A program made the translations under genes and the position numbers. Under the pieces are notes generated by a model. It was not told the origin of the DNA. It saw only the letters and a program-made list of their open reading frames with translations, and searched no databases. A stretch of 36,871 bases of DNA, from positions 1-36,871 of the forward strand of contig MGBU01000238.1 in assembly GCA_001790205.1 (NCBI GenBank). Reading direction: 5' to 3'. The stretch comes from Candidatus Rokubacteria bacterium GWA2_73_35. Its GTDB lineage: Bacteria > Methylomirabilota > Methylomirabilia > Rokubacteriales > CSP1-6. Positions within the stretch are counted from its first letter, which is position 1; every line of letters begins with the position of its first letter. Positions 1 to 36,871 of the stretch are shown here, one piece after another.

Positions 1-1
1 C

Positions 2-706
2 CTCGCCGCGCTCGCCCAGGTGAGCTTCGCGGTGCGGGCGGGCGAGGTCTTCTCGGTCATCGGACCGAACGGCGCCGGCAAGTCCACGCTCTTCAACGTG
101 ATCTCCGGCCTCTACCCGCCGACCGCCGGGCGCGTCGTCTTCCAGGGCCGGGACCTCGTCGGGCTCGAGCCCGAGGTCGTGAACCGCCTCGGCCTCGCCA
201 AGACCTTCCAGATCACGAACATCTTCCCGGAGATCTCGGTCTTCGAGAACGTGCGCGTGGCCGCCCAGTCGCGGGCGGCGGTGGCGGGCCGGCTGGCCTC
301 GCTCTGGCGCCTGCCCGACGTCGAGCCCGCCGTGCTGGACCTCCTCGGCACGTTCGGCCTGGCCGGGCGGCGGGAGGAGGCGGCCGAGAACCTCTCGCAC
401 GGCGAGCAGCGCTACCTCGAGATCTGCCTGGCGCTCGCCACCGGCCCCACCCTGCTCATGCTCGACGAGCCCACGGCCGGCATGACGCCGGGCGAGACCC
501 GCGACGCGACCGCTCTGATCCGGAAGATCGTCAAGGAACGCGGCCTCACCCTGCTCCTCATCGAGCACGACATGGGCGTGGTCATGGGCATCTCGGACCG
601 GGTCGCGGTGCTCCACTTCGGCGAGAAGATCGCCGAGGGCGCGCCGGACGAGATCCGCGGCGACCCCCGGGTGATCGAGGCCTACCTGGGCGGGGCCGAG
701 GACTGA
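2..706 (+). CDS. livG: Branched-chain amino acid-type ABC transporter ATP-binding protein (LivG-like), 5'-truncated by window edge
   Basis: Walker A GPNGAGKST, signature LSHGEQR, Walker B LLMLDEP, C-terminal VIEAYLG typical of LivG. The frame is open from base 2 (LAALAQVS...), so the true start lies upstream of the window. Confidence 0.9.
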   Translation, partial: LAALAQVSFAVRAGEVFSVIGPNGAGKSTLFNVISGLYPPTAGRVVFQGRDLVGLEPEVVNRLGLAKTFQITNIFPEISVFENVRVAAQSRAAVAGRLASLWRLPDVEPAVLDLLGTFGLAGRREEAAENLSHGEQRYLEICLALATGPTLLMLDEPTAGMTPGETRDATALIRKIVKERGLTLLLIEHDMGVVMGISDRVAVLHFGEKIAEGAPDEIRGDPRVIEAYLGGAED

Positions 707-711
707 GCGCG

Positions 712-1419
712 ATGCTCAGGATCCGCGACCTCCACGCGGGCTACGGCGCGACGCCGATCCTCTTCGGCGTGGCGCTCGAGGTGCGGGCGGGCGAGGCCGT
801 CGCGCTCCTCGGCAAGAACGGCATGGGCAAGACCACGCTGATGAAGACCGCCATCGGCTTCCTCAAGCCGACCCGCGGGTCCATCGAGTTCGACGGGCAC
901 GAGCTGACCCGGCTCGCGCCCCACGCCATCGCGCGCCTCGGCGTGGGCTTGGTGCCCGAGAGCCGGCGCATCTTCCCCGGCCTTACCGTGCGCGAGAACC
1001 TCGAGCTCGGCCTCTCGGCCGCCGCCGACCGCTCGGCCGCGGTGCGCGAGCGGCGCCTCGCGGAGGTCTTCCAGCACTTCCCGCGACTTCAAGAAAGGCT
1101 GCGCCAGGCCGGCCGCACCCTCTCCGGCGGCGAGCAGCAGATGCTCGCGATCGCGCGCGTGATGATGGCCGGGGCGCGGATCATCCTGATGGACGAGCCC
1201 ACGCAGGGGCTCGCGCCCCAGTTCGTGCGCCACATCCGCGACATGGTGGGCGAGCTCAAGCGGCTCGGCGTGACCGTGCTGCTGGTCGAGCAGAACGCGC
1301 GCGTCGCGCTGGCCGTCTGCGACCGCGGTTACATCATGGAGAAGGGCGTGATCGTCTTCGAAGGGCCGGCGAAGGAGCTCCGGGAGAGCCCGGTCACCCG
1401 CGAGAAGCTCGGGGTATAG
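712..1419 (+). CDS. livF: Branched-chain amino acid-type ABC transporter ATP-binding protein (LivF-like)
   Basis: GKNGMGKTT, LSGGEQQMLAIAR, MDEPTQGLAP, LLVEQN; directly follows the LivG-like gene. Confidence 0.9.
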   Translation: MLRIRDLHAGYGATPILFGVALEVRAGEAVALLGKNGMGKTTLMKTAIGFLKPTRGSIEFDGHELTRLAPHAIARLGVGLVPESRRIFPGLTVRENLELGLSAAADRSAAVRERRLAEVFQHFPRLQERLRQAGRTLSGGEQQMLAIARVMMAGARIILMDEPTQGLAPQFVRHIRDMVGELKRLGVTVLLVEQNARVALAVCDRGYIMEKGVIVFEGPAKELRESPVTREKLGV

Positions 1420-1440
1420 ACGGGAGACCCGCCGCGCGCC

Positions 1441-2082
1441 GTGAAGAGCTGGGCCACGCACGCGCTCGCCGTCCCGGGACGCCGGCAGCACCTGCTGCGC
1501 ATCGCGCTCGCCGTCGTGGTCCTCGGCGCGCTCCTGTGGGCGCTGCCCGTGCGGCGGCCGGGCGAGGAGGGGGGCCACCGCGTCCCCGCGTCGGTCCGGC
1601 TCGACGCCTTCGAGCGCGCCGGCATGATCGAGCTGACCGAGGGCCAGCGCGGCCCCGCGTTCCGGCTTCCGACGCTCGCCGGCGGCCAGGCCGGGCTCGA
1701 GGACTTCCGGGACAAGCTCGTCGTCGTCAACTTCTGGGCGACGTGGTGCACGCCCTGCACGGTCGAGATGCCGACGCTCGAGGCGCTCTGGCGGGCCTAC
1801 CGCGAGCGCGGCCTGGTCGTCCTCGGCGTGTCGGTGGACGTCGGTGCGCCGCGGGGCCTGATCGAACCCTACGTCCAGAACCTCGGGCTCACCTTCCCGA
1901 TCCTGCTCGACGCCGACATGGCGGTGGCGCGCGCCTGGCGCGTCACGGGGCTCCCCGCCACGTTCGTCGTCCGGCCGGGCGGCGAGGTCGTGGGCATGGC
2001 GGTTGGCATGCGCGAGTGGAACGCGGAGCCGATGCGCGCGCTGCTCGAGCCGATGCTGCCCGGCGCACGCGCGCGCCGCTAG
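1441..2082 (+). CDS. Membrane-anchored TlpA/ResA-family thiol:disulfide oxidoreductase
   Basis: VVVNFWATWCTPC redox motif, cis-Pro region GLPATFVV, N-terminal hydrophobic helix. Start codon uncertain. Confidence 0.85.
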   Translation: MKSWATHALAVPGRRQHLLRIALAVVVLGALLWALPVRRPGEEGGHRVPASVRLDAFERAGMIELTEGQRGPAFRLPTLAGGQAGLEDFRDKLVVVNFWATWCTPCTVEMPTLEALWRAYRERGLVVLGVSVDVGAPRGLIEPYVQNLGLTFPILLDADMAVARAWRVTGLPATFVVRPGGEVVGMAVGMREWNAEPMRALLEPMLPGARARR

Positions 2083-2144
2083 CCCGGAGCCCATCGCGAT
2101 GTCGAGGGGCGCGCCACGGCTGGGCCGGGGCGTCCCGAGCGCCT

Positions 2145-2177
2145 GGGGGGCATGGGGGGCGCCCGGAGCCCCCCATG
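2145..2177. repeat. Intergenic G6-leader + GC hairpin (REP-like element, copy 1)
   Basis: GGGGGG then perfect 10-bp stem CATGGGGGGC (2151-2160) / GCCCCCCATG (2168-2177) with a 7-nt loop. Confidence 0.55.
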
Positions 2178-2258
2178 AGATCAGACGCCCGGGCACCGAA
2201 CGCGATCGAGCCGCCGGGAGTCCGCCAGCGCCACGACGCTGGGTATATCATCCGGCTG

Positions 2259-2888
2259 ATGCGACCCGGCGAGCGCGACGTGCTGCTGGTCGTCGACGTC
2301 CAGGCCGACTTCTGCGCCGGCGGGGCCCTGGCGGTCCCGCGCGGCGACGAGGTCGTCCCGCTGGTCAATCGCCTCGCGCGCGCGTTCGTCCACGTGGTCC
2401 TCACGCAGGACTGGCACACCCCGGGCCACGTGTCGTTCGCGTCGAGCCACCCGGGCCGCAAGCCCTTCGAGACGATCGAGCTGGCGTACGGCGCCCAGGT
2501 GCTCTGGCCCGACCACTGCGTGCAGGGCACGCCCGGCGCCGCGCTCCATCCCGCGCTCGCGATCCCGCGCGCCGAGCTGATCATCCGCAAGGGCTACCGC
2601 CGCGAGGTCGACTCCTACTCGGCGTTCTGCGAGGCCGACCGGCGCACCGCCACCGGGCTCGCCGGCTACCTGCGCGAGCGCGGCCTCGCGCGGGTGTTCC
2701 TCGCCGGCCTGGCGACGGACTTCTGCGTGGCGTGGTCGGCGCTCGACGCGCGCGCGCGCGGCTTCGAGGCGACCGTCGTCGAGGACGCCTGCCGCGGCAT
2801 CGACACCGGCGGCTCGCTCGCGCAGGCCTGGGCCGAGATGGCCGCCGCGGGCGTCGGCCGCATCGCCGCCGCCGCGCTCGTCGCCTAG
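2259..2888 (+). CDS. pncA: Nicotinamidase/pyrazinamidase (isochorismatase family)
   Basis: VVDVQADF, TQDWH, LWPDHCVQGT, IRKG..DSYSAF, GLATDFCV. ATG at 2259 lies within ORF 1536..2888, preceded by a TATCAT -10-like hexamer. Confidence 0.92.
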   Translation: MRPGERDVLLVVDVQADFCAGGALAVPRGDEVVPLVNRLARAFVHVVLTQDWHTPGHVSFASSHPGRKPFETIELAYGAQVLWPDHCVQGTPGAALHPALAIPRAELIIRKGYRREVDSYSAFCEADRRTATGLAGYLRERGLARVFLAGLATDFCVAWSALDARARGFEATVVEDACRGIDTGGSLAQAWAEMAAAGVGRIAAAALVA

Positions 2889-2915
2889 GGCGCGCCGCTC
2901 GGCACCGGTCTGCAC

Positions 2916-2929
2916 ATGACGCCCGTCAT
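2916..2929 (+). promoter_or_regulatory. Crp/Fnr-family-like operator upstream of the USP gene
   Basis: Perfect inverted repeat ATGAC-GCCC-GTCAT (TGA-N6-TCA core), centred ~31 bp upstream of a TAGGAT -10-like hexamer (2954-2959). Confidence 0.55.
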
Positions 2930-2966
2930 ATTGCGGCGCCCCCCGCGCGCGCTTAGGATGGCCCCG

Positions 2967-4187
2967 ATGGCCGACGACGCCATGCTCCGGTCCATCCTGG
3001 TGGCCGTGGATGGCTCTGCCTACAGCGGCTGGGCGGCTGATGCGGCGCTCGCGCTCGCGGCCGACTTCGGCGCCAGGATCACCGGCATCCACGTCTACGC
3101 GGCACGGCTGCACGAGCGGCGGTTCCGGGACATGGAGCCGGGGCTGCCGGAGGAGTACCGCGAGCCCGCGGTGCTGGCCCGCCAGCGCGAGGTGCACGGC
3201 ACGCTGATCGAGAAGGGGCTCCGCCTGATCTCGGACTCCTACCTCGGCGCCCTCGAGCGGCGGTGCCTCGACGCGGGCATCGCCTTCACCGGCAAGACGC
3301 CTGAGGGCAAGAACTACGCGGAGCTGGTCCGGGACATCGCCCAGGACGCGTACGACCTGCTCGTCGTCGGCGCCCGCGGCACGGGGGAGGTCTGGCGGCG
3401 GGGCGAGCGGCGCGACCACGTGCTCGGCAGCGTCTGCGAGCGGCTCGCGCGCCGCGTGCGGCGCGACCTGCTCGTCGTGAAGGACGCGCGCTCGCTCGCC
3501 GGCACGTTCGTGGTGGGCGTCGACGGCAGCGCCCGGGGCTTCGGCGCCCTGCGGCTCGCCCTCGCCCTCGCCGCGAGAACGGGGGCCCGCGTCCAGGCCG
3601 TGGCCGCCTACGATCCGTTCCTCCACAAGACGGTCTTCACGCAGCTCGAGCACGTCCTCACCGAAGACGCCCGCCGCGTCTTCGACAGCGAGGCGCAGCG
3701 ACGACTCCACGACGAGCTGGTTGACGGCGGCATCGCTCGACTCTACGAGGGCCACCTCGAGGAGGCGCGCCGTCTCGCCGCCGGGATGGGAGCGGAGATC
3801 GAGACCCGCCTGCTCGCCGGGCGCGCCTGGGAGGCGATGCTCCGGCACGTGGCCGAGAGCCGCCCCGCGCTCCTGGCCCTCGGGCGCACCGGGCTCCACG
3901 CCGACGAGGGCCTCGACATCGGCGGGAACGCCGAGACCCTGCTCCGGCTCGCGCCCTGTCATGTCCTGCTCGCCGCAGGCACGCTCGAGGCGCTCGGCCC
4001 ACCTGCCGCCAGCGAGGTTCCCGACGCCCTGCCGTGGACCGAGGAGGCCCTCGCCCGGCTGGAGCGCGTCCCGGAGTTCGTGCGAGGGATGGTCCGTCGC
4101 GCCGTCGAGGCGCACGCGCGCCGGCGGGGCCTCGCGGCGGTCGACGCGCGGGTCGTGGAGGAGGCCCGGGCCACGTTCCGCGGCTGA
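2967..4187 (+). CDS. Tandem universal stress protein with C-terminal PCP_red-like helical domain
   Basis: Two USP domains (ILVAVDGS...LLVVGARG...LGSVCERLAR; VVGVDGS...LALGRTG...IGGNAETLLRLAPCHVLL) and a C-terminal LPWTEEALARLERVPEFVRGMVRRAVE tail. Start chosen at ATG 2967 (alternatives 2916/2958/2982). Confidence 0.85.
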   Translation: MADDAMLRSILVAVDGSAYSGWAADAALALAADFGARITGIHVYAARLHERRFRDMEPGLPEEYREPAVLARQREVHGTLIEKGLRLISDSYLGALERRCLDAGIAFTGKTPEGKNYAELVRDIAQDAYDLLVVGARGTGEVWRRGERRDHVLGSVCERLARRVRRDLLVVKDARSLAGTFVVGVDGSARGFGALRLALALAARTGARVQAVAAYDPFLHKTVFTQLEHVLTEDARRVFDSEAQRRLHDELVDGGIARLYEGHLEEARRLAAGMGAEIETRLLAGRAWEAMLRHVAESRPALLALGRTGLHADEGLDIGGNAETLLRLAPCHVLLAAGTLEALGPPAASEVPDALPWTEEALARLERVPEFVRGMVRRAVEAHARRRGLAAVDARVVEEARATFRG

Positions 4188-4202
4188 GCGGAGGCGGCGT
4201 GC

Positions 4203-6524
4203 ATGCTGAACGTCGACAAGCTCTTCCCGCGGCTCTCGATCCGGGCCAAGCTGGTGGTCGCGTTCTGCTTTTTCGGCGTCGTCCCGGTGGCGGTCGTGGG
4301 GGGCTACGGCGCGCTCCATTCCTACATCCTGCTGAACGACGCGACCCGCGACCGCCTGAAGGCCGGCGTCGTCATGAAGGCCGAGGAGATCCAGCGGCTC
4401 CTGCGGGGCGTGCGTGAGGACGTGGTCTACCTGGCCGGGCTGCCGACGGTCGAGGCCCTCGCGAACCTGCCCCCGGGCGCCGGCGCCGAGCGTCACCACC
4501 TGGTCGCCCGGCTCCGCGACGAGTTCCTCTCGTTCTCCCGTGCCAGGAGCGTGTACCACCAGGTCCGGTTCATCGACGAGACCGGGCGAGAGATCGTCCG
4601 CGTCGACTTCGACGGCGAGCGGCCGCACCTCGTCGCCCCCGGGGCGCTGCAGACCAAGCGCGACCGCTACTACTTCACGGAGGCGATGGTGACGCCGCCC
4701 GGGAGTGTCTACGTCTCACCGATGGACCTGAACGTCGAGTACGGCGCCGTCGAGGTGCCGCCCCGGCCGATGGTCCGGTACGCCGTGGCCCTCCGGACCG
4801 CCCGGGGGGCGCCGCGCGGCATCGTCATCCTCAACCTGCACGCGTCGAGGATCCTGGGGCAGGTCCTTGCCCTCGGCCGGGAGCTCGGGAGCGTCTCGCT
4901 GGCCAGCTCGACCGGCCACTATCTCTCCCGCTCGGAGTGGGTCCGCGGGCCGACGGATGCGCCGTTCGCGCGCCGCCCCGAGGGGGTGGCGCAGGACTTC
5001 GCGCCCGCCCTCGCGGCAACCATCCTCGCGGGCACACCCGCGACGATCGCCGAGCCCGGCTTCGGCGGGCGCGTCGTCGCGTTCGCGCCGATCTTCCCGC
5101 GGCCGGACGCCGGCGCCGAGTTCTGGGTGCTCGCGCACGCCTACCGCAAGCGCGAGGTGCTCGCGTCGATCTGGTCGCTGCAGCTCGTGGTCGTGACCCT
5201 CGGCGCGGGCGTTCTGGGCGTGGCCGTCGTGCTCGGCGTCGTCGCCGCCCGTCACTTCACCCGGCCGATCACGGCGCTCAGCACCGCGGCGGAGGCCGTC
5301 GCGAGCGGCAACTACGCGCAGCGGGTCCGGGTCGAGACCAACGACGAGCTGGAGGACCTGGCGCGGCACTTCACCCGAATGGCGACACGGCTCGAGCACC
5401 GCGAGCGCGAGCTCCGGGAGGCGTCCGAGCGCGCGGAGCGGAAGGCGATGGAGTCGCAGGCGCTCTACGGGATCGGCACGGAGGTGCTCGGGCTCCTCGC
5501 GCTGCCGCGGATCCTCGATCGCGTCGCGGACAAGGCCCGCGAGCTGCTCCGCGCCGACGTCGCGATGCTGTGCCTCGCCACGCCGGAGCGGCCGCTCCGC
5601 CTCGGCGCCATGAGCGGCGCCACCGAGGCGCTGGGCCTGGCGCCCGGCGATCGCATCCCGGTCTGCGCGTGCGCGCAGGCCGGCTGCGTCGAGGTGCTCT
5701 GCCCGGCGGTCGTCGGCACGCCGTTCACGACGCACGTCGCCGTGCCGATGAAGAGCCGTGACCGCGTGGTCGGCGACCTCTGCGTGGCCTTCCTCGAGCC
5801 GCGCGCGCTCGGGCCCGACGAGCGGGAGTTCCTGACGGGCCTCGCGAATCTCGCGACGATCGCGATCGAGAAGGCCCGGCTCCACGACGAGGTCACCGAG
5901 CTGACCCGCCTCGAGGAGCGCGAGCGGATCGCCGCCGACCTCCACGACGGCATCATCCAGTCCATCTACGCGGCGGGGCTCGGGCTCGAGGAGTGCGTGC
6001 GTCTGGCCGACGAGGCGCCCGTCGCGATGCAGCGCCGGCTCGAGGAGCTGATCGACGCGCTGAACGTCGTGATCCGCGACGTCCGGAACTACGTCGTCGG
6101 ACTCGCGCCCGAGCGGCTTCAGGACAGAGACCTCTGCCAGGCGCTCGCCGATCTCGCTCGCGGTCTCTCGCTCAACGGGCTCCTCGAGCTCGAGCTGGAG
6201 CTCGAGCCCGGCGTCGAGGGGCGGCTCACGCCGGCGCAGACCGCCGAGCTCTACCACATCTGCCGCGAGGCGCTCACCAACATCGTCAAGCACGCGCGCG
6301 CCTCGCGCGTCGTCCTGAGCGTCGCGCGCGACGGCGACGCGCTCCGCGTCACCGTCGAGGACGACGGCGTCGGCTTCGAGGTCCCCGCGCGCCGGCAGGC
6401 CGGGCGGGGCCTGCGGAACATGACGGATCGGGCCCGCCGCCTCGGGGGCGACCTGGCGGTGGAAAGCCTGCCGGGCCGGGGCACGCGCATCACCGTGGCG
6501 ATCCCAGCGGAGGTCGCGGCGTGA
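4203..6524 (+). CDS. Membrane sensor histidine kinase (Cache-like periplasmic domain, HAMP, GAF, HisKA_3, HATPase; DevS/NarX-like)
   Basis: Two TM helices flanking an extracytoplasmic domain, HAMP (TRPITAL...NDELEDLARHF), H-box ERERIAADLHDGIIQ, EALTNIVKHA, DDGVGF, GRGLRNM. Confidence 0.9.
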   Translation: MLNVDKLFPRLSIRAKLVVAFCFFGVVPVAVVGGYGALHSYILLNDATRDRLKAGVVMKAEEIQRLLRGVREDVVYLAGLPTVEALANLPPGAGAERHHLVARLRDEFLSFSRARSVYHQVRFIDETGREIVRVDFDGERPHLVAPGALQTKRDRYYFTEAMVTPPGSVYVSPMDLNVEYGAVEVPPRPMVRYAVALRTARGAPRGIVILNLHASRILGQVLALGRELGSVSLASSTGHYLSRSEWVRGPTDAPFARRPEGVAQDFAPALAATILAGTPATIAEPGFGGRVVAFAPIFPRPDAGAEFWVLAHAYRKREVLASIWSLQLVVVTLGAGVLGVAVVLGVVAARHFTRPITALSTAAEAVASGNYAQRVRVETNDELEDLARHFTRMATRLEHRERELREASERAERKAMESQALYGIGTEVLGLLALPRILDRVADKARELLRADVAMLCLATPERPLRLGAMSGATEALGLAPGDRIPVCACAQAGCVEVLCPAVVGTPFTTHVAVPMKSRDRVVGDLCVAFLEPRALGPDEREFLTGLANLATIAIEKARLHDEVTELTRLEERERIAADLHDGIIQSIYAAGLGLEECVRLADEAPVAMQRRLEELIDALNVVIRDVRNYVVGLAPERLQDRDLCQALADLARGLSLNGLLELELELEPGVEGRLTPAQTAELYHICREALTNIVKHARASRVVLSVARDGDALRVTVEDDGVGFEVPARRQAGRGLRNMTDRARRLGGDLAVESLPGRGTRITVAIPAEVAA

Positions 6525-7171
6525 GGGCCCGGCGCGTCGGCGTGCTCATCGTCGACGACCACGAGGTCGTGCGCCTCGGCCTGCGCTCCCTCCTGGGCCG
6601 GGAAAAGGCGATCGAGATCGTGGGCGAGGCGGCGACGGCGGAGGAGGCGGTCGCGCAGGCCGAGCGCCTCCGGCCGACGGTCGTCGTCATGGACGTGCGG
6701 CTCCCCGACCGGAGCGGGATCGAGGCGTGCCGCGAGATCCGGGCGGCGGCGCCGGACACGCGGGTGATCATGCTCACGTCGTACGCCGACGACGAGGCCG
6801 TCTTCGCCTCGATCCTCGCCGGCGCCTCGGGCTACCTGCTCAAGCAGGCAGGGGGACTCGACCTCGTGCGCGCCATCGAGCGGGTCGCCGACGGCCAGTC
6901 GCTGCTCGACCCCGGGGTGACGGAGAAGGTTCTCGAGAAGGTCAAGCGGCTGGCGAGCGGCCAGCCCGACGAGGTCACGAGTCTCTCGCCCCAGGAGCAG
7001 AGGGTCCTCGCCCTCGTCGCCGAGGGCAAGACCAACAAGGAGATCGCGACCGCCCTGGGGCTCAGTGACAAGACCGTCAAGAACTACCTCTCCAACGTCT
7101 TCGACAAGCTCCACCTCTCGCGCCGGGCGGAGGCCGCCGCCTTCTTCGCCCGCCGCCGCCCCGCCGGCTAG
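6521..7171 (+). CDS. NarL/DevR(DosR)-family response regulator
   Basis: VLIVDDHEVVRLGL, VVVMDVRLP, GYLLK, LuxR-type HTH TNKEIA...SDKTVKNYLSNVFDKL. GTGA overlap with the kinase stop. Confidence 0.92.
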   Translation: MRARRVGVLIVDDHEVVRLGLRSLLGREKAIEIVGEAATAEEAVAQAERLRPTVVVMDVRLPDRSGIEACREIRAAAPDTRVIMLTSYADDEAVFASILAGASGYLLKQAGGLDLVRAIERVADGQSLLDPGVTEKVLEKVKRLASGQPDEVTSLSPQEQRVLALVAEGKTNKEIATALGLSDKTVKNYLSNVFDKLHLSRRAEAAAFFARRRPAG

Positions 7172-7172
7172 C

Positions 7173-7215
7173 GCCAGAGCCGATCGGCCCTGGCCAGGTC
7201 AGGGCCGAAAGACTC
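7173..7215. promoter_or_regulatory. Two DosR/DevR-box-like sites upstream of the peroxidase/Rieske/Mo-enzyme operon
   Basis: Near-perfect palindrome GCCAGAGCCGATCGGCCCTGGC (7173-7194) and a second site GGGCC-GAAA-GACTC (7202-7215), both resembling GGGAC-N4-G(T/G)CCC. The first could instead be a transcript hairpin. Confidence 0.4.
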
Positions 7216-7334
7216 ACGACCTTCCCCGTTCGGCACTTCGCTCCCCCGCGCCAGGCGCGGTACGCCTGGTGTGGCGCAATCCGCCGCGGCGCGGGCCCCG
7301 GCCCCCCGCGAGCGATACGAAGGAGGTCGCGCAC

Positions 7335-8060
7335 GTGAGAACCCTGGGGGCGCTCGTTCTCTCGGCGGTGCTGGCGGCACCGTCGCTCGCGGCCGGCTAC
7401 GACGTGGCGCCGGTCGCCGGTGGGGGCACGGTGGCGGGCAAGGTCTCGTTCAAAGGCGAGGCGCCGAAGCCCAAGCGGATGCTGATCACCAAGAACAAGG
7501 AGGTCTGCGGCGAAGGACAGCGGGAGATCGTCGAGGTGGCCGTCAAGGGCGGCGCGCTCGGGAACGCCGTGGTCGTCCTCGACGGCATCGCCAGGGGCAA
7601 GGCGTGGGCGCCACAGAAACCGCTCCTAGACCAGAAGGGTTGCCGGTTCATCCCGCCCCTGATGGTCGTCCGGAAGGGCGCGGACATCGACATCCTCAAC
7701 AGCGACCCGGTCCTGCACAACATCCACACCTACGAGATCATCGGCTCGGCGCGCCGCACCCTCTTCAACTTCGGCCAGCCGAACCAGGGGCAGACGCTCG
7801 GCAAGCCTGTCAACCTCCGCCGCGGCGAGTGGGTGAAGGTCGAGTGCGACGCCCACGACTTCATGCACGCGTGGATGTACGGGGCAGCCTCGCCGTACGT
7901 GGCCGTCACCGGCGAGGACGGCAGCTTCACGATCGGCGACGTGCCGCCCGGGAAGTACAAGATCCGCGCCCTGCATCCGGTCCTCGGCGCCAGGGAGGGT
8001 GAGGTGACGGTGACGGCGAAGGGCAAGGCGGAGATCTCGTTCGACTTCCCGGCGCGGTGA
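7335..8060 (+). CDS. Secreted cupredoxin-like protein with carboxypeptidase-regulatory-like beta-sandwich
   Basis: AGGAGG RBS at 7321-7326, GTG 7335, Sec signal peptide (..APSLA-A), LDQKGCRF, NSDPVLHNIH, KVECDAHDFMHAW (type-1 Cu-like H...C-x2-H-x2-M), TGEDGSFTIGDVPPGKY. Confidence 0.75.
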   Translation: MRTLGALVLSAVLAAPSLAAGYDVAPVAGGGTVAGKVSFKGEAPKPKRMLITKNKEVCGEGQREIVEVAVKGGALGNAVVVLDGIARGKAWAPQKPLLDQKGCRFIPPLMVVRKGADIDILNSDPVLHNIHTYEIIGSARRTLFNFGQPNQGQTLGKPVNLRRGEWVKVECDAHDFMHAWMYGAASPYVAVTGEDGSFTIGDVPPGKYKIRALHPVLGAREGEVTVTAKGKAEISFDFPAR

Positions 8061-8075
8061 GCGAGGAGGCTGGCC

Positions 8076-10262
8076 ATGGGCGGACGCGCCTCTGTCGGTG
8101 GGCTGATCGCCGCGTTCGGCTTCGTCCTCGCCGTCGGCGCCGCGCGGGCCGAGCCGCTCGCGCCGCTGCCGCCGCTCCCGGCGTCCCCGCCCGAGCAGGT
8201 GGCGCTCGGGAGGCTCCTGTTCTTCGACACGCGCCTGTCGGGCGACGCCTCGATCTCGTGCGCCTCCTGCCACGACCCCAGGAAGGCGTGGGGTGACGGC
8301 AAGCCGCTCTCGACCGGCTACCCCGGCGCCGAGTACTTCCGCAACGCGCAGACCCTCCTGAACGCGGCGCACTACCGGCGCAGCTACTGGGACGGGCGGA
8401 TGGACGGCCGCGACCTGCCGACGCTCGTCCGCGACCACCTGACCGAGCCGGCCCTCATGCAGGTCGACGGCCGGCTCTTCCCCGAGCGCCTCAAGCAGGT
8501 GCCGGAGTACGACGCGATGTTCCGGAGGGTCTTCGGCGGCGAGCCCTCGTTCGGGCGCTCGCTGAACGCGATCGCGGCCTTTGTCCGGACCCTCACCTCC
8601 CGCGGCGCCCCGCTCGACCGCTACCTCGAGGGTGACACCGCCGCGCTGAGCCCCGCGGCCCGGGACGGGTTGGCGTTGTTCCAGGGCAAGGCGGGCTGTC
8701 TCCGGTGCCACGACGGCCCGCTGCTCTCGGACCAGAAGTTCCACGCCCTCGGCGTCCAGGACAGCGCCGCGGTCTTCGGCGAGCCCCTGCGGCACATCAC
8801 CTTCCGGTGGTTCATGAAGACGCTCGGCACGCCGAACTACACGAATCTCAGGGAGGACGTGGGCCGGTACGCCGTGACCAAGGAGCCGCCGGACCGCGGC
8901 AGGTTCAGGACGCCGTCGCTCCGCGATGTCGCGCTGACGGCTCCGTACATGCACAACGGGACCCTCGCGACGCTCGAGGAGGTCGTGGAGTTCTACAACC
9001 GGGGCGGCGGCATCCATCGGAACAAGAGCCCGCTGCTGGCACCGCTCGGGCTCGGTGCCGCCGAGAAGAAGGCACTGGTGGAGTTCCTCGAGGCGCTGAC
9101 CGGCGAGCCCGTCGTCGTCGACCCGCTGGCGCCGCCCGAATACAAGCTCCGGGCTCTCGGCAAGGGCTCGCCCGCTCCCGCCGGGCTGGTCGCGGCCTCC
9201 ACGGGCACCGCGCAGTCCGGGAAGTTCCGGGCGCTCGGGCCGCTCGGCCCCGTGCCCGTGCCCCGGGACAACCCGATGTCGGATGCGAAGGTGGAGCTGG
9301 GCAAGTTCCTGTTCTTCGATCCGCGGCTCTCCGGCGACGTCTCGACCCCCTGCGTCGCGTGCCACAACCCCGAGGCGGGCTGGGGCGACGGCAGCGACGT
9401 CTCGCGCGGCTATCCCGGGACCCAGCACTGGCGCAACTCGCAGACGGTCCTGAACGCCGCGTACTACTTCAAGCTCTTCTGGGCCGGCGAGGTGACGAGC
9501 CTCGAGGCCCAGGCCGTCGCCGCGGCGACCGGCAACGTCGCCGGCAACGGCGACCCGATGATGATGGAGGAGCGCCTGCGCCAGATCCCGGAGTACGTCC
9601 GCCGCTTCAAGGCCGTGTTCGGCACCGAGCAGCCGAGGATCATGGACGCCTGGAAGGCGATCGCCGCCTTCGAGCGGACGCTCGTCTCGAAGCCCGAGCA
9701 GGTGCCCTTCGACCGGTTCGTGAAGGGCGACCCCAAGGCGATCACCGACGAGGCCAGGCGCGGCCTCGCGCTCTTCCTGGGCAAGGCCGGCTGCATCCAG
9801 TGCCACAACGGTCCGCTCCTCTCCGACGACGACTACCACGCCCTTGGCGTGCCGAAGAACCCGGTGTTCGAGGAGGACCCGCTCCGGCAGATCACGCTCC
9901 GCTTCCAGCACGTGATCCGCGGCGTCCCGGAAGAGCTCTACCGGGTCGCCGACCGAGATCTCGGCCTCTACTACACGACCAAGCGCGAGGCCGACAGGGG
10001 CAAGTTCAGGACCCCGGGGCTGCGGGAGCTCAAGTACACGGCGCCCTACATGCACAACGGCGCGTTCTTCACGCTGGAGGAGGTGCTCGACTTCTACGAT
10101 CAGGGCGGCGGGAACGACGCGAACAAGAGCCCGCTCCTCAGGCCGCTCAAGCTTACGGCGCAGGAGAAGAAGGACCTCCTGGCCTTCCTCCTCTCGCTCT
10201 CGAGCGACCAGCCGATCGTCGTGCCGGCGCCCCAGCTGCCCGAGTACGCGGTCGTGAAATAG
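8076..10262 (+). CDS. Tetraheme protein of two fused bacterial cytochrome c peroxidase/MauG-family units (IdrP1-IdrP2-like fusion)
   Basis: Signal peptide; unit 1 LGRLLFFDTRLS..CASCH..CLRCH..FRTPSLRDVALTAPYMHNG; Ala/Gly/Pro linker; unit 2 LGKFLFFDPRLS..CVACH..CIQCH..FRTPGLRELKYTAPYMHNG. Confidence 0.88.
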   Translation: MGGRASVGGLIAAFGFVLAVGAARAEPLAPLPPLPASPPEQVALGRLLFFDTRLSGDASISCASCHDPRKAWGDGKPLSTGYPGAEYFRNAQTLLNAAHYRRSYWDGRMDGRDLPTLVRDHLTEPALMQVDGRLFPERLKQVPEYDAMFRRVFGGEPSFGRSLNAIAAFVRTLTSRGAPLDRYLEGDTAALSPAARDGLALFQGKAGCLRCHDGPLLSDQKFHALGVQDSAAVFGEPLRHITFRWFMKTLGTPNYTNLREDVGRYAVTKEPPDRGRFRTPSLRDVALTAPYMHNGTLATLEEVVEFYNRGGGIHRNKSPLLAPLGLGAAEKKALVEFLEALTGEPVVVDPLAPPEYKLRALGKGSPAPAGLVAASTGTAQSGKFRALGPLGPVPVPRDNPMSDAKVELGKFLFFDPRLSGDVSTPCVACHNPEAGWGDGSDVSRGYPGTQHWRNSQTVLNAAYYFKLFWAGEVTSLEAQAVAAATGNVAGNGDPMMMEERLRQIPEYVRRFKAVFGTEQPRIMDAWKAIAAFERTLVSKPEQVPFDRFVKGDPKAITDEARRGLALFLGKAGCIQCHNGPLLSDDDYHALGVPKNPVFEEDPLRQITLRFQHVIRGVPEELYRVADRDLGLYYTTKREADRGKFRTPGLRELKYTAPYMHNGAFFTLEEVLDFYDQGGGNDANKSPLLRPLKLTAQEKKDLLAFLLSLSSDQPIVVPAPQLPEYAVVK

Positions 10263-10274
10263 GAGGCGCACCCC

Positions 10275-10826
10275 ATGAGCCCGCACGAACACTCCGCCGA
10301 GCGGCCGTGCCTGTCGCGGCGCGCCTTCCTCCTGTCGGGCGGCACGGCGGTCACCGTGACGCTCCTCGACGGCCCCTTGAACCGCGCCTTCGGCCAGGGT
10401 GCCGCGCTCAAGCGGGCCAGCTACCCCGCGCGGCGGATCGGCCGGATCAGCCAGCTCGCGGTGGACCGGCCCGTGCCGTTCCAGTACCCGTGGAAGGACG
10501 CCTACTCCGCGAACATGCTCGTGAAGCTCGGCGTGCCCGCGGGCGGCGGCGTCGGCCCGGCCCGGGACGTCGTCGCGTTCTCGACGCTCTGCACCCACAT
10601 GGGCGGGCCGCTCGCCGGCCAGTACCGCGGCCAGCACAAGGTCGTGGGGCCCTGCCCCCTCCACCTCACCACGTTCGACCTCACCAAGCACGGCATGGTC
10701 GTCTCCGGCCAGGCCACCGAGACCCTCGCCCAGGTCGTGCTCGAGGCGCGCGGCGACGAGATCTGGGCCACCGGCGTCATGGGGCTCATCTACGGCTACC
10801 ACTCGAACCTGGCCGGGCGGGCCTGA
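10275..10826 (+). CDS. idrB: Tat-exported Rieske [2Fe-2S] small subunit (AioB/IdrB-like)
   Basis: AGGAGG RBS, twin-arginine SRRAFLL, Rieske motifs CTHMG and CPLH, GGVGP..DVVAFS and GVMGLIYG typical of AioB-family subunits. The idr label depends on context. Confidence 0.8.
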   Translation: MSPHEHSAERPCLSRRAFLLSGGTAVTVTLLDGPLNRAFGQGAALKRASYPARRIGRISQLAVDRPVPFQYPWKDAYSANMLVKLGVPAGGGVGPARDVVAFSTLCTHMGGPLAGQYRGQHKVVGPCPLHLTTFDLTKHGMVVSGQATETLAQVVLEARGDEIWATGVMGLIYGYHSNLAGRA

Positions 10827-10839
10827 GGAGGCGAGCCAC

Positions 10840-13509
10840 ATGGCGCAGGGCGTGACCCCCTACTACCTGCCGGAGGACCGGATCCCGCTCCCGCCGGCCG
10901 ACGCGAAGGTGACGACGACGGCGTGCGACTACTGCATCGTCGGCTGCGGCTACAAGGTCTACACCTGGCCGCTCGGCCGCGAGGGCGGCCCCCGCGCGAG
11001 CCAGAACGCGCTCAGGGCCGAGTTCCCGGCGAAGGTGAACAGCGGCAAGTGGATCAGCCCGAACATGCACAACCTCGTGATGGTGGAGGGCCGGCCCCAT
11101 CACGTCCTCGTGGTCCCCGACGGCGACGCCAGGGTCGTGAACGTCGGCGGCAACCACTCGATCCGCGGCGGCGTGCTCGCGCAGAAGTGCTTCAACCCGA
11201 ACAAGCCCTCGCAGGAGCGGCTGCTCTACCCGATGATGCGGGTGCGCGGGACACTCCAGCCGGTGTCGTGGGACACGGCGCTCGACGTGATGGCCGGTGT
11301 CTCCCGTCACGTCCTCGACCGGCACGGCGAGCACGCGTGGGCGATGAAGACCTACTCCTACCAGTATTTCGAGAACACGTACGCGATCAGCAAGCTCGCG
11401 TTCGGCGCGATCGGCACGCCGGCCTACGCGCCTCACGACAAGCCGGGTCCCGGGCCCGACACGCCGGGACTCGACTGGGCCGGGATCGACGCCTTCAGCG
11501 CCTCGTACGAGGACTGGGGCATGGCCGATGTGATCTTCTTCTCCGGGGTGGACCCCTACGAGACCAAGTCGGTCCTGTTCACGTCCTGGATCATGCACGG
11601 CCAGAACCCTGACAAGAAGCTGATCTTCGCGCTGCCACGCAAGACGATGGGCGTCGCCTGGGGCGAGCAGCGGGGCGGGCTCTTTCTCCAGGTGATCCCC
11701 GGCACCGACACCGTGCTCCACCTGGCGCTGATCCGGATCATCCTCGAGAACGGCTGGGAGGACCGGGACTTCATCGACAGGTGGGTCGCCAATTCCTGGG
11801 AGATCGACGCCGGCATGGGGCGCGGCACCCGGAACACGCCCTGGCAGTGGTTCACGACGTGGGGACGCTACGGGATCGACTTCGCTGGGTACAGGAAGTG
11901 GATCCTCGGCTACAGGTGGGCCGAGCTCGACACCGCCGCTCGGCTCACGGGCGTGCCGGCCGCGTCCATCAGGCAGGCGGCCGAGATGCTCGCCAGGCCG
12001 CGGCCGGACGGCTCGCGCCCCAGGACGTCCTTCATGCTCGAGAAGGGCAACTACTGGTGCAACAACCTCGGCAACACGACGTCGTATGCGGCGCTCGGGC
12101 TCGTCTGCGGGGCCGGCAACCGGCCGGGCCGCGTGATCTCACGCGGCGGCGGCCATCAGCGGGGCTGGATGGGCGGGGCCGGCTACCCGCGCGGCCTCTC
12201 GCCCGAGAAGTATCCCGGGCGGCGAAAGAAGGAAATCGACCTCGACCGCTGGGTTGCCGAGGGCAACGTGCGCTTCGCCTGGGTGATCGGGACCACCTGG
12301 CTGCAGGCCATGGCCGCCTCGCAGGAGCTGATGGACGTCTTCCACCGGCTCACGCGCCAGAGCCCGCACCAGATCGCGAGCACGCGCCCGGCGGCCGCGA
12401 TCGAGAGCCTCACGCGACGCGCGGACTCGGGCGGCATGGTGGTCGTGCACCAGGACATCTACCCGGTGGACCCGATCGGCACCCAGCTCGCCGACCTCGT
12501 CCTGCCGGCCGCCACGTGGGGCGAGGAGGACTTCACCCGCTGCAACGGCGAGCGCCGCCTCCGACTGTACGCGCAGTTCAACGACCCGCCCGGCGAGGCC
12601 AGGCCCGACTGGCAGATCATCGCCGGGTTCGCCAGGAAGATGGGCTTCGAGGGCTTCGACTGGAAGGACTCGAACGAGATCTTCGAGGAGGCCGCGCGCT
12701 TCGGCCGGGGCGGCGTGCTCAACTACCACCCGCTCGTCGTGAAGGCCAAACAGGAGGGCAGGCGCGCCCACGACCTGCTGCGGGCGTACGGCACCGAGGG
12801 CATCCAGACGCCGATCCGGATGGTCGGCGGCAAGCTCGTCGGCACCAAGCGCCTGCACGACTCGACGCTCCAGCTCGGCACCCCGGAGGGCCCCACGACC
12901 CATCCGAAGTGGCTCACGGCCTTCGGCACCCATTCGGGGAAGGCCGTGCTCCTCAGGAGCTACTGGGAGGATTTCCAGGACTTCTACGAGGCGGTCAAGC
13001 CCACCGGTGACGAGCTGTGGGTCACCAACGGACGGATCAACGAGACGTGGCAGTCGGGCTACGACGACTTCCGCCGCCCCTACATCATGGCCCGGTGGCC
13101 CTCGATGTTCGTCGAGATGCACCCGGATGACGCCAGCGCGCGGGGCATCGAGAGCGGCGACCTCGTCGCCGTCGAGAACGACCGTGTGCTCGTGCAGACG
13201 GGCGGCTTCCAGGGGGTGGAAGAGAAGGAGCTCACGTTCACCGAGCTCCGCCGGGCCGGCCACATCAAGACGACCACCGCGAGCTTCACGGCGGTGGCCG
13301 TCGTCTCCGACGCGGTGCGCCGGGGCGTGGTCTGGGCGCTCATGCTCTGGCCGGGCTCGCCCGCCAACTCGGTCGTGCCCCAGGTGCCGGACCCGGTGAC
13401 GAACCGGGCGCGCTTCAAGCTCGGCAAGGGCCGGGTCACGAAGCTCGGCGAGAGCCCGCACAAGCGGTCGTTCACGACGATGTCGCTCAAGCCCCGGCCG
13501 ATCGTGTGA
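10840..13509 (+). CDS. idrA: AioA-related Mo-bisPGD catalytic subunit, most likely iodate-reductase (IdrA) or neighbouring clade
   Basis: [3Fe-4S]-type CDYCIVGCGY...NHSIRGG, LEKGNYW, RGGGHQRG, NGERRLRLY, TNGRINETWQS. No own signal peptide. Flanked by Rieske and diheme peroxidase genes as in idrABP1P2. Family certain, substrate not. Confidence 0.75.
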   Translation: MAQGVTPYYLPEDRIPLPPADAKVTTTACDYCIVGCGYKVYTWPLGREGGPRASQNALRAEFPAKVNSGKWISPNMHNLVMVEGRPHHVLVVPDGDARVVNVGGNHSIRGGVLAQKCFNPNKPSQERLLYPMMRVRGTLQPVSWDTALDVMAGVSRHVLDRHGEHAWAMKTYSYQYFENTYAISKLAFGAIGTPAYAPHDKPGPGPDTPGLDWAGIDAFSASYEDWGMADVIFFSGVDPYETKSVLFTSWIMHGQNPDKKLIFALPRKTMGVAWGEQRGGLFLQVIPGTDTVLHLALIRIILENGWEDRDFIDRWVANSWEIDAGMGRGTRNTPWQWFTTWGRYGIDFAGYRKWILGYRWAELDTAARLTGVPAASIRQAAEMLARPRPDGSRPRTSFMLEKGNYWCNNLGNTTSYAALGLVCGAGNRPGRVISRGGGHQRGWMGGAGYPRGLSPEKYPGRRKKEIDLDRWVAEGNVRFAWVIGTTWLQAMAASQELMDVFHRLTRQSPHQIASTRPAAAIESLTRRADSGGMVVVHQDIYPVDPIGTQLADLVLPAATWGEEDFTRCNGERRLRLYAQFNDPPGEARPDWQIIAGFARKMGFEGFDWKDSNEIFEEAARFGRGGVLNYHPLVVKAKQEGRRAHDLLRAYGTEGIQTPIRMVGGKLVGTKRLHDSTLQLGTPEGPTTHPKWLTAFGTHSGKAVLLRSYWEDFQDFYEAVKPTGDELWVTNGRINETWQSGYDDFRRPYIMARWPSMFVEMHPDDASARGIESGDLVAVENDRVLVQTGGFQGVEEKELTFTELRRAGHIKTTTASFTAVAVVSDAVRRGVVWALMLWPGSPANSVVPQVPDPVTNRARFKLGKGRVTKLGESPHKRSFTTMSLKPRPIV

Positions 13510-13547
13510 GGGCGGGGATCGCGAGAGCTGGGATATAGTCTCGTGCG

Positions 13548-15542
13548 ATGACGCCTCGAGCGCGGGAGCGCCCGCGCGGCCGGACGCGCCGGACGGCCGC
13601 GAGCCTCGTCGCCTTCGCCTGCGTCCTGGCCGCGGCCGTCGCCCTGGCGGCCGGCCCGCCCGCGGCGGCCGCCGGCGGGGCCGCGGCGGCCGAGTACCGG
13701 AGCTTCTACGGGACCAGCGCGCGCCTCGTCGTCTGGATCGTCGCCGAGCTGCACCTGATGTTCGGCGCGTTCGTCCTCGGCGTGCCGATCTTCGCCTCGA
13801 TCGTCGAGGTCATCGGCTGGCGCGGCGGCGACCCACGCTACGACCGGCTCGCCCACGAGTTCACGGGGCTCCTCGCGGCCGCGTTCTCGACGACGGCGGC
13901 GTTCGGCGGGCTCCTGGTGTTCGCGCTGATCGGCCTCTACCCGCGGTTCATGACCTTCCTGACCTCGGTCTTCCACGAGACCTACTACGTCTACGCGCTC
14001 CTGTTCTTCGCCGAGGGCTTCACCCTCTATCTCTACTACTACGGCTGGGACCGGATGCGCGGGCGCCTGAAGGGGCTCCACGTCGCCCTCGGGATCCTCC
14101 TGAACGTCTGGGGCACGGTGCTGATGCTGATCGCGAACGCGTGGGTCGCCTACATGATGGCGCCCACCGGGATCGACAGGAAGACGCTGGAGTTCGTGGG
14201 GACCACCTGGCAGGCGGTGGCGAACCCTCTCTGGATCCCGCTCGCGATCCACCGCGTGCTCGGCAACGTCGCGTTCGGCGGCTTCATCGTCGGCGCGTAC
14301 GCGGCCGTCAGGTTCCTGGGCGCGCGCACCGAGGCGGCGCGGGCCCACTACGACTGGATGGGCTACGTCGGCAACTTCGTGGGCCTCGGCGCGCTGATCC
14401 CGCTGCCCTTCGCGGGCTACTACCTGGGCCGGGAGATCTACTCCACGAGCGCGGTCATGGGCAACAACATGATGGGCGGCGCCTTCTCGTGGACCTTCAT
14501 CCTCCAGGCCGTGCTGATCGGGATCCTGTTCATCGGCGGCAACTACTATCTCTGGATCGGCATGGGCCGCATCGAGGGCGCCGAGCGCTACCGGCCGTGG
14601 GTCAAGTACATCAACCTGGTGCTCCTCCTCTCCTTCGCCGTCTGGCTCACGCCGCGCAACGTCCCGCTGACGGGCGAGGAGCAGACGGCCCTGGGCGGCC
14701 AGTTCCACCCGCTGCTCAAGTACCTCGGGCTCATGTCGGCGAAGAACGCGGCGGTGAACTTCATCATCCTCAGCACGTTCTTCTCCTTCCTCCTCTACCG
14801 CCGCGGCAACAAGGGACGCCCGCGCCCCTTCGCCGCGCACGGGCGCGTGGGCCTGCTCGTGCTGACCGCGGGCGCCGCCGTCGCGATCTCGATCCTCCTC
14901 TGGTACGCGCGCGCCCTGCTCACCCTCGACCCGAAGACGCTCGACCTCACCGCGGCCCAGGCCGGCTACTTCAAGCCGCCCGCGTACCTCCTGCTCGGCC
15001 AGGCCGTCATGGTGCTCGTGACCGCGACGCTCGCCCTCCGCGATCGGGGGACGCTCGCCCAGGCGCTCTTCTTCGCCTCCACGACGCTGGCGTCGGTCTT
15101 CGTGCTCGGCGTCTACGGCTTCGTCGTCATGGAGCGCGCGAACCCCTTCCTCCGGAACGTGGCGGTCGCCCAGTGGCTCATGGTGATGGTGTGCCTCCTC
15201 TGGAACACGGTGCTCGATGTCCTCGTGTTCCGCGGCGCCGAGACCGCGGGCGGCATCCGCTGGGGCCGGATGCCCGCGCGCTCGCAGTACACGCTGATTC
15301 TCCTCTGCGTGACGATCGTGATGCTGATGGGGCTCATGGGCTTCATCCGCTCGGGCCTGCGCGAGGACTGGCACGTCTACGGCGTCCTCCAGGACACCTC
15401 GCCGTGGGCCTGGACCCCGACCACCGCGTACATGACCCGGGTCGTCGGCGCGATCGTGCTCGGCTTCCTCGGCCTGGTGGCCTTCGTCTTCTGGCTCGCG
15501 GGGCTCGGCGAGAAGAAGGACCACGGCGGGGCGCCCGCGTGA
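13548..15542 (+). CDS. Cytochrome bd-like oxidase subunit I (CydA-like, Nitrospira/anammox bd-like type)
   Basis: Many TM helices; AELHLMF (heme His), FFAEGF, AIHRVLGNV (heme His), MGFIRSGLREDWHVYG equivalent to the CydA GRQPW motif. No recognisable Q-loop. TATAGT -10 at 13534-13539. Confidence 0.8.
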   Translation: MTPRARERPRGRTRRTAASLVAFACVLAAAVALAAGPPAAAAGGAAAAEYRSFYGTSARLVVWIVAELHLMFGAFVLGVPIFASIVEVIGWRGGDPRYDRLAHEFTGLLAAAFSTTAAFGGLLVFALIGLYPRFMTFLTSVFHETYYVYALLFFAEGFTLYLYYYGWDRMRGRLKGLHVALGILLNVWGTVLMLIANAWVAYMMAPTGIDRKTLEFVGTTWQAVANPLWIPLAIHRVLGNVAFGGFIVGAYAAVRFLGARTEAARAHYDWMGYVGNFVGLGALIPLPFAGYYLGREIYSTSAVMGNNMMGGAFSWTFILQAVLIGILFIGGNYYLWIGMGRIEGAERYRPWVKYINLVLLLSFAVWLTPRNVPLTGEEQTALGGQFHPLLKYLGLMSAKNAAVNFIILSTFFSFLLYRRGNKGRPRPFAAHGRVGLLVLTAGAAVAISILLWYARALLTLDPKTLDLTAAQAGYFKPPAYLLLGQAVMVLVTATLALRDRGTLAQALFFASTTLASVFVLGVYGFVVMERANPFLRNVAVAQWLMVMVCLLWNTVLDVLVFRGAETAGGIRWGRMPARSQYTLILLCVTIVMLMGLMGFIRSGLREDWHVYGVLQDTSPWAWTPTTAYMTRVVGAIVLGFLGLVAFVFWLAGLGEKKDHGGAPA

Positions 15543-16525
15543 GACGGCCGTTCCTCGGCGTCGCCGTCTTCACGGTCGTCGTCGTGCTCGCGATCGCGGC
15601 CGTCGGCGAGATGATCACGCGCGTCTCCGGCGAGGGCGGGCGCCGGCCCGCCGTGGCCGTCAGCGCCGGGACCATCACCCCCGAGGCGGGCGAGACGGTC
15701 TTCTGGGGCAAGGGCAAGTGCTCGACCTGCCATGCCGTCGGCACGCGGGGCGGCGCGGTGCGCGGCCCCAACCAGGGCGAGGGGGGGCCGCTGGGCTTGC
15801 CGATCGGCGCGCGCGCCGGGGAGCGGGCCCGCGAGCGGGCGAGGGCGACGGGCAAGCCGTACACGGCGACGGACTACCTCGTGGAGGCGCTGGCGGACCC
15901 GGGCGCCTACGTCGTGCAGGGCTACAAGAACGAGATGCCGAACCCGTTCCAGCCGCCGATCCGCCTCGGCTCCGACGAGGTCCGCGCCGTGATCGCGTAC
16001 CTCCAGTCCCTCGGGGGCACGGTGGATCTCGCCGCCATCAAGCTCCCCGCCGGGCTCGAGGCGAAGTCCCGCGCGGCGGCGGAGTGGAAGCCCTACGTCG
16101 CCGGCGACAGCGAGAAGGGCGAGAAGCTCTTCTTCGACGTCGACTCGAGCGCGGGCTGCGGCAAGTGCCATCGCGTGGGCACGCGCGGCGGCAGCGTCGG
16201 ACCCGAGCTGACCACGGTGGCCGGCACGCGGGATCCCGTGTTCATCGTCGAGTCGATCCTGGAGCCCTCGAAGGTGATCGCCTCGGGCTACGAGACCGTG
16301 CTGATCATCACGAAGAGCGACCAGTACGTCACCGGCATCGTCAAGAGGGAGGACGCGACGACGGTCGAGGTCGCCGACAGCCAGGGGAGGATCCAGCAGG
16401 TCGCCAGGGCCGACATCAAGCAGCGGACGCCCCAGACCGTCTCGATGATGCCGGGGAACTTCAAGGAGATCCTCACGGTCGAGGAGTTCCACGACCTGCT
16501 CGCGTTCGTCCTGGGGCTCCGGTGA
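15539..16525 (+). CDS. Membrane-anchored diheme c-type cytochrome
   Basis: GTGA overlap with the upstream stop; N-terminal TM; CSTCH...NEMP and CGKCH..VGPELT...SMMP (His/Met hemes). Confidence 0.85.
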   Translation: MRRPFLGVAVFTVVVVLAIAAVGEMITRVSGEGGRRPAVAVSAGTITPEAGETVFWGKGKCSTCHAVGTRGGAVRGPNQGEGGPLGLPIGARAGERARERARATGKPYTATDYLVEALADPGAYVVQGYKNEMPNPFQPPIRLGSDEVRAVIAYLQSLGGTVDLAAIKLPAGLEAKSRAAAEWKPYVAGDSEKGEKLFFDVDSSAGCGKCHRVGTRGGSVGPELTTVAGTRDPVFIVESILEPSKVIASGYETVLIITKSDQYVTGIVKREDATTVEVADSQGRIQQVARADIKQRTPQTVSMMPGNFKEILTVEEFHDLLAFVLGLR

Positions 16526-18855
16526 GTCGGCCGCGCCGCCTGCCCCTCTTCTGGAACGTCGTCATCGCGCTGGCGATCGTCTGGGCGCTCCTCGCGTGGG
16601 GCCTGCCCTGGCTCGGGATGTGGGTGACGGGCGGGCCGCGGCCGCTCCCCGTGCCGGGCGTCGTCCGCCTGATCTACCTGCTGCTCGCCCTCGTCGGCGC
16701 GGCGGTCTACGTGACGATCAGCGACGAGTCGCTCCGCGAGTTCCTCCGGCCACCGGTCGCGGGCTTGCGCGGGCCCGACCCGGCCGCGCCGCACGCGCGC
16801 TGGCGCAGGCTCGCGCGCCTGGTCGTCCTCGTCCTCCTTCCGCTGCTCGCGGGCGCCGCCGTCTACGCCCGCACGGCGCCGACGGCCCAGAGCCCGACCA
16901 TCTTGCGGATCCAGCACCCGACGATCCCGGGGGCGTACGAGAAGCGCTCGAACCCGTTCCGTGGGCGGTCCGACGAGGCCGCGATCCTCGCCGAGGGGCG
17001 GGAGATCTTCCAGATCAACTGCCGCCCCTGTCACGGCGACGCCGCCGACGGCGCCGGGCCGATGGCCTGGGGCTTTCGGCTCAAGCCCGCGAATTTCACC
17101 GACGCCGGCACGATCGCCACCGTCGTCGAGTCGTACGCCTTCTGGCGCGTCACCGTGGGCGGGCCCGGCCTGCCGCCGGAGGCGACGCCGTGGGACTCGG
17201 CGATGCCGACCTGGCGCCACGACCTCACCGACGAGCAGAAGTGGAAGGCCGTGATGGCCGCCTACGACCTGGCCGGCGTCGAGCCGCGCAAGCCGGAGAG
17301 GCTCGGCTGGCTCCATCCGTCCGGCGCCTGGGCGCAGACGACGCCCGCGGGGACGCCCGAGGGCCTCGCGCGCGGCAAGCGGATCTACGCGAAGCGCTGC
17401 CAGGCCTGCCACGGCGAGAAGGGCGACGGGCTCGGCCCCGTGGCGCCCTACCTGAACCCGCGGCCGCGCGACTTCACGCTCGGCGCGTTCAAGTTGAGGA
17501 CCACGGGCTCGGGCGAGCCGCCGACGGACGAGGACCTCTTCCGCGTCGTGACGCGCGGCGTCCCCGGCACCGCGATGTCGGGCTGGACGACGCTCTCGGC
17601 CGACGAGCGCTGGCAGGTGATCGCATACCTCAAGACGTTCAGCACCGCGTTCCAGGAGCCGCGCACCGTGGTGAGCGCGGGGCGCGGGCCCGCGGCTTCG
17701 CCGGAGCTGCTCGCCCGGGGCCGGCAGGTCTACCAGAAGGCCAAGTGCTGGGAGTGCCACGGCGAGAGCGGCCGGGGCGACGGGCCCGCGGCGCCGACCC
17801 TGAAGGACGACGCGAAGAACACCATCCGCGCCGCCAATCTCCAGAAGGGCTGGCTCATGAAGGGCGGCCGCGAGGCCGCGGACATCTTCATGCGCTTCTC
17901 CACCGGGGTCGACGGCACCCCCATGCCCTCGTACGCCGACTCGCTCTCCGAGGACGAGCGCTGGGCCCTCGCCCACTACGTGACGTCGCTCCAGACGACG
18001 GAGGAGCCGGGCGCGGAGGTCGTCCTGCGGGCCACCCGGGTCGCGGGCCCATTGCCCGGCGACCCCGCCGATCCCCGCTGGCGGGCGCAGCCCTTCCTCG
18101 CCGTGCCGCTCGCGGGCCAGGTCCTCGCCAGGCCGCGCTGGCAGAACCACGCCGTCGACGTCGTCAGCATCCGCGCCCTCTACGACGAGCGCGCGATCGC
18201 GTTCCTGCTCGAGTGGGACGACCGCTTCGAGGACGTCGAGCACCGGCCCGGTCCCGAGCCGGCGCTCGCCCCGTGGACCTACCCCAGGATCGACCTCGAC
18301 CCCGAGCGCCGGGAGCGGCTGCGGGACGCGATCCGGCTCCAGTTCCCGGTGGCGATCCCGACGGGGCCCGAGCGCCCGCACTTCTTCCTCGGGAACCCCG
18401 GGCGCCCGGTCGCGCTCTGGCACTGGCGCGCCGACGCGAACGGGCGGGGCGACGCCGCCGTCGTCAAGGAGCGCGCCGAGGGGTGGGAGAAGCCCGTCGT
18501 CGAGCTGCCCGCGGCGAGCCAGGACGTGAGCGCCCGCGGGGCGTGGAAGGACGGCCGCTGGCGCGTCGTCCTGACGCGCCCGCTCGGGCCGAAGGACCCC
18601 GCGAGCGACGTGGCCTTCGAGCCCGGCCGCCTCGTGCCCTTCGCGGTCCACGCCTGGGACGGCTCGAACGGCGAGCGCGGGCTCAGGATGTCGCTCTCGT
18701 CCTGGAGCTTCGTCGTCCTCGACGCGCCCCCGCCGGCGACCGTCTACGTCTACCCGCTGCTGGGCGTCGGCCTCGTCGGCGTCGCGGAGTGGTGGCTCGT
18801 CAGGCGCGTGCGGCGGCGGGCGCCTCAGGCCGACGCGGCCGCGCGCGACGCGTAG
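16522..18855 (+). CDS. Membrane-bound triheme c cytochrome fused to an EB_dh (DMSO-reductase type II gamma-like) domain
   Basis: GTGA overlap; three N-terminal TMs; CRPCH, CQACH (PRPRDFT), CWECH; C-terminal EB_dh-like fold (IRALYD..IAFLLEWDD, DAIRLQFP, WKDGRWRVVLTRPL, FAVHAWDGSNGERG) and a C-terminal TM. Confidence 0.82.
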   Translation: MSRPRRLPLFWNVVIALAIVWALLAWGLPWLGMWVTGGPRPLPVPGVVRLIYLLLALVGAAVYVTISDESLREFLRPPVAGLRGPDPAAPHARWRRLARLVVLVLLPLLAGAAVYARTAPTAQSPTILRIQHPTIPGAYEKRSNPFRGRSDEAAILAEGREIFQINCRPCHGDAADGAGPMAWGFRLKPANFTDAGTIATVVESYAFWRVTVGGPGLPPEATPWDSAMPTWRHDLTDEQKWKAVMAAYDLAGVEPRKPERLGWLHPSGAWAQTTPAGTPEGLARGKRIYAKRCQACHGEKGDGLGPVAPYLNPRPRDFTLGAFKLRTTGSGEPPTDEDLFRVVTRGVPGTAMSGWTTLSADERWQVIAYLKTFSTAFQEPRTVVSAGRGPAASPELLARGRQVYQKAKCWECHGESGRGDGPAAPTLKDDAKNTIRAANLQKGWLMKGGREAADIFMRFSTGVDGTPMPSYADSLSEDERWALAHYVTSLQTTEEPGAEVVLRATRVAGPLPGDPADPRWRAQPFLAVPLAGQVLARPRWQNHAVDVVSIRALYDERAIAFLLEWDDRFEDVEHRPGPEPALAPWTYPRIDLDPERRERLRDAIRLQFPVAIPTGPERPHFFLGNPGRPVALWHWRADANGRGDAAVVKERAEGWEKPVVELPAASQDVSARGAWKDGRWRVVLTRPLGPKDPASDVAFEPGRLVPFAVHAWDGSNGERGLRMSLSSWSFVVLDAPPPATVYVYPLLGVGLVGVAEWWLVRRVRRRAPQADAAARDA

Positions 18856-19715
18856 AGCTCGGCGCAGCGGGCGCACACACCGTCGGCGGGCCGCCAGGCC
18901 GGGAAGTCGCGGACGATCGCCGCGAGCGCGCGGCCCGCGAGCGTCGCGCCGGCGACCACGACGGGTCCCGGCAGGTCGCAGAGCCCGCAGCGGGGCCGCG
19001 GGGCGGCCTCCGGACCACCGACGGCGAACGCCATGAGGTCCGCGTGGCTGCGCTGGTCGGCGTCGAAGAAGCGCGCGAAGGCCGACTCGGCGGCCTCGCC
19101 CAGGTAGGCGTACGCGCGCGCGAACTCGCGAAGGCGCTCGGCGCGCGAGCCGGCGGGGAGGCACCCGCGGCGCGCGAGCCGCCCGTCCACGTAGGCGTTC
19201 CAGAGCACGCGGTAGTTCTCGCGGACGAGGTGCTCGCGCGGGCCGCCGGCGACGTCGGCCGGCACCCCCGGCGCGTAGCCGAAGCGCGGGTCGAGCATGT
19301 CGGCCACGTGCAGCAGCTCGCGGCGGAGGAGGACGCCCAGCCGCGCCGGCGCGGCGACGGTCTCGCAGGTCACCCGGACGAGGAGCGTCGGGGAGGCCCC
19401 CGGGGGGACGAGCAGGTCGGCGCCCTCGTCACCACGCCGGCGCGCCCAGGCGACGAGCCAGCGCGCGCAGCGGGCGACGATCGCCGGCCGCTCCTCGAGG
19501 GCCTCGCGGAACGGCCGGTCGAGTCCCAGGCGCGCGAACCACGCCGCGTGGAGCGTGTCGAAGGCCGTCTCGCGCTCGGCGCCCTCGGCGATCCCGTAGA
19601 GCCGGTCGCGCTCGGCGCGGAAGCGTGCCTCCTCCGCCCGCCCGGCCACGGCGAGGAGCACGGCCCCCTCGACGAGACGCGGCTCCCACTCGGGCTCGAG
19701 GCGCGCCGGCGTCAT
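18825..19715 (-). CDS. Hypothetical protein with C-terminal CxxC...CxxC (putative Zn-binding), last gene of the nxr-like operon
   Basis: ATG at 19715 overlaps the TorD stop (ATGA). RELLHVADMLDPRFGY segment, CGLC...CARC. The 3' end overlaps the convergent cytochrome gene by 31 bp. Confidence 0.65.
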   Translation of the reverse strand: MTPARLEPEWEPRLVEGAVLLAVAGRAEEARFRAERDRLYGIAEGAERETAFDTLHAAWFARLGLDRPFREALEERPAIVARCARWLVAWARRRGDEGADLLVPPGASPTLLVRVTCETVAAPARLGVLLRRELLHVADMLDPRFGYAPGVPADVAGGPREHLVRENYRVLWNAYVDGRLARRGCLPAGSRAERLREFARAYAYLGEAAESAFARFFDADQRSHADLMAFAVGGPEAAPRPRCGLCDLPGPVVVAGATLAGRALAAIVRDFPAWRPADGVCARCAELYASRAAASA

Positions 19716-20548
19716 GCCTCGAGCGGGGCGCCGGCCGGCCCGCAGGCCATCGGCGTCGCGTCGGGCGCCGTGGAGCGGAGGCTGAGAAAGGACGGGCCGA
19801 CGGCGACGCCCGCGCGCCCGCACTCGGCGGTGACGACCCCGACGAGCAGGCCGCCGAGCACACCGTAGAACCCATCGGGGTCGAGTCGCGCGAGCGCGCC
19901 GCCGAAGGCGGGCGCCCAGCGGCCCAGGTGGTCGCGGAGGAACAGGCGCGTGGCGCGGCGCGCCTCGTCGCCGAGCGGCGCGTCGCCGAGCGCCGAGGCG
20001 CGCGCCTCGCGCCGCGCCAGGACGAGGAGGAACTCGCACTCGCAGGCGATGTGGTCGGGGCGCTCGCGGGCGCCGGGATCGAGCACGAGGCCGAAGGCGC
20101 GGAAGAACGCCCCGAGGTCGCTCATCTCGCGCTGAGGCGCCCAGAGCGAGTCCTCGCCGTACTCGGTCTCGTAGGGCGACGCCGCGCCGCGCGCGGTGTG
20201 GCCGAACAGGCGGCCGTATGCGAGGCCGAGCGCCTCGCCCGACGGCGCCGGCGCGACGGCGAGCGCCCGCACCAGCGGCGCGAGCGCGGTCCCGTCCGCG
20301 GCGTCGAGCGGCGCGGCCGCCTCGGCGAGCGCGCCCGCCCCCTCGGCCCGTGCGAGCCGCGCGACCGTCTCCTCGGTCGGTGGGCAGAAGCCAAGCACCA
20401 GCGCCTCCCAGAGGGCGCTTCGACAGAGCAAGAGATCCACCGCTTCGAGCGCGGGCTTTGCCCGCGCCTTCGACGGGGGGAGGTTCGGAAGGGGGGCGGA
20501 GCCCCCCTCCGAGCTAGATCGAGTTGGCGTGCCTGCTCGATCGGACAT
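19712..20548 (-). CDS. TorD/DmsD-family molybdoenzyme maturation chaperone
   Basis: YGRLFG, SPYETEY, ERPDHIACECEFL, FLRDHLGRW. Start uncertain: the N-terminus crosses a hairpin element, and an in-frame GTG at 20440 is an alternative. Confidence 0.85.
   Translation of the reverse strand: MSDRAGTPTRSSSEGGSAPLPNLPPSKARAKPALEAVDLLLCRSALWEALVLGFCPPTEETVARLARAEGAGALAEAAAPLDAADGTALAPLVRALAVAPAPSGEALGLAYGRLFGHTARGAASPYETEYGEDSLWAPQREMSDLGAFFRAFGLVLDPGARERPDHIACECEFLLVLARREARASALGDAPLGDEARRATRLFLRDHLGRWAPAFGGALARLDPDGFYGVLGGLLVGVVTAECGRAGVAVGPSFLSLRSTAPDATPMACGPAGAPLEA
20475..20514. repeat. G6-leader + GC hairpin (REP-like element, copy 2) immediately after the nxrB stop
   Basis: GGGGGG-AG then stem GTTCGGAAGGGGGGC / GCCCCCCTCCGAGC with a GGA loop and one bulged A. 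Confidence 0.55.
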
Positions 20549-21779
20549 GGATCGGCTCCTCGACCTTCGTCCGGAACAGCTCCTCGCCGCGCCGCCCGTA
20601 GGCGATCACCGTGTCGTCGTGGACCGTGACCTTCCTGCCGCGCAGCGTGCCCTCGTACACCTTCGGACCCTCGACGACCTTGTAGCCGAAGATGATCTTG
20701 TTCGACCGCCGGAAGAGCTGGAGCACGGCGGTCAGCTCGCGGTCGGGCTTCTCGTAGCGCTCGAGCGCCGCGTCCACGCCGGGGCCGAACATCTGCCGGA
20801 GGTAGGGGCGCGGCACCCAGCGCGGGGGAATGTAGTAGCCGTTCGGCTCGGTGCCGAACTGCGGGTAGAGCGGCAGGGCCACCTTCGCCACATGCACGAG
20901 GTAGTAGAGCGGGTTCTGCCGGTCCTCGGCCCAGGTGCCGTCCGGGTTCAGCCTGACGAGCCCCTGGAGCCGGATCTGGCCGATGCACGCCGCCATGCAG
21001 CGCGTCTCGAGCGGCACGCCGCCGCTCTCCGGGTCCCTGCCCTCGACGCGCGGGTAGCAGGCGACGCACTTCTCCGACACCCGCGTGTTGCCGCGGTACA
21101 TCGACTTCTTGTACGGGCACGCCTCGACGCACTTCCGGTAGCCGCGGCACTCGGCCTGATCGATGAGGACGATCCCGTCCTCGGGCCGCTTGTAGATCGC
21201 CTTGCGCGGGCAGGCGGCCAGACAGGCCGGATACTGGCAGTGGTTGCAGATGCGCGCGAGATAGAAGAACCAGGTCTTGTGCTCCGGCAGCGACTCGCCG
21301 GTCCTGTGGTACTCGCGGGGCTTGCCGCGCTCGCCGACGGGGTTGTCCTCGTAGATGTTCGGCGAGTTCCACTCGTCGTCGGCCGGCAGGTAGCCGAGCA
21401 CGCGCGCGCTGTCGGGGGTCAGCATGCGTGGGGCCTCGAAGATCGTCTGCCCCTCGAACCGACCCCAGGGGCCCCGAGGGTCGCCGGCGGGCGCGCCGGT
21501 CCAGCGCTGGCCGTCCGGGTTTGCGCGCTCGAGCAGCTCCAGGATCTTCATGTCCCAGAACATCGGGTAGCCGCCGTAGGGCTTCGTCTCGACGTTGGCC
21601 CACCACATGTGCTCCTGGCCCTTCGAGAAGGTCCACGTGGACTTGCAGGCCATCGTGCAGCTCTGGCAGGCGATGCAGCGGTTGATGTTGAACACGAACG
21701 CGAACTGCGCGCGGGGATACGCCGCATCGTACGTGTAGGTCATCTCCCGGCCGAGCTGCCAGTTGTGGACGCGCGCCAT
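20514..21779 (-). CDS. nxrB: Nitrite oxidoreductase beta subunit (periplasmic Nitrospira/anammox type), Fe-S protein
   Basis: N-terminus VHNWQLGREM..QFAFVFNINRCIACQSCTMACKSTW..KGQEHMWWANVETKPYGGYP; CNHC..PACLAAC, CRGYRKCVEACPYKK, EKCVACYPR...CMAACIG; PLYPQFGTEPNGYYIPPR. Confidence 0.9.
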   Translation of the reverse strand: MARVHNWQLGREMTYTYDAAYPRAQFAFVFNINRCIACQSCTMACKSTWTFSKGQEHMWWANVETKPYGGYPMFWDMKILELLERANPDGQRWTGAPAGDPRGPWGRFEGQTIFEAPRMLTPDSARVLGYLPADDEWNSPNIYEDNPVGERGKPREYHRTGESLPEHKTWFFYLARICNHCQYPACLAACPRKAIYKRPEDGIVLIDQAECRGYRKCVEACPYKKSMYRGNTRVSEKCVACYPRVEGRDPESGGVPLETRCMAACIGQIRLQGLVRLNPDGTWAEDRQNPLYYLVHVAKVALPLYPQFGTEPNGYYIPPRWVPRPYLRQMFGPGVDAALERYEKPDRELTAVLQLFRRSNKIIFGYKVVEGPKVYEGTLRGRKVTVHDDTVIAYGRRGEELFRTKVEEPIHVRSSRHANSI

Positions 21780-21782
21780 ACG

Positions 21783-22076
21783 CTAGTCCCTCCCGGTCAC
21801 TTCGGCGGCCGGCGGCCCCGTGTGGGCGCCGAACACGCCGACGCACTCCCGGACGATCGCGGTGACTTCGGTCTCCCCGAGCAGTCGAAGAGCGCGGTGG
21901 GCGCCGGCGTAGAACGGCGACCGGAACAGGCCGAGGATCCGCGGCGCGTCGAATCCCATGCGCGCGAACTCCTCGGCGAACACCCAGGCCATGTCCCGCG
22001 TCGCCTCCAGCTCCGCCGGAAGCGCCACGCCCACCAGGACGCCGGGATCGGTCGGATCCGGGTCGCCGTACGGCAC
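21783..22076 (-). CDS. Small hypothetical protein between nxrA and nxrB
   Basis: 97-aa ORF filling the gap exactly (1 bp after the nxrA stop, 3 bp before the nxrB start); protein-like composition (DPDPTDP..GV..MAWVFAEEFARMG..LFRSPFY). Confidence 0.7.
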   Translation of the reverse strand: MPYGDPDPTDPGVLVGVALPAELEATRDMAWVFAEEFARMGFDAPRILGLFRSPFYAGAHRALRLLGETEVTAIVRECVGVFGAHTGPPAAEVTGRD

Positions 22077-22077
22077 G

Positions 22078-25000
22078 CTAGGCCTTCCGGTAGAGGTCGC
22101 CGGCGATGTAGCGCTTCATGAACTCGTTCTCGTTGTCGGGCGTGAATCCGGTCGTCGCGGGCGCCCAGACGCCCCTGCCGCCGAGGCCGCCGTCCTCGGC
22201 CTTGGTGACCTTCACGAGCGTCTCCTTGGGCACCGTGTTGAGCGCGTGGTTGTCCGCCTCGCCGCCGAAGATGAACCCCATGAAGACCTTGGCCTTGTGG
22301 AACAGCGAGTCGGTCTGGTGCATCGGCATGTGCCAGTTGCGCGTGACGGACTGCTGCGAGCCGTAGCGCAGGTTCGCCTGGTAGCCGGTGTTCTCGCTGA
22401 GCGCGCGGCCGTCGGGACGGGTTTCGTGCGCCTTCACGCTCTTCTCGGTGGCGATGAACGGCGCGTGCTTCATCATGACGCAGTCGTACGGGTACGCGTG
22501 GTTGTACTTCACGCGGAGCATGCAGCGCGACACGCGATAGAACGGGTCGTCGGGCCGTGCGCCCAGGTACGGCCGGTCGGCCGGGTTCGCGTCCACGTAA
22601 ACATAATCGCCGTCGTTGATTCCCAGGTCGCGCGCAGCCTGAGGATTCATGTGGAGCTGGTGCTCCCCGACCGAAGGGGCCCGCTTGTCGAGACGGTACG
22701 GATCCCCGAAGTTGGAGTCGTACAGCATGTGCCAGTCCACGTTCGACCAGCCCGAGTGGACGCGGTGGCGCGTCTTCGGCGTGAGACAGTAGAAGTGGTA
22801 GCCCTTCTCCCAGAGGAAGTTCTTCGTCCCTTTGACCCGGCTCCACGGGAGCTTCACGTTGCGGATCGTTCGCTCGTCCCAGTGCTCCGCCGTGAGCGGG
22901 ATCCCGTAGTCGTCCGGGCGAACGAGCGGGTTCGAGGACACGATGACGTTCGGCAAGTACGGCGTCGCCTCCGGGCCCTCGCGGTGCACGATGAAGTTCT
23001 CGCCATACTCGATCGCCTCGGGGACGTCGGCGTACGCGTGGAGCCGCCCGGTGTCGGTGTGGAACGGCTCCGAGTCGTGGACCTGCTCCCAGAACGGGAT
23101 GCGCGGATAGGTGCGGAAGAGCATGAGCGCGCCGCCGCGCGGCCCGTACTTGCCCGCCATGATGTCGGCGAGCCTGTAGCCGGCGGTCGTCGTCGAGGTG
23201 TCGAGCAGGCGCTGGATGTAGACCTCGCGCCCGCCCGCGAGCGCGAACTTGAAGTAGTCGGCGAAGCGCCGGTCGCCGGTGACGTCCGCGAGCGCCTTCG
23301 CGATCCCCGCGAGGATCATCAGGTCGTCGCGGCTGTCGAAGACCGGCGGAATGCCGCCCTTCCAGATCTGGAGGAACGGGTTCGAGCAGCTCGCCGTCAC
23401 CTCGAGCCCCTCGAACTCCAGCCAGCTGTTGGCCGGCAGCGCGATGTCCGCGTACTCGATCGACGCGGTCATCTGGATGTCGATCGCGACGATCATCTCG
23501 ACCTTCGGGTTCACGTTCTTGATGACGCCGTACGCCCACTTGGCGTTGTTGATCAGGTTGACGTTCGTGAAGATGATCGCCTTGCTCGGCGTGGGCATGT
23601 GGGTGTCGCCGGTGAAGTTCCGCCGGCCGTACTTCGGCGTGTCGACGATCAGCGCGAGGTCGCCGTGGTTCCAGTACGCGGGCTCCTCGTCCTTCGTGTA
23701 CGCGTGCGCCTCCACGTCGCGGCCGTGGGCGCCGGGGTCGAGGTTCGGCTGGAACGGGTCCTCGGCGACCCAGCCCTTGAAGCCCGGGCCCGTCTCCTTC
23801 GAGCCCTGGAAGAGGGCCGCCTTGTAGTTCCCCGCCCAGGTGTGGCACCCCGCGCCGGGCTTGCCGATGTTGCCGGTGAGCATCAGCGGCAGGTACGCGG
23901 CGCGGTTCATCTCGGTCGCGTGGAACCAGTGGTTGATCCCCTCGCCCTGGTGGATCGCCACCGGCCTCATCGTGCCGATGTCCTGCGCGAGCTGCCGGAT
24001 CAGGTCCCCGGGCGCCTGGGTGATCTCGACGACCGTGTCGAGGTCGTAGTCCTTGAGGTGCGTGCCGTAGAGGGTCCAGAGGGTGGCGACCTCCACCTCC
24101 GCGCCGTCCACGAGCTTCACCTTCCAGGTTCCGTCGAGAGCCGGCCGGATGCCCTTCGCCGCCATCCGCGCACCGACGTCGTCGCGCGTGAGGGCGCGCA
24201 GGGCCCCCGCCTGCGCGTCCCAGACGACGTAATCGCCGAGCCTGGCGTGCTGCTCGGCCGTGAGTCCCTGGACCTTCACCGAGGGGCCGTCGGGCGCGAG
24301 CGTCGTCCTGTAGCCGGGGAAGACCTCGTGGGCGCGCAGGCGCCGCAGCGTGTCGGTGCGGACGAGGAGCGGGAAGTCGGTGAAGGCCCGGACGAAGCCC
24401 TCGTCGTACCACTTGTTCTCGAGCATCAGGCGCGTGACGCCGAGCCAGAGGGCGGCGTCGGTCTGGGGCCGGATGGGGATCCAGTAGTCCGCCTTGGTGG
24501 ACGGCGGCCCGTACTCGGGCGCGATGACGACGATCTTCGCGCCGCGCTCCATGCACTCGATGAACCAGTGGGAATCGGTGAGCTTGTTCTCCACCAGGTT
24601 CTTGCCGTCCATGATGATGAGCTTGGAGAACCGGAGGTCGTTGAAGTCGCAGTCCGAGGCCTGGAGCCCGTGCACCCAGGGGTGGCCGGGCGCCTGGTCG
24701 CCGTGCCAGGTGTAGTTGGACCAGTTGCGGCCGGCCTTCGCGTCCTTCGATCCGACGCGACGGATCGCCGCGTCGAGCAGCGCGAGGGAGTTGTTGAGCC
24801 GGTACATGCCGTACTTGCCGATGACGCCGAGGAGCCCCATGCCGCCGCGCATCTTGATCGTGCGCGTGCCGGCGCCTCCCATCGCCTCGACCATCTCCGG
24901 CTGGTAGCCCTGCGCGAGCAGGCGCGCCTTCCCGTCCTCGCCGCTGTAGCTTTCGGCGATCTTGACCAGCGCCTTCGCGATGCAGGCGAAGGCGTCCTCC

Positions 25001-25515
25001 CACGCGATCTGGACGAACTCGTCCTGGCCGCGCGCGTCGAACATGTACTTCGTGCGGAGCTCGGGCGTGAGCTCGGGGAAGCCGGCGTCGGCCCACGCCT
25101 TCCAGCCCCTGCGCACGATCGGGTGCTTGAGGCGGTAGGGCCCGTAGAGCACCCGGTGGAACGTGTAGCCCTTGGCGCACTGGCGCGGGTTCCAGTTCGC
25201 GGTGGCGTGGTTGCCGTCGAGGTCGGCATAGGTCTGGTAGTCGTAGGTGTTGCCCAGCCGCGTGACGACGCCGTTGCGCACGAAGGCTCGCACGCGGCAG
25301 GCGTGGGTGTCGTTGGGCGAGCAGACCCAGTCGAAGGTGCGGTCGTAGGCGTACTGGTCGCGGTAGATCTTCTCCCAGTCGCGGGCCACCGAGCCCGCCA
25401 GGGGGTTCTGGTCGGGATCGGCCGCCGCAAGGAGCCTGAGCGGCAGCGCGAGCTCGGTCGCGGCCGCCGTGCCGGCGCCGAGGCCGAGCCAGCGGAGGAA
25501 TTCACGTCGCTCCAT
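22078..25515 (-). CDS. nxrA: Nitrite oxidoreductase alpha subunit, Tat-exported (Nitrospira/anammox-type NXR; direction of catalysis unknown)
   Basis: GAGGAGG RBS, Tat signal MERREFLRW, FS0 motif CSPNDTHACRVRAFVRNG...WNPRQCAKG, Mo-Asp motif NYTWHGDQAPGHP, HREGPEATPYLPNVIVS, TPKTRHRVHS, YGSQQSVTR, NTVPKETLVK; 1145 aa. Confidence 0.9.
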   Translation of the reverse strand: MERREFLRWLGLGAGTAAATELALPLRLLAAADPDQNPLAGSVARDWEKIYRDQYAYDRTFDWVCSPNDTHACRVRAFVRNGVVTRLGNTYDYQTYADLDGNHATANWNPRQCAKGYTFHRVLYGPYRLKHPIVRRGWKAWADAGFPELTPELRTKYMFDARGQDEFVQIAWEDAFACIAKALVKIAESYSGEDGKARLLAQGYQPEMVEAMGGAGTRTIKMRGGMGLLGVIGKYGMYRLNNSLALLDAAIRRVGSKDAKAGRNWSNYTWHGDQAPGHPWVHGLQASDCDFNDLRFSKLIIMDGKNLVENKLTDSHWFIECMERGAKIVVIAPEYGPPSTKADYWIPIRPQTDAALWLGVTRLMLENKWYDEGFVRAFTDFPLLVRTDTLRRLRAHEVFPGYRTTLAPDGPSVKVQGLTAEQHARLGDYVVWDAQAGALRALTRDDVGARMAAKGIRPALDGTWKVKLVDGAEVEVATLWTLYGTHLKDYDLDTVVEITQAPGDLIRQLAQDIGTMRPVAIHQGEGINHWFHATEMNRAAYLPLMLTGNIGKPGAGCHTWAGNYKAALFQGSKETGPGFKGWVAEDPFQPNLDPGAHGRDVEAHAYTKDEEPAYWNHGDLALIVDTPKYGRRNFTGDTHMPTPSKAIIFTNVNLINNAKWAYGVIKNVNPKVEMIVAIDIQMTASIEYADIALPANSWLEFEGLEVTASCSNPFLQIWKGGIPPVFDSRDDLMILAGIAKALADVTGDRRFADYFKFALAGGREVYIQRLLDTSTTTAGYRLADIMAGKYGPRGGALMLFRTYPRIPFWEQVHDSEPFHTDTGRLHAYADVPEAIEYGENFIVHREGPEATPYLPNVIVSSNPLVRPDDYGIPLTAEHWDERTIRNVKLPWSRVKGTKNFLWEKGYHFYCLTPKTRHRVHSGWSNVDWHMLYDSNFGDPYRLDKRAPSVGEHQLHMNPQAARDLGINDGDYVYVDANPADRPYLGARPDDPFYRVSRCMLRVKYNHAYPYDCVMMKHAPFIATEKSVKAHETRPDGRALSENTGYQANLRYGSQQSVTRNWHMPMHQTDSLFHKAKVFMGFIFGGEADNHALNTVPKETLVKVTKAEDGGLGGRGVWAPATTGFTPDNENEFMKRYIAGDLYRKA

Positions 25516-25536
25516 CCGCTTCCTCCTCAGAGCGAG

Positions 25537-27225
25537 TCATGGTTCGAGCACGAGGTCCTGCCAGATCGTGACGGACTTCTTGCCGTCCCTATCCCCGGCG
25601 CTGCCGTTCCAGACCGCGAAGCCCACCGAGACCGTCGTGCCCGGCGTCAGCGTGACGGCGCCCGCGCCGCGGCCGGCGAGGTCGCGGCGGAACATCACGC
25701 GGTACGTCCCGGTCGCGTAGACGCCGCGCGCGTCCACCGCCTGGTCGCCGCGCGAACGCGCGCGGAGGGTGCCGAACCCCTGGGCGACGAGGTCCTCCGC
25801 CGGGCTCCGTCGCGAAGGGTCGGAGACGATGTTGCCGGCGCCCCAGCCGGTCACGAACGTCGGATCCGAGTCGAGCGTCAGCGCGTGCCGCGTCGGCTGC
25901 TCGTACGGCGCCACCAGGAGGTTCGGATAGGAGTCGATACCGAGGTTCGGGTAGACCTTCTCGAGATCCTGGAAGGCGGGTTCGAGATCCGCCTGCCGCT
26001 CCGACTTCCACATCCAGATGTTGACGAACCGTTCCCGCTCCCCCATCGCGAAGAACGGCGGATCGGCGGTCGGCGAGAACTGAACGGCCACCGCGTCGCG
26101 GAAGTCCTGGGGCCGCATCGCGGTGTGGTCGTGTGTGGCGTCCGACCACATGAGGAGGAGCGCCACTTGCTTGCCGTCGTGCAGCGCGCGCACCGTGACC
26201 TCCTCCGGCCGGTCCGTCCGCCACCAGAGCGGCATCAGGTGGAGGTTCACGGGCTGGGCCCGGCGCCACGCCCCGGAGTCCGGATGCTCGGGCAGCCGGT
26301 CGACCCGCCGCGCGAGGATACGGAACTTCCGCATCTCGGCGCGCGCGCGCTGCGCGTCGCTCGACCAGGACCGGATCAGGTTCACGAGGTGCCACGCCTC
26401 GTCGCCGTACGCCCAGTCGCTCATCGGCATCGGCGTCCCCGGCAGTCCCGCCACGATCCGTCGATAGAGGTGGACGGGGTCCGGGGCCCCCTTGAAGACC
26501 CCCAGCGTCAGGTCCCGCGGGCGCGTCGGATAGCCCAGATCGTCCTTCTGGGCCTCGGCACCGTCGCCCTTGCCCGTCGGACCGTGGCACGAGGCGCACG
26601 CGTCGGCGTACCGATCGAGCGCGAGCTTGCGCGCCGCAGCGGTGAACGCCGGCGCGGGCGGCACGCGGATCAGGCCCGTGCCGGCCTGGCCTTCGCCCTT
26701 CGGATCAGCCGCGGCGGCGAGGATCCAGGGCTTGGTGGCGAAGCTCTTGATGTAGTGGACGAGCGCCCAGCGCTCCTCCTCCGACAGGTGGCCCCACGAG
26801 GGCATCGCCGACCCGGGCATGCCGCGGGAGATGGTGAGGTAGAGATCCTCGTCGGTCGGCACGCGCTCCCACGTCGACACCAGGCGGTAGTTGCCGGTCG
26901 TGAAGTCCCGCGGCTTCGGGTAGAGCAGGTATGCGGCCTCGCCGGCGCCGCGTCCGGTCGTGCCATGACAGGCCGCGCACTGCCGGTCGTAGACGCGCTT
27001 GCCGAGGGCCAGGAGCTCCGGTGACGCGGGCCGACCGAGCATCGGCGTCAGCCTGACCGGGAGCGGCTGGCCGGTGCCGGCGACCACCGCCGCCGCGACG
27101 GGCGTGCCCGCCGCCGGCCCGGCGGGGCCGGGCGAGGCGGGCTGGGACGTCGTACACCCGGTGCCGCCGAGCAGCGCCGAAGCGAGAACCGCGGCCGGGA
27201 CTCCGTGGCGCAGGCGCACACCCAT
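25537..27225 (-). CDS. Putative lipoprotein: diheme cytochrome c fused to EB_dh heme-b domain (NxrC/gamma-like subunit)
   Basis: Signal with lipobox-like GGTGC; CAACH (PKPRDFT..AMP) and CASCH (..PMP); C-terminal DAVAVQF..PPFFAMGE..VNIWMWK and FAVWNGSAGDRDGKKS with the Met/Lys ligand pattern of EbdC-type gamma subunits. First gene of the operon. Confidence 0.8.
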   Translation of the reverse strand: MGVRLRHGVPAAVLASALLGGTGCTTSQPASPGPAGPAAGTPVAAAVVAGTGQPLPVRLTPMLGRPASPELLALGKRVYDRQCAACHGTTGRGAGEAAYLLYPKPRDFTTGNYRLVSTWERVPTDEDLYLTISRGMPGSAMPSWGHLSEEERWALVHYIKSFATKPWILAAAADPKGEGQAGTGLIRVPPAPAFTAAARKLALDRYADACASCHGPTGKGDGAEAQKDDLGYPTRPRDLTLGVFKGAPDPVHLYRRIVAGLPGTPMPMSDWAYGDEAWHLVNLIRSWSSDAQRARAEMRKFRILARRVDRLPEHPDSGAWRRAQPVNLHLMPLWWRTDRPEEVTVRALHDGKQVALLLMWSDATHDHTAMRPQDFRDAVAVQFSPTADPPFFAMGERERFVNIWMWKSERQADLEPAFQDLEKVYPNLGIDSYPNLLVAPYEQPTRHALTLDSDPTFVTGWGAGNIVSDPSRRSPAEDLVAQGFGTLRARSRGDQAVDARGVYATGTYRVMFRRDLAGRGAGAVTLTPGTTVSVGFAVWNGSAGDRDGKKSVTIWQDLVLEP

Positions 27226-27278
27226 ACTCTCGGGCCTCCCGTTGCCGAGGACTGTCAGCCAGGCGCGCCCGCGCCCGA

Positions 27279-27294
27279 TATGACGCAGATCATA
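27279..27294 (-). promoter_or_regulatory. Crp/Fnr-family-like operator upstream of the nxr-like operon
   Basis: TATGA-CGCAGA-TCATA (minus-strand core ATGAT-CTGC-GTCAT), ~30 bp upstream of a weak GACAGT -10 (27256-27251); roughly class-II activator geometry. Confidence 0.55.
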
Positions 27295-27301
27295 CCCGCG
27301 G

Positions 27302-27336
27302 CCCCCGCCCCCCGGGGGGCGGGGGAGGGGCGGGGG
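27302..27336. repeat. Perfect 24-bp GC palindrome overlapping four G-tracts
   Basis: CCCCCGCCCCCCGGGGGGCGGGGG (27302-27325) is self-complementary; G6-C-G5-A-G4-C-G5 at 27314-27336. Confidence 0.6.
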
Positions 27337-27373
27337 AGTGCCAACCCTCTTGGGACTGGAACATACTTCACTA

Positions 27374-27390
27374 ACTGAATATCATTCAGT
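27374..27390 (+). promoter_or_regulatory. Probable TetR-family operator overlapping the -10 element of the acyl-CoA operon
   Basis: AT-rich perfect inverted repeat ACTGAAT-ATC-ATTCAGT covering TATCAT (27380-27385), 1 bp before the GTG start; a TetR gene ends this operon. Confidence 0.7.
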
Positions 27391-27391
27391 C

Positions 27392-28543
27392 GTGACCGAC
27401 GCCGCCCCCTGGCTCACGGCCGAGCACGAGGAGTTCCGGCGCGCGCTCCGCGCCCTGGTGGCGCGCGAGCTCGCCCCCCACGCCGACGCGTGGGAGGCGG
27501 CGGGGCTCTTCCCCCGCGAGCTCTACGGCCTGATGGGGAAGCTCGGCTATCTGGGCCTCCGCTACTCACCCGAGTACGGCGGCGCCGGCCTCGACTTCCG
27601 GTACACGCTGATCCTCGCCCAGGAGCTGGTGAAGTGCGGGAGCGTCGGCACCGCCGTCGGCCTGCTCGCCCATATGGAGTTCGCGCTCTCGGTCATCGAC
27701 GCGCGCGGGACGCCGGCGCAGAAGCGCGAGTTCCTCGCCCCGGCGATCCGCGGCGAGCGGATCGCCGCGATCGGGATCAGCGAGCCCGGCGCCGGCTCGG
27801 ACGTGGGGGCGATCCGGACGACGGCGCGCCGCGAGGGCGGCGACTGGGTCATCAACGGGTCGAAGACCTTCATCACGAACGGCACGCGGGCGGACTTCGT
27901 CTCGCTCGTCGCGCGCACGGGCGGGCCCGGGCCGAAGGGGCTGTCGGTCATCCTGCTGCCCAGCGACACCAGGGGCTTCCGCGTGGGCAAGGCCCTCCAG
28001 AAGATGGGCTCGCGCGCCTCGGACACCGCGGAGCTCTTCTTCGACGACTGCCGGGTGCCGCTCGGGAACCTCGTCGGCGAGGAGGGCCGGGGGTTCGGCT
28101 ACGTCATGGACCACTTCAAGGGCGAGCGGCTCGTCATCTCGGCCTTCGCGCTCGGCGTGATGGAGCGCCTCTGGGAGGAGGGCACGCGGTACGCGGCCGA
28201 GCGCCAGGTGTTCGGGCAGCCGCTCGGCAAGTTCCAGGCGTGGCGCCACCGCCTCGCCGACGTCCGCACCACAATGGAGGCGACGCGCCAGCTCGTCCAC
28301 TGGGCCTGCGACCGCCTGAGCCGCGACGCCCCGGACGCGAGCCTCGCCGCCTCGATGGCGAAGCTCTTCTCGTGCGAGCAGGTCAAGCACGTCGCCAACG
28401 AGGTCTTCCAGCTCCACGGCGGGTACGGCTTCATCGAGGAGTCCCCCGTGTGCCGGCTCTACCGGGACGTGTCCGCGTTCACGATCGGCGCGGGCACGAG
28501 CGAGATCATGCGCGAGATCATCGCCCGCGAAACACAGCTCTGA
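27392..28543 (+). CDS. Acyl-CoA dehydrogenase (LCAD/citronellyl-CoA-dehydrogenase-like catalytic Glu position)
   Basis: ISEPGAGSDV, INGSKTFITNG, FKGERL, QLHGGYGF, IGAGTSEIM. GTG 27392 preferred over 27338. Confidence 0.9.
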   Translation: MTDAAPWLTAEHEEFRRALRALVARELAPHADAWEAAGLFPRELYGLMGKLGYLGLRYSPEYGGAGLDFRYTLILAQELVKCGSVGTAVGLLAHMEFALSVIDARGTPAQKREFLAPAIRGERIAAIGISEPGAGSDVGAIRTTARREGGDWVINGSKTFITNGTRADFVSLVARTGGPGPKGLSVILLPSDTRGFRVGKALQKMGSRASDTAELFFDDCRVPLGNLVGEEGRGFGYVMDHFKGERLVISAFALGVMERLWEEGTRYAAERQVFGQPLGKFQAWRHRLADVRTTMEATRQLVHWACDRLSRDAPDASLAASMAKLFSCEQVKHVANEVFQLHGGYGFIEESPVCRLYRDVSAFTIGAGTSEIMREIIARETQL

Positions 28544-28577
28544 ACGCTCGAGCGCCCGGCACTCACGGTGACCGGGT

Positions 28578-28619
28578 GGGGGGTGTCGGGGAGGAGCGGC
28601 GCTCGCTCCCCCCGACGCC
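28578..28619. repeat. G6-leader + GC hairpin (REP-like element, copy 3)
   Basis: GGGGGG-T then stem GTCGGGGAGGAGCG / CGCTCCCCCCGAC with one bulged A; intergenic. Confidence 0.55.
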
Positions 28620-28628
28620 GATCAGACC

Positions 28629-29483
28629 ATGGAGAAGATCGGCGCGATCGACGCGTGGGCGACCCTCGTGACGCCGGAGGGCGCCACGCAGTGGCCGCCG
28701 GAGTTCGTCCACATCTTCAAGCGGTACAAGGTCGATCGCCGGATGCTCGAGGGCATGACGCTCGAGACGATGCTCGCCGAGATGGACGAGGCCGACGTCG
28801 AGATCGCGGTCTTCTCCGCCTTCGGCTACGGGAACCTCCACGTGATGCGGAACGAGACCGTCGGCGAGACCGTCCGGAAGCACCCCGACCGGTTCATCGG
28901 CGCCGGCACCGTGGACCCGCGCAAGCGGCCGATGGACGTCGCCCGCGAGATCGAGCGGCTGGTGCGCGAGCTCGGCATCCGGCTCGTGCGCCTCGAGCCG
29001 TACGCCTACGGCGGCGACGACTACACGGGGCTCCCGCCCAACGACAAGCGCTACTGGCCCGTGTACCTCAAGTGCGCCGAGCTGGGCGCCGCCGTCGCGA
29101 TCCAGGTCGGCCACACGGGCCCGCTGATGCCGTCGGAGTGCGGACGGCCGATCTACCTCGACGAGGTGGCGCTCGCCTTCCCCGAGCTGGTGATCCTCGG
29201 CTGCCACCTCGGCCAGCCCTGGCACGAGGAGATGATGACGCTCGCCTGGAAGCACCCGAACGTGTACGTGGAAACCTCCGCGCGCCCGGCGAAGCTCTGG
29301 CCTCCTGAATTCCTCGACTTCGTCCGGGGCTGGGGCCAGGACAAGGTGATCTGGGCGACGGACTACCCGCTCGTGAGCTTCAAGCGCGCCCGCGAGGACG
29401 TGGACGCGCTCGGGCTGCCGCTCCCCGTCAAGCGGAAGCTCCTGCGCGAGAACTTCCTGAGAGCGCTCACAATCCCGCGCTGA
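28629..29483 (+). CDS. Amidohydrolase_2-family metal-dependent hydrolase/decarboxylase
   Basis: HPDRFIG, PPNDKRYWPVY, QVGHTGP, FPELVILGCHLG, HPNVYVETSA, KVIWATDYP. Confidence 0.85.
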   Translation: MEKIGAIDAWATLVTPEGATQWPPEFVHIFKRYKVDRRMLEGMTLETMLAEMDEADVEIAVFSAFGYGNLHVMRNETVGETVRKHPDRFIGAGTVDPRKRPMDVAREIERLVRELGIRLVRLEPYAYGGDDYTGLPPNDKRYWPVYLKCAELGAAVAIQVGHTGPLMPSECGRPIYLDEVALAFPELVILGCHLGQPWHEEMMTLAWKHPNVYVETSARPAKLWPPEFLDFVRGWGQDKVIWATDYPLVSFKRAREDVDALGLPLPVKRKLLRENFLRALTIPR

Positions 29484-29496
29484 CGGAGGCGCAGCC

Positions 29497-31074
29497 ATGA
29501 TTCACCCCTACGCGTACTACCTCGGCCGCGCGGCGCGGTGGTATCCGGAACGGACCGCGGTCATCGAGGGCGAGACGCGGCTCGCCTACCGGGCGCTGGA
29601 CGCCCGCGCGAGCGGGCTCGCCCGCGCGCTGATCCAGCTCGGCGTGCGGCCGGGCGACCGCGTCGCCGTGCTCCAGGCCAACAACCACGAGTTCATGGAG
29701 GCGCTCGCCGGCATCGCACGCAGTGGCGCGGCCTTCGTCCCGATGCTCGGGATGCTCACCGAGGCCGACCACGCCCACATGGTGGCGGACTGCGGAGCCC
29801 GGGTCCTGATCGCCCCGGCGCCCGCGCTCGCTCCCCGGGCGCACGCGCTGCGCGCGCTCCTCCCGGACGTCCGGTACGTGATCGCGCCGGGCGGAGGCGA
29901 CGGCGTGCTCGACTACGAGGACCTCCTGCGGCTCCACGCCGGCGAGGCGCCCGTGATCCGCGGCTCGGAGGGCGAGCTCGGCCAGATCCTCTACACCTCG
30001 GGCACGACCGGGAAACCCAAGGGCGTGGCCCACACGTACGCGAGCACCGAGGCGGCGATGTTCGCGTGGGCCCAGATCGCGCGGCGCCAGGCCGGAGACG
30101 TCGGGCTCCTCTACACGCCGATGAGCCACTTCGCCGCGCGCCTCATGGACTCGGGCTGGGTCACGGGGAGCACGGCGGTGATCCTCCAGGCGCCGGATCC
30201 CGTGCAGACGTTCGCGGCGATCGAGCGCCACCGCGTGACCCATCTCCTCGCCATCCCCACCCTGCTCCAGATGTTTCTCGGCCACCCCGAGATCAACCGC
30301 CACGACCTCTCGAGCCTCGCGTTCATCTGCTACGCGGCGGCGCCGGCGTCGTCCGCCCTCGTGCGCCGGGCGATCGAGCGCTTCGGCCCGATCCTGCACA
30401 CGGGCTGGGGCGGCACCGAGGCGTACGGTCTGAACACCCACACGACGCCGGCCGAGCATCAGGCGGCACTCGAGGGCCACGAGGAGCGGCTGCTCTCGTG
30501 CGGGCGCGAGAACTCGCTCGGCGGCCGCGTCCGCATCCTCGACGAGTCGGGGCGCGACGTGCCCGTCGGGGAGGTCGGCGAGGCGTGCGTGCGCGCGCCG
30601 TGGATGACGACCGGCTACTGGAACCTGCCGGAGCTGACCGCACGGACGATCGTGGACGGCTGGCTCCACTTCGGCGACCTCGCCCGCGTGGACGCGGACG
30701 GCTACGTCTATCTGGTCGACCGCAAGGGCGACATGATCATCACCGGCGGGATGAACGTCTACCCGCGCGAGGTGGAGGACATCCTCTACCAGCACCCGGC
30801 CCTGCTCGAAGCCGCCGTCGTCGGTGTCCCCGACGAGAAGTGGGGCGAGGCCGTGAAAGCCGTCGTGGCGCTCAAGAGCGGGCAGACCGTCGACGAGGCG
30901 GAGCTCCTCGCGTTCGCGAAGGAGCGGCTCGCGCCGTTCAAGGCGCCGAAGTCGCTCGAGATCCGTGCCTCCCTGCCGAAGACGCCCGTCGGGAAGATCT
31001 CGCGCCGCGACGTCAAGGCGCCGTACTGGGCGGGCCAGGAGCGGATGATCCACGGCGCCGGGGGCCGGGCGTGA
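29497..31074 (+). CDS. Acyl-CoA synthetase / AMP-binding ligase
   Basis: YTSGTTGKPKG, GWGGTE, GWLHFGD, DRKGDMIITGGMNVYPREVE, LPKTPVGKI. Confidence 0.92.
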   Translation: MIHPYAYYLGRAARWYPERTAVIEGETRLAYRALDARASGLARALIQLGVRPGDRVAVLQANNHEFMEALAGIARSGAAFVPMLGMLTEADHAHMVADCGARVLIAPAPALAPRAHALRALLPDVRYVIAPGGGDGVLDYEDLLRLHAGEAPVIRGSEGELGQILYTSGTTGKPKGVAHTYASTEAAMFAWAQIARRQAGDVGLLYTPMSHFAARLMDSGWVTGSTAVILQAPDPVQTFAAIERHRVTHLLAIPTLLQMFLGHPEINRHDLSSLAFICYAAAPASSALVRRAIERFGPILHTGWGGTEAYGLNTHTTPAEHQAALEGHEERLLSCGRENSLGGRVRILDESGRDVPVGEVGEACVRAPWMTTGYWNLPELTARTIVDGWLHFGDLARVDADGYVYLVDRKGDMIITGGMNVYPREVEDILYQHPALLEAAVVGVPDEKWGEAVKAVVALKSGQTVDEAELLAFAKERLAPFKAPKSLEIRASLPKTPVGKISRRDVKAPYWAGQERMIHGAGGRA

Positions 31075-31919
31075 AGCGGCCGGGGACCGAGTCCTGGCAG
31101 GGCTACTGGACGACCAAGATCGGCTGGGCGGAGTCGGGCACGATCCTCGTCCGCGGCTACCGCGCCGAGGCGCTGATCCGCGCGCTCACCTTCCCCGAGG
31201 CCACGTACCTCGTCATCCGTGGCGAGCTGCCGACACGCGCCCGGGCGCGGGCGCTCGACGCCGTCCTGCGCTCGGGGCTCGACCAAGCCTTCATCAGCTC
31301 GGCGGTCCCCGCCGCGCGCTTCGCCGCCTCCGCGGCGCCCGAAGCGCCTGCGGCGGCGATCGCGGCGGGCGTGATCGCCTTCGGCTCGGTGACGGGCTCG
31401 CCGCGCGAGTGCGCCGAGATGCTCGCGGCGGCGCACGCGGCGCGCACGCGCGACGGCCTCTCGCGCGCCGAGGTCGCGCACCGGACCGTCGAGGCGTACG
31501 CGAAGGACAAGCGCCGGATCCCGGGCCTCGGCCACCCGGTGCACAGGCGACGCGAGCCCCGGGCCGCCGCGCTCCGCGCGGTCGCGCTCGAGCTCGGCGT
31601 GTGGGACGAGCAGGCGCGGCTCTTCGATGCGATCGCGCGCGAGGCGGCGAGGCGCTCGGGCCACCCCCTGCCGCCGAATCTGGCCGGGGTCATCGCGGCG
31701 GTCCTGCTCGAGATCGGGTTCGAGCCGCTCGAGATGGTCGGCCTCGGCGTCCTCTCCTACCTCCCGGCGCTGATCGCCCACACGACCGAGGAGATCCGCG
31801 AAGGCCGCCCGCTCAGGATCATCCCGGAGGCACTCGGCGCGCGTTACGCCGGCCCCGCCGAACGCCGCCTGCCGAAGCGCTACGAGAAGGAGCCCACGAG
31901 GGCGAGGGACGGACCATGA
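31071..31919 (+). CDS. Citryl-CoA lyase / citrate-synthase-fold protein with divergent active site
   Basis: GTGA overlap; WTTKI..ILVRGY..LI..LTF..ATYLVIRGELP, RIPGLGHPVH..EPRA, LIAHTTEE. Confidence 0.75.
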   Translation: MKRPGTESWQGYWTTKIGWAESGTILVRGYRAEALIRALTFPEATYLVIRGELPTRARARALDAVLRSGLDQAFISSAVPAARFAASAAPEAPAAAIAAGVIAFGSVTGSPRECAEMLAAAHAARTRDGLSRAEVAHRTVEAYAKDKRRIPGLGHPVHRRREPRAAALRAVALELGVWDEQARLFDAIAREAARRSGHPLPPNLAGVIAAVLLEIGFEPLEMVGLGVLSYLPALIAHTTEEIREGRPLRIIPEALGARYAGPAERRLPKRYEKEPTRARDGP

Positions 31920-32704
31920 CATTCGAGACGATCACGGTCGGGGAAGCCGACGGCGTCGTGACGCTGACCCTCAATCGCCCGGACAAGCTCAACGCCCTCA
32001 GCGTGGCGATGGGCGAGGAGCTGTGCGCCGCGCTGGAAGCGCTGGGCAGGAGCACCAGCGCCCGGGTGCTCGTGGTCACGGGCGCCGGGCGGATGTTCAG
32101 CGCCGGGGGCGACCTCTCCTCGATGGATCAGGTGGTCGGCAGCGCGGCCGCCATCGACCACAGCGTCAGGATCTACTGCGAGGTCGCGCGGCGGCTGCGC
32201 GAGCTGCCGCTGCCCGCCGTGGCGAAGCTGAACGGCGACGCGTTCGGCGGCGCGCTCGGCATCCTCATGGCGTGCGACCTCAGGCTCGCCCGCGACGACG
32301 CCCGCCTCGGCTTCGTGTTCACCCGCGTCGGGCTGAGCGGCGCCGACGCGGGTGTGAGCTATCTCCTGCCGCGCCTGGTCGGCGTGGCGAAGGCGATGGA
32401 GCTCTTGCTCCTCGGCGAGACCATCGTCGCCACCGAAGCCGAGCGCGTCGGGCTGATCCACCGTGCCGTCCCCGCCGCGCAGCTCGACCAGGTGACCGAC
32501 GGCATCGTGGGGCGCCTCGCCGCGGGGCCGCCGCTCGCCCTCCGCGCCACGAAGCGCGCGCTCTACGACGGGCTCAGCCGGGACATGGCGGTCGATTTCG
32601 AGGACGAGTGCCGCGTCCAGGCGCTCTGCTTCCAGAGCGAGGACCACAAGGAAGGACTCCGCGCCTTCCGGGACAAGCGTGCGCCCGTGTTCCGTGGGCG
32701 CTGA
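31916..32704 (+). CDS. Crotonase-family enoyl-CoA hydratase/isomerase
   Basis: ATGA overlap; TLNRPDKLNAL, FSAGGDL, NGDAFGG, ACDLR, VGLSGADAG, EDHKEGLRAF. Confidence 0.9.
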   Translation: MTFETITVGEADGVVTLTLNRPDKLNALSVAMGEELCAALEALGRSTSARVLVVTGAGRMFSAGGDLSSMDQVVGSAAAIDHSVRIYCEVARRLRELPLPAVAKLNGDAFGGALGILMACDLRLARDDARLGFVFTRVGLSGADAGVSYLLPRLVGVAKAMELLLLGETIVATEAERVGLIHRAVPAAQLDQVTDGIVGRLAAGPPLALRATKRALYDGLSRDMAVDFEDECRVQALCFQSEDHKEGLRAFRDKRAPVFRGR

Positions 32705-32719
32705 GCGGGCGCTCTCCTG

Positions 32720-33760
32720 ATGCGCGCGGCGCGGTTCTACGCGGCGAAGGAGCCGCTCAGGATCGAGGAGGTCGAGGCTCGGACGCCGGGCGAGAGTGAA
32801 GTCCGCGTCGCCGTCGAGGCGTGCGGGATCTGCGGCACCGATCTCCACGTCGCGATCGAGGGGACGATCCAGCTCCCGACGACGCCGATCGTCCTCGGCC
32901 ACGAGGCCGCCGGCGTCGTCGCCGACGTCGGCGCCGGCGTCACCGGCTGGAAGCCCGGCGACCGCGTGACGATCTTTCCCAGCGTCGCCTGCGGCCGGTG
33001 CCACGCGTGCCGCCGGGGGCGCGAGGTGCTCTGCCAGCAGGCGCAGGTGCTCGGGATCAACCGTGAGGGCGCCTTCGCCGAGTCCATCACGCTCCCCGCC
33101 TCGTGCCTGCTGCCCCTGCCCGCCGAGGTCTCGTTCCCCGTCGGCGCGATCGTGGCCGACGCCGTCTCGACGGCATACCGGGCGCTGGCCCATCGAGGGG
33201 CGCTGCGACCCGGCGAGAGGGTCGCCGTCTTCGGCTGCGGCGGCCTCGGTGTCCACGGGATCAAGCTCGCGAAGCTCCTCGGCGCGTCTGAGGTGATCGG
33301 CGTGGACGTCGCCCGCGGCGCGCTCCGGCGCGCCGTGGAGGCCGGCGCAACCCACGTCGTGGACGCCACGGGAGGCGACGCGGCGAAGCAGATCCGCGGG
33401 CTCGCCGCAGGGGAAGGCGTCGACCTCGCCGTCGAGTTCGTCGGCCTCAAGGCCTCGGTGACCGAGGCGATGCGGAGCCTCAGGCGCGGCGGGCGCGTGG
33501 TGATCGCGGGCGTGGGCGGCGACCGCGTCGAGCTGCCGCCGCTTCGCTCCTTCGTCGGCGGCGAGCTGGCCGTCCTCGCCTCCATGGGCTTCGACCGCGA
33601 GGAGGTCGAGACGGTGATCCGCCTCGTCGCCTCGGGAGCGCTGGACCTCTCGTCCTCGGTCACCGACGTGATCCCGCTCCCGGCGATCAACGAGGGCTTC
33701 CGCCGGGCGTTCACCAAGGAGGGCGACCCGATCCGCATCGTCGTGCGCCCGGGAGGCTAG
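32720..33760 (+). CDS. Zn-dependent alcohol dehydrogenase (MDR family)
   Basis: CGICGTDLH, LGHE, structural Zn CGRCHAC...C, GCGGLG. Confidence 0.92.
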   Translation: MRAARFYAAKEPLRIEEVEARTPGESEVRVAVEACGICGTDLHVAIEGTIQLPTTPIVLGHEAAGVVADVGAGVTGWKPGDRVTIFPSVACGRCHACRRGREVLCQQAQVLGINREGAFAESITLPASCLLPLPAEVSFPVGAIVADAVSTAYRALAHRGALRPGERVAVFGCGGLGVHGIKLAKLLGASEVIGVDVARGALRRAVEAGATHVVDATGGDAAKQIRGLAAGEGVDLAVEFVGLKASVTEAMRSLRRGGRVVIAGVGGDRVELPPLRSFVGGELAVLASMGFDREEVETVIRLVASGALDLSSSVTDVIPLPAINEGFRRAFTKEGDPIRIVVRPGG

Positions 33761-33761
33761 C

Positions 33762-34901
33762 ATGGAGTTCGCCTTCACACCTGAGCAGGTCGAGTTCCAC
33801 CGGAGCGTCGCCCAGTTCTGCGAGCGCGAGATCGTCCCGATCGCGGGCGAGTGCGACGCCCGCGGCGAGTTCCCGCTCCACCTCTTCCGGGCGCTCGGCC
33901 GGCTCGGGTGGCTCGGCGTGAAGTTCCCGGCCGAGTGGGGCGGCGCGGGCGAGGGCAACGTCACCTACGCGATCCTCGCCGAGGAGCTGGGCCGCGCCTC
34001 CGCCGGCATCGCCCTCGGCTTCTACGTCCACGTGGCGCTCGCGCTGACGGCGATCAGCGCGTTCGGGACCAGTGAGCAGAAGGCGCGCTATCTGAGGCCC
34101 GGGATTGCCGGCGAGAAGATCGGCGCGTGGTCCTTCGCCGAGCCCGGCGCGGGCTCGGACCCGGGCTCGATCGCCTGCCGCGCCGAGAAGACGGCCGCGG
34201 GCTATCGCATCACGGGCACCAAGATGTTCACCACGAACGGCCCCTTCGCCGACTTCGTCGTGCTCACCGCCGCGACGGCGCCCGGCCAGGGCGTCCGGGG
34301 GCTCTCGCTCTTCCTCGTGGACCGCGGGCTCCCCGGCTTCACGGTGGCGCGCCGGATCGAGACCATGGGCATGCGCGCCGCGCAGACGGCCGAGCTCGTC
34401 TTCGACGGCTGCGAGGTCCCCGCCGCCGCGCTCCTGGGCGAGGAGAACCGCGGGGCGATGACGGCGATGCAGACGCTGACGCTCGGGCGGATCACCGCCG
34501 CGGCGTACGCCGTCGGCACCGGCCGCGCGGCGCTGGAGGCGACGCTCGCGTACGTCCGGCAGCGCCAGCAATTCGGCCAGCCCGTCGGGAAGTTCCAGGG
34601 CGTCCAGTGGATGCTCGCCGACATGGCGACGGCGCTCGAGGCCGCGCGCCTGCTCACCTACCAGGCCGCGTGGCTCGCCGACGCGGGACGCCCCCATATC
34701 ATGGAGGCGTCCATGGCCAAGCTCTTCGCCACGGAGACGGCCACGCGCCTGGCGAACGACGCGCTCCAGCTCCACGGGGGCTACGGCTACGTCACGGAGT
34801 CGCCCATCCAGCGCCTCTACCGCGACGTGAAGCTCTTCGAGATCGGCGAGGGCACCTCGCAGATCCACCGGAACATCATCGCCCGCCAGCTCGGGCTCTG
34901 A
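33762..34901 (+). CDS. Acyl-CoA dehydrogenase (short/medium-chain-type catalytic Glu)
   Basis: FAEPGAGSDP, GTKMFTTNG, RQQFGQPVGKFQ, ASMAKLFATE, LHGGYGY, IGEGTSQI. Confidence 0.92.
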   Translation: MEFAFTPEQVEFHRSVAQFCEREIVPIAGECDARGEFPLHLFRALGRLGWLGVKFPAEWGGAGEGNVTYAILAEELGRASAGIALGFYVHVALALTAISAFGTSEQKARYLRPGIAGEKIGAWSFAEPGAGSDPGSIACRAEKTAAGYRITGTKMFTTNGPFADFVVLTAATAPGQGVRGLSLFLVDRGLPGFTVARRIETMGMRAAQTAELVFDGCEVPAAALLGEENRGAMTAMQTLTLGRITAAAYAVGTGRAALEATLAYVRQRQQFGQPVGKFQGVQWMLADMATALEAARLLTYQAAWLADAGRPHIMEASMAKLFATETATRLANDALQLHGGYGYVTESPIQRLYRDVKLFEIGEGTSQIHRNIIARQLGL

Positions 34902-34914
34902 TCCGCCTGCTGGA

Positions 34915-35760
34915 ATGGGGACTTCGCACCGGAAGGTCCGCGAGCGCCGCGCCCGGAGACAGGCCCTCCAGGCGGCGGCCGTCAGTGTCTTCGCCGAGAA
35001 GGGGTTCTCGCGCGCGACGATCGAGGACATCGCACGACAGGCCGAGGTCTCCGTCGGGACGATCTACCTCTACTATCGCTCCAAGGAAGACCTCTACGTC
35101 TCGCTCCTCTTCGAGAGCATGGAGCGCATGCGCGAGGCGATCGAGAAGATCATGGCGTCCGGGCTCGCGCCCGACCGGCAGCTCAAGCGCGTGTGGGACT
35201 ACTTCCACGCCTACCACGCGCGCTTCCCGCAGTCCTATCGCGTGCTGGTGTTCCTCCAGCAGCCGGGCCTCACCGCGGGCATCTCGCCGAAGACGCTCCA
35301 GGAGATCAACGTGCGTGCGGCGCGGAACTTCTCGCTGGTGAGCCACATCGTGGCGGCGGCGATCGACAAGGGGATCTACCGGCCTCACGAGCCGCGGGAG
35401 ATCGTGGATCTCCTCTGGTCGTTGTTCCTGGGGCTCGTCCACCTTTCGGAGACCCGCGCCAACCTCGGCGTGCGGATCTCGAGGCTCGAGGATCTGCACC
35501 GCAAGGCGTTCGCCTGGTTCGAGGAGGGACTGCGCACGGCGTCACGGGGCGGGGCCGCCTCATCGGCGACGACCGCGCGGATCACACCGCCTGCGCCTCC
35601 TCGGGCAGCGCCACGCGCTCGGGCACGGCGCCGAGCGCCTCGACCTCGGCCGCGATCCACGCCGCGAGCAGCGCGGCGGCGGCCGCGTGGAGCCGCTCGG
35701 GTGTCGCGCCGGCCACCGCGCCGGCGAACGCCTCCGCCCAGCGCCCGAGGTGGTCGGTGA
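34915..35760 (+). CDS. TetR/AcrR-family transcriptional regulator (C-terminal ~70 aa probably run-on)
   Basis: AAVSVFAEKGFSRATIEDIARQAEVSVGTIYLYYRSKEDLY. The fold appears to end near ..WFEEGL; the remaining tail overlaps the antisense TorD gene by 179 bp. Confidence 0.88.
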   Translation: MGTSHRKVRERRARRQALQAAAVSVFAEKGFSRATIEDIARQAEVSVGTIYLYYRSKEDLYVSLLFESMERMREAIEKIMASGLAPDRQLKRVWDYFHAYHARFPQSYRVLVFLQQPGLTAGISPKTLQEINVRAARNFSLVSHIVAAAIDKGIYRPHEPREIVDLLWSLFLGLVHLSETRANLGVRISRLEDLHRKAFAWFEEGLRTASRGGAASSATTARITPPAPPRAAPRARARRRAPRPRPRSTPRAARRRPRGAARVSRRPPRRRTPPPSARGGR

Positions 35761-36265
35761 GGAAGGCGCGCTCCACGCCTCGCGTCACCGCGAGGGTGTC
35801 CGGCTCGTCGTCGGCCAGCGCGCAGGCCTCGCGGAGCGCGAGCCCGCCCATGAACTCGAGCTCCGCGGCGATGTGGTCCTCCATGTCGGGCTCCGCGGCG
35901 GAGCCGGCTCCGAACGTCTCGTAGAAGCCGACGACGTCGGCCACGCACGCCGCCGCGTCGGCGAACGACGAGAGGTCGCCGCAGACGCTCTCCCAGGGCG
36001 CGCAGCGTTCCGTGCGCCCGAAGAGGAAGGCGTGCTCGGCGGCCGCGGCGGACAGGTCCACCTCGCTCGCGGCCAGCGCGAGCCCCGCGAGCCGGTCGCG
36101 CAGGGCCCCGCGGGCCGCGGCGGCCGCAGTCGCGCCGCCGAGCGCCACCTCGGCGAGGCGCGCCTCGGTCGGGTGGCGGAACGCGGCGCCGAGGAGCCGG
36201 TAGATGGCAGCGCGCTGGAGGGCCTCCGCCACGAGCACCGCGTCCGCCGGACTTGAGAACTTCAT
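35582..36265 (-). CDS. Second TorD/DmsD-family chaperone (orphan)
   Basis: RAAIYRLLGAAFRHP, APWESV, FYETFG, EDHIAAELEFM, FLTDHLGRW. Confidence 0.85.
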   Translation of the reverse strand: MKFSSPADAVLVAEALQRAAIYRLLGAAFRHPTEARLAEVALGGATAAAAARGALRDRLAGLALAASEVDLSAAAAEHAFLFGRTERCAPWESVCGDLSSFADAAACVADVVGFYETFGAGSAAEPDMEDHIAAELEFMGGLALREACALADDEPDTLAVTRGVERAFLTDHLGRWAEAFAGAVAGATPERLHAAAAALLAAWIAAEVEALGAVPERVALPEEAQAV

Positions 36266-36280
36266 CCCAGCCTGCCGGAT

Positions 36281-36296
36281 CGCAAGAGCGATGCCA
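36281..36296 (-). promoter_or_regulatory. Sigma-54 (-24/-12) promoter of the orphan TorD gene
   Basis: Minus strand TGGCATCGCTCTTGCG: GG-N10-GC with TGGCA and TTGC conserved, 15 bp before the ATG. Confidence 0.7.
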
Positions 36297-36311
36297 CGGG
36301 CCGGGCCCCGC

Positions 36312-36324
36312 TAAGTCCTTGATT
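36312..36324 (-). promoter_or_regulatory. IHF binding site
   Basis: Minus strand AATCAAGGACTTA is an exact WATCAA-N4-TTR match, just upstream of the -24 element. Confidence 0.6.
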
Positions 36325-36457
36325 CGCCGAACGGCCCAGGTCCGTGGTGCGGGCGGCCCAGCGGGCGGCTTGGGGCGGCGGCGCCCACGTGGGGCGCCCT
36401 CGCCCCGCGCCCGCCTCGCGTCGGCCCGGGCGCGGGGGCGCGTGCTACTATCCGCGC

Positions 36458-36871
36458 GTGCCAGGCCACGACGTCGGCGCATTCCTCGGAACGAGCCCGA
36501 TGTTCGCGGGGCTGCCGGGCAAGGAGGTCCAGGCGCTCGCGACGGTCGCGCGCGAGGAGGCGTACCGCCCGCGCGAGTACATCTTCATGGAGGGCGAGCC
36601 CGCGCTCTGGTTCTGCGTCGTCAGGTCGGGGCACGTCAAGATCCTCAAGCACTCCCGCACGGGCAAGGACGTCGTCCTCGAGCTCCTCGGCCCGGGCGAG
36701 CCCTTCGGCGGCATCGCGGTCATCGAGCGGCGCACCTACCCCGCCGCGGCGCAGGCCACCGAGCCGAGCGTGATCGTCAGGATCCCCCGGGAGCCGGTCG
36801 TCGCGCTCGCCGAGCGCTACCCGTCGATCATCAAGGAGATGGCGCTCATGGTCGGCCGGCGACTCCGGGAC
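36458..36871 (+). CDS. Crp/Fnr-family transcriptional regulator (cNMP-binding domain), 3'-truncated by window edge
   Basis: Not in the ORF track. My translation from GTG 36458: MPGHDVGAFLGTSPMFAGL...YIFMEGEPALWFCVVRSGHVKILKHSRTGKDVVLELLGPGEPFGGIAVIERRTYPAAAQA... No N-terminal FNR Cys cluster. Extended -10 TGcTACTAT at 36443-36451. Confidence 0.88.
   Translation, partial: MPGHDVGAFLGTSPMFAGLPGKEVQALATVAREEAYRPREYIFMEGEPALWFCVVRSGHVKILKHSRTGKDVVLELLGPGEPFGGIAVIERRTYPAAAQATEPSVIVRIPREPVVALAERYPSIIKEMALMVGRRLRD

Follow-up and report, generated by a model that had tools for sequence, protein, structure and literature searches.

The gene order idrP2-P1-B-A has been described as a hallmark of iodate reductases (Idr; PMC10989891), and deep-branching members of the IdrA clade already include Rokubacteria, NC10 and Lindowbacteria (PMC8692401). 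Idr assays are reported from Proteobacteria only, and the available parts of this literature report no iodate-reduction assay for deep-clade members. In the model of how Pseudomonas sp. SCT respires iodate, H2O2 and O2 are proposed intermediates and a terminal oxidase respires the O2 (PMC8692401); the same source, as far as it is available, describes aio loci without cytochrome c peroxidases. OR-N enzymes are bd-like proteins described as lacking a quinol site and as encoded in operons with alternative electron donors. They are probable cytochrome c oxidizers, a putative function for which the available portions of these sources name no characterized member (bioRxiv 10.1101/2021.01.16.426971, PMC10839748). 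For oxygen-deficient zones, a published hypothesis already has iodate oxidizing nitrite (PMC8114937, PMC11373643), so the preliminary description of the DNA studied here, which treated a nitrite-to-iodate route as an unheard-of idea, had been anticipated in print.

A Rokubacteria-type (Methylomirabilota) MAG from groundwater or soil carries an idr cluster with an oxidase-like module and the genes of a nitrite oxidoreductase (NXR) end to end. The window analysed is a whole contig of 36,871 nucleotides, with a gene map based on third-position GC content and on Pfam and NCBIfam matches (Table 1). The island is two convergent operons, not three units: a plus-strand operon (7335-18855) converges on the minus-strand NXR operon (27225-18825), with zero unrelated genes between the idr and NXR systems. 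Along the plus strand the first four intergenic gaps measure 15, 12, 13 and 38 bp, and the last two gene pairs share 4 bp each at start and stop. On the minus strand, gaps of 21, 1 and 3 bp precede a 35-bp overlap, and the final start and stop overlap as ATGA. Three separate promoters had been proposed; the plus-strand packing and a consensus scan, which returned no promoter-like sites against 0.6 expected, speak against them. The start of the trihaem gene, earlier placed elsewhere, maps to 16522 and shares a GTGA with the preceding stop. Otherwise, the gene identities and layout of the preliminary description stand, including gene content (domain matches), Tat export (RR motifs), convergent arrangement and a haem count of 11 CxxCH motifs (4 + 2 + 3 + 2); its neutral middle hub and the novelty of its nitrite/iodate idea do not.

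Table 1. Features of the redox island and its upstream region, with window coordinates.
Feature	Position	Strand	Evidence
Usp + PCP_red domain protein	2916..4187	+	Pfam Usp E 2.5e-29, PCP_red E 1.9e-14
Sensor histidine kinase (periplasmic sensor, HAMP, GAF, HisKA_3)	4203..6524	+	Pfam
NarL/LuxR-type response regulator	6527..7171	+	Response_reg E 1.1e-26, GerE E 1.2e-18
idr-associated protein: N-terminal hydrophobic segment (signal or TM) + CarboxypepD_reg-like beta-sandwich	7335..8060	+	PF13620
Double di-haem cytochrome c peroxidase (fusion of IdrP2-IdrP1 type), 728 aa	8076..10262	+	CCP_MauG E 8.5e-84, 2 stretches
IdrB/AioB-type Rieske subunit	10275..10826	+	TIGR02694 124.1 bits, cut-off 95.65
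IdrA-type molybdopterin subunit, 3Fe-4S + Mo-bisPGD	10840..13509	+	Rieske_3 E 1.3e-33, Molybdopterin E 1.1e-27
CydA-like membrane protein, putative OR-N (bd-like, non-quinol) kind	13548..15542	+	PF01654 E 1.5e-22
Membrane-anchored dihaem cytochrome c	15539..16525	+	Cytochrom_C E 1e-14; TIGR02603 115.9 bits
Trihaem protein with 3 haem c sites and an EB_dh haem-b domain behind three N-terminal TM segments	16522..18855	+	Profile matches
Conserved hypothetical protein, two C-terminal CxxC pairs, ends NXR operon	18825..19715	-	Homologues in NXR operons
Chaperone for type II DMSO reductases, NarJ/TorD type (start uncertain)	19712..20548	-	Nitrate_red_del E 2.3e-20
NxrB iron-sulfur subunit	20514..21779	-	Fer4_11 E 2.9e-24; TIGR03478 241.6 bits, below cut-off
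97-aa conserved ORF between nxrA and nxrB	21783..22076	-	Position conserved
NxrA, periplasmic nitrite oxidoreductase catalytic subunit	22078..25515	-	1767.1 bits to Kuenenia 7B04_B, residues 2-1142
NxrC-type haem-b (EB_dh) subunit fused to dihaem cytochrome c	25537..27225	-	EB_dh E 4.4e-27, Cytochrom_C E 1.3e-18

Genes ahead of the island recur near related modules elsewhere. Homologues of the Usp + PCP_red protein adjoin bd-like or idr modules (G095, G169, G232, L131, L133, L153, L156), and sensor kinase homologues with 47-61% identity lie 5' of idr in G034/G093, G095 and G222. GC3 confirms the coding frame of the response regulator. The beta-sandwich protein scores 28.8 bits with its Pfam model (below cut-off); of 80 idr loci, 33 have a homologue of it 5' of the peroxidase genes. 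The peroxidase fusion reaches 428.4 bits with TIGR04039 (cut-off 362.85) and has four CxxCH motifs (residues 62, 208, 426 and 573) behind a Sec-type N-terminus with hydrophobic residues 5-23, as judged by motif inspection with no signal-peptide predictor. Fused peroxidases also occur in L091, L112, L122, L128, G095 and G232. Motif inspection also places a Tat motif, RRAFL, at residue 15 of the Rieske subunit. The IdrA-type subunit has 60-83% identity to proteins encoded after two peroxidase genes and a Rieske gene in many phyla, and in a 90-row tree it falls among proteins of Methylomirabilota, Nitrospinota and Proteobacteria (Rhodocyclaceae, Burkholderiales, Azospirillaceae). The order in the window, fused P2-P1 followed by B and A, is that of Idr clusters, and the Idr-like label given earlier fits both this order and a clade that already lists Rokubacteria and NC10 (PMC10989891, PMC8692401).

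The middle module had been read as a neutral third unit. Its spacing and overlaps make it part of the idr operon, with predicted translational coupling, and it travels with idr in relatives. The Pfam match of the CydA-like protein covers residues 58-294 only (profile positions 2-234 of 418); beyond this point the quinol-loop region has no match, and a hydropathy scan gives ~12-13 hydrophobic segments. In an alignment to Geobacillus CydA (5DOQ_A), a His in the first aligned helix, the Glu of 'FFaEg' and a His near residue 235 line up with positions that we take to be haem ligands and proton channel sites. Profile and alignment together indicate that the N-terminal four-helix O2-reduction core is kept. 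Relatives with 60-69% identity are named from Nitrospinota and Nitrospirota, and a paralogue (55%) lies on another contig of the host MAG (G000:C150). The dihaem cytochrome has a TM segment at residues 5-23 and CxxCH motifs at residues 61 and 207, and the first 4 bp of its gene are also the last 4 of the cydA-like gene. The trihaem protein matches Cytochrome_CBB3 in three stretches (E 9.3e-33) and EB_dh (E 7e-22), and its residues 283-493 score 204.8 bits with a dihaem cytochrome (6H5L_B). G019:C45, G037:C303, L137, L145, L154 and L091 also have the CydA-like module behind an idr cluster. Five other contigs have the module with neither idr nor NXR (G169:C50, G220:C50, G247:C75, G107:C33, G034:C21), and in G095:C3 it lies 3' of NXR. 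In G169, homologues of the right-flank genes of the window (ACAD 87%, amidohydrolase 93%) adjoin the bd-like module, and both NXR and idr are absent there. Occurrence with idr, alone or beside NXR marks the bd-like module as autonomous.

The NXR operon is complete (NxrA, NxrB, EB_dh NxrC and a NarJ-type chaperone), and its earlier assignment to the anammox/Nitrospira type holds: NxrA scores 1767 bits with Kuenenia 7B04, and its second-best match is a perchlorate-reductase-type protein (4YDD, 194.9 bits). NxrA has a Tat motif, RREFL, at residue 3. NxrB shares 79-93% identity with NxrB of G003, G040 and G095, and the chaperone scores 76.6 bits with TIGR03482, below cut-off. The 97-aa ORF has no family match; counterparts with 58-65% identity occupy the same position in G034, G040 and G095. 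The last gene of the operon overlaps the chaperone gene by ATGA, and 31 bp at its 3' end are shared with the convergent gene. Its product has zero matches in Pfam, NCBIfam and PDB, and in the Atlas it falls in unnamed clusters only; homologues occur in the NXR operons of G003, G040, G095, L096, L217, L218 and L220. The NxrC-type subunit (CxxCH at residues 83 and 210) scores 144.3 bits with 6H5L_B and 97.3 bits with Kuenenia NxrC (7B04_C), against 34 for the EB_dh part of the middle module. Since NXR has its own NxrC, and since the middle module occurs alone in relatives, the proposal that this module is a dedicated shared electron hub is not supported. Pfam searches found no quinol-oxidizing subunit in either operon.

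We found no published account of idr and NXR at one locus, as the preliminary description had supposed. The arrangement is not unique to this genome. True NXR adjoins idr in the host MAG (G000), G093:C17, L090 and L096, and both lie in one 45-kb stretch of G095 (≤23 kb apart), which amounts to five genomes, three phyla and at least three separate idrA clades. In L090, nxrC-nxrA lie directly 5' of idrP-P-B-A on the same strand. Other gene orders are found in G095, G093, an Omnitrophica MAG and a Vicinamibacterales chromosome, where a porin gene and a serine dehydratase gene separate the two systems. About 18 genomes have both an idr-like cluster and true NXR, and in four of these (G000, G093, G250, G251) they are ≤10 kb apart. 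This adjacency exceeds chance, which we roughly estimate at ~0.5-1% per genome, with genomes that are partly kin and hence non-independent. Within the phylum, true NXR is present in 11 of 17 idr-bearing genomes against ~36 of 233 others, counts that include kin genomes (G034 and G093 have contigs in common); in other phyla, 7 of 20 idr-bearing genomes have it. Linkage occurs in a minority of cases. True NXR lies within 10 kb, in the flanks fetched, of 2 of 80 idr loci of other species, 36 of the ~47 NXR genomes in the phylum have no idr, and NXR is absent from three of the first five idr-bearing genomes examined outside the phylum, including a Nitrospinota MAG and Stieleria marina.

Tentatively, and with somewhat less than even confidence, we favour a modular periplasmic respiratory island with branches joined through a common cytochrome c pool. 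Its redox proteins are all oriented towards the periplasm, where they carry or dock haems of the c type, from which we infer exchange through a high-potential pool. The first operon, preceded by genes for its own HisKA_3 kinase and a NarL-type regulator, encodes an enzyme of iodate-reductase type. The CydA-like protein and the two membrane cytochromes (five haem c, one EB_dh haem b) could form a cytochrome-c-dependent bd-like reductase for O2 or reactive oxygen. NXR, encoded by the second operon, would pass nitrite-derived electrons to the pool, although it may also work in the nitrate-reducing direction. The energy-conserving O2 sink would then be the OR-N complex together with the haem-copper oxidases of the genome, and Idr with its peroxidases would offer another outlet, to iodate (or a related oxyanion) and to peroxide. 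An oxidase beside idr would have a role if O2 is produced as in the SCT model. Two observations sit poorly with a loose pool: idr-NXR linkage across at least three idrA clades seems tighter than such a pool predicts, and NXR is enriched in idr-bearing genomes.

These same two observations argue for a direct lithotrophic coupling, in which electrons from nitrite would pass from NXR through c-type cytochromes to IdrAB, while the peroxidases and bd-like complex would consume iodate-derived H2O2 and O2 as the energy-conserving step. The same-strand arrangement in L090 and the periplasmic, haem c-linked nature of every part are consistent with it, as are the O2 and H2O2 intermediates of the SCT model (PMC8692401) and the published candidacy of iodate as oxidant in apparently anaerobic nitrite oxidation (PMC8114937, PMC11373643). 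With both half-reactions in the periplasm, however, standard bioenergetics implies that coupling alone would generate no proton-motive force and conserve no energy. The rarity of NXR near idr loci of other species, the phylum's many NXR genomes without idr, the absences outside the phylum and the genes that intervene in the Vicinamibacterales chromosome also count against it. Shipboard data cited in PMC8114937 are described there as showing little iodate reduction with nitrite present, and iodate is itself a predicted substrate for this Idr clade. Direct coupling is possible but improbable, and the idr-NXR pairing bears on possible nitrite oxidation without oxygen. Somewhat better placed, although still unlikely, is an arrangement of two alternative terminal reductases, in which organic substrates would feed the quinol pool and cytochrome c, and from there NXR in reverse as nitrate reductase and Idr as iodate reductase, with the bd-like complex as O2 branch. 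The flanks of the window (acyl-CoA dehydrogenases, AMP ligase, enoyl-CoA hydratase) and at least four COX1-family genes in the MAG suggest a heterotrophic, aerobic-capable host. The upstream NarL-type two-component pair and a variable assortment of units typical of accessory respiratory islands agree with this arrangement, and NXR has been described as reversible (PMC11373643). Against it, NxrA is orthologous to the Kuenenia enzyme over nearly its full length, both operons lack a quinol-oxidizing subunit, and the repeated position of NXR near a putative cytochrome c oxidase (G000, G003, L137, G095) better fits an electron-donating NXR. To our knowledge, all characterized members of this NxrA clade oxidize nitrite in vivo.

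Arsenite or antimonite oxidation by the AioA-like enzyme, with electrons passed to NXR as nitrate reductase or to the bd-like oxidase, is very unlikely. Both subunits pass the NCBIfam arsenite-oxidase models (452.9 bits with TIGR02693, cut-off 359.05, for the large subunit), but these models evidently also catch the Idr clade. His195, Glu203, Arg419 and His423 of Alcaligenes AioA, which we take to be its arsenite-contacting residues, correspond in the alignment to His, Asp, Arg and His of the window protein. Electron-donating enzymes are described as frequent in OR-N operons, which would suit an arsenite oxidase. The window protein nonetheless scores 303 bits with solved AioA against >1300 bits within its own clade, and AioA-like proteins (40% identity) are a distant outgroup on a long branch of the 90-row tree. 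The neighbourhood is not of aio type, with the fused double peroxidase directly upstream of the Rieske gene. Peroxidase genes are present in 75 of the 80 loci of the clade, and P2-P1-B-A with two peroxidases is an Idr mark reported, in the available text, as missing from aio loci (PMC8692401, PMC10989891). Least probable of all is that assembly or binning created the adjacency, or that it is a chance arrangement of genes without meaning. The window is an entire 36.9-kb contig of a MAG that is 77% complete in 281 contigs, and identical contigs in bins G034 and G093 indicate that binning errors occur in the data set. Yet the module joins are not chimeric. The junction at 13510-13547 recurs in G019, G037, L137, L145 and L154, and that at 18825-18855 recurs in metagenome contig L137 and in G003:C157 of the same genus (hypothetical protein 79%, NarJ-like 88%, NxrB 93%); a chimeric join had been the concern at both places. 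Both systems also lie on a 120.8-kb contig (G095:C3) and on a complete chromosome (G250), GC content is even throughout the window, and an identical CydA-like protein is found on seven contigs, the longest of 42,651 bp.

Among known systems, AioAB (1G8K, 4AAY) resembles the Idr-type enzyme of the island in fold family, in 3Fe-4S and Rieske cofactors and in a Tat-exported small subunit, and three of the four presumed arsenite-binding residues are identical in the window protein. That protein belongs to a distant clade, linked to two di-haem peroxidases that aio loci are reported to lack. As in the OR-N family (Murali et al., bioRxiv 2021; CydAA' of Nitrospinota), only N-terminal helices match CydA, the His, Glu and His align and cytochrome c genes lie in the operon. 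With ~12-14 predicted TM segments, against the 10-14 TM helices of the family, and a quinol-loop region that the profile leaves unmatched, the protein may resemble this family further; the window operon differs in its single cydA-like gene and in predicted co-transcription with an Idr-type enzyme. NXR of Kuenenia stuttgartiensis (7B04), Nitrospira and Nitrospina is matched in full-length NxrA alignment, Tat signal, NxrB, EB_dh NxrC and NarJ-like chaperone, and a bd-like OR-N putative oxidase is nearby, as described for those organisms. The window differs in its host, a Rokubacteria-type MAG rather than any known nitrite oxidizer, in an NxrC with a fused dihaem cytochrome c, in a 97-aa ORF that separates nxrA from nxrB and in a conserved Cys-rich hypothetical protein encoded last in the operon. 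The idrP2-idrP1-idrB-idrA clusters of Pseudomonas sp. SCT, Denitromonas sp. IR-12 and Ca. Methylomirabilis iodofontis are alike in their four functions, gene order, Tat signal on IdrB and Sec-type peroxidase N-termini. Unlike them, the window has its peroxidases fused into one 728-aa protein with a beta-sandwich gene in front, adds OR-N CydA-like and two membrane cytochrome genes after idrA, and is adjoined by an NXR operon.

The window covers contig C238 from end to end; this contig belongs to a 3.54-Mb metagenome-assembled genome (MAG; G000) of 281 contigs that is 77% complete with 1.5% contamination. GC content is 66–79% along its whole length, and the best protein matches carry the source names Candidatus Rokubacteria, NC10 or Methylomirabilota. 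Genes were called from third-position GC first, in view of the high GC content, and were then checked against Pfam and NCBIfam; every part listed in the preliminary description is present, and its count of 11 CxxCH motifs in the island is confirmed. The plus-strand array has spacings of 15, 12, 13 and 38 bp and then 4-bp start/stop overlaps at its last two junctions, the minus-strand nitrite oxidoreductase (NXR) operon is packed as tightly, and the 3' ends of the two convergent operons overlap by 31 bp. This close packing on both strands indicates two transcription units, not the three modules with separate promoters proposed earlier; a consensus promoter scan of the window is silent on the matter (0 promoters, 0.6 expected) and a terminator scan returned 5 against 4.7 expected, both being uninformative at 72% GC. 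The AhpC/TSA-thioredoxin-like protein upstream of the island could be of the thiol-disulfide oxidoreductase type that serves cytochrome c maturation. At the other end of the contig, the second chaperone gene and the truncated regulator suggest that another molybdoenzyme locus may follow past the contig end.

Features of the redox island and its surroundings on the contig
Feature	Coordinates	Strand	Location
AhpC/TSA-thioredoxin-like, membrane-anchored protein	1441-2082	+	upstream of island
HisKA_3 sensor kinase	4203-6524	+	
NarL-type regulator	6527-7171	+	
Conserved protein with CarboxypepD_reg-like domain	7335-8060	+	
Two fused di-haem cytochrome c peroxidases, 728 aa	8076-10262	+	
Rieske protein with Tat signal	10275-10826	+	
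AioA/IdrA-type molybdoenzyme with 3Fe-4S domain	10840-13509	+	
CydA-like membrane protein	13548-15542	+	
Dihaem cytochrome c, membrane-anchored	15539-16525	+	
Trihaem/EB_dh protein (3 TM segments, 3 haem c sites, EB_dh haem-b domain)	16522-18855	+	
Conserved hypothetical protein, 296 aa, two C-terminal CxxC pairs	18825-19715	-	
NarJ-like chaperone	19712-20548	-	
NxrB	20514-21779	-	
97-aa ORF	21783-22076	-	between nxrA and nxrB
NxrA with Tat signal	22078-25515	-	
NxrC, dihaem-c/EB_dh	25537-27225	-	
Second NarJ/TorD-type chaperone	35582-36265	-	right contig end
cNMP-binding (Crp/Fnr-like) regulator, start only	36344-36871	+	right contig end

Adjacency of these systems is most improbably an assembly artefact because both window junctions recur in relatives. 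The idrA/cydA-like junction is also found in the MAG contigs G019:C45 and G037:C303 and in the metagenome contigs L137, L145 and L154, and the point where the trihaem/EB_dh gene meets the end of the convergent NXR operon is conserved in G003:C157 and L137; the suspected chimeric joins at these two points can thus be set aside. G003:C157, from the same genus, matches the window to the contig end (CydA-like protein 83% identity, unknown protein 79%, NarJ-like 88%, NxrB 93%). A CydA-like protein identical to that of the window is recorded on 7 contigs, the longest of 42,651 bp. The stretch 12000-21000 occurs in 20 sequencing-data rows from 13 studies, all of them contigs, with at least half of its words present in 18; none of these 20 matching rows is an RNA data set.

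The molybdoenzyme encoded with the peroxidases and Rieske protein passes the NCBIfam arsenite-oxidase model and reaches only 303 bits against solved AioA. Since the arsenite-contacting residues of AioA are largely retained in the window protein (H, D, R and H in the alignment), a function as arsenite oxidase is considered very unlikely rather than excluded. The same residues were considered as an Idr/Aio discriminator and fail to separate the two. The protein belongs to a large family of 60–83% identity (1354 proteins at E <= 1e-20 among 8000 candidates scored), and in 80 idrA-family loci from other species the peroxidase genes precede in 75 and the Rieske gene in 69. In a FastTree phylogeny of 90 rows, composed without experimentally verified IdrA and with L056 and L137 left out for short coverage, it nests among Methylomirabilota, Nitrospinota and Proteobacteria, and 40%-identity AioA-like proteins fall far outside. 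The order P2-P1-B-A has been described as a hallmark of iodate reductases in PMC10989891, and PMC8692401 already gives Rokubacteria, NC10 and Lindowbacteria as deep-branching members of the IdrA clade. Complete idr-type clusters, with IdrA-like proteins 72–77% identical to that of the window, also occur in Nitrospinota MAGs (L063, L067, L069, L073); of three tested, two (G265, G266) also have a true NXR on separate contigs, and G253 lacks one. A comparative paper on Nitrospinota mentions iodate 0 times. An IdrA-clade member also lies on the chromosome of a cultured planctomycete, Stieleria marina K23_9 (L109), which has no NXR. Contig L076, labelled as a Methanobacteriota archaeon, has a 68%-identical IdrA-like gene together with bacterial-type peroxidase and Rieske genes and is probably a mis-binned bacterial contig.

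Judged by sequence, the NXR of the window is a genuine anammox/Nitrospira-type periplasmic enzyme: NxrA matches Kuenenia NxrA (7B04) over its full length with 1767 bits, compared to 195 bits for the next best structure, and NxrC scores 97 bits against Kuenenia NxrC. The 97-aa ORF has no family match; ORFs 58–65% identical to it occur in G034, G040 and G095. The 296-aa protein has homologues in NXR operons of several phyla, no PDB, Pfam or NCBIfam match, and only unnamed Atlas clusters. An NxrA paralogue of an uncharacterised type II DMSO-reductase kind (36–45% identical), with NxrB-like and EB_dh genes of its own, is common across the phylum (L044 8124-11555 in G095, L054 156-3584 in G092, L039 5266-8694 in G040; also L101 14069-17476). 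It lies directly 3' of idrA in G092, G095 and an Elusimicrobia MAG, and adjoins true NXR in G040. A further NxrA-like match (G059:C18:298799-301966, 54% identity) contains 7 in-frame stops, all TGA, which may reflect a pseudogene, recoding or a frameshift in the match.

Between idrA and NXR lies a middle module of the CydA-like gene and two cytochrome genes. The profile match of the CydA-like protein stops at position 234 of 418, and its His, Glu and His sites line up with Geobacillus CydA. It has ~12–13 hydrophobic segments, and its relatives at 60–69% identity are named from Nitrospinota and Nitrospirota. Membership of OR-N, a bd-like, non-quinol family of the cytochrome bd superfamily, would fit. 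The family is widespread (6244 proteins at E <= 1e-10 among 8000 candidates), and its members, as described in two sources, are without a quinol site, share operons with alternative electron donors and are probable, unproven cytochrome c:O2 reductases (bioRxiv 10.1101/2021.01.16.426971, PMC10839748). The middle module is part of idr by transcription, yet autonomous. In G169:C50, G220:C50, G247:C75, G107:C33 and G034:C21 neither idr nor NXR accompanies it within the flanks retrieved, and the idr loci of G222, G117, G088, G064 and G063 (~80% identity) have no CydA-like gene and no NXR in their flanks. The G169 module lies near homologues of genes in the right flank of the window (ACAD 87%, amidohydrolase 93%), which suggests an older neighbourhood that idr and NXR have since entered or left. 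A second CydA-like paralogue in the MAG, 55% identical to that of the window, is ~5 kb from a COX1-family gene (G000:C150:12736-14022, C150:6131-7525). CydA-like matches occur in 126 of the 250 genomes sampled from the phylum (about half), most of them of this second class.

The preliminary description had proposed the middle module as a shared electron hub. This is not borne out: NXR has a full subunit set of its own, no sign of a shared, dedicated wire is seen, and the EB_dh domain of the trihaem/EB_dh protein reaches only 34 bits against Kuenenia NxrC. That protein was also considered as a second, membrane-anchored NxrC, a reading weakened by an equal score against EbdC (34 bits) and by similar cytochrome-EB_dh proteins beside idr in a Rhodocyclaceae MAG without an NXR match. 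A ~215-aa dihaem cytochrome matching its residues ~258-495 adjoins idr in six loci (L090, L096, L121, L122, L092, L099), so that its cytochrome part looks like the usual partner of Idr. Chain B of 6H5L, presumably an anammox dihaem cytochrome, matches residues 283-493 of the trihaem/EB_dh protein (205 bits) and residues 70-286 of NxrC (144 bits); the PDB title is 'conserved hypothetical cytochrome protein'.

The idr–NXR composite recurs, but rarely and in differing arrangements. At an IdrA-like threshold of E <= 1e-150 and with true NXR set at >= 55% identity, the phylum sample (250 genomes including G000, with G104, G135 and G012 in the tallies) has an IdrA-like gene in 17 genomes and an NxrA-like gene in 66, ~47 of which are true NXR and the others 38–45% paralogues. 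In a different family, the 120.8-kb contig G095:C3 of a 98%-complete genome carries the gene set of the window reordered on one strand: nxrC-nxrA(84%)-orf97-nxrB-narJ-unknown, 2.1 kb, cydA-like(68%)-dihaem c-cytochrome/EB_dh, followed by usp, kinase and beta-sandwich genes, fused peroxidases, Rieske, idrA-like(60%) and an NXR-like paralogue. On G093:C17, nxrB(66%)-narJ-cytochrome/EB_dh stands immediately 5' of the peroxidase-Rieske-idrA genes, nxrC-nxrA(73%) takes that position in an Omnitrophica MAG (L090), and a Vicinamibacterales chromosome (L096/G250) has the convergent layout of the window with ~6.6 kb, including porin and serine dehydratase genes, between the systems. The linkage anticipated from the window is thus not unique to it, but is a minority condition: among the 80 idr loci from other species, 32 of which have complete 10-kb flanks, a true NXR gene flanks 2 (L090, L096), an NXR-like paralogue 2 (L072, L101) and a CydA-like gene 2 (L057, L091). 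NXR-adjacent loci require 4 changes on the idrA tree, at least 3 being forced by well-supported branches; 267 of 500 label shuffles gave a number as low, so that no excess clustering is seen. Of the 17 idr-bearing genomes of the phylum, 11 also have true NXR, versus ~36 of the 233 others. Among 20 idr-bearing genomes tested outside the phylum, 7 have it as well: in 2 it adjoins idr, and in 5 it is on a different contig, mostly a short one. Of these 20, L090 and L096 were chosen after adjacency had been seen, and the other 18 for taxon spread and flank length, the adjacent paralogue of L101 being known beforehand. Kinship inflates these counts. G034 and G093 are MAGs placed in different families that share identical contig sequence: G034:C36 (L036) equals G093:C45 (L048), a 400-bp L036 fragment being found exactly in L048, and G034:C21 and G093:C12 give identical match figures. 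Double binning seems to be the cause, and the two bins are therefore counted once and not as independent evidence.

All redox proteins of the island are periplasmic or periplasm-facing, with c-type haems, from which we infer that the modules exchange electrons through a high-potential cytochrome c pool. A modular respiratory island with such a shared pool is our preferred reading, held tentatively and at slightly less than even confidence. NXR would give nitrite electrons to the pool, the OR-N complex and the haem-copper oxidases of the genome (at least 4 COX1-family genes) would reduce O2, and Idr with the peroxidases would provide an alternative outlet, to iodate and peroxide, governed by the upstream two-component system. 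An oxidase inside the idr operon would agree with the model for Pseudomonas sp. SCT, in which, according to PMC8692401, iodate reduction gives H2O2 together with O2 that is then respired. It is rather unlikely that the island instead provides two alternative terminal reductases, with NXR operating in reverse. Direct nitrite-to-iodate lithotrophy would be thermodynamically downhill on the potentials given in the preliminary description (NO3-/NO2- about +0.42 V, IO3-/I- about +0.67 V at pH 7), but both half-reactions would be periplasmic, so that any energy would have to be conserved at the oxidase step, and we consider this coupling improbable.

Equally doubtful is that the island is the genetic basis of energy-conserving, oxygen-independent nitrite oxidation through NXR, IdrAB, the peroxidases and the OR-N oxidase. 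Electrons would then leave NXR by the dihaem cytochrome c fused to it, and IdrAB would use them to reduce iodate. The fused IdrP peroxidases and the OR-N bd-like oxidase of the same operon would reduce the peroxide and O2 released, and proton-motive force would be built at this last step. Nitrite oxidation with iodate had been put forward as an undescribed lithotrophy; the coupled reading is retained, at its low probability, and the claim of novelty is not. That iodate may serve as the oxidant where nitrite seems to be oxidised anaerobically has already been published as a hypothesis (PMC8114937, PMC11373643), and PMC11373643 treats the oxidant in oxygen-deficient waters as still open, with iodate a candidate.

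The loci give named organisms and gene sets for testing iodate-linked nitrite oxidation. An OR-N bd-like complex in one operon with an Idr-type enzyme suggests a dedicated oxidase in iodate respiration and provides a handle on the function of the uncharacterised OR-N family. If the oxygen-independent reading is true, the idr-nxr neighbourhoods that recur, each arranged independently, in Methylomirabilota, Acidobacteriota and Omnitrophota would be the signature of a guild whose nitrite oxidation depends on iodate; if only the cytochrome pool is shared, the finding is a tidy case of a modular respiratory island. Neither idr with nxr nor idr with an OR-N gene was found described as one locus in a literature search, although figures and supplements of idr papers may show such neighbours; those of PMC8692401 cover ten genes on each side of idrA and may already include cytochrome, bd-like or NXR neighbours. 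Each module by itself has been described before: the Idr cluster of Rokubacteria and NC10, the periplasmic NXR and the OR-N oxidase. Here these known modules stand together in a real, recurrent, minority composite, and it is for their recurrent linkage that the papers searched gave no precedent.

Follow-up and report, generated by a model that had tools for sequence, protein, structure and literature searches.

Among described systems, the iodate reductase (Idr) gene clusters of characterised iodate reducers are the closest to the locus reported here. In Denitromonas iodatirespirans IR-12 (locus L077) idrP2 and idrP1, which belong to the same two paralogue clades as the units described below, are separate genes, as the original prediction had held for characterised reducers; they lie immediately upstream of idrB and idrA, and each encodes a signal peptide of its own. 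Pseudomonas sp. SCT and Azoarcus sp. DN11 are also presented as characterised iodate reducers in the accessible parts of the papers concerned. The published gene order is idrP2, idrP1, idrB, idrA (accessible text of PMC10989891), and the order of accessions in the accessible text of PMC10149662 agrees with P2 before P1; the latter calls the function and make-up of IdrP1 and IdrP2 in iodate reductase unclear.

Here we describe a window (the whole stretch of DNA analysed, 36,871 nucleotides from Candidatus Rokubacteria bacterium GWA2_73_35) in which, in contrast to Denitromonas, the two units share one polypeptide with a single signal peptide and a 38-residue linker. The locus is a variant of the known idr system with P2 and P1 in one chain, and we consider it likely that the reading frame is a genuine, lineage-specific in-frame idrP2-idrP1 fusion within an Idr-type cluster, with the origin and product set out below. 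A fused idrP is mentioned nowhere in the literature searched; the neighbourhood figures and tables of PMC8692401, which lay outside that search, may show one.

Architecture of the fused reading frame

One 728-residue frame with a single signal peptide, two non-identical CCP/MauG units and four CxxCH motifs had been predicted, and every element is present in the translated product (Table 1). The Pfam CCP_MauG model matches the protein with 280 bits in two stretches, and the motifs SYWDGR and LFWAGE lie at residues 103 and 467, respectively. The N and C halves are 47% identical (162/345) and thus clearly distinct from one another. On the Kyte-Doolittle scale (15-residue windows) the only strongly hydrophobic stretch is the N terminus, with a peak of 2.27 in the windows from residues 5-9, and the maximum in the linker region is 0.78; the signal peptide and its cleavage site were assigned by eye. 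An AF2 model of the fusion has a pLDDT of 92.4 and a pTM of 0.90, with values of about 50 for residues 1-20 and below 50 at residues 373-380. The flexible linker anticipated at about 9160-9240 corresponds to a dip in this model, where the ten-residue blocks across residues 361-380 (about nucleotides 9156-9215) average 71 and 47. The frame ends 12 nt ahead of idrB. Its product would be one Sec-exported tetrahaem protein, a covalently tied P2:P1 heterodimer, encoded directly ahead of the putative idrB (Rieske) and idrA (Mo/[3Fe-4S]) genes.

Table 1. Coordinates of the fused gene, its parts and its neighbours within the window.
Feature	Coordinates	Strand	Remarks
Sensor histidine kinase (HAMP, GAF, HisKA_3) and LuxR-type response regulator	4203..7171	+	Both common to loci L014 and L080
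Conserved upstream gene, 241 aa	7335..8060	+	Predicted cupredoxin fold and C-terminal beta-sandwich; H128, C171, H174, M177 invariant
Shine-Dalgarno-like GAGGAGG	8063..8069	+	6 nt 5' of ATG 8076; read from the sequence
Fused ORF, 728 aa	8076..10262	+	ATG start; from the ORF list of the window
Putative Sec-type signal peptide, aa 1-25	8076..8150	+	...VGAARA/EP; from hydrophobicity scan and low pLDDT; sole one in the protein
N unit, aa 26-357	8151..9146	+	Assigned to IdrP2 type; CxxCH 62, 208; W105, Y82, Y307
Tyr307 codon	8994..8996	+	Column of MauG chain position 294 and of the MacA Met
Linker, aa 358-395 (38 residues)	9147..9260	+	First part an idrP1 signal-peptide remnant; aa 373-380 predicted disordered
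C unit, aa 396-728, and stop	9261..10262	+	Assigned to IdrP1 type; CxxCH 426, 573; W469, Y446, Y674
Tyr674 codon	10095..10097	+	C unit, same alignment column as Tyr307
idrB-like Rieske subunit, 183 aa	10275..10826	+	Tat motif SRRAFL; CTH-x18-CPLH; Pfam Rieske; TIGR02694 124.1 bits
idrA-like molybdopterin subunit, 889 aa	10840..13509	+	C29-x2-C32-x3-C36
CydA-like membrane protein, two-CxxCH cytochrome c and multi-cytochrome c with EB_dh	13548..18855	+	Starts of the last two uncertain

The downstream pair and its neighbours

The AioBA-like pair expected behind the fused gene is there, with a Rieske subunit and a molybdopterin subunit, the latter closer to Idr than to Aio. The A subunit is 62% identical (547/887) to its Denitromonas IR-12 homologue, and in a tree with 28 Idr-type and 10 AioA-type rows, split from one another with a support of 100, it lies inside a clade spanned by proteobacterial and planctomycete Idr-type genes. 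On the AioA model TIGR02693 it scores 452.9 bits over positions 1-751 of 806, and the Denitromonas protein scores 432.7; AioA-type genes reach 999.5-1305.5, nine of the ten covering all 806 positions and one being cut by a contig end. The motifs given for Azoarcus DN11 are CX2CX3C for a [3Fe-4S] cluster in IdrA and a Rieske CXHX18CX2H together with a Tat signal in IdrB (accessible text of PMC10149662). In the window C29, C32 and C36 of the A subunit are invariant, and the B subunit, read by eye, contains LSRRAFLL and a CTH separated by 18 residues from CPLH. A profile-HMM threshold of at least 640 is given for IdrA, P2-P1-B-A synteny is used to tell Idr from Aio, and peroxidase-like genes are reported missing beside aioA, all in the accessible text of PMC8692401. 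Compared at the level of sequence, the predicted A and B subunits are established as Idr-type, and we infer from the 62% identity and the synteny that iodate is the probable substrate.

Of the alternatives considered, the one that survives best, although it is unlikely, is that the downstream enzyme is an arsenite oxidase or another oxyanion reductase and that the fused protein serves that chemistry. Both subunits pass the corresponding NCBIfam models (452.9 against a cut-off of 359.05 for AioA, 124.1 against 95.65 for AioB), the relatives are publicly named arsenite oxidase or arsenate reductase (azurin), the literature searched holds no characterised member of the Methylomirabilota/Nitrospinota branch, and the neighbouring cupredoxin, CydA-like protein and cytochromes are lacking in Denitromonas. 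Because the NCBI AioA cut-off is passed, automatic naming as Aio is to be expected. However, the score class and the span of positions 1-751 match Denitromonas IdrA rather than AioA-type proteins. The identity to Denitromonas IdrA, the position in the tree and the diagnostic synteny all argue against a non-iodate enzyme as well. Arsenite oxidase AioBA (PDB 1g8k, 4aay) is the closest solved structure (303 bits) and likewise combines a Rieske subunit with a Mo/[3Fe-4S] subunit, B before A, but the A subunit of the window falls in a separate clade with about one third of the AioA-model score, and its cluster has peroxidase-like units directly upstream.

Among the neighbours, the upstream protein was assigned to the cupredoxins by fold search only, and it has no Pfam cupredoxin match even at E-values up to 5. 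The CydA-like and cytochrome genes downstream possibly constitute an electron-supply module.

Origin and recurrence of the single chain

In split relatives the gene boundary reads ...LGQN and a stop codon, then GGAG, then an ATG and a signal peptide ending in ...GALGQA/P. The junction in the window reads ...LGKGSPAPAGLVAASTGTAQSGKF..., and DNA alignment with the relatives contains a single gap, into which the stop codon TGA, the ribosome-binding site and the ATG fall together with about 14 codons. A deletion of about 50 nt over the boundary removed the idrP2 stop, the idrP1 ribosome-binding site and start and the first half of the signal peptide, and what was left of the idrP1 signal-peptide coding region became part of the flexible linker. 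The window and its 99% identical twin P0003 are nested in a clade whose members are otherwise split (L014, L002, L001, L004, L010, L008 and others), which points to a young fusion that arose independently; the nearest fused protein beyond the 90% cluster is 61% identical.

It is very improbable that the frame is continuous and the C unit nevertheless made separately, from an internal start at the CTG of Leu371 (9186) or the ATG of Met401 (9276). Products of 358, 363 and 333 residues beginning at these positions do exist in public records, but no GGAGG-like site precedes either codon, the C unit retains every one of its haem motifs and clade-specific residues, and such a product would have no signal peptide, the linker maximum of hydrophobicity being far below the N-terminal peak. 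A c-type cytochrome that is not exported receives no haem. Having no export signal of its own, the C unit would therefore enter the periplasm, and receive its c-type haems, only within the fused chain.

The public records of the same 90% cluster bear on annotation more generally. They list products of 333-363 residues that comprise the C half only, starting at Leu371 (read as Met) or Met401, one being encoded on a 36,871-base contig, so some pipelines evidently miss the fused gene. This makes plausible the earlier expectation that screens requiring two peroxidase genes would misclassify such loci. Inconsistent calling (728 against 333-363 residues), automatic Aio names and the summed pass of the MbnH model described below mean that surveys could miss or mislabel them, and surveys of iodate reduction in groundwater and soil that rely on gene counts or names could be affected; the allele is present in sequencing runs of 12 studies.

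An assembly or sequencing error that opened the frame, such as a lost stop or a collapsed indel, is more improbable still. The nearest relatives do carry two genes, and the source genome is a metagenome-assembled genome of an uncultured organism, 77% complete in 281 contigs; the window itself contains no N letters. Positions 8000-10400 were compared with Logan contigs from four runs of four other studies (X4, X7, X11 and X13). Two contigs, record 5 of X11 (8963-9389) and record 21 of X4 (9141-9389), span the entire linker with no mismatches and no gaps, the matched pieces listed for X7 and X13 leave about 9196-9251 unbridged, and no insertion or deletion relative to the window occurs in any of the four runs. 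The stretch is present in 20 rows from 12 studies, and the frame stays open in all eight full-length variants that other assemblies yielded independently (728-757 residues, at least 91% identity, one just 91%). Moreover, the junction differs from that of the relatives by a deletion of about 50 nt and not by a single base. Thus neither a stop, which would have undone the proposed fusion, nor a frameshift is found in the linker. The Logan comparison also contains skips of 63-1376 nt, whose flanks are just 20-25 letters each and which carry no evidential weight; we take them to be matches of one paralogous half to the other, or to sequence of other organisms.

The two halves are of different descent. 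In a FastTree phylogeny of 144 rows the N half lies in the 65-row first-gene clade (support 100) and the C half in the second-gene clade. In an IQ-TREE analysis of 26 of 81 loci with four outgroup peroxidases (55 loci and OG_L087, a long branch, were excluded, as were units shorter than 300 residues from all trees) these clades have SH-aLRT supports of 99 and 94, and into each fall one Denitromonas gene and one of the two halves encoded in the window. Clade-specific motifs are common to the window halves and the Denitromonas genes, and the nearest split units are 65-66% identical to the N half and 78% identical to the C half. By sequence, then, the N half belongs with the first gene and the C half with the second, which by the published gene order are idrP2 and idrP1. 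The original prediction was thus right in seeing two Idr peroxidase types fused, but P2 precedes P1. That a single peroxidase gene was recently duplicated in this lineage, which would have refuted that prediction, is practically excluded, despite the 47% identity of the halves across 345 residues, since each half is far closer to a different split gene and the two clades stand well apart. Halves constrained as sisters were rejected by an AU test (lnL worse by 211, p-AU 1.5e-6). The only two CCP_MauG matches in the whole genome are those within the fused frame.

Fusion is not peculiar to this locus. Both units are fused in 7 of 78 loci, in the order P2-P1 in every one, with B and A following in 7/7 and with six different, mutually unrelated linkers. 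In addition to the window these are four of the 64 related genome loci in which both units could be seen, one metagenome locus and one further genome locus, namely L023 (Phycisphaerae), L074 (Planctomycetaceae), L058 and L062 (Gimesia), L096 (metagenome) and L182 (a Burkholderiales genome); the genome relatives taken were 80 of 582. The window shares unit order and downstream genes with all of them, but differs in its linker and lies in different branches of both unit trees, and proteins of the Gimesia type carry additional N-terminal sequence that includes a fifth CxxCH. Among the full-length database matches listed, 120 of 120 are tandem. A metagenome scan with the fused protein returned at least 80 loci, 63 of these 80 containing just one distant single-unit relative and no A subunit; it yielded at least one extra fused locus (L096) and at least eight split ones and gives no frequency estimate. 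On a 384-row FastTree phylogeny changes between the fused and split states number 12 and 15, which, with many forks weakly supported, is to be read just as several.

Two further kinds of fused protein were encountered. P0022 and P0024 have the units in swapped order, and fused proteins with extra domains occur in Elusimicrobiota, on account of which the tandem module may extend beyond idr clusters.

Pairing of the units and their haem sites

The complex model of Denitromonas P2 with P1 has an ipSAE of 0.88, the best of three controls reaching 0.00. In calibration, 58 of 80 solved complexes and 2 of 110 mismatched pairs attained that mark, counts that apply only roughly here because the P2-P1 model was built on alignments of our own. 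The P2-P1 runs share at least 98% of their contacts, with a partner pLDDT of at least 91; the pass may reflect resemblance to solved peroxidases that are homodimers. IdrA, IdrP1 and IdrP2 occur together in native-gel bands that show Idr activity (accessible text of PMC10149662). The fusion suggests that the idrP2 and idrP1 products normally work as a physical pair, and the repeated natural single-chain forms are genetic evidence for a 1:1 P2:P1 unit. The obligate P1-P2 heterodimer of the original prediction gains from the recurrent independent fusions and from the Denitromonas model, the word 'obligate' still being something that we infer. In our proposal P2 and P1 would act as a 1:1 heterodimer attached to IdrAB, and the module would remove or use reactive by-products (H2O2 or HOI in published models) or relay electrons. 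The natural fusion is a handy construct for expression, spectroscopy and structure determination.

In canonical dihaem peroxidases a Met is the axial ligand of the electron-transfer haem, the distal His is a loop ligand, and a Gln and a Glu are catalytic in the peroxidatic pocket. Where MacA (...vkiMgsa) and the outgroup peroxidases have this Met, the two units have Tyr307 and Tyr674, and the same column holds Tyr in 58/59 and 58/60 split Idr units, Denitromonas included. An alignment to MauG 256-296 places Tyr307 on MauG chain position 294 (compare the PDB title 'Y294H-MauG'), where the Tyr is presumably a haem ligand. The distal His position is Tyr in both units; at the Gln/Glu pocket positions the N unit has Leu/Leu and the C unit Gln/Ala, whereas all five outgroup peroxidases have Gln and Glu. 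To judge from these residues, the two units are not equivalent and neither is a canonical CcpA. With Tyr in place of Met in almost every IdrP unit, both the name 'cytochrome c peroxidase' and a model limited to detoxification seem to call for direct examination.

Among NCBIfam models, each half matches best to MauG (TIGR03791; 210.5 and 219.4 bits against a cut-off of 443.85) and MbnH (TIGR04039; 208.2 and 224.7 bits against 362.85). The whole fusion passes the MbnH cut-off (428.4) because its two unit scores sum; membership of the MbnH family was rejected, the single halves being far below 362.85. No mau or mbn genes were found among the scanned ORFs of the window, and no mention of a MauG-like IdrP was found in the literature searched. 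It is conceivable, though doubtful, that IdrP2-IdrP1 is an obligate asymmetric His/Tyr MauG-like tetrahaem heterodimer that works within Idr and has no H2O2-scavenging role. On that reading only P1 would have a reactive distal pocket, with P2 as its electron-relay partner, and high-valent haems would oxidise or reduce HOI/I- or act on IdrAB or the upstream cupredoxin; were it true, the repeated independent fusions, one type in swapped order, would be the footprint of obligate pairing.

Canonical dihaem peroxidases (Shewanella 3o5c, Geobacter MacA 4aal and Nitrosomonas 1iqc) are the best fold and sequence matches (Foldseek E 1e-22, target-normalised TM 0.81-0.87, 31-33% identity; phmmer 152-161 bits). 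Like the IdrP units, they have a pair of CxxCH in each unit and a conserved Trp located between the two haems (W105 and W469 here), but in IdrP the Met and the distal His are both replaced by Tyr, the catalytic Glu is absent from both units and the Gln from the N unit. MauG (PDB 3l4m and others) resembles the IdrP units in its Tyr at position 294 and in having no distal His. The MauG-like protein 6e1c, described as 'associated with microbial copper homeostasis', alone among solved chains aligned over its full length with each half, and the ...FY..GG motif is shared as well. Between Denitromonas and the window the correspondence extends to the P2 motifs WDGR..TLVRD..TE, the P1 motifs FWAG..SLEAQA..VAGNGD, the Tyr/Tyr substitutions and a common insertion of some 25 residues that separates the haem domains.

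The fused frame and the identity of its halves

The original prediction of one two-unit open reading frame with an uninterrupted linker is confirmed, and the frame is real. Logan contigs from four runs, belonging to four different studies, were compared with positions 8000-10400 of the window; none of the four lists an insertion or deletion in this range, and a contig of run X11 (8963-9389) and one of run X4 (9141-9389) each bridge the whole linker without a single difference. Metagenomes of groundwater, soil and sediment contain the fused-gene stretch in 20 rows from 12 studies; three of the rows may be the source itself. The 90% cluster of the fused protein has 30 members; the eight full-length members that were compared (728-757 aa) all keep the frame open, even though one of the eight shares only 91% identity and differs in both units as well as the linker. 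The protein has two CCP_MauG matches (Pfam), four CxxCH motifs (residues 62, 208, 426 and 573) and a single, hydrophobic, N-terminal signal sequence, with no comparable stretch in mid-protein. Its two halves are 47% identical to each other, and they are the only CCP_MauG matches in the entire MAG (3.54 Mb in 281 contigs, 77% complete). The window, a whole contig (C238) of this MAG, contains no N, its G+C content is 66-79%, and the best public protein matches carry the source names Candidatus Rokubacteria or NC10.

Species-representative genomes, searched with a molybdenum (Mo) subunit alignment, gave 582 relatives, of which the best 80 (61-81% identical) were kept, among them the locus of the characterised iodate reducer Denitromonas iodatirespirans IR-12 (L077). 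Of the 80 loci, 64 show both peroxidase-like units, as two separate genes directly 5' of the Rieske and Mo genes in 60 and as one fused ORF in four (L023, L058, L062 and L074). Trees of single units, with five unlinked peroxidases from three of the related genomes as outgroup, resolve two clades that match gene position. The N half of the window protein groups with the first genes (idrP2) and the C half with the second genes (idrP1), Denitromonas being included in each, both by FastTree (144 rows) and by IQ-TREE; in the IQ-TREE mixture-model tree of 26 loci the clade supports are 99 and 94, respectively. That the halves are sisters is rejected (lnL difference 211, p-AU 1.5e-6). The two distinct motifs singled out originally, YWDGR and FWAGE, are clade-specific; the N-unit motif YWDGR...TLVRD..TE and the C-unit motif FWAGE..SLEAQA..VAGNGD are each common to the corresponding Denitromonas gene. 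The reading as a fusion of the two iodate reductase (idr) accessory genes is supported, and its order is corrected from P1-P2 to P2-P1, following the published gene order idrP2, idrP1, idrB, idrA (PMC10989891), with which the accession order for Azoarcus DN11 agrees (PMC10149662).

Gene calling and automatic naming hold traps that are part of the value of this finding. With 428.4 against a cut-off of 362.85, the whole fused protein qualifies as an NCBIfam 'MbnH family di-heme enzyme' only through the summed scores of its two units, and an automatic name could therefore be wrong; each half alone scores 208-225, well under the MauG and MbnH cut-offs, and membership of the units in either family is rejected on this ground. 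Three products of the 90% cluster (P0244, P0246 and P0247; 358, 363 and 333 aa) appear in public records as the C half only, their first residue being either Met401 or Leu371 taken as Met; one of them lies on a contig of 36,871 bases. Other sources give the same sequences as ORFs of 728 or 733 aa. For another Methylomirabilota MAG, PMC10989891 mentions an 'incomplete operon (idrP1,B,A)'.

Recurrence and origin of the fusion

Across 80 genome loci, 15 metagenome loci, four further genome regions and the window, both units were found in 78. Seven of these are fused, 56 are split in different frames, 14 are split but share a frame, one stop codon separating their open segments, and one is split in the same frame by more than one stop. 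P2 precedes P1 in all 78, and the Rieske and Mo genes (B and A) follow the fused gene in 7/7. The seven fused loci have six different linkers, unrelated in sequence, none of which keeps a hydrophobic core. The Burkholderiales genome G196 carries two idr-type clusters, one fused (L182 on contig C6, a 774-aa open frame) and one split (L185 on C10). The best 120 full-length collection proteins (92-100% query coverage, 46-99% identity) are all two-unit proteins, with four CxxCH motifs in 72 and five in 48, and within the P2 and P1 clades their halves form many separate fused groups. Given these separate groups and the unrelated linkers, the window fusion is a variant, one of several independent events, and not a singular oddity.

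In the 14 same-frame, single-stop loci (L183, L184, L185, L038, L041, L048, L051, L063, L064, L076, L080 and L093-L095) one base change would yield a read-through fusion. The genome-search rows of L183 and L184 contain TGA stops inside the match, five for genome G084 and one for G373.

Both unit trees nest the window protein, along with its near-identical twin P0003, among split relatives (L014, L002, L001, L004, L010, L008 and others). In relatives idrP2 ends in ...LGQN followed by a TGA stop and then a GGAG site, and idrP1 starts with a typical signal peptide closing ...GALGQA ahead of PRVPALGPLP. The window junction reads ...LGKGSPAPAGLVAASTGTAQSGKFRALGPLGP. Alignment of the junction DNA places a single gap of ~50 nt in the window. 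This gap removes the stop and start codons, the ribosome-binding site between them and ~14 signal-peptide codons, and it puts the rest into the idrP2 frame. The remnant of the idrP1 signal peptide forms part of the linker, which is unstructured in the AlphaFold2 (AF2) model (pLDDT <50 at residues 373-380).

Other arrangements were seen among the collection proteins and loci. In P0022 and P0024 (742 and 738 aa) the units are swapped, a P1-type unit preceding one of P2 type. Nine tandem P2-P1 proteins of ~1000 aa, with the source name Elusimicrobiota, bear an N-terminal region rich in WD40/beta-propeller Pfam entries (P0058, P0073, P0081, P0084, P0099, P0100, P0109, P0117 and P0120); eight are encoded on one contig of 194,892 bases and P0073 on another of 121,616 bases. 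As the nine cannot all adjoin one idrBA pair, the tandem module may be used outside idr clusters as well. Chloroflexota/Dehalococcoidia loci show a single peroxidase-like unit, which forms a clade apart from both P2 and P1; in L026, L029, L032, L039 and L047 a gap of 36 nt separates the end of its frame from the Mo-subunit match, apparently with no intervening Rieske gene.

Neighbouring genes and the partner enzyme

Features of the window around the fused peroxidase gene
Feature	Position	Strand	Remarks
Exported 241-aa protein, predicted cupredoxin fold	7335-8060	+	directly 5' of fused ORF
Fused peroxidase ORF	8076-10262	+	728 aa, ATG start, GAGGAGG ahead of start
Rieske gene	10275-10826	+	12 nt 3' of fused ORF; Tat motif
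Molybdopterin/[3Fe-4S] subunit gene	10840-13509	+	3' of Rieske gene
CydA-like membrane protein, cytochrome c, multi-cytochrome c	13548-18855	+	three genes 3' of idrA
Second molybdoenzyme operon	20514-27225	-	convergent on idr operon; type II DMSO-reductase family
Fatty-acid oxidation genes	27338-35760	+	rest of window

The partner enzyme could belong to the iodate reductase (Idr) or the arsenite oxidase (Aio) type. Arsenite oxidase is the best solved-structure match of the window Mo subunit, at only 303 bits, and the subunit is 62% identical to its Denitromonas homologue (547/887). When the AioA model TIGR02693 was run over 251 Burkholderiales genomes, two score classes emerged: ten AioA-type genes at 999.5-1305.5 bits, nine of them covering all 806 positions and the remaining one cut by a contig end, and Idr-type genes, of which Denitromonas and four of the five others score 354-436 bits and end at position 751-752. 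The sixth Idr-type gene (L196, G075:C37) scores 450.2 bits over positions 2-806; its product lies at the base of the Idr-type clade and gives 928 bits against the window subunit. The window subunit itself scores 452.9 bits over positions 1-751. In the A-subunit tree 28 Idr-type sequences are separated from 10 AioA-type sequences with a support of 100, and the window subunit falls within the Idr-type clade, adjoining split relatives. Because of this identity, the Idr-like score and span, the clade placement and the P2-P1-B-A synteny, the window locus fits the sequence and synteny criteria that the literature applies to idr clusters (PMC8692401), and we infer its function from them.

A candidate redox partner is encoded directly upstream of the fused gene. 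In this protein Pfam detects no more than a weak beta-sandwich at the C-terminal end and misses the cupredoxin part; its structural model is confident (pLDDT 92.3) and matches amicyanin, plastocyanin and pseudoazurin (Foldseek E ~1e-4 to 3e-5, target-normalised TM 0.62-0.72), and His128, Cys171, His174 and Met177, in the pattern C-x2-H-x2-M, are invariant among 20 homologues. Of 67 related loci with enough upstream sequence, 35 have a homologue directly 5' of the first peroxidase gene, a place where Denitromonas has none; the gene could be a fifth conserved idr gene.

Further upstream the window encodes a histidine kinase with HAMP and GAF domains as well as a LuxR-type regulator, both also present in L014 and L080. 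Downstream of idrA, the CydA-like protein (664 aa) matches Cyt_bd_oxida_I in its first 294 residues only, the cytochrome c has two CxxCH motifs, and the large multi-cytochrome c carries an EB_dh haem-b domain; among the best 80 of the 582 relatives this set recurs in L023 (fused) and L080 (split) and in none of the other 78. The second molybdoenzyme (alpha, 1145 aa; Fe-S beta, 421 aa; cytochrome c fused to an EB_dh-type gamma, 562 aa) is far under every curated cut-off (best 344.7 vs 984.75). The fatty-acid oxidation genes are an ordinary set of two acyl-CoA dehydrogenases, an AMP-binding ligase, an enoyl-CoA hydratase, a zinc alcohol dehydrogenase and a TetR regulator.

Haem sites and proposed pairing of the two units

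Among solved structures, bacterial dihaem peroxidases (3o5c, 4aal and 1iqc) have the closest folds, followed by the MauG-like 6e1c and MauG. As judged from the alignments, the residue pattern of the units differs from that of canonical peroxidases. In the alignments, position 294 of the MauG chain, a haem-ligand Tyr named in the PDB title of a Y294H-MauG variant, falls on Tyr307 and Tyr674, as does the MacA Met; Tyr occupies this column in 58/59 split P2 units and 58/60 split P1 units, Denitromonas included, and Met does so in three of the five outgroup peroxidases. In both window units Tyr replaces the distal His. The Gln and Glu columns, Gln and Glu in 5/5 outgroup peroxidases, are Leu/Leu in the N unit and Gln/Ala in the C unit, the Gln being kept in all 60 split P1 units. 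This MauG-type pattern calls the peroxidase label into question. MauG is mentioned in none of the 13 papers found for idrP1 or idrP2.

AF2 models the entire fused protein with confidence (pLDDT 92.4, pTM 0.90), which would not be expected of two freely floating units. For the mature Denitromonas IdrP2 and IdrP1 a complex model gave an ipSAE of 0.88 vs 0.00 for the best of three controls, a mark that 58 of 80 solved complexes attain, as do 2 of 110 mismatched pairs; these counts are only roughly valid here because our own alignments were used. At least 98% of contacts are the same between runs, and the partner pLDDT is at least 91. In the modelled interface an Idr-specific insertion (P2 ~261-276, P1 ~261-281) packs against helix ~152-170 of the other chain, and the C-terminal tails are also involved. 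Dihaem peroxidases are known as homodimers and have been solved as multi-chain entries, and because of this the modelled score may reflect likeness to such homodimers. In published work, Idr activity bands include IdrA, IdrP1 and IdrP2 together, and the authors of that study suggested a complex (PMC10149662). The recurrent fusions are evidence for a P2:P1 unit. Compared with the separately encoded pair of characterised iodate reducers, the window protein represents a known accessory pair in a naturally fused form.
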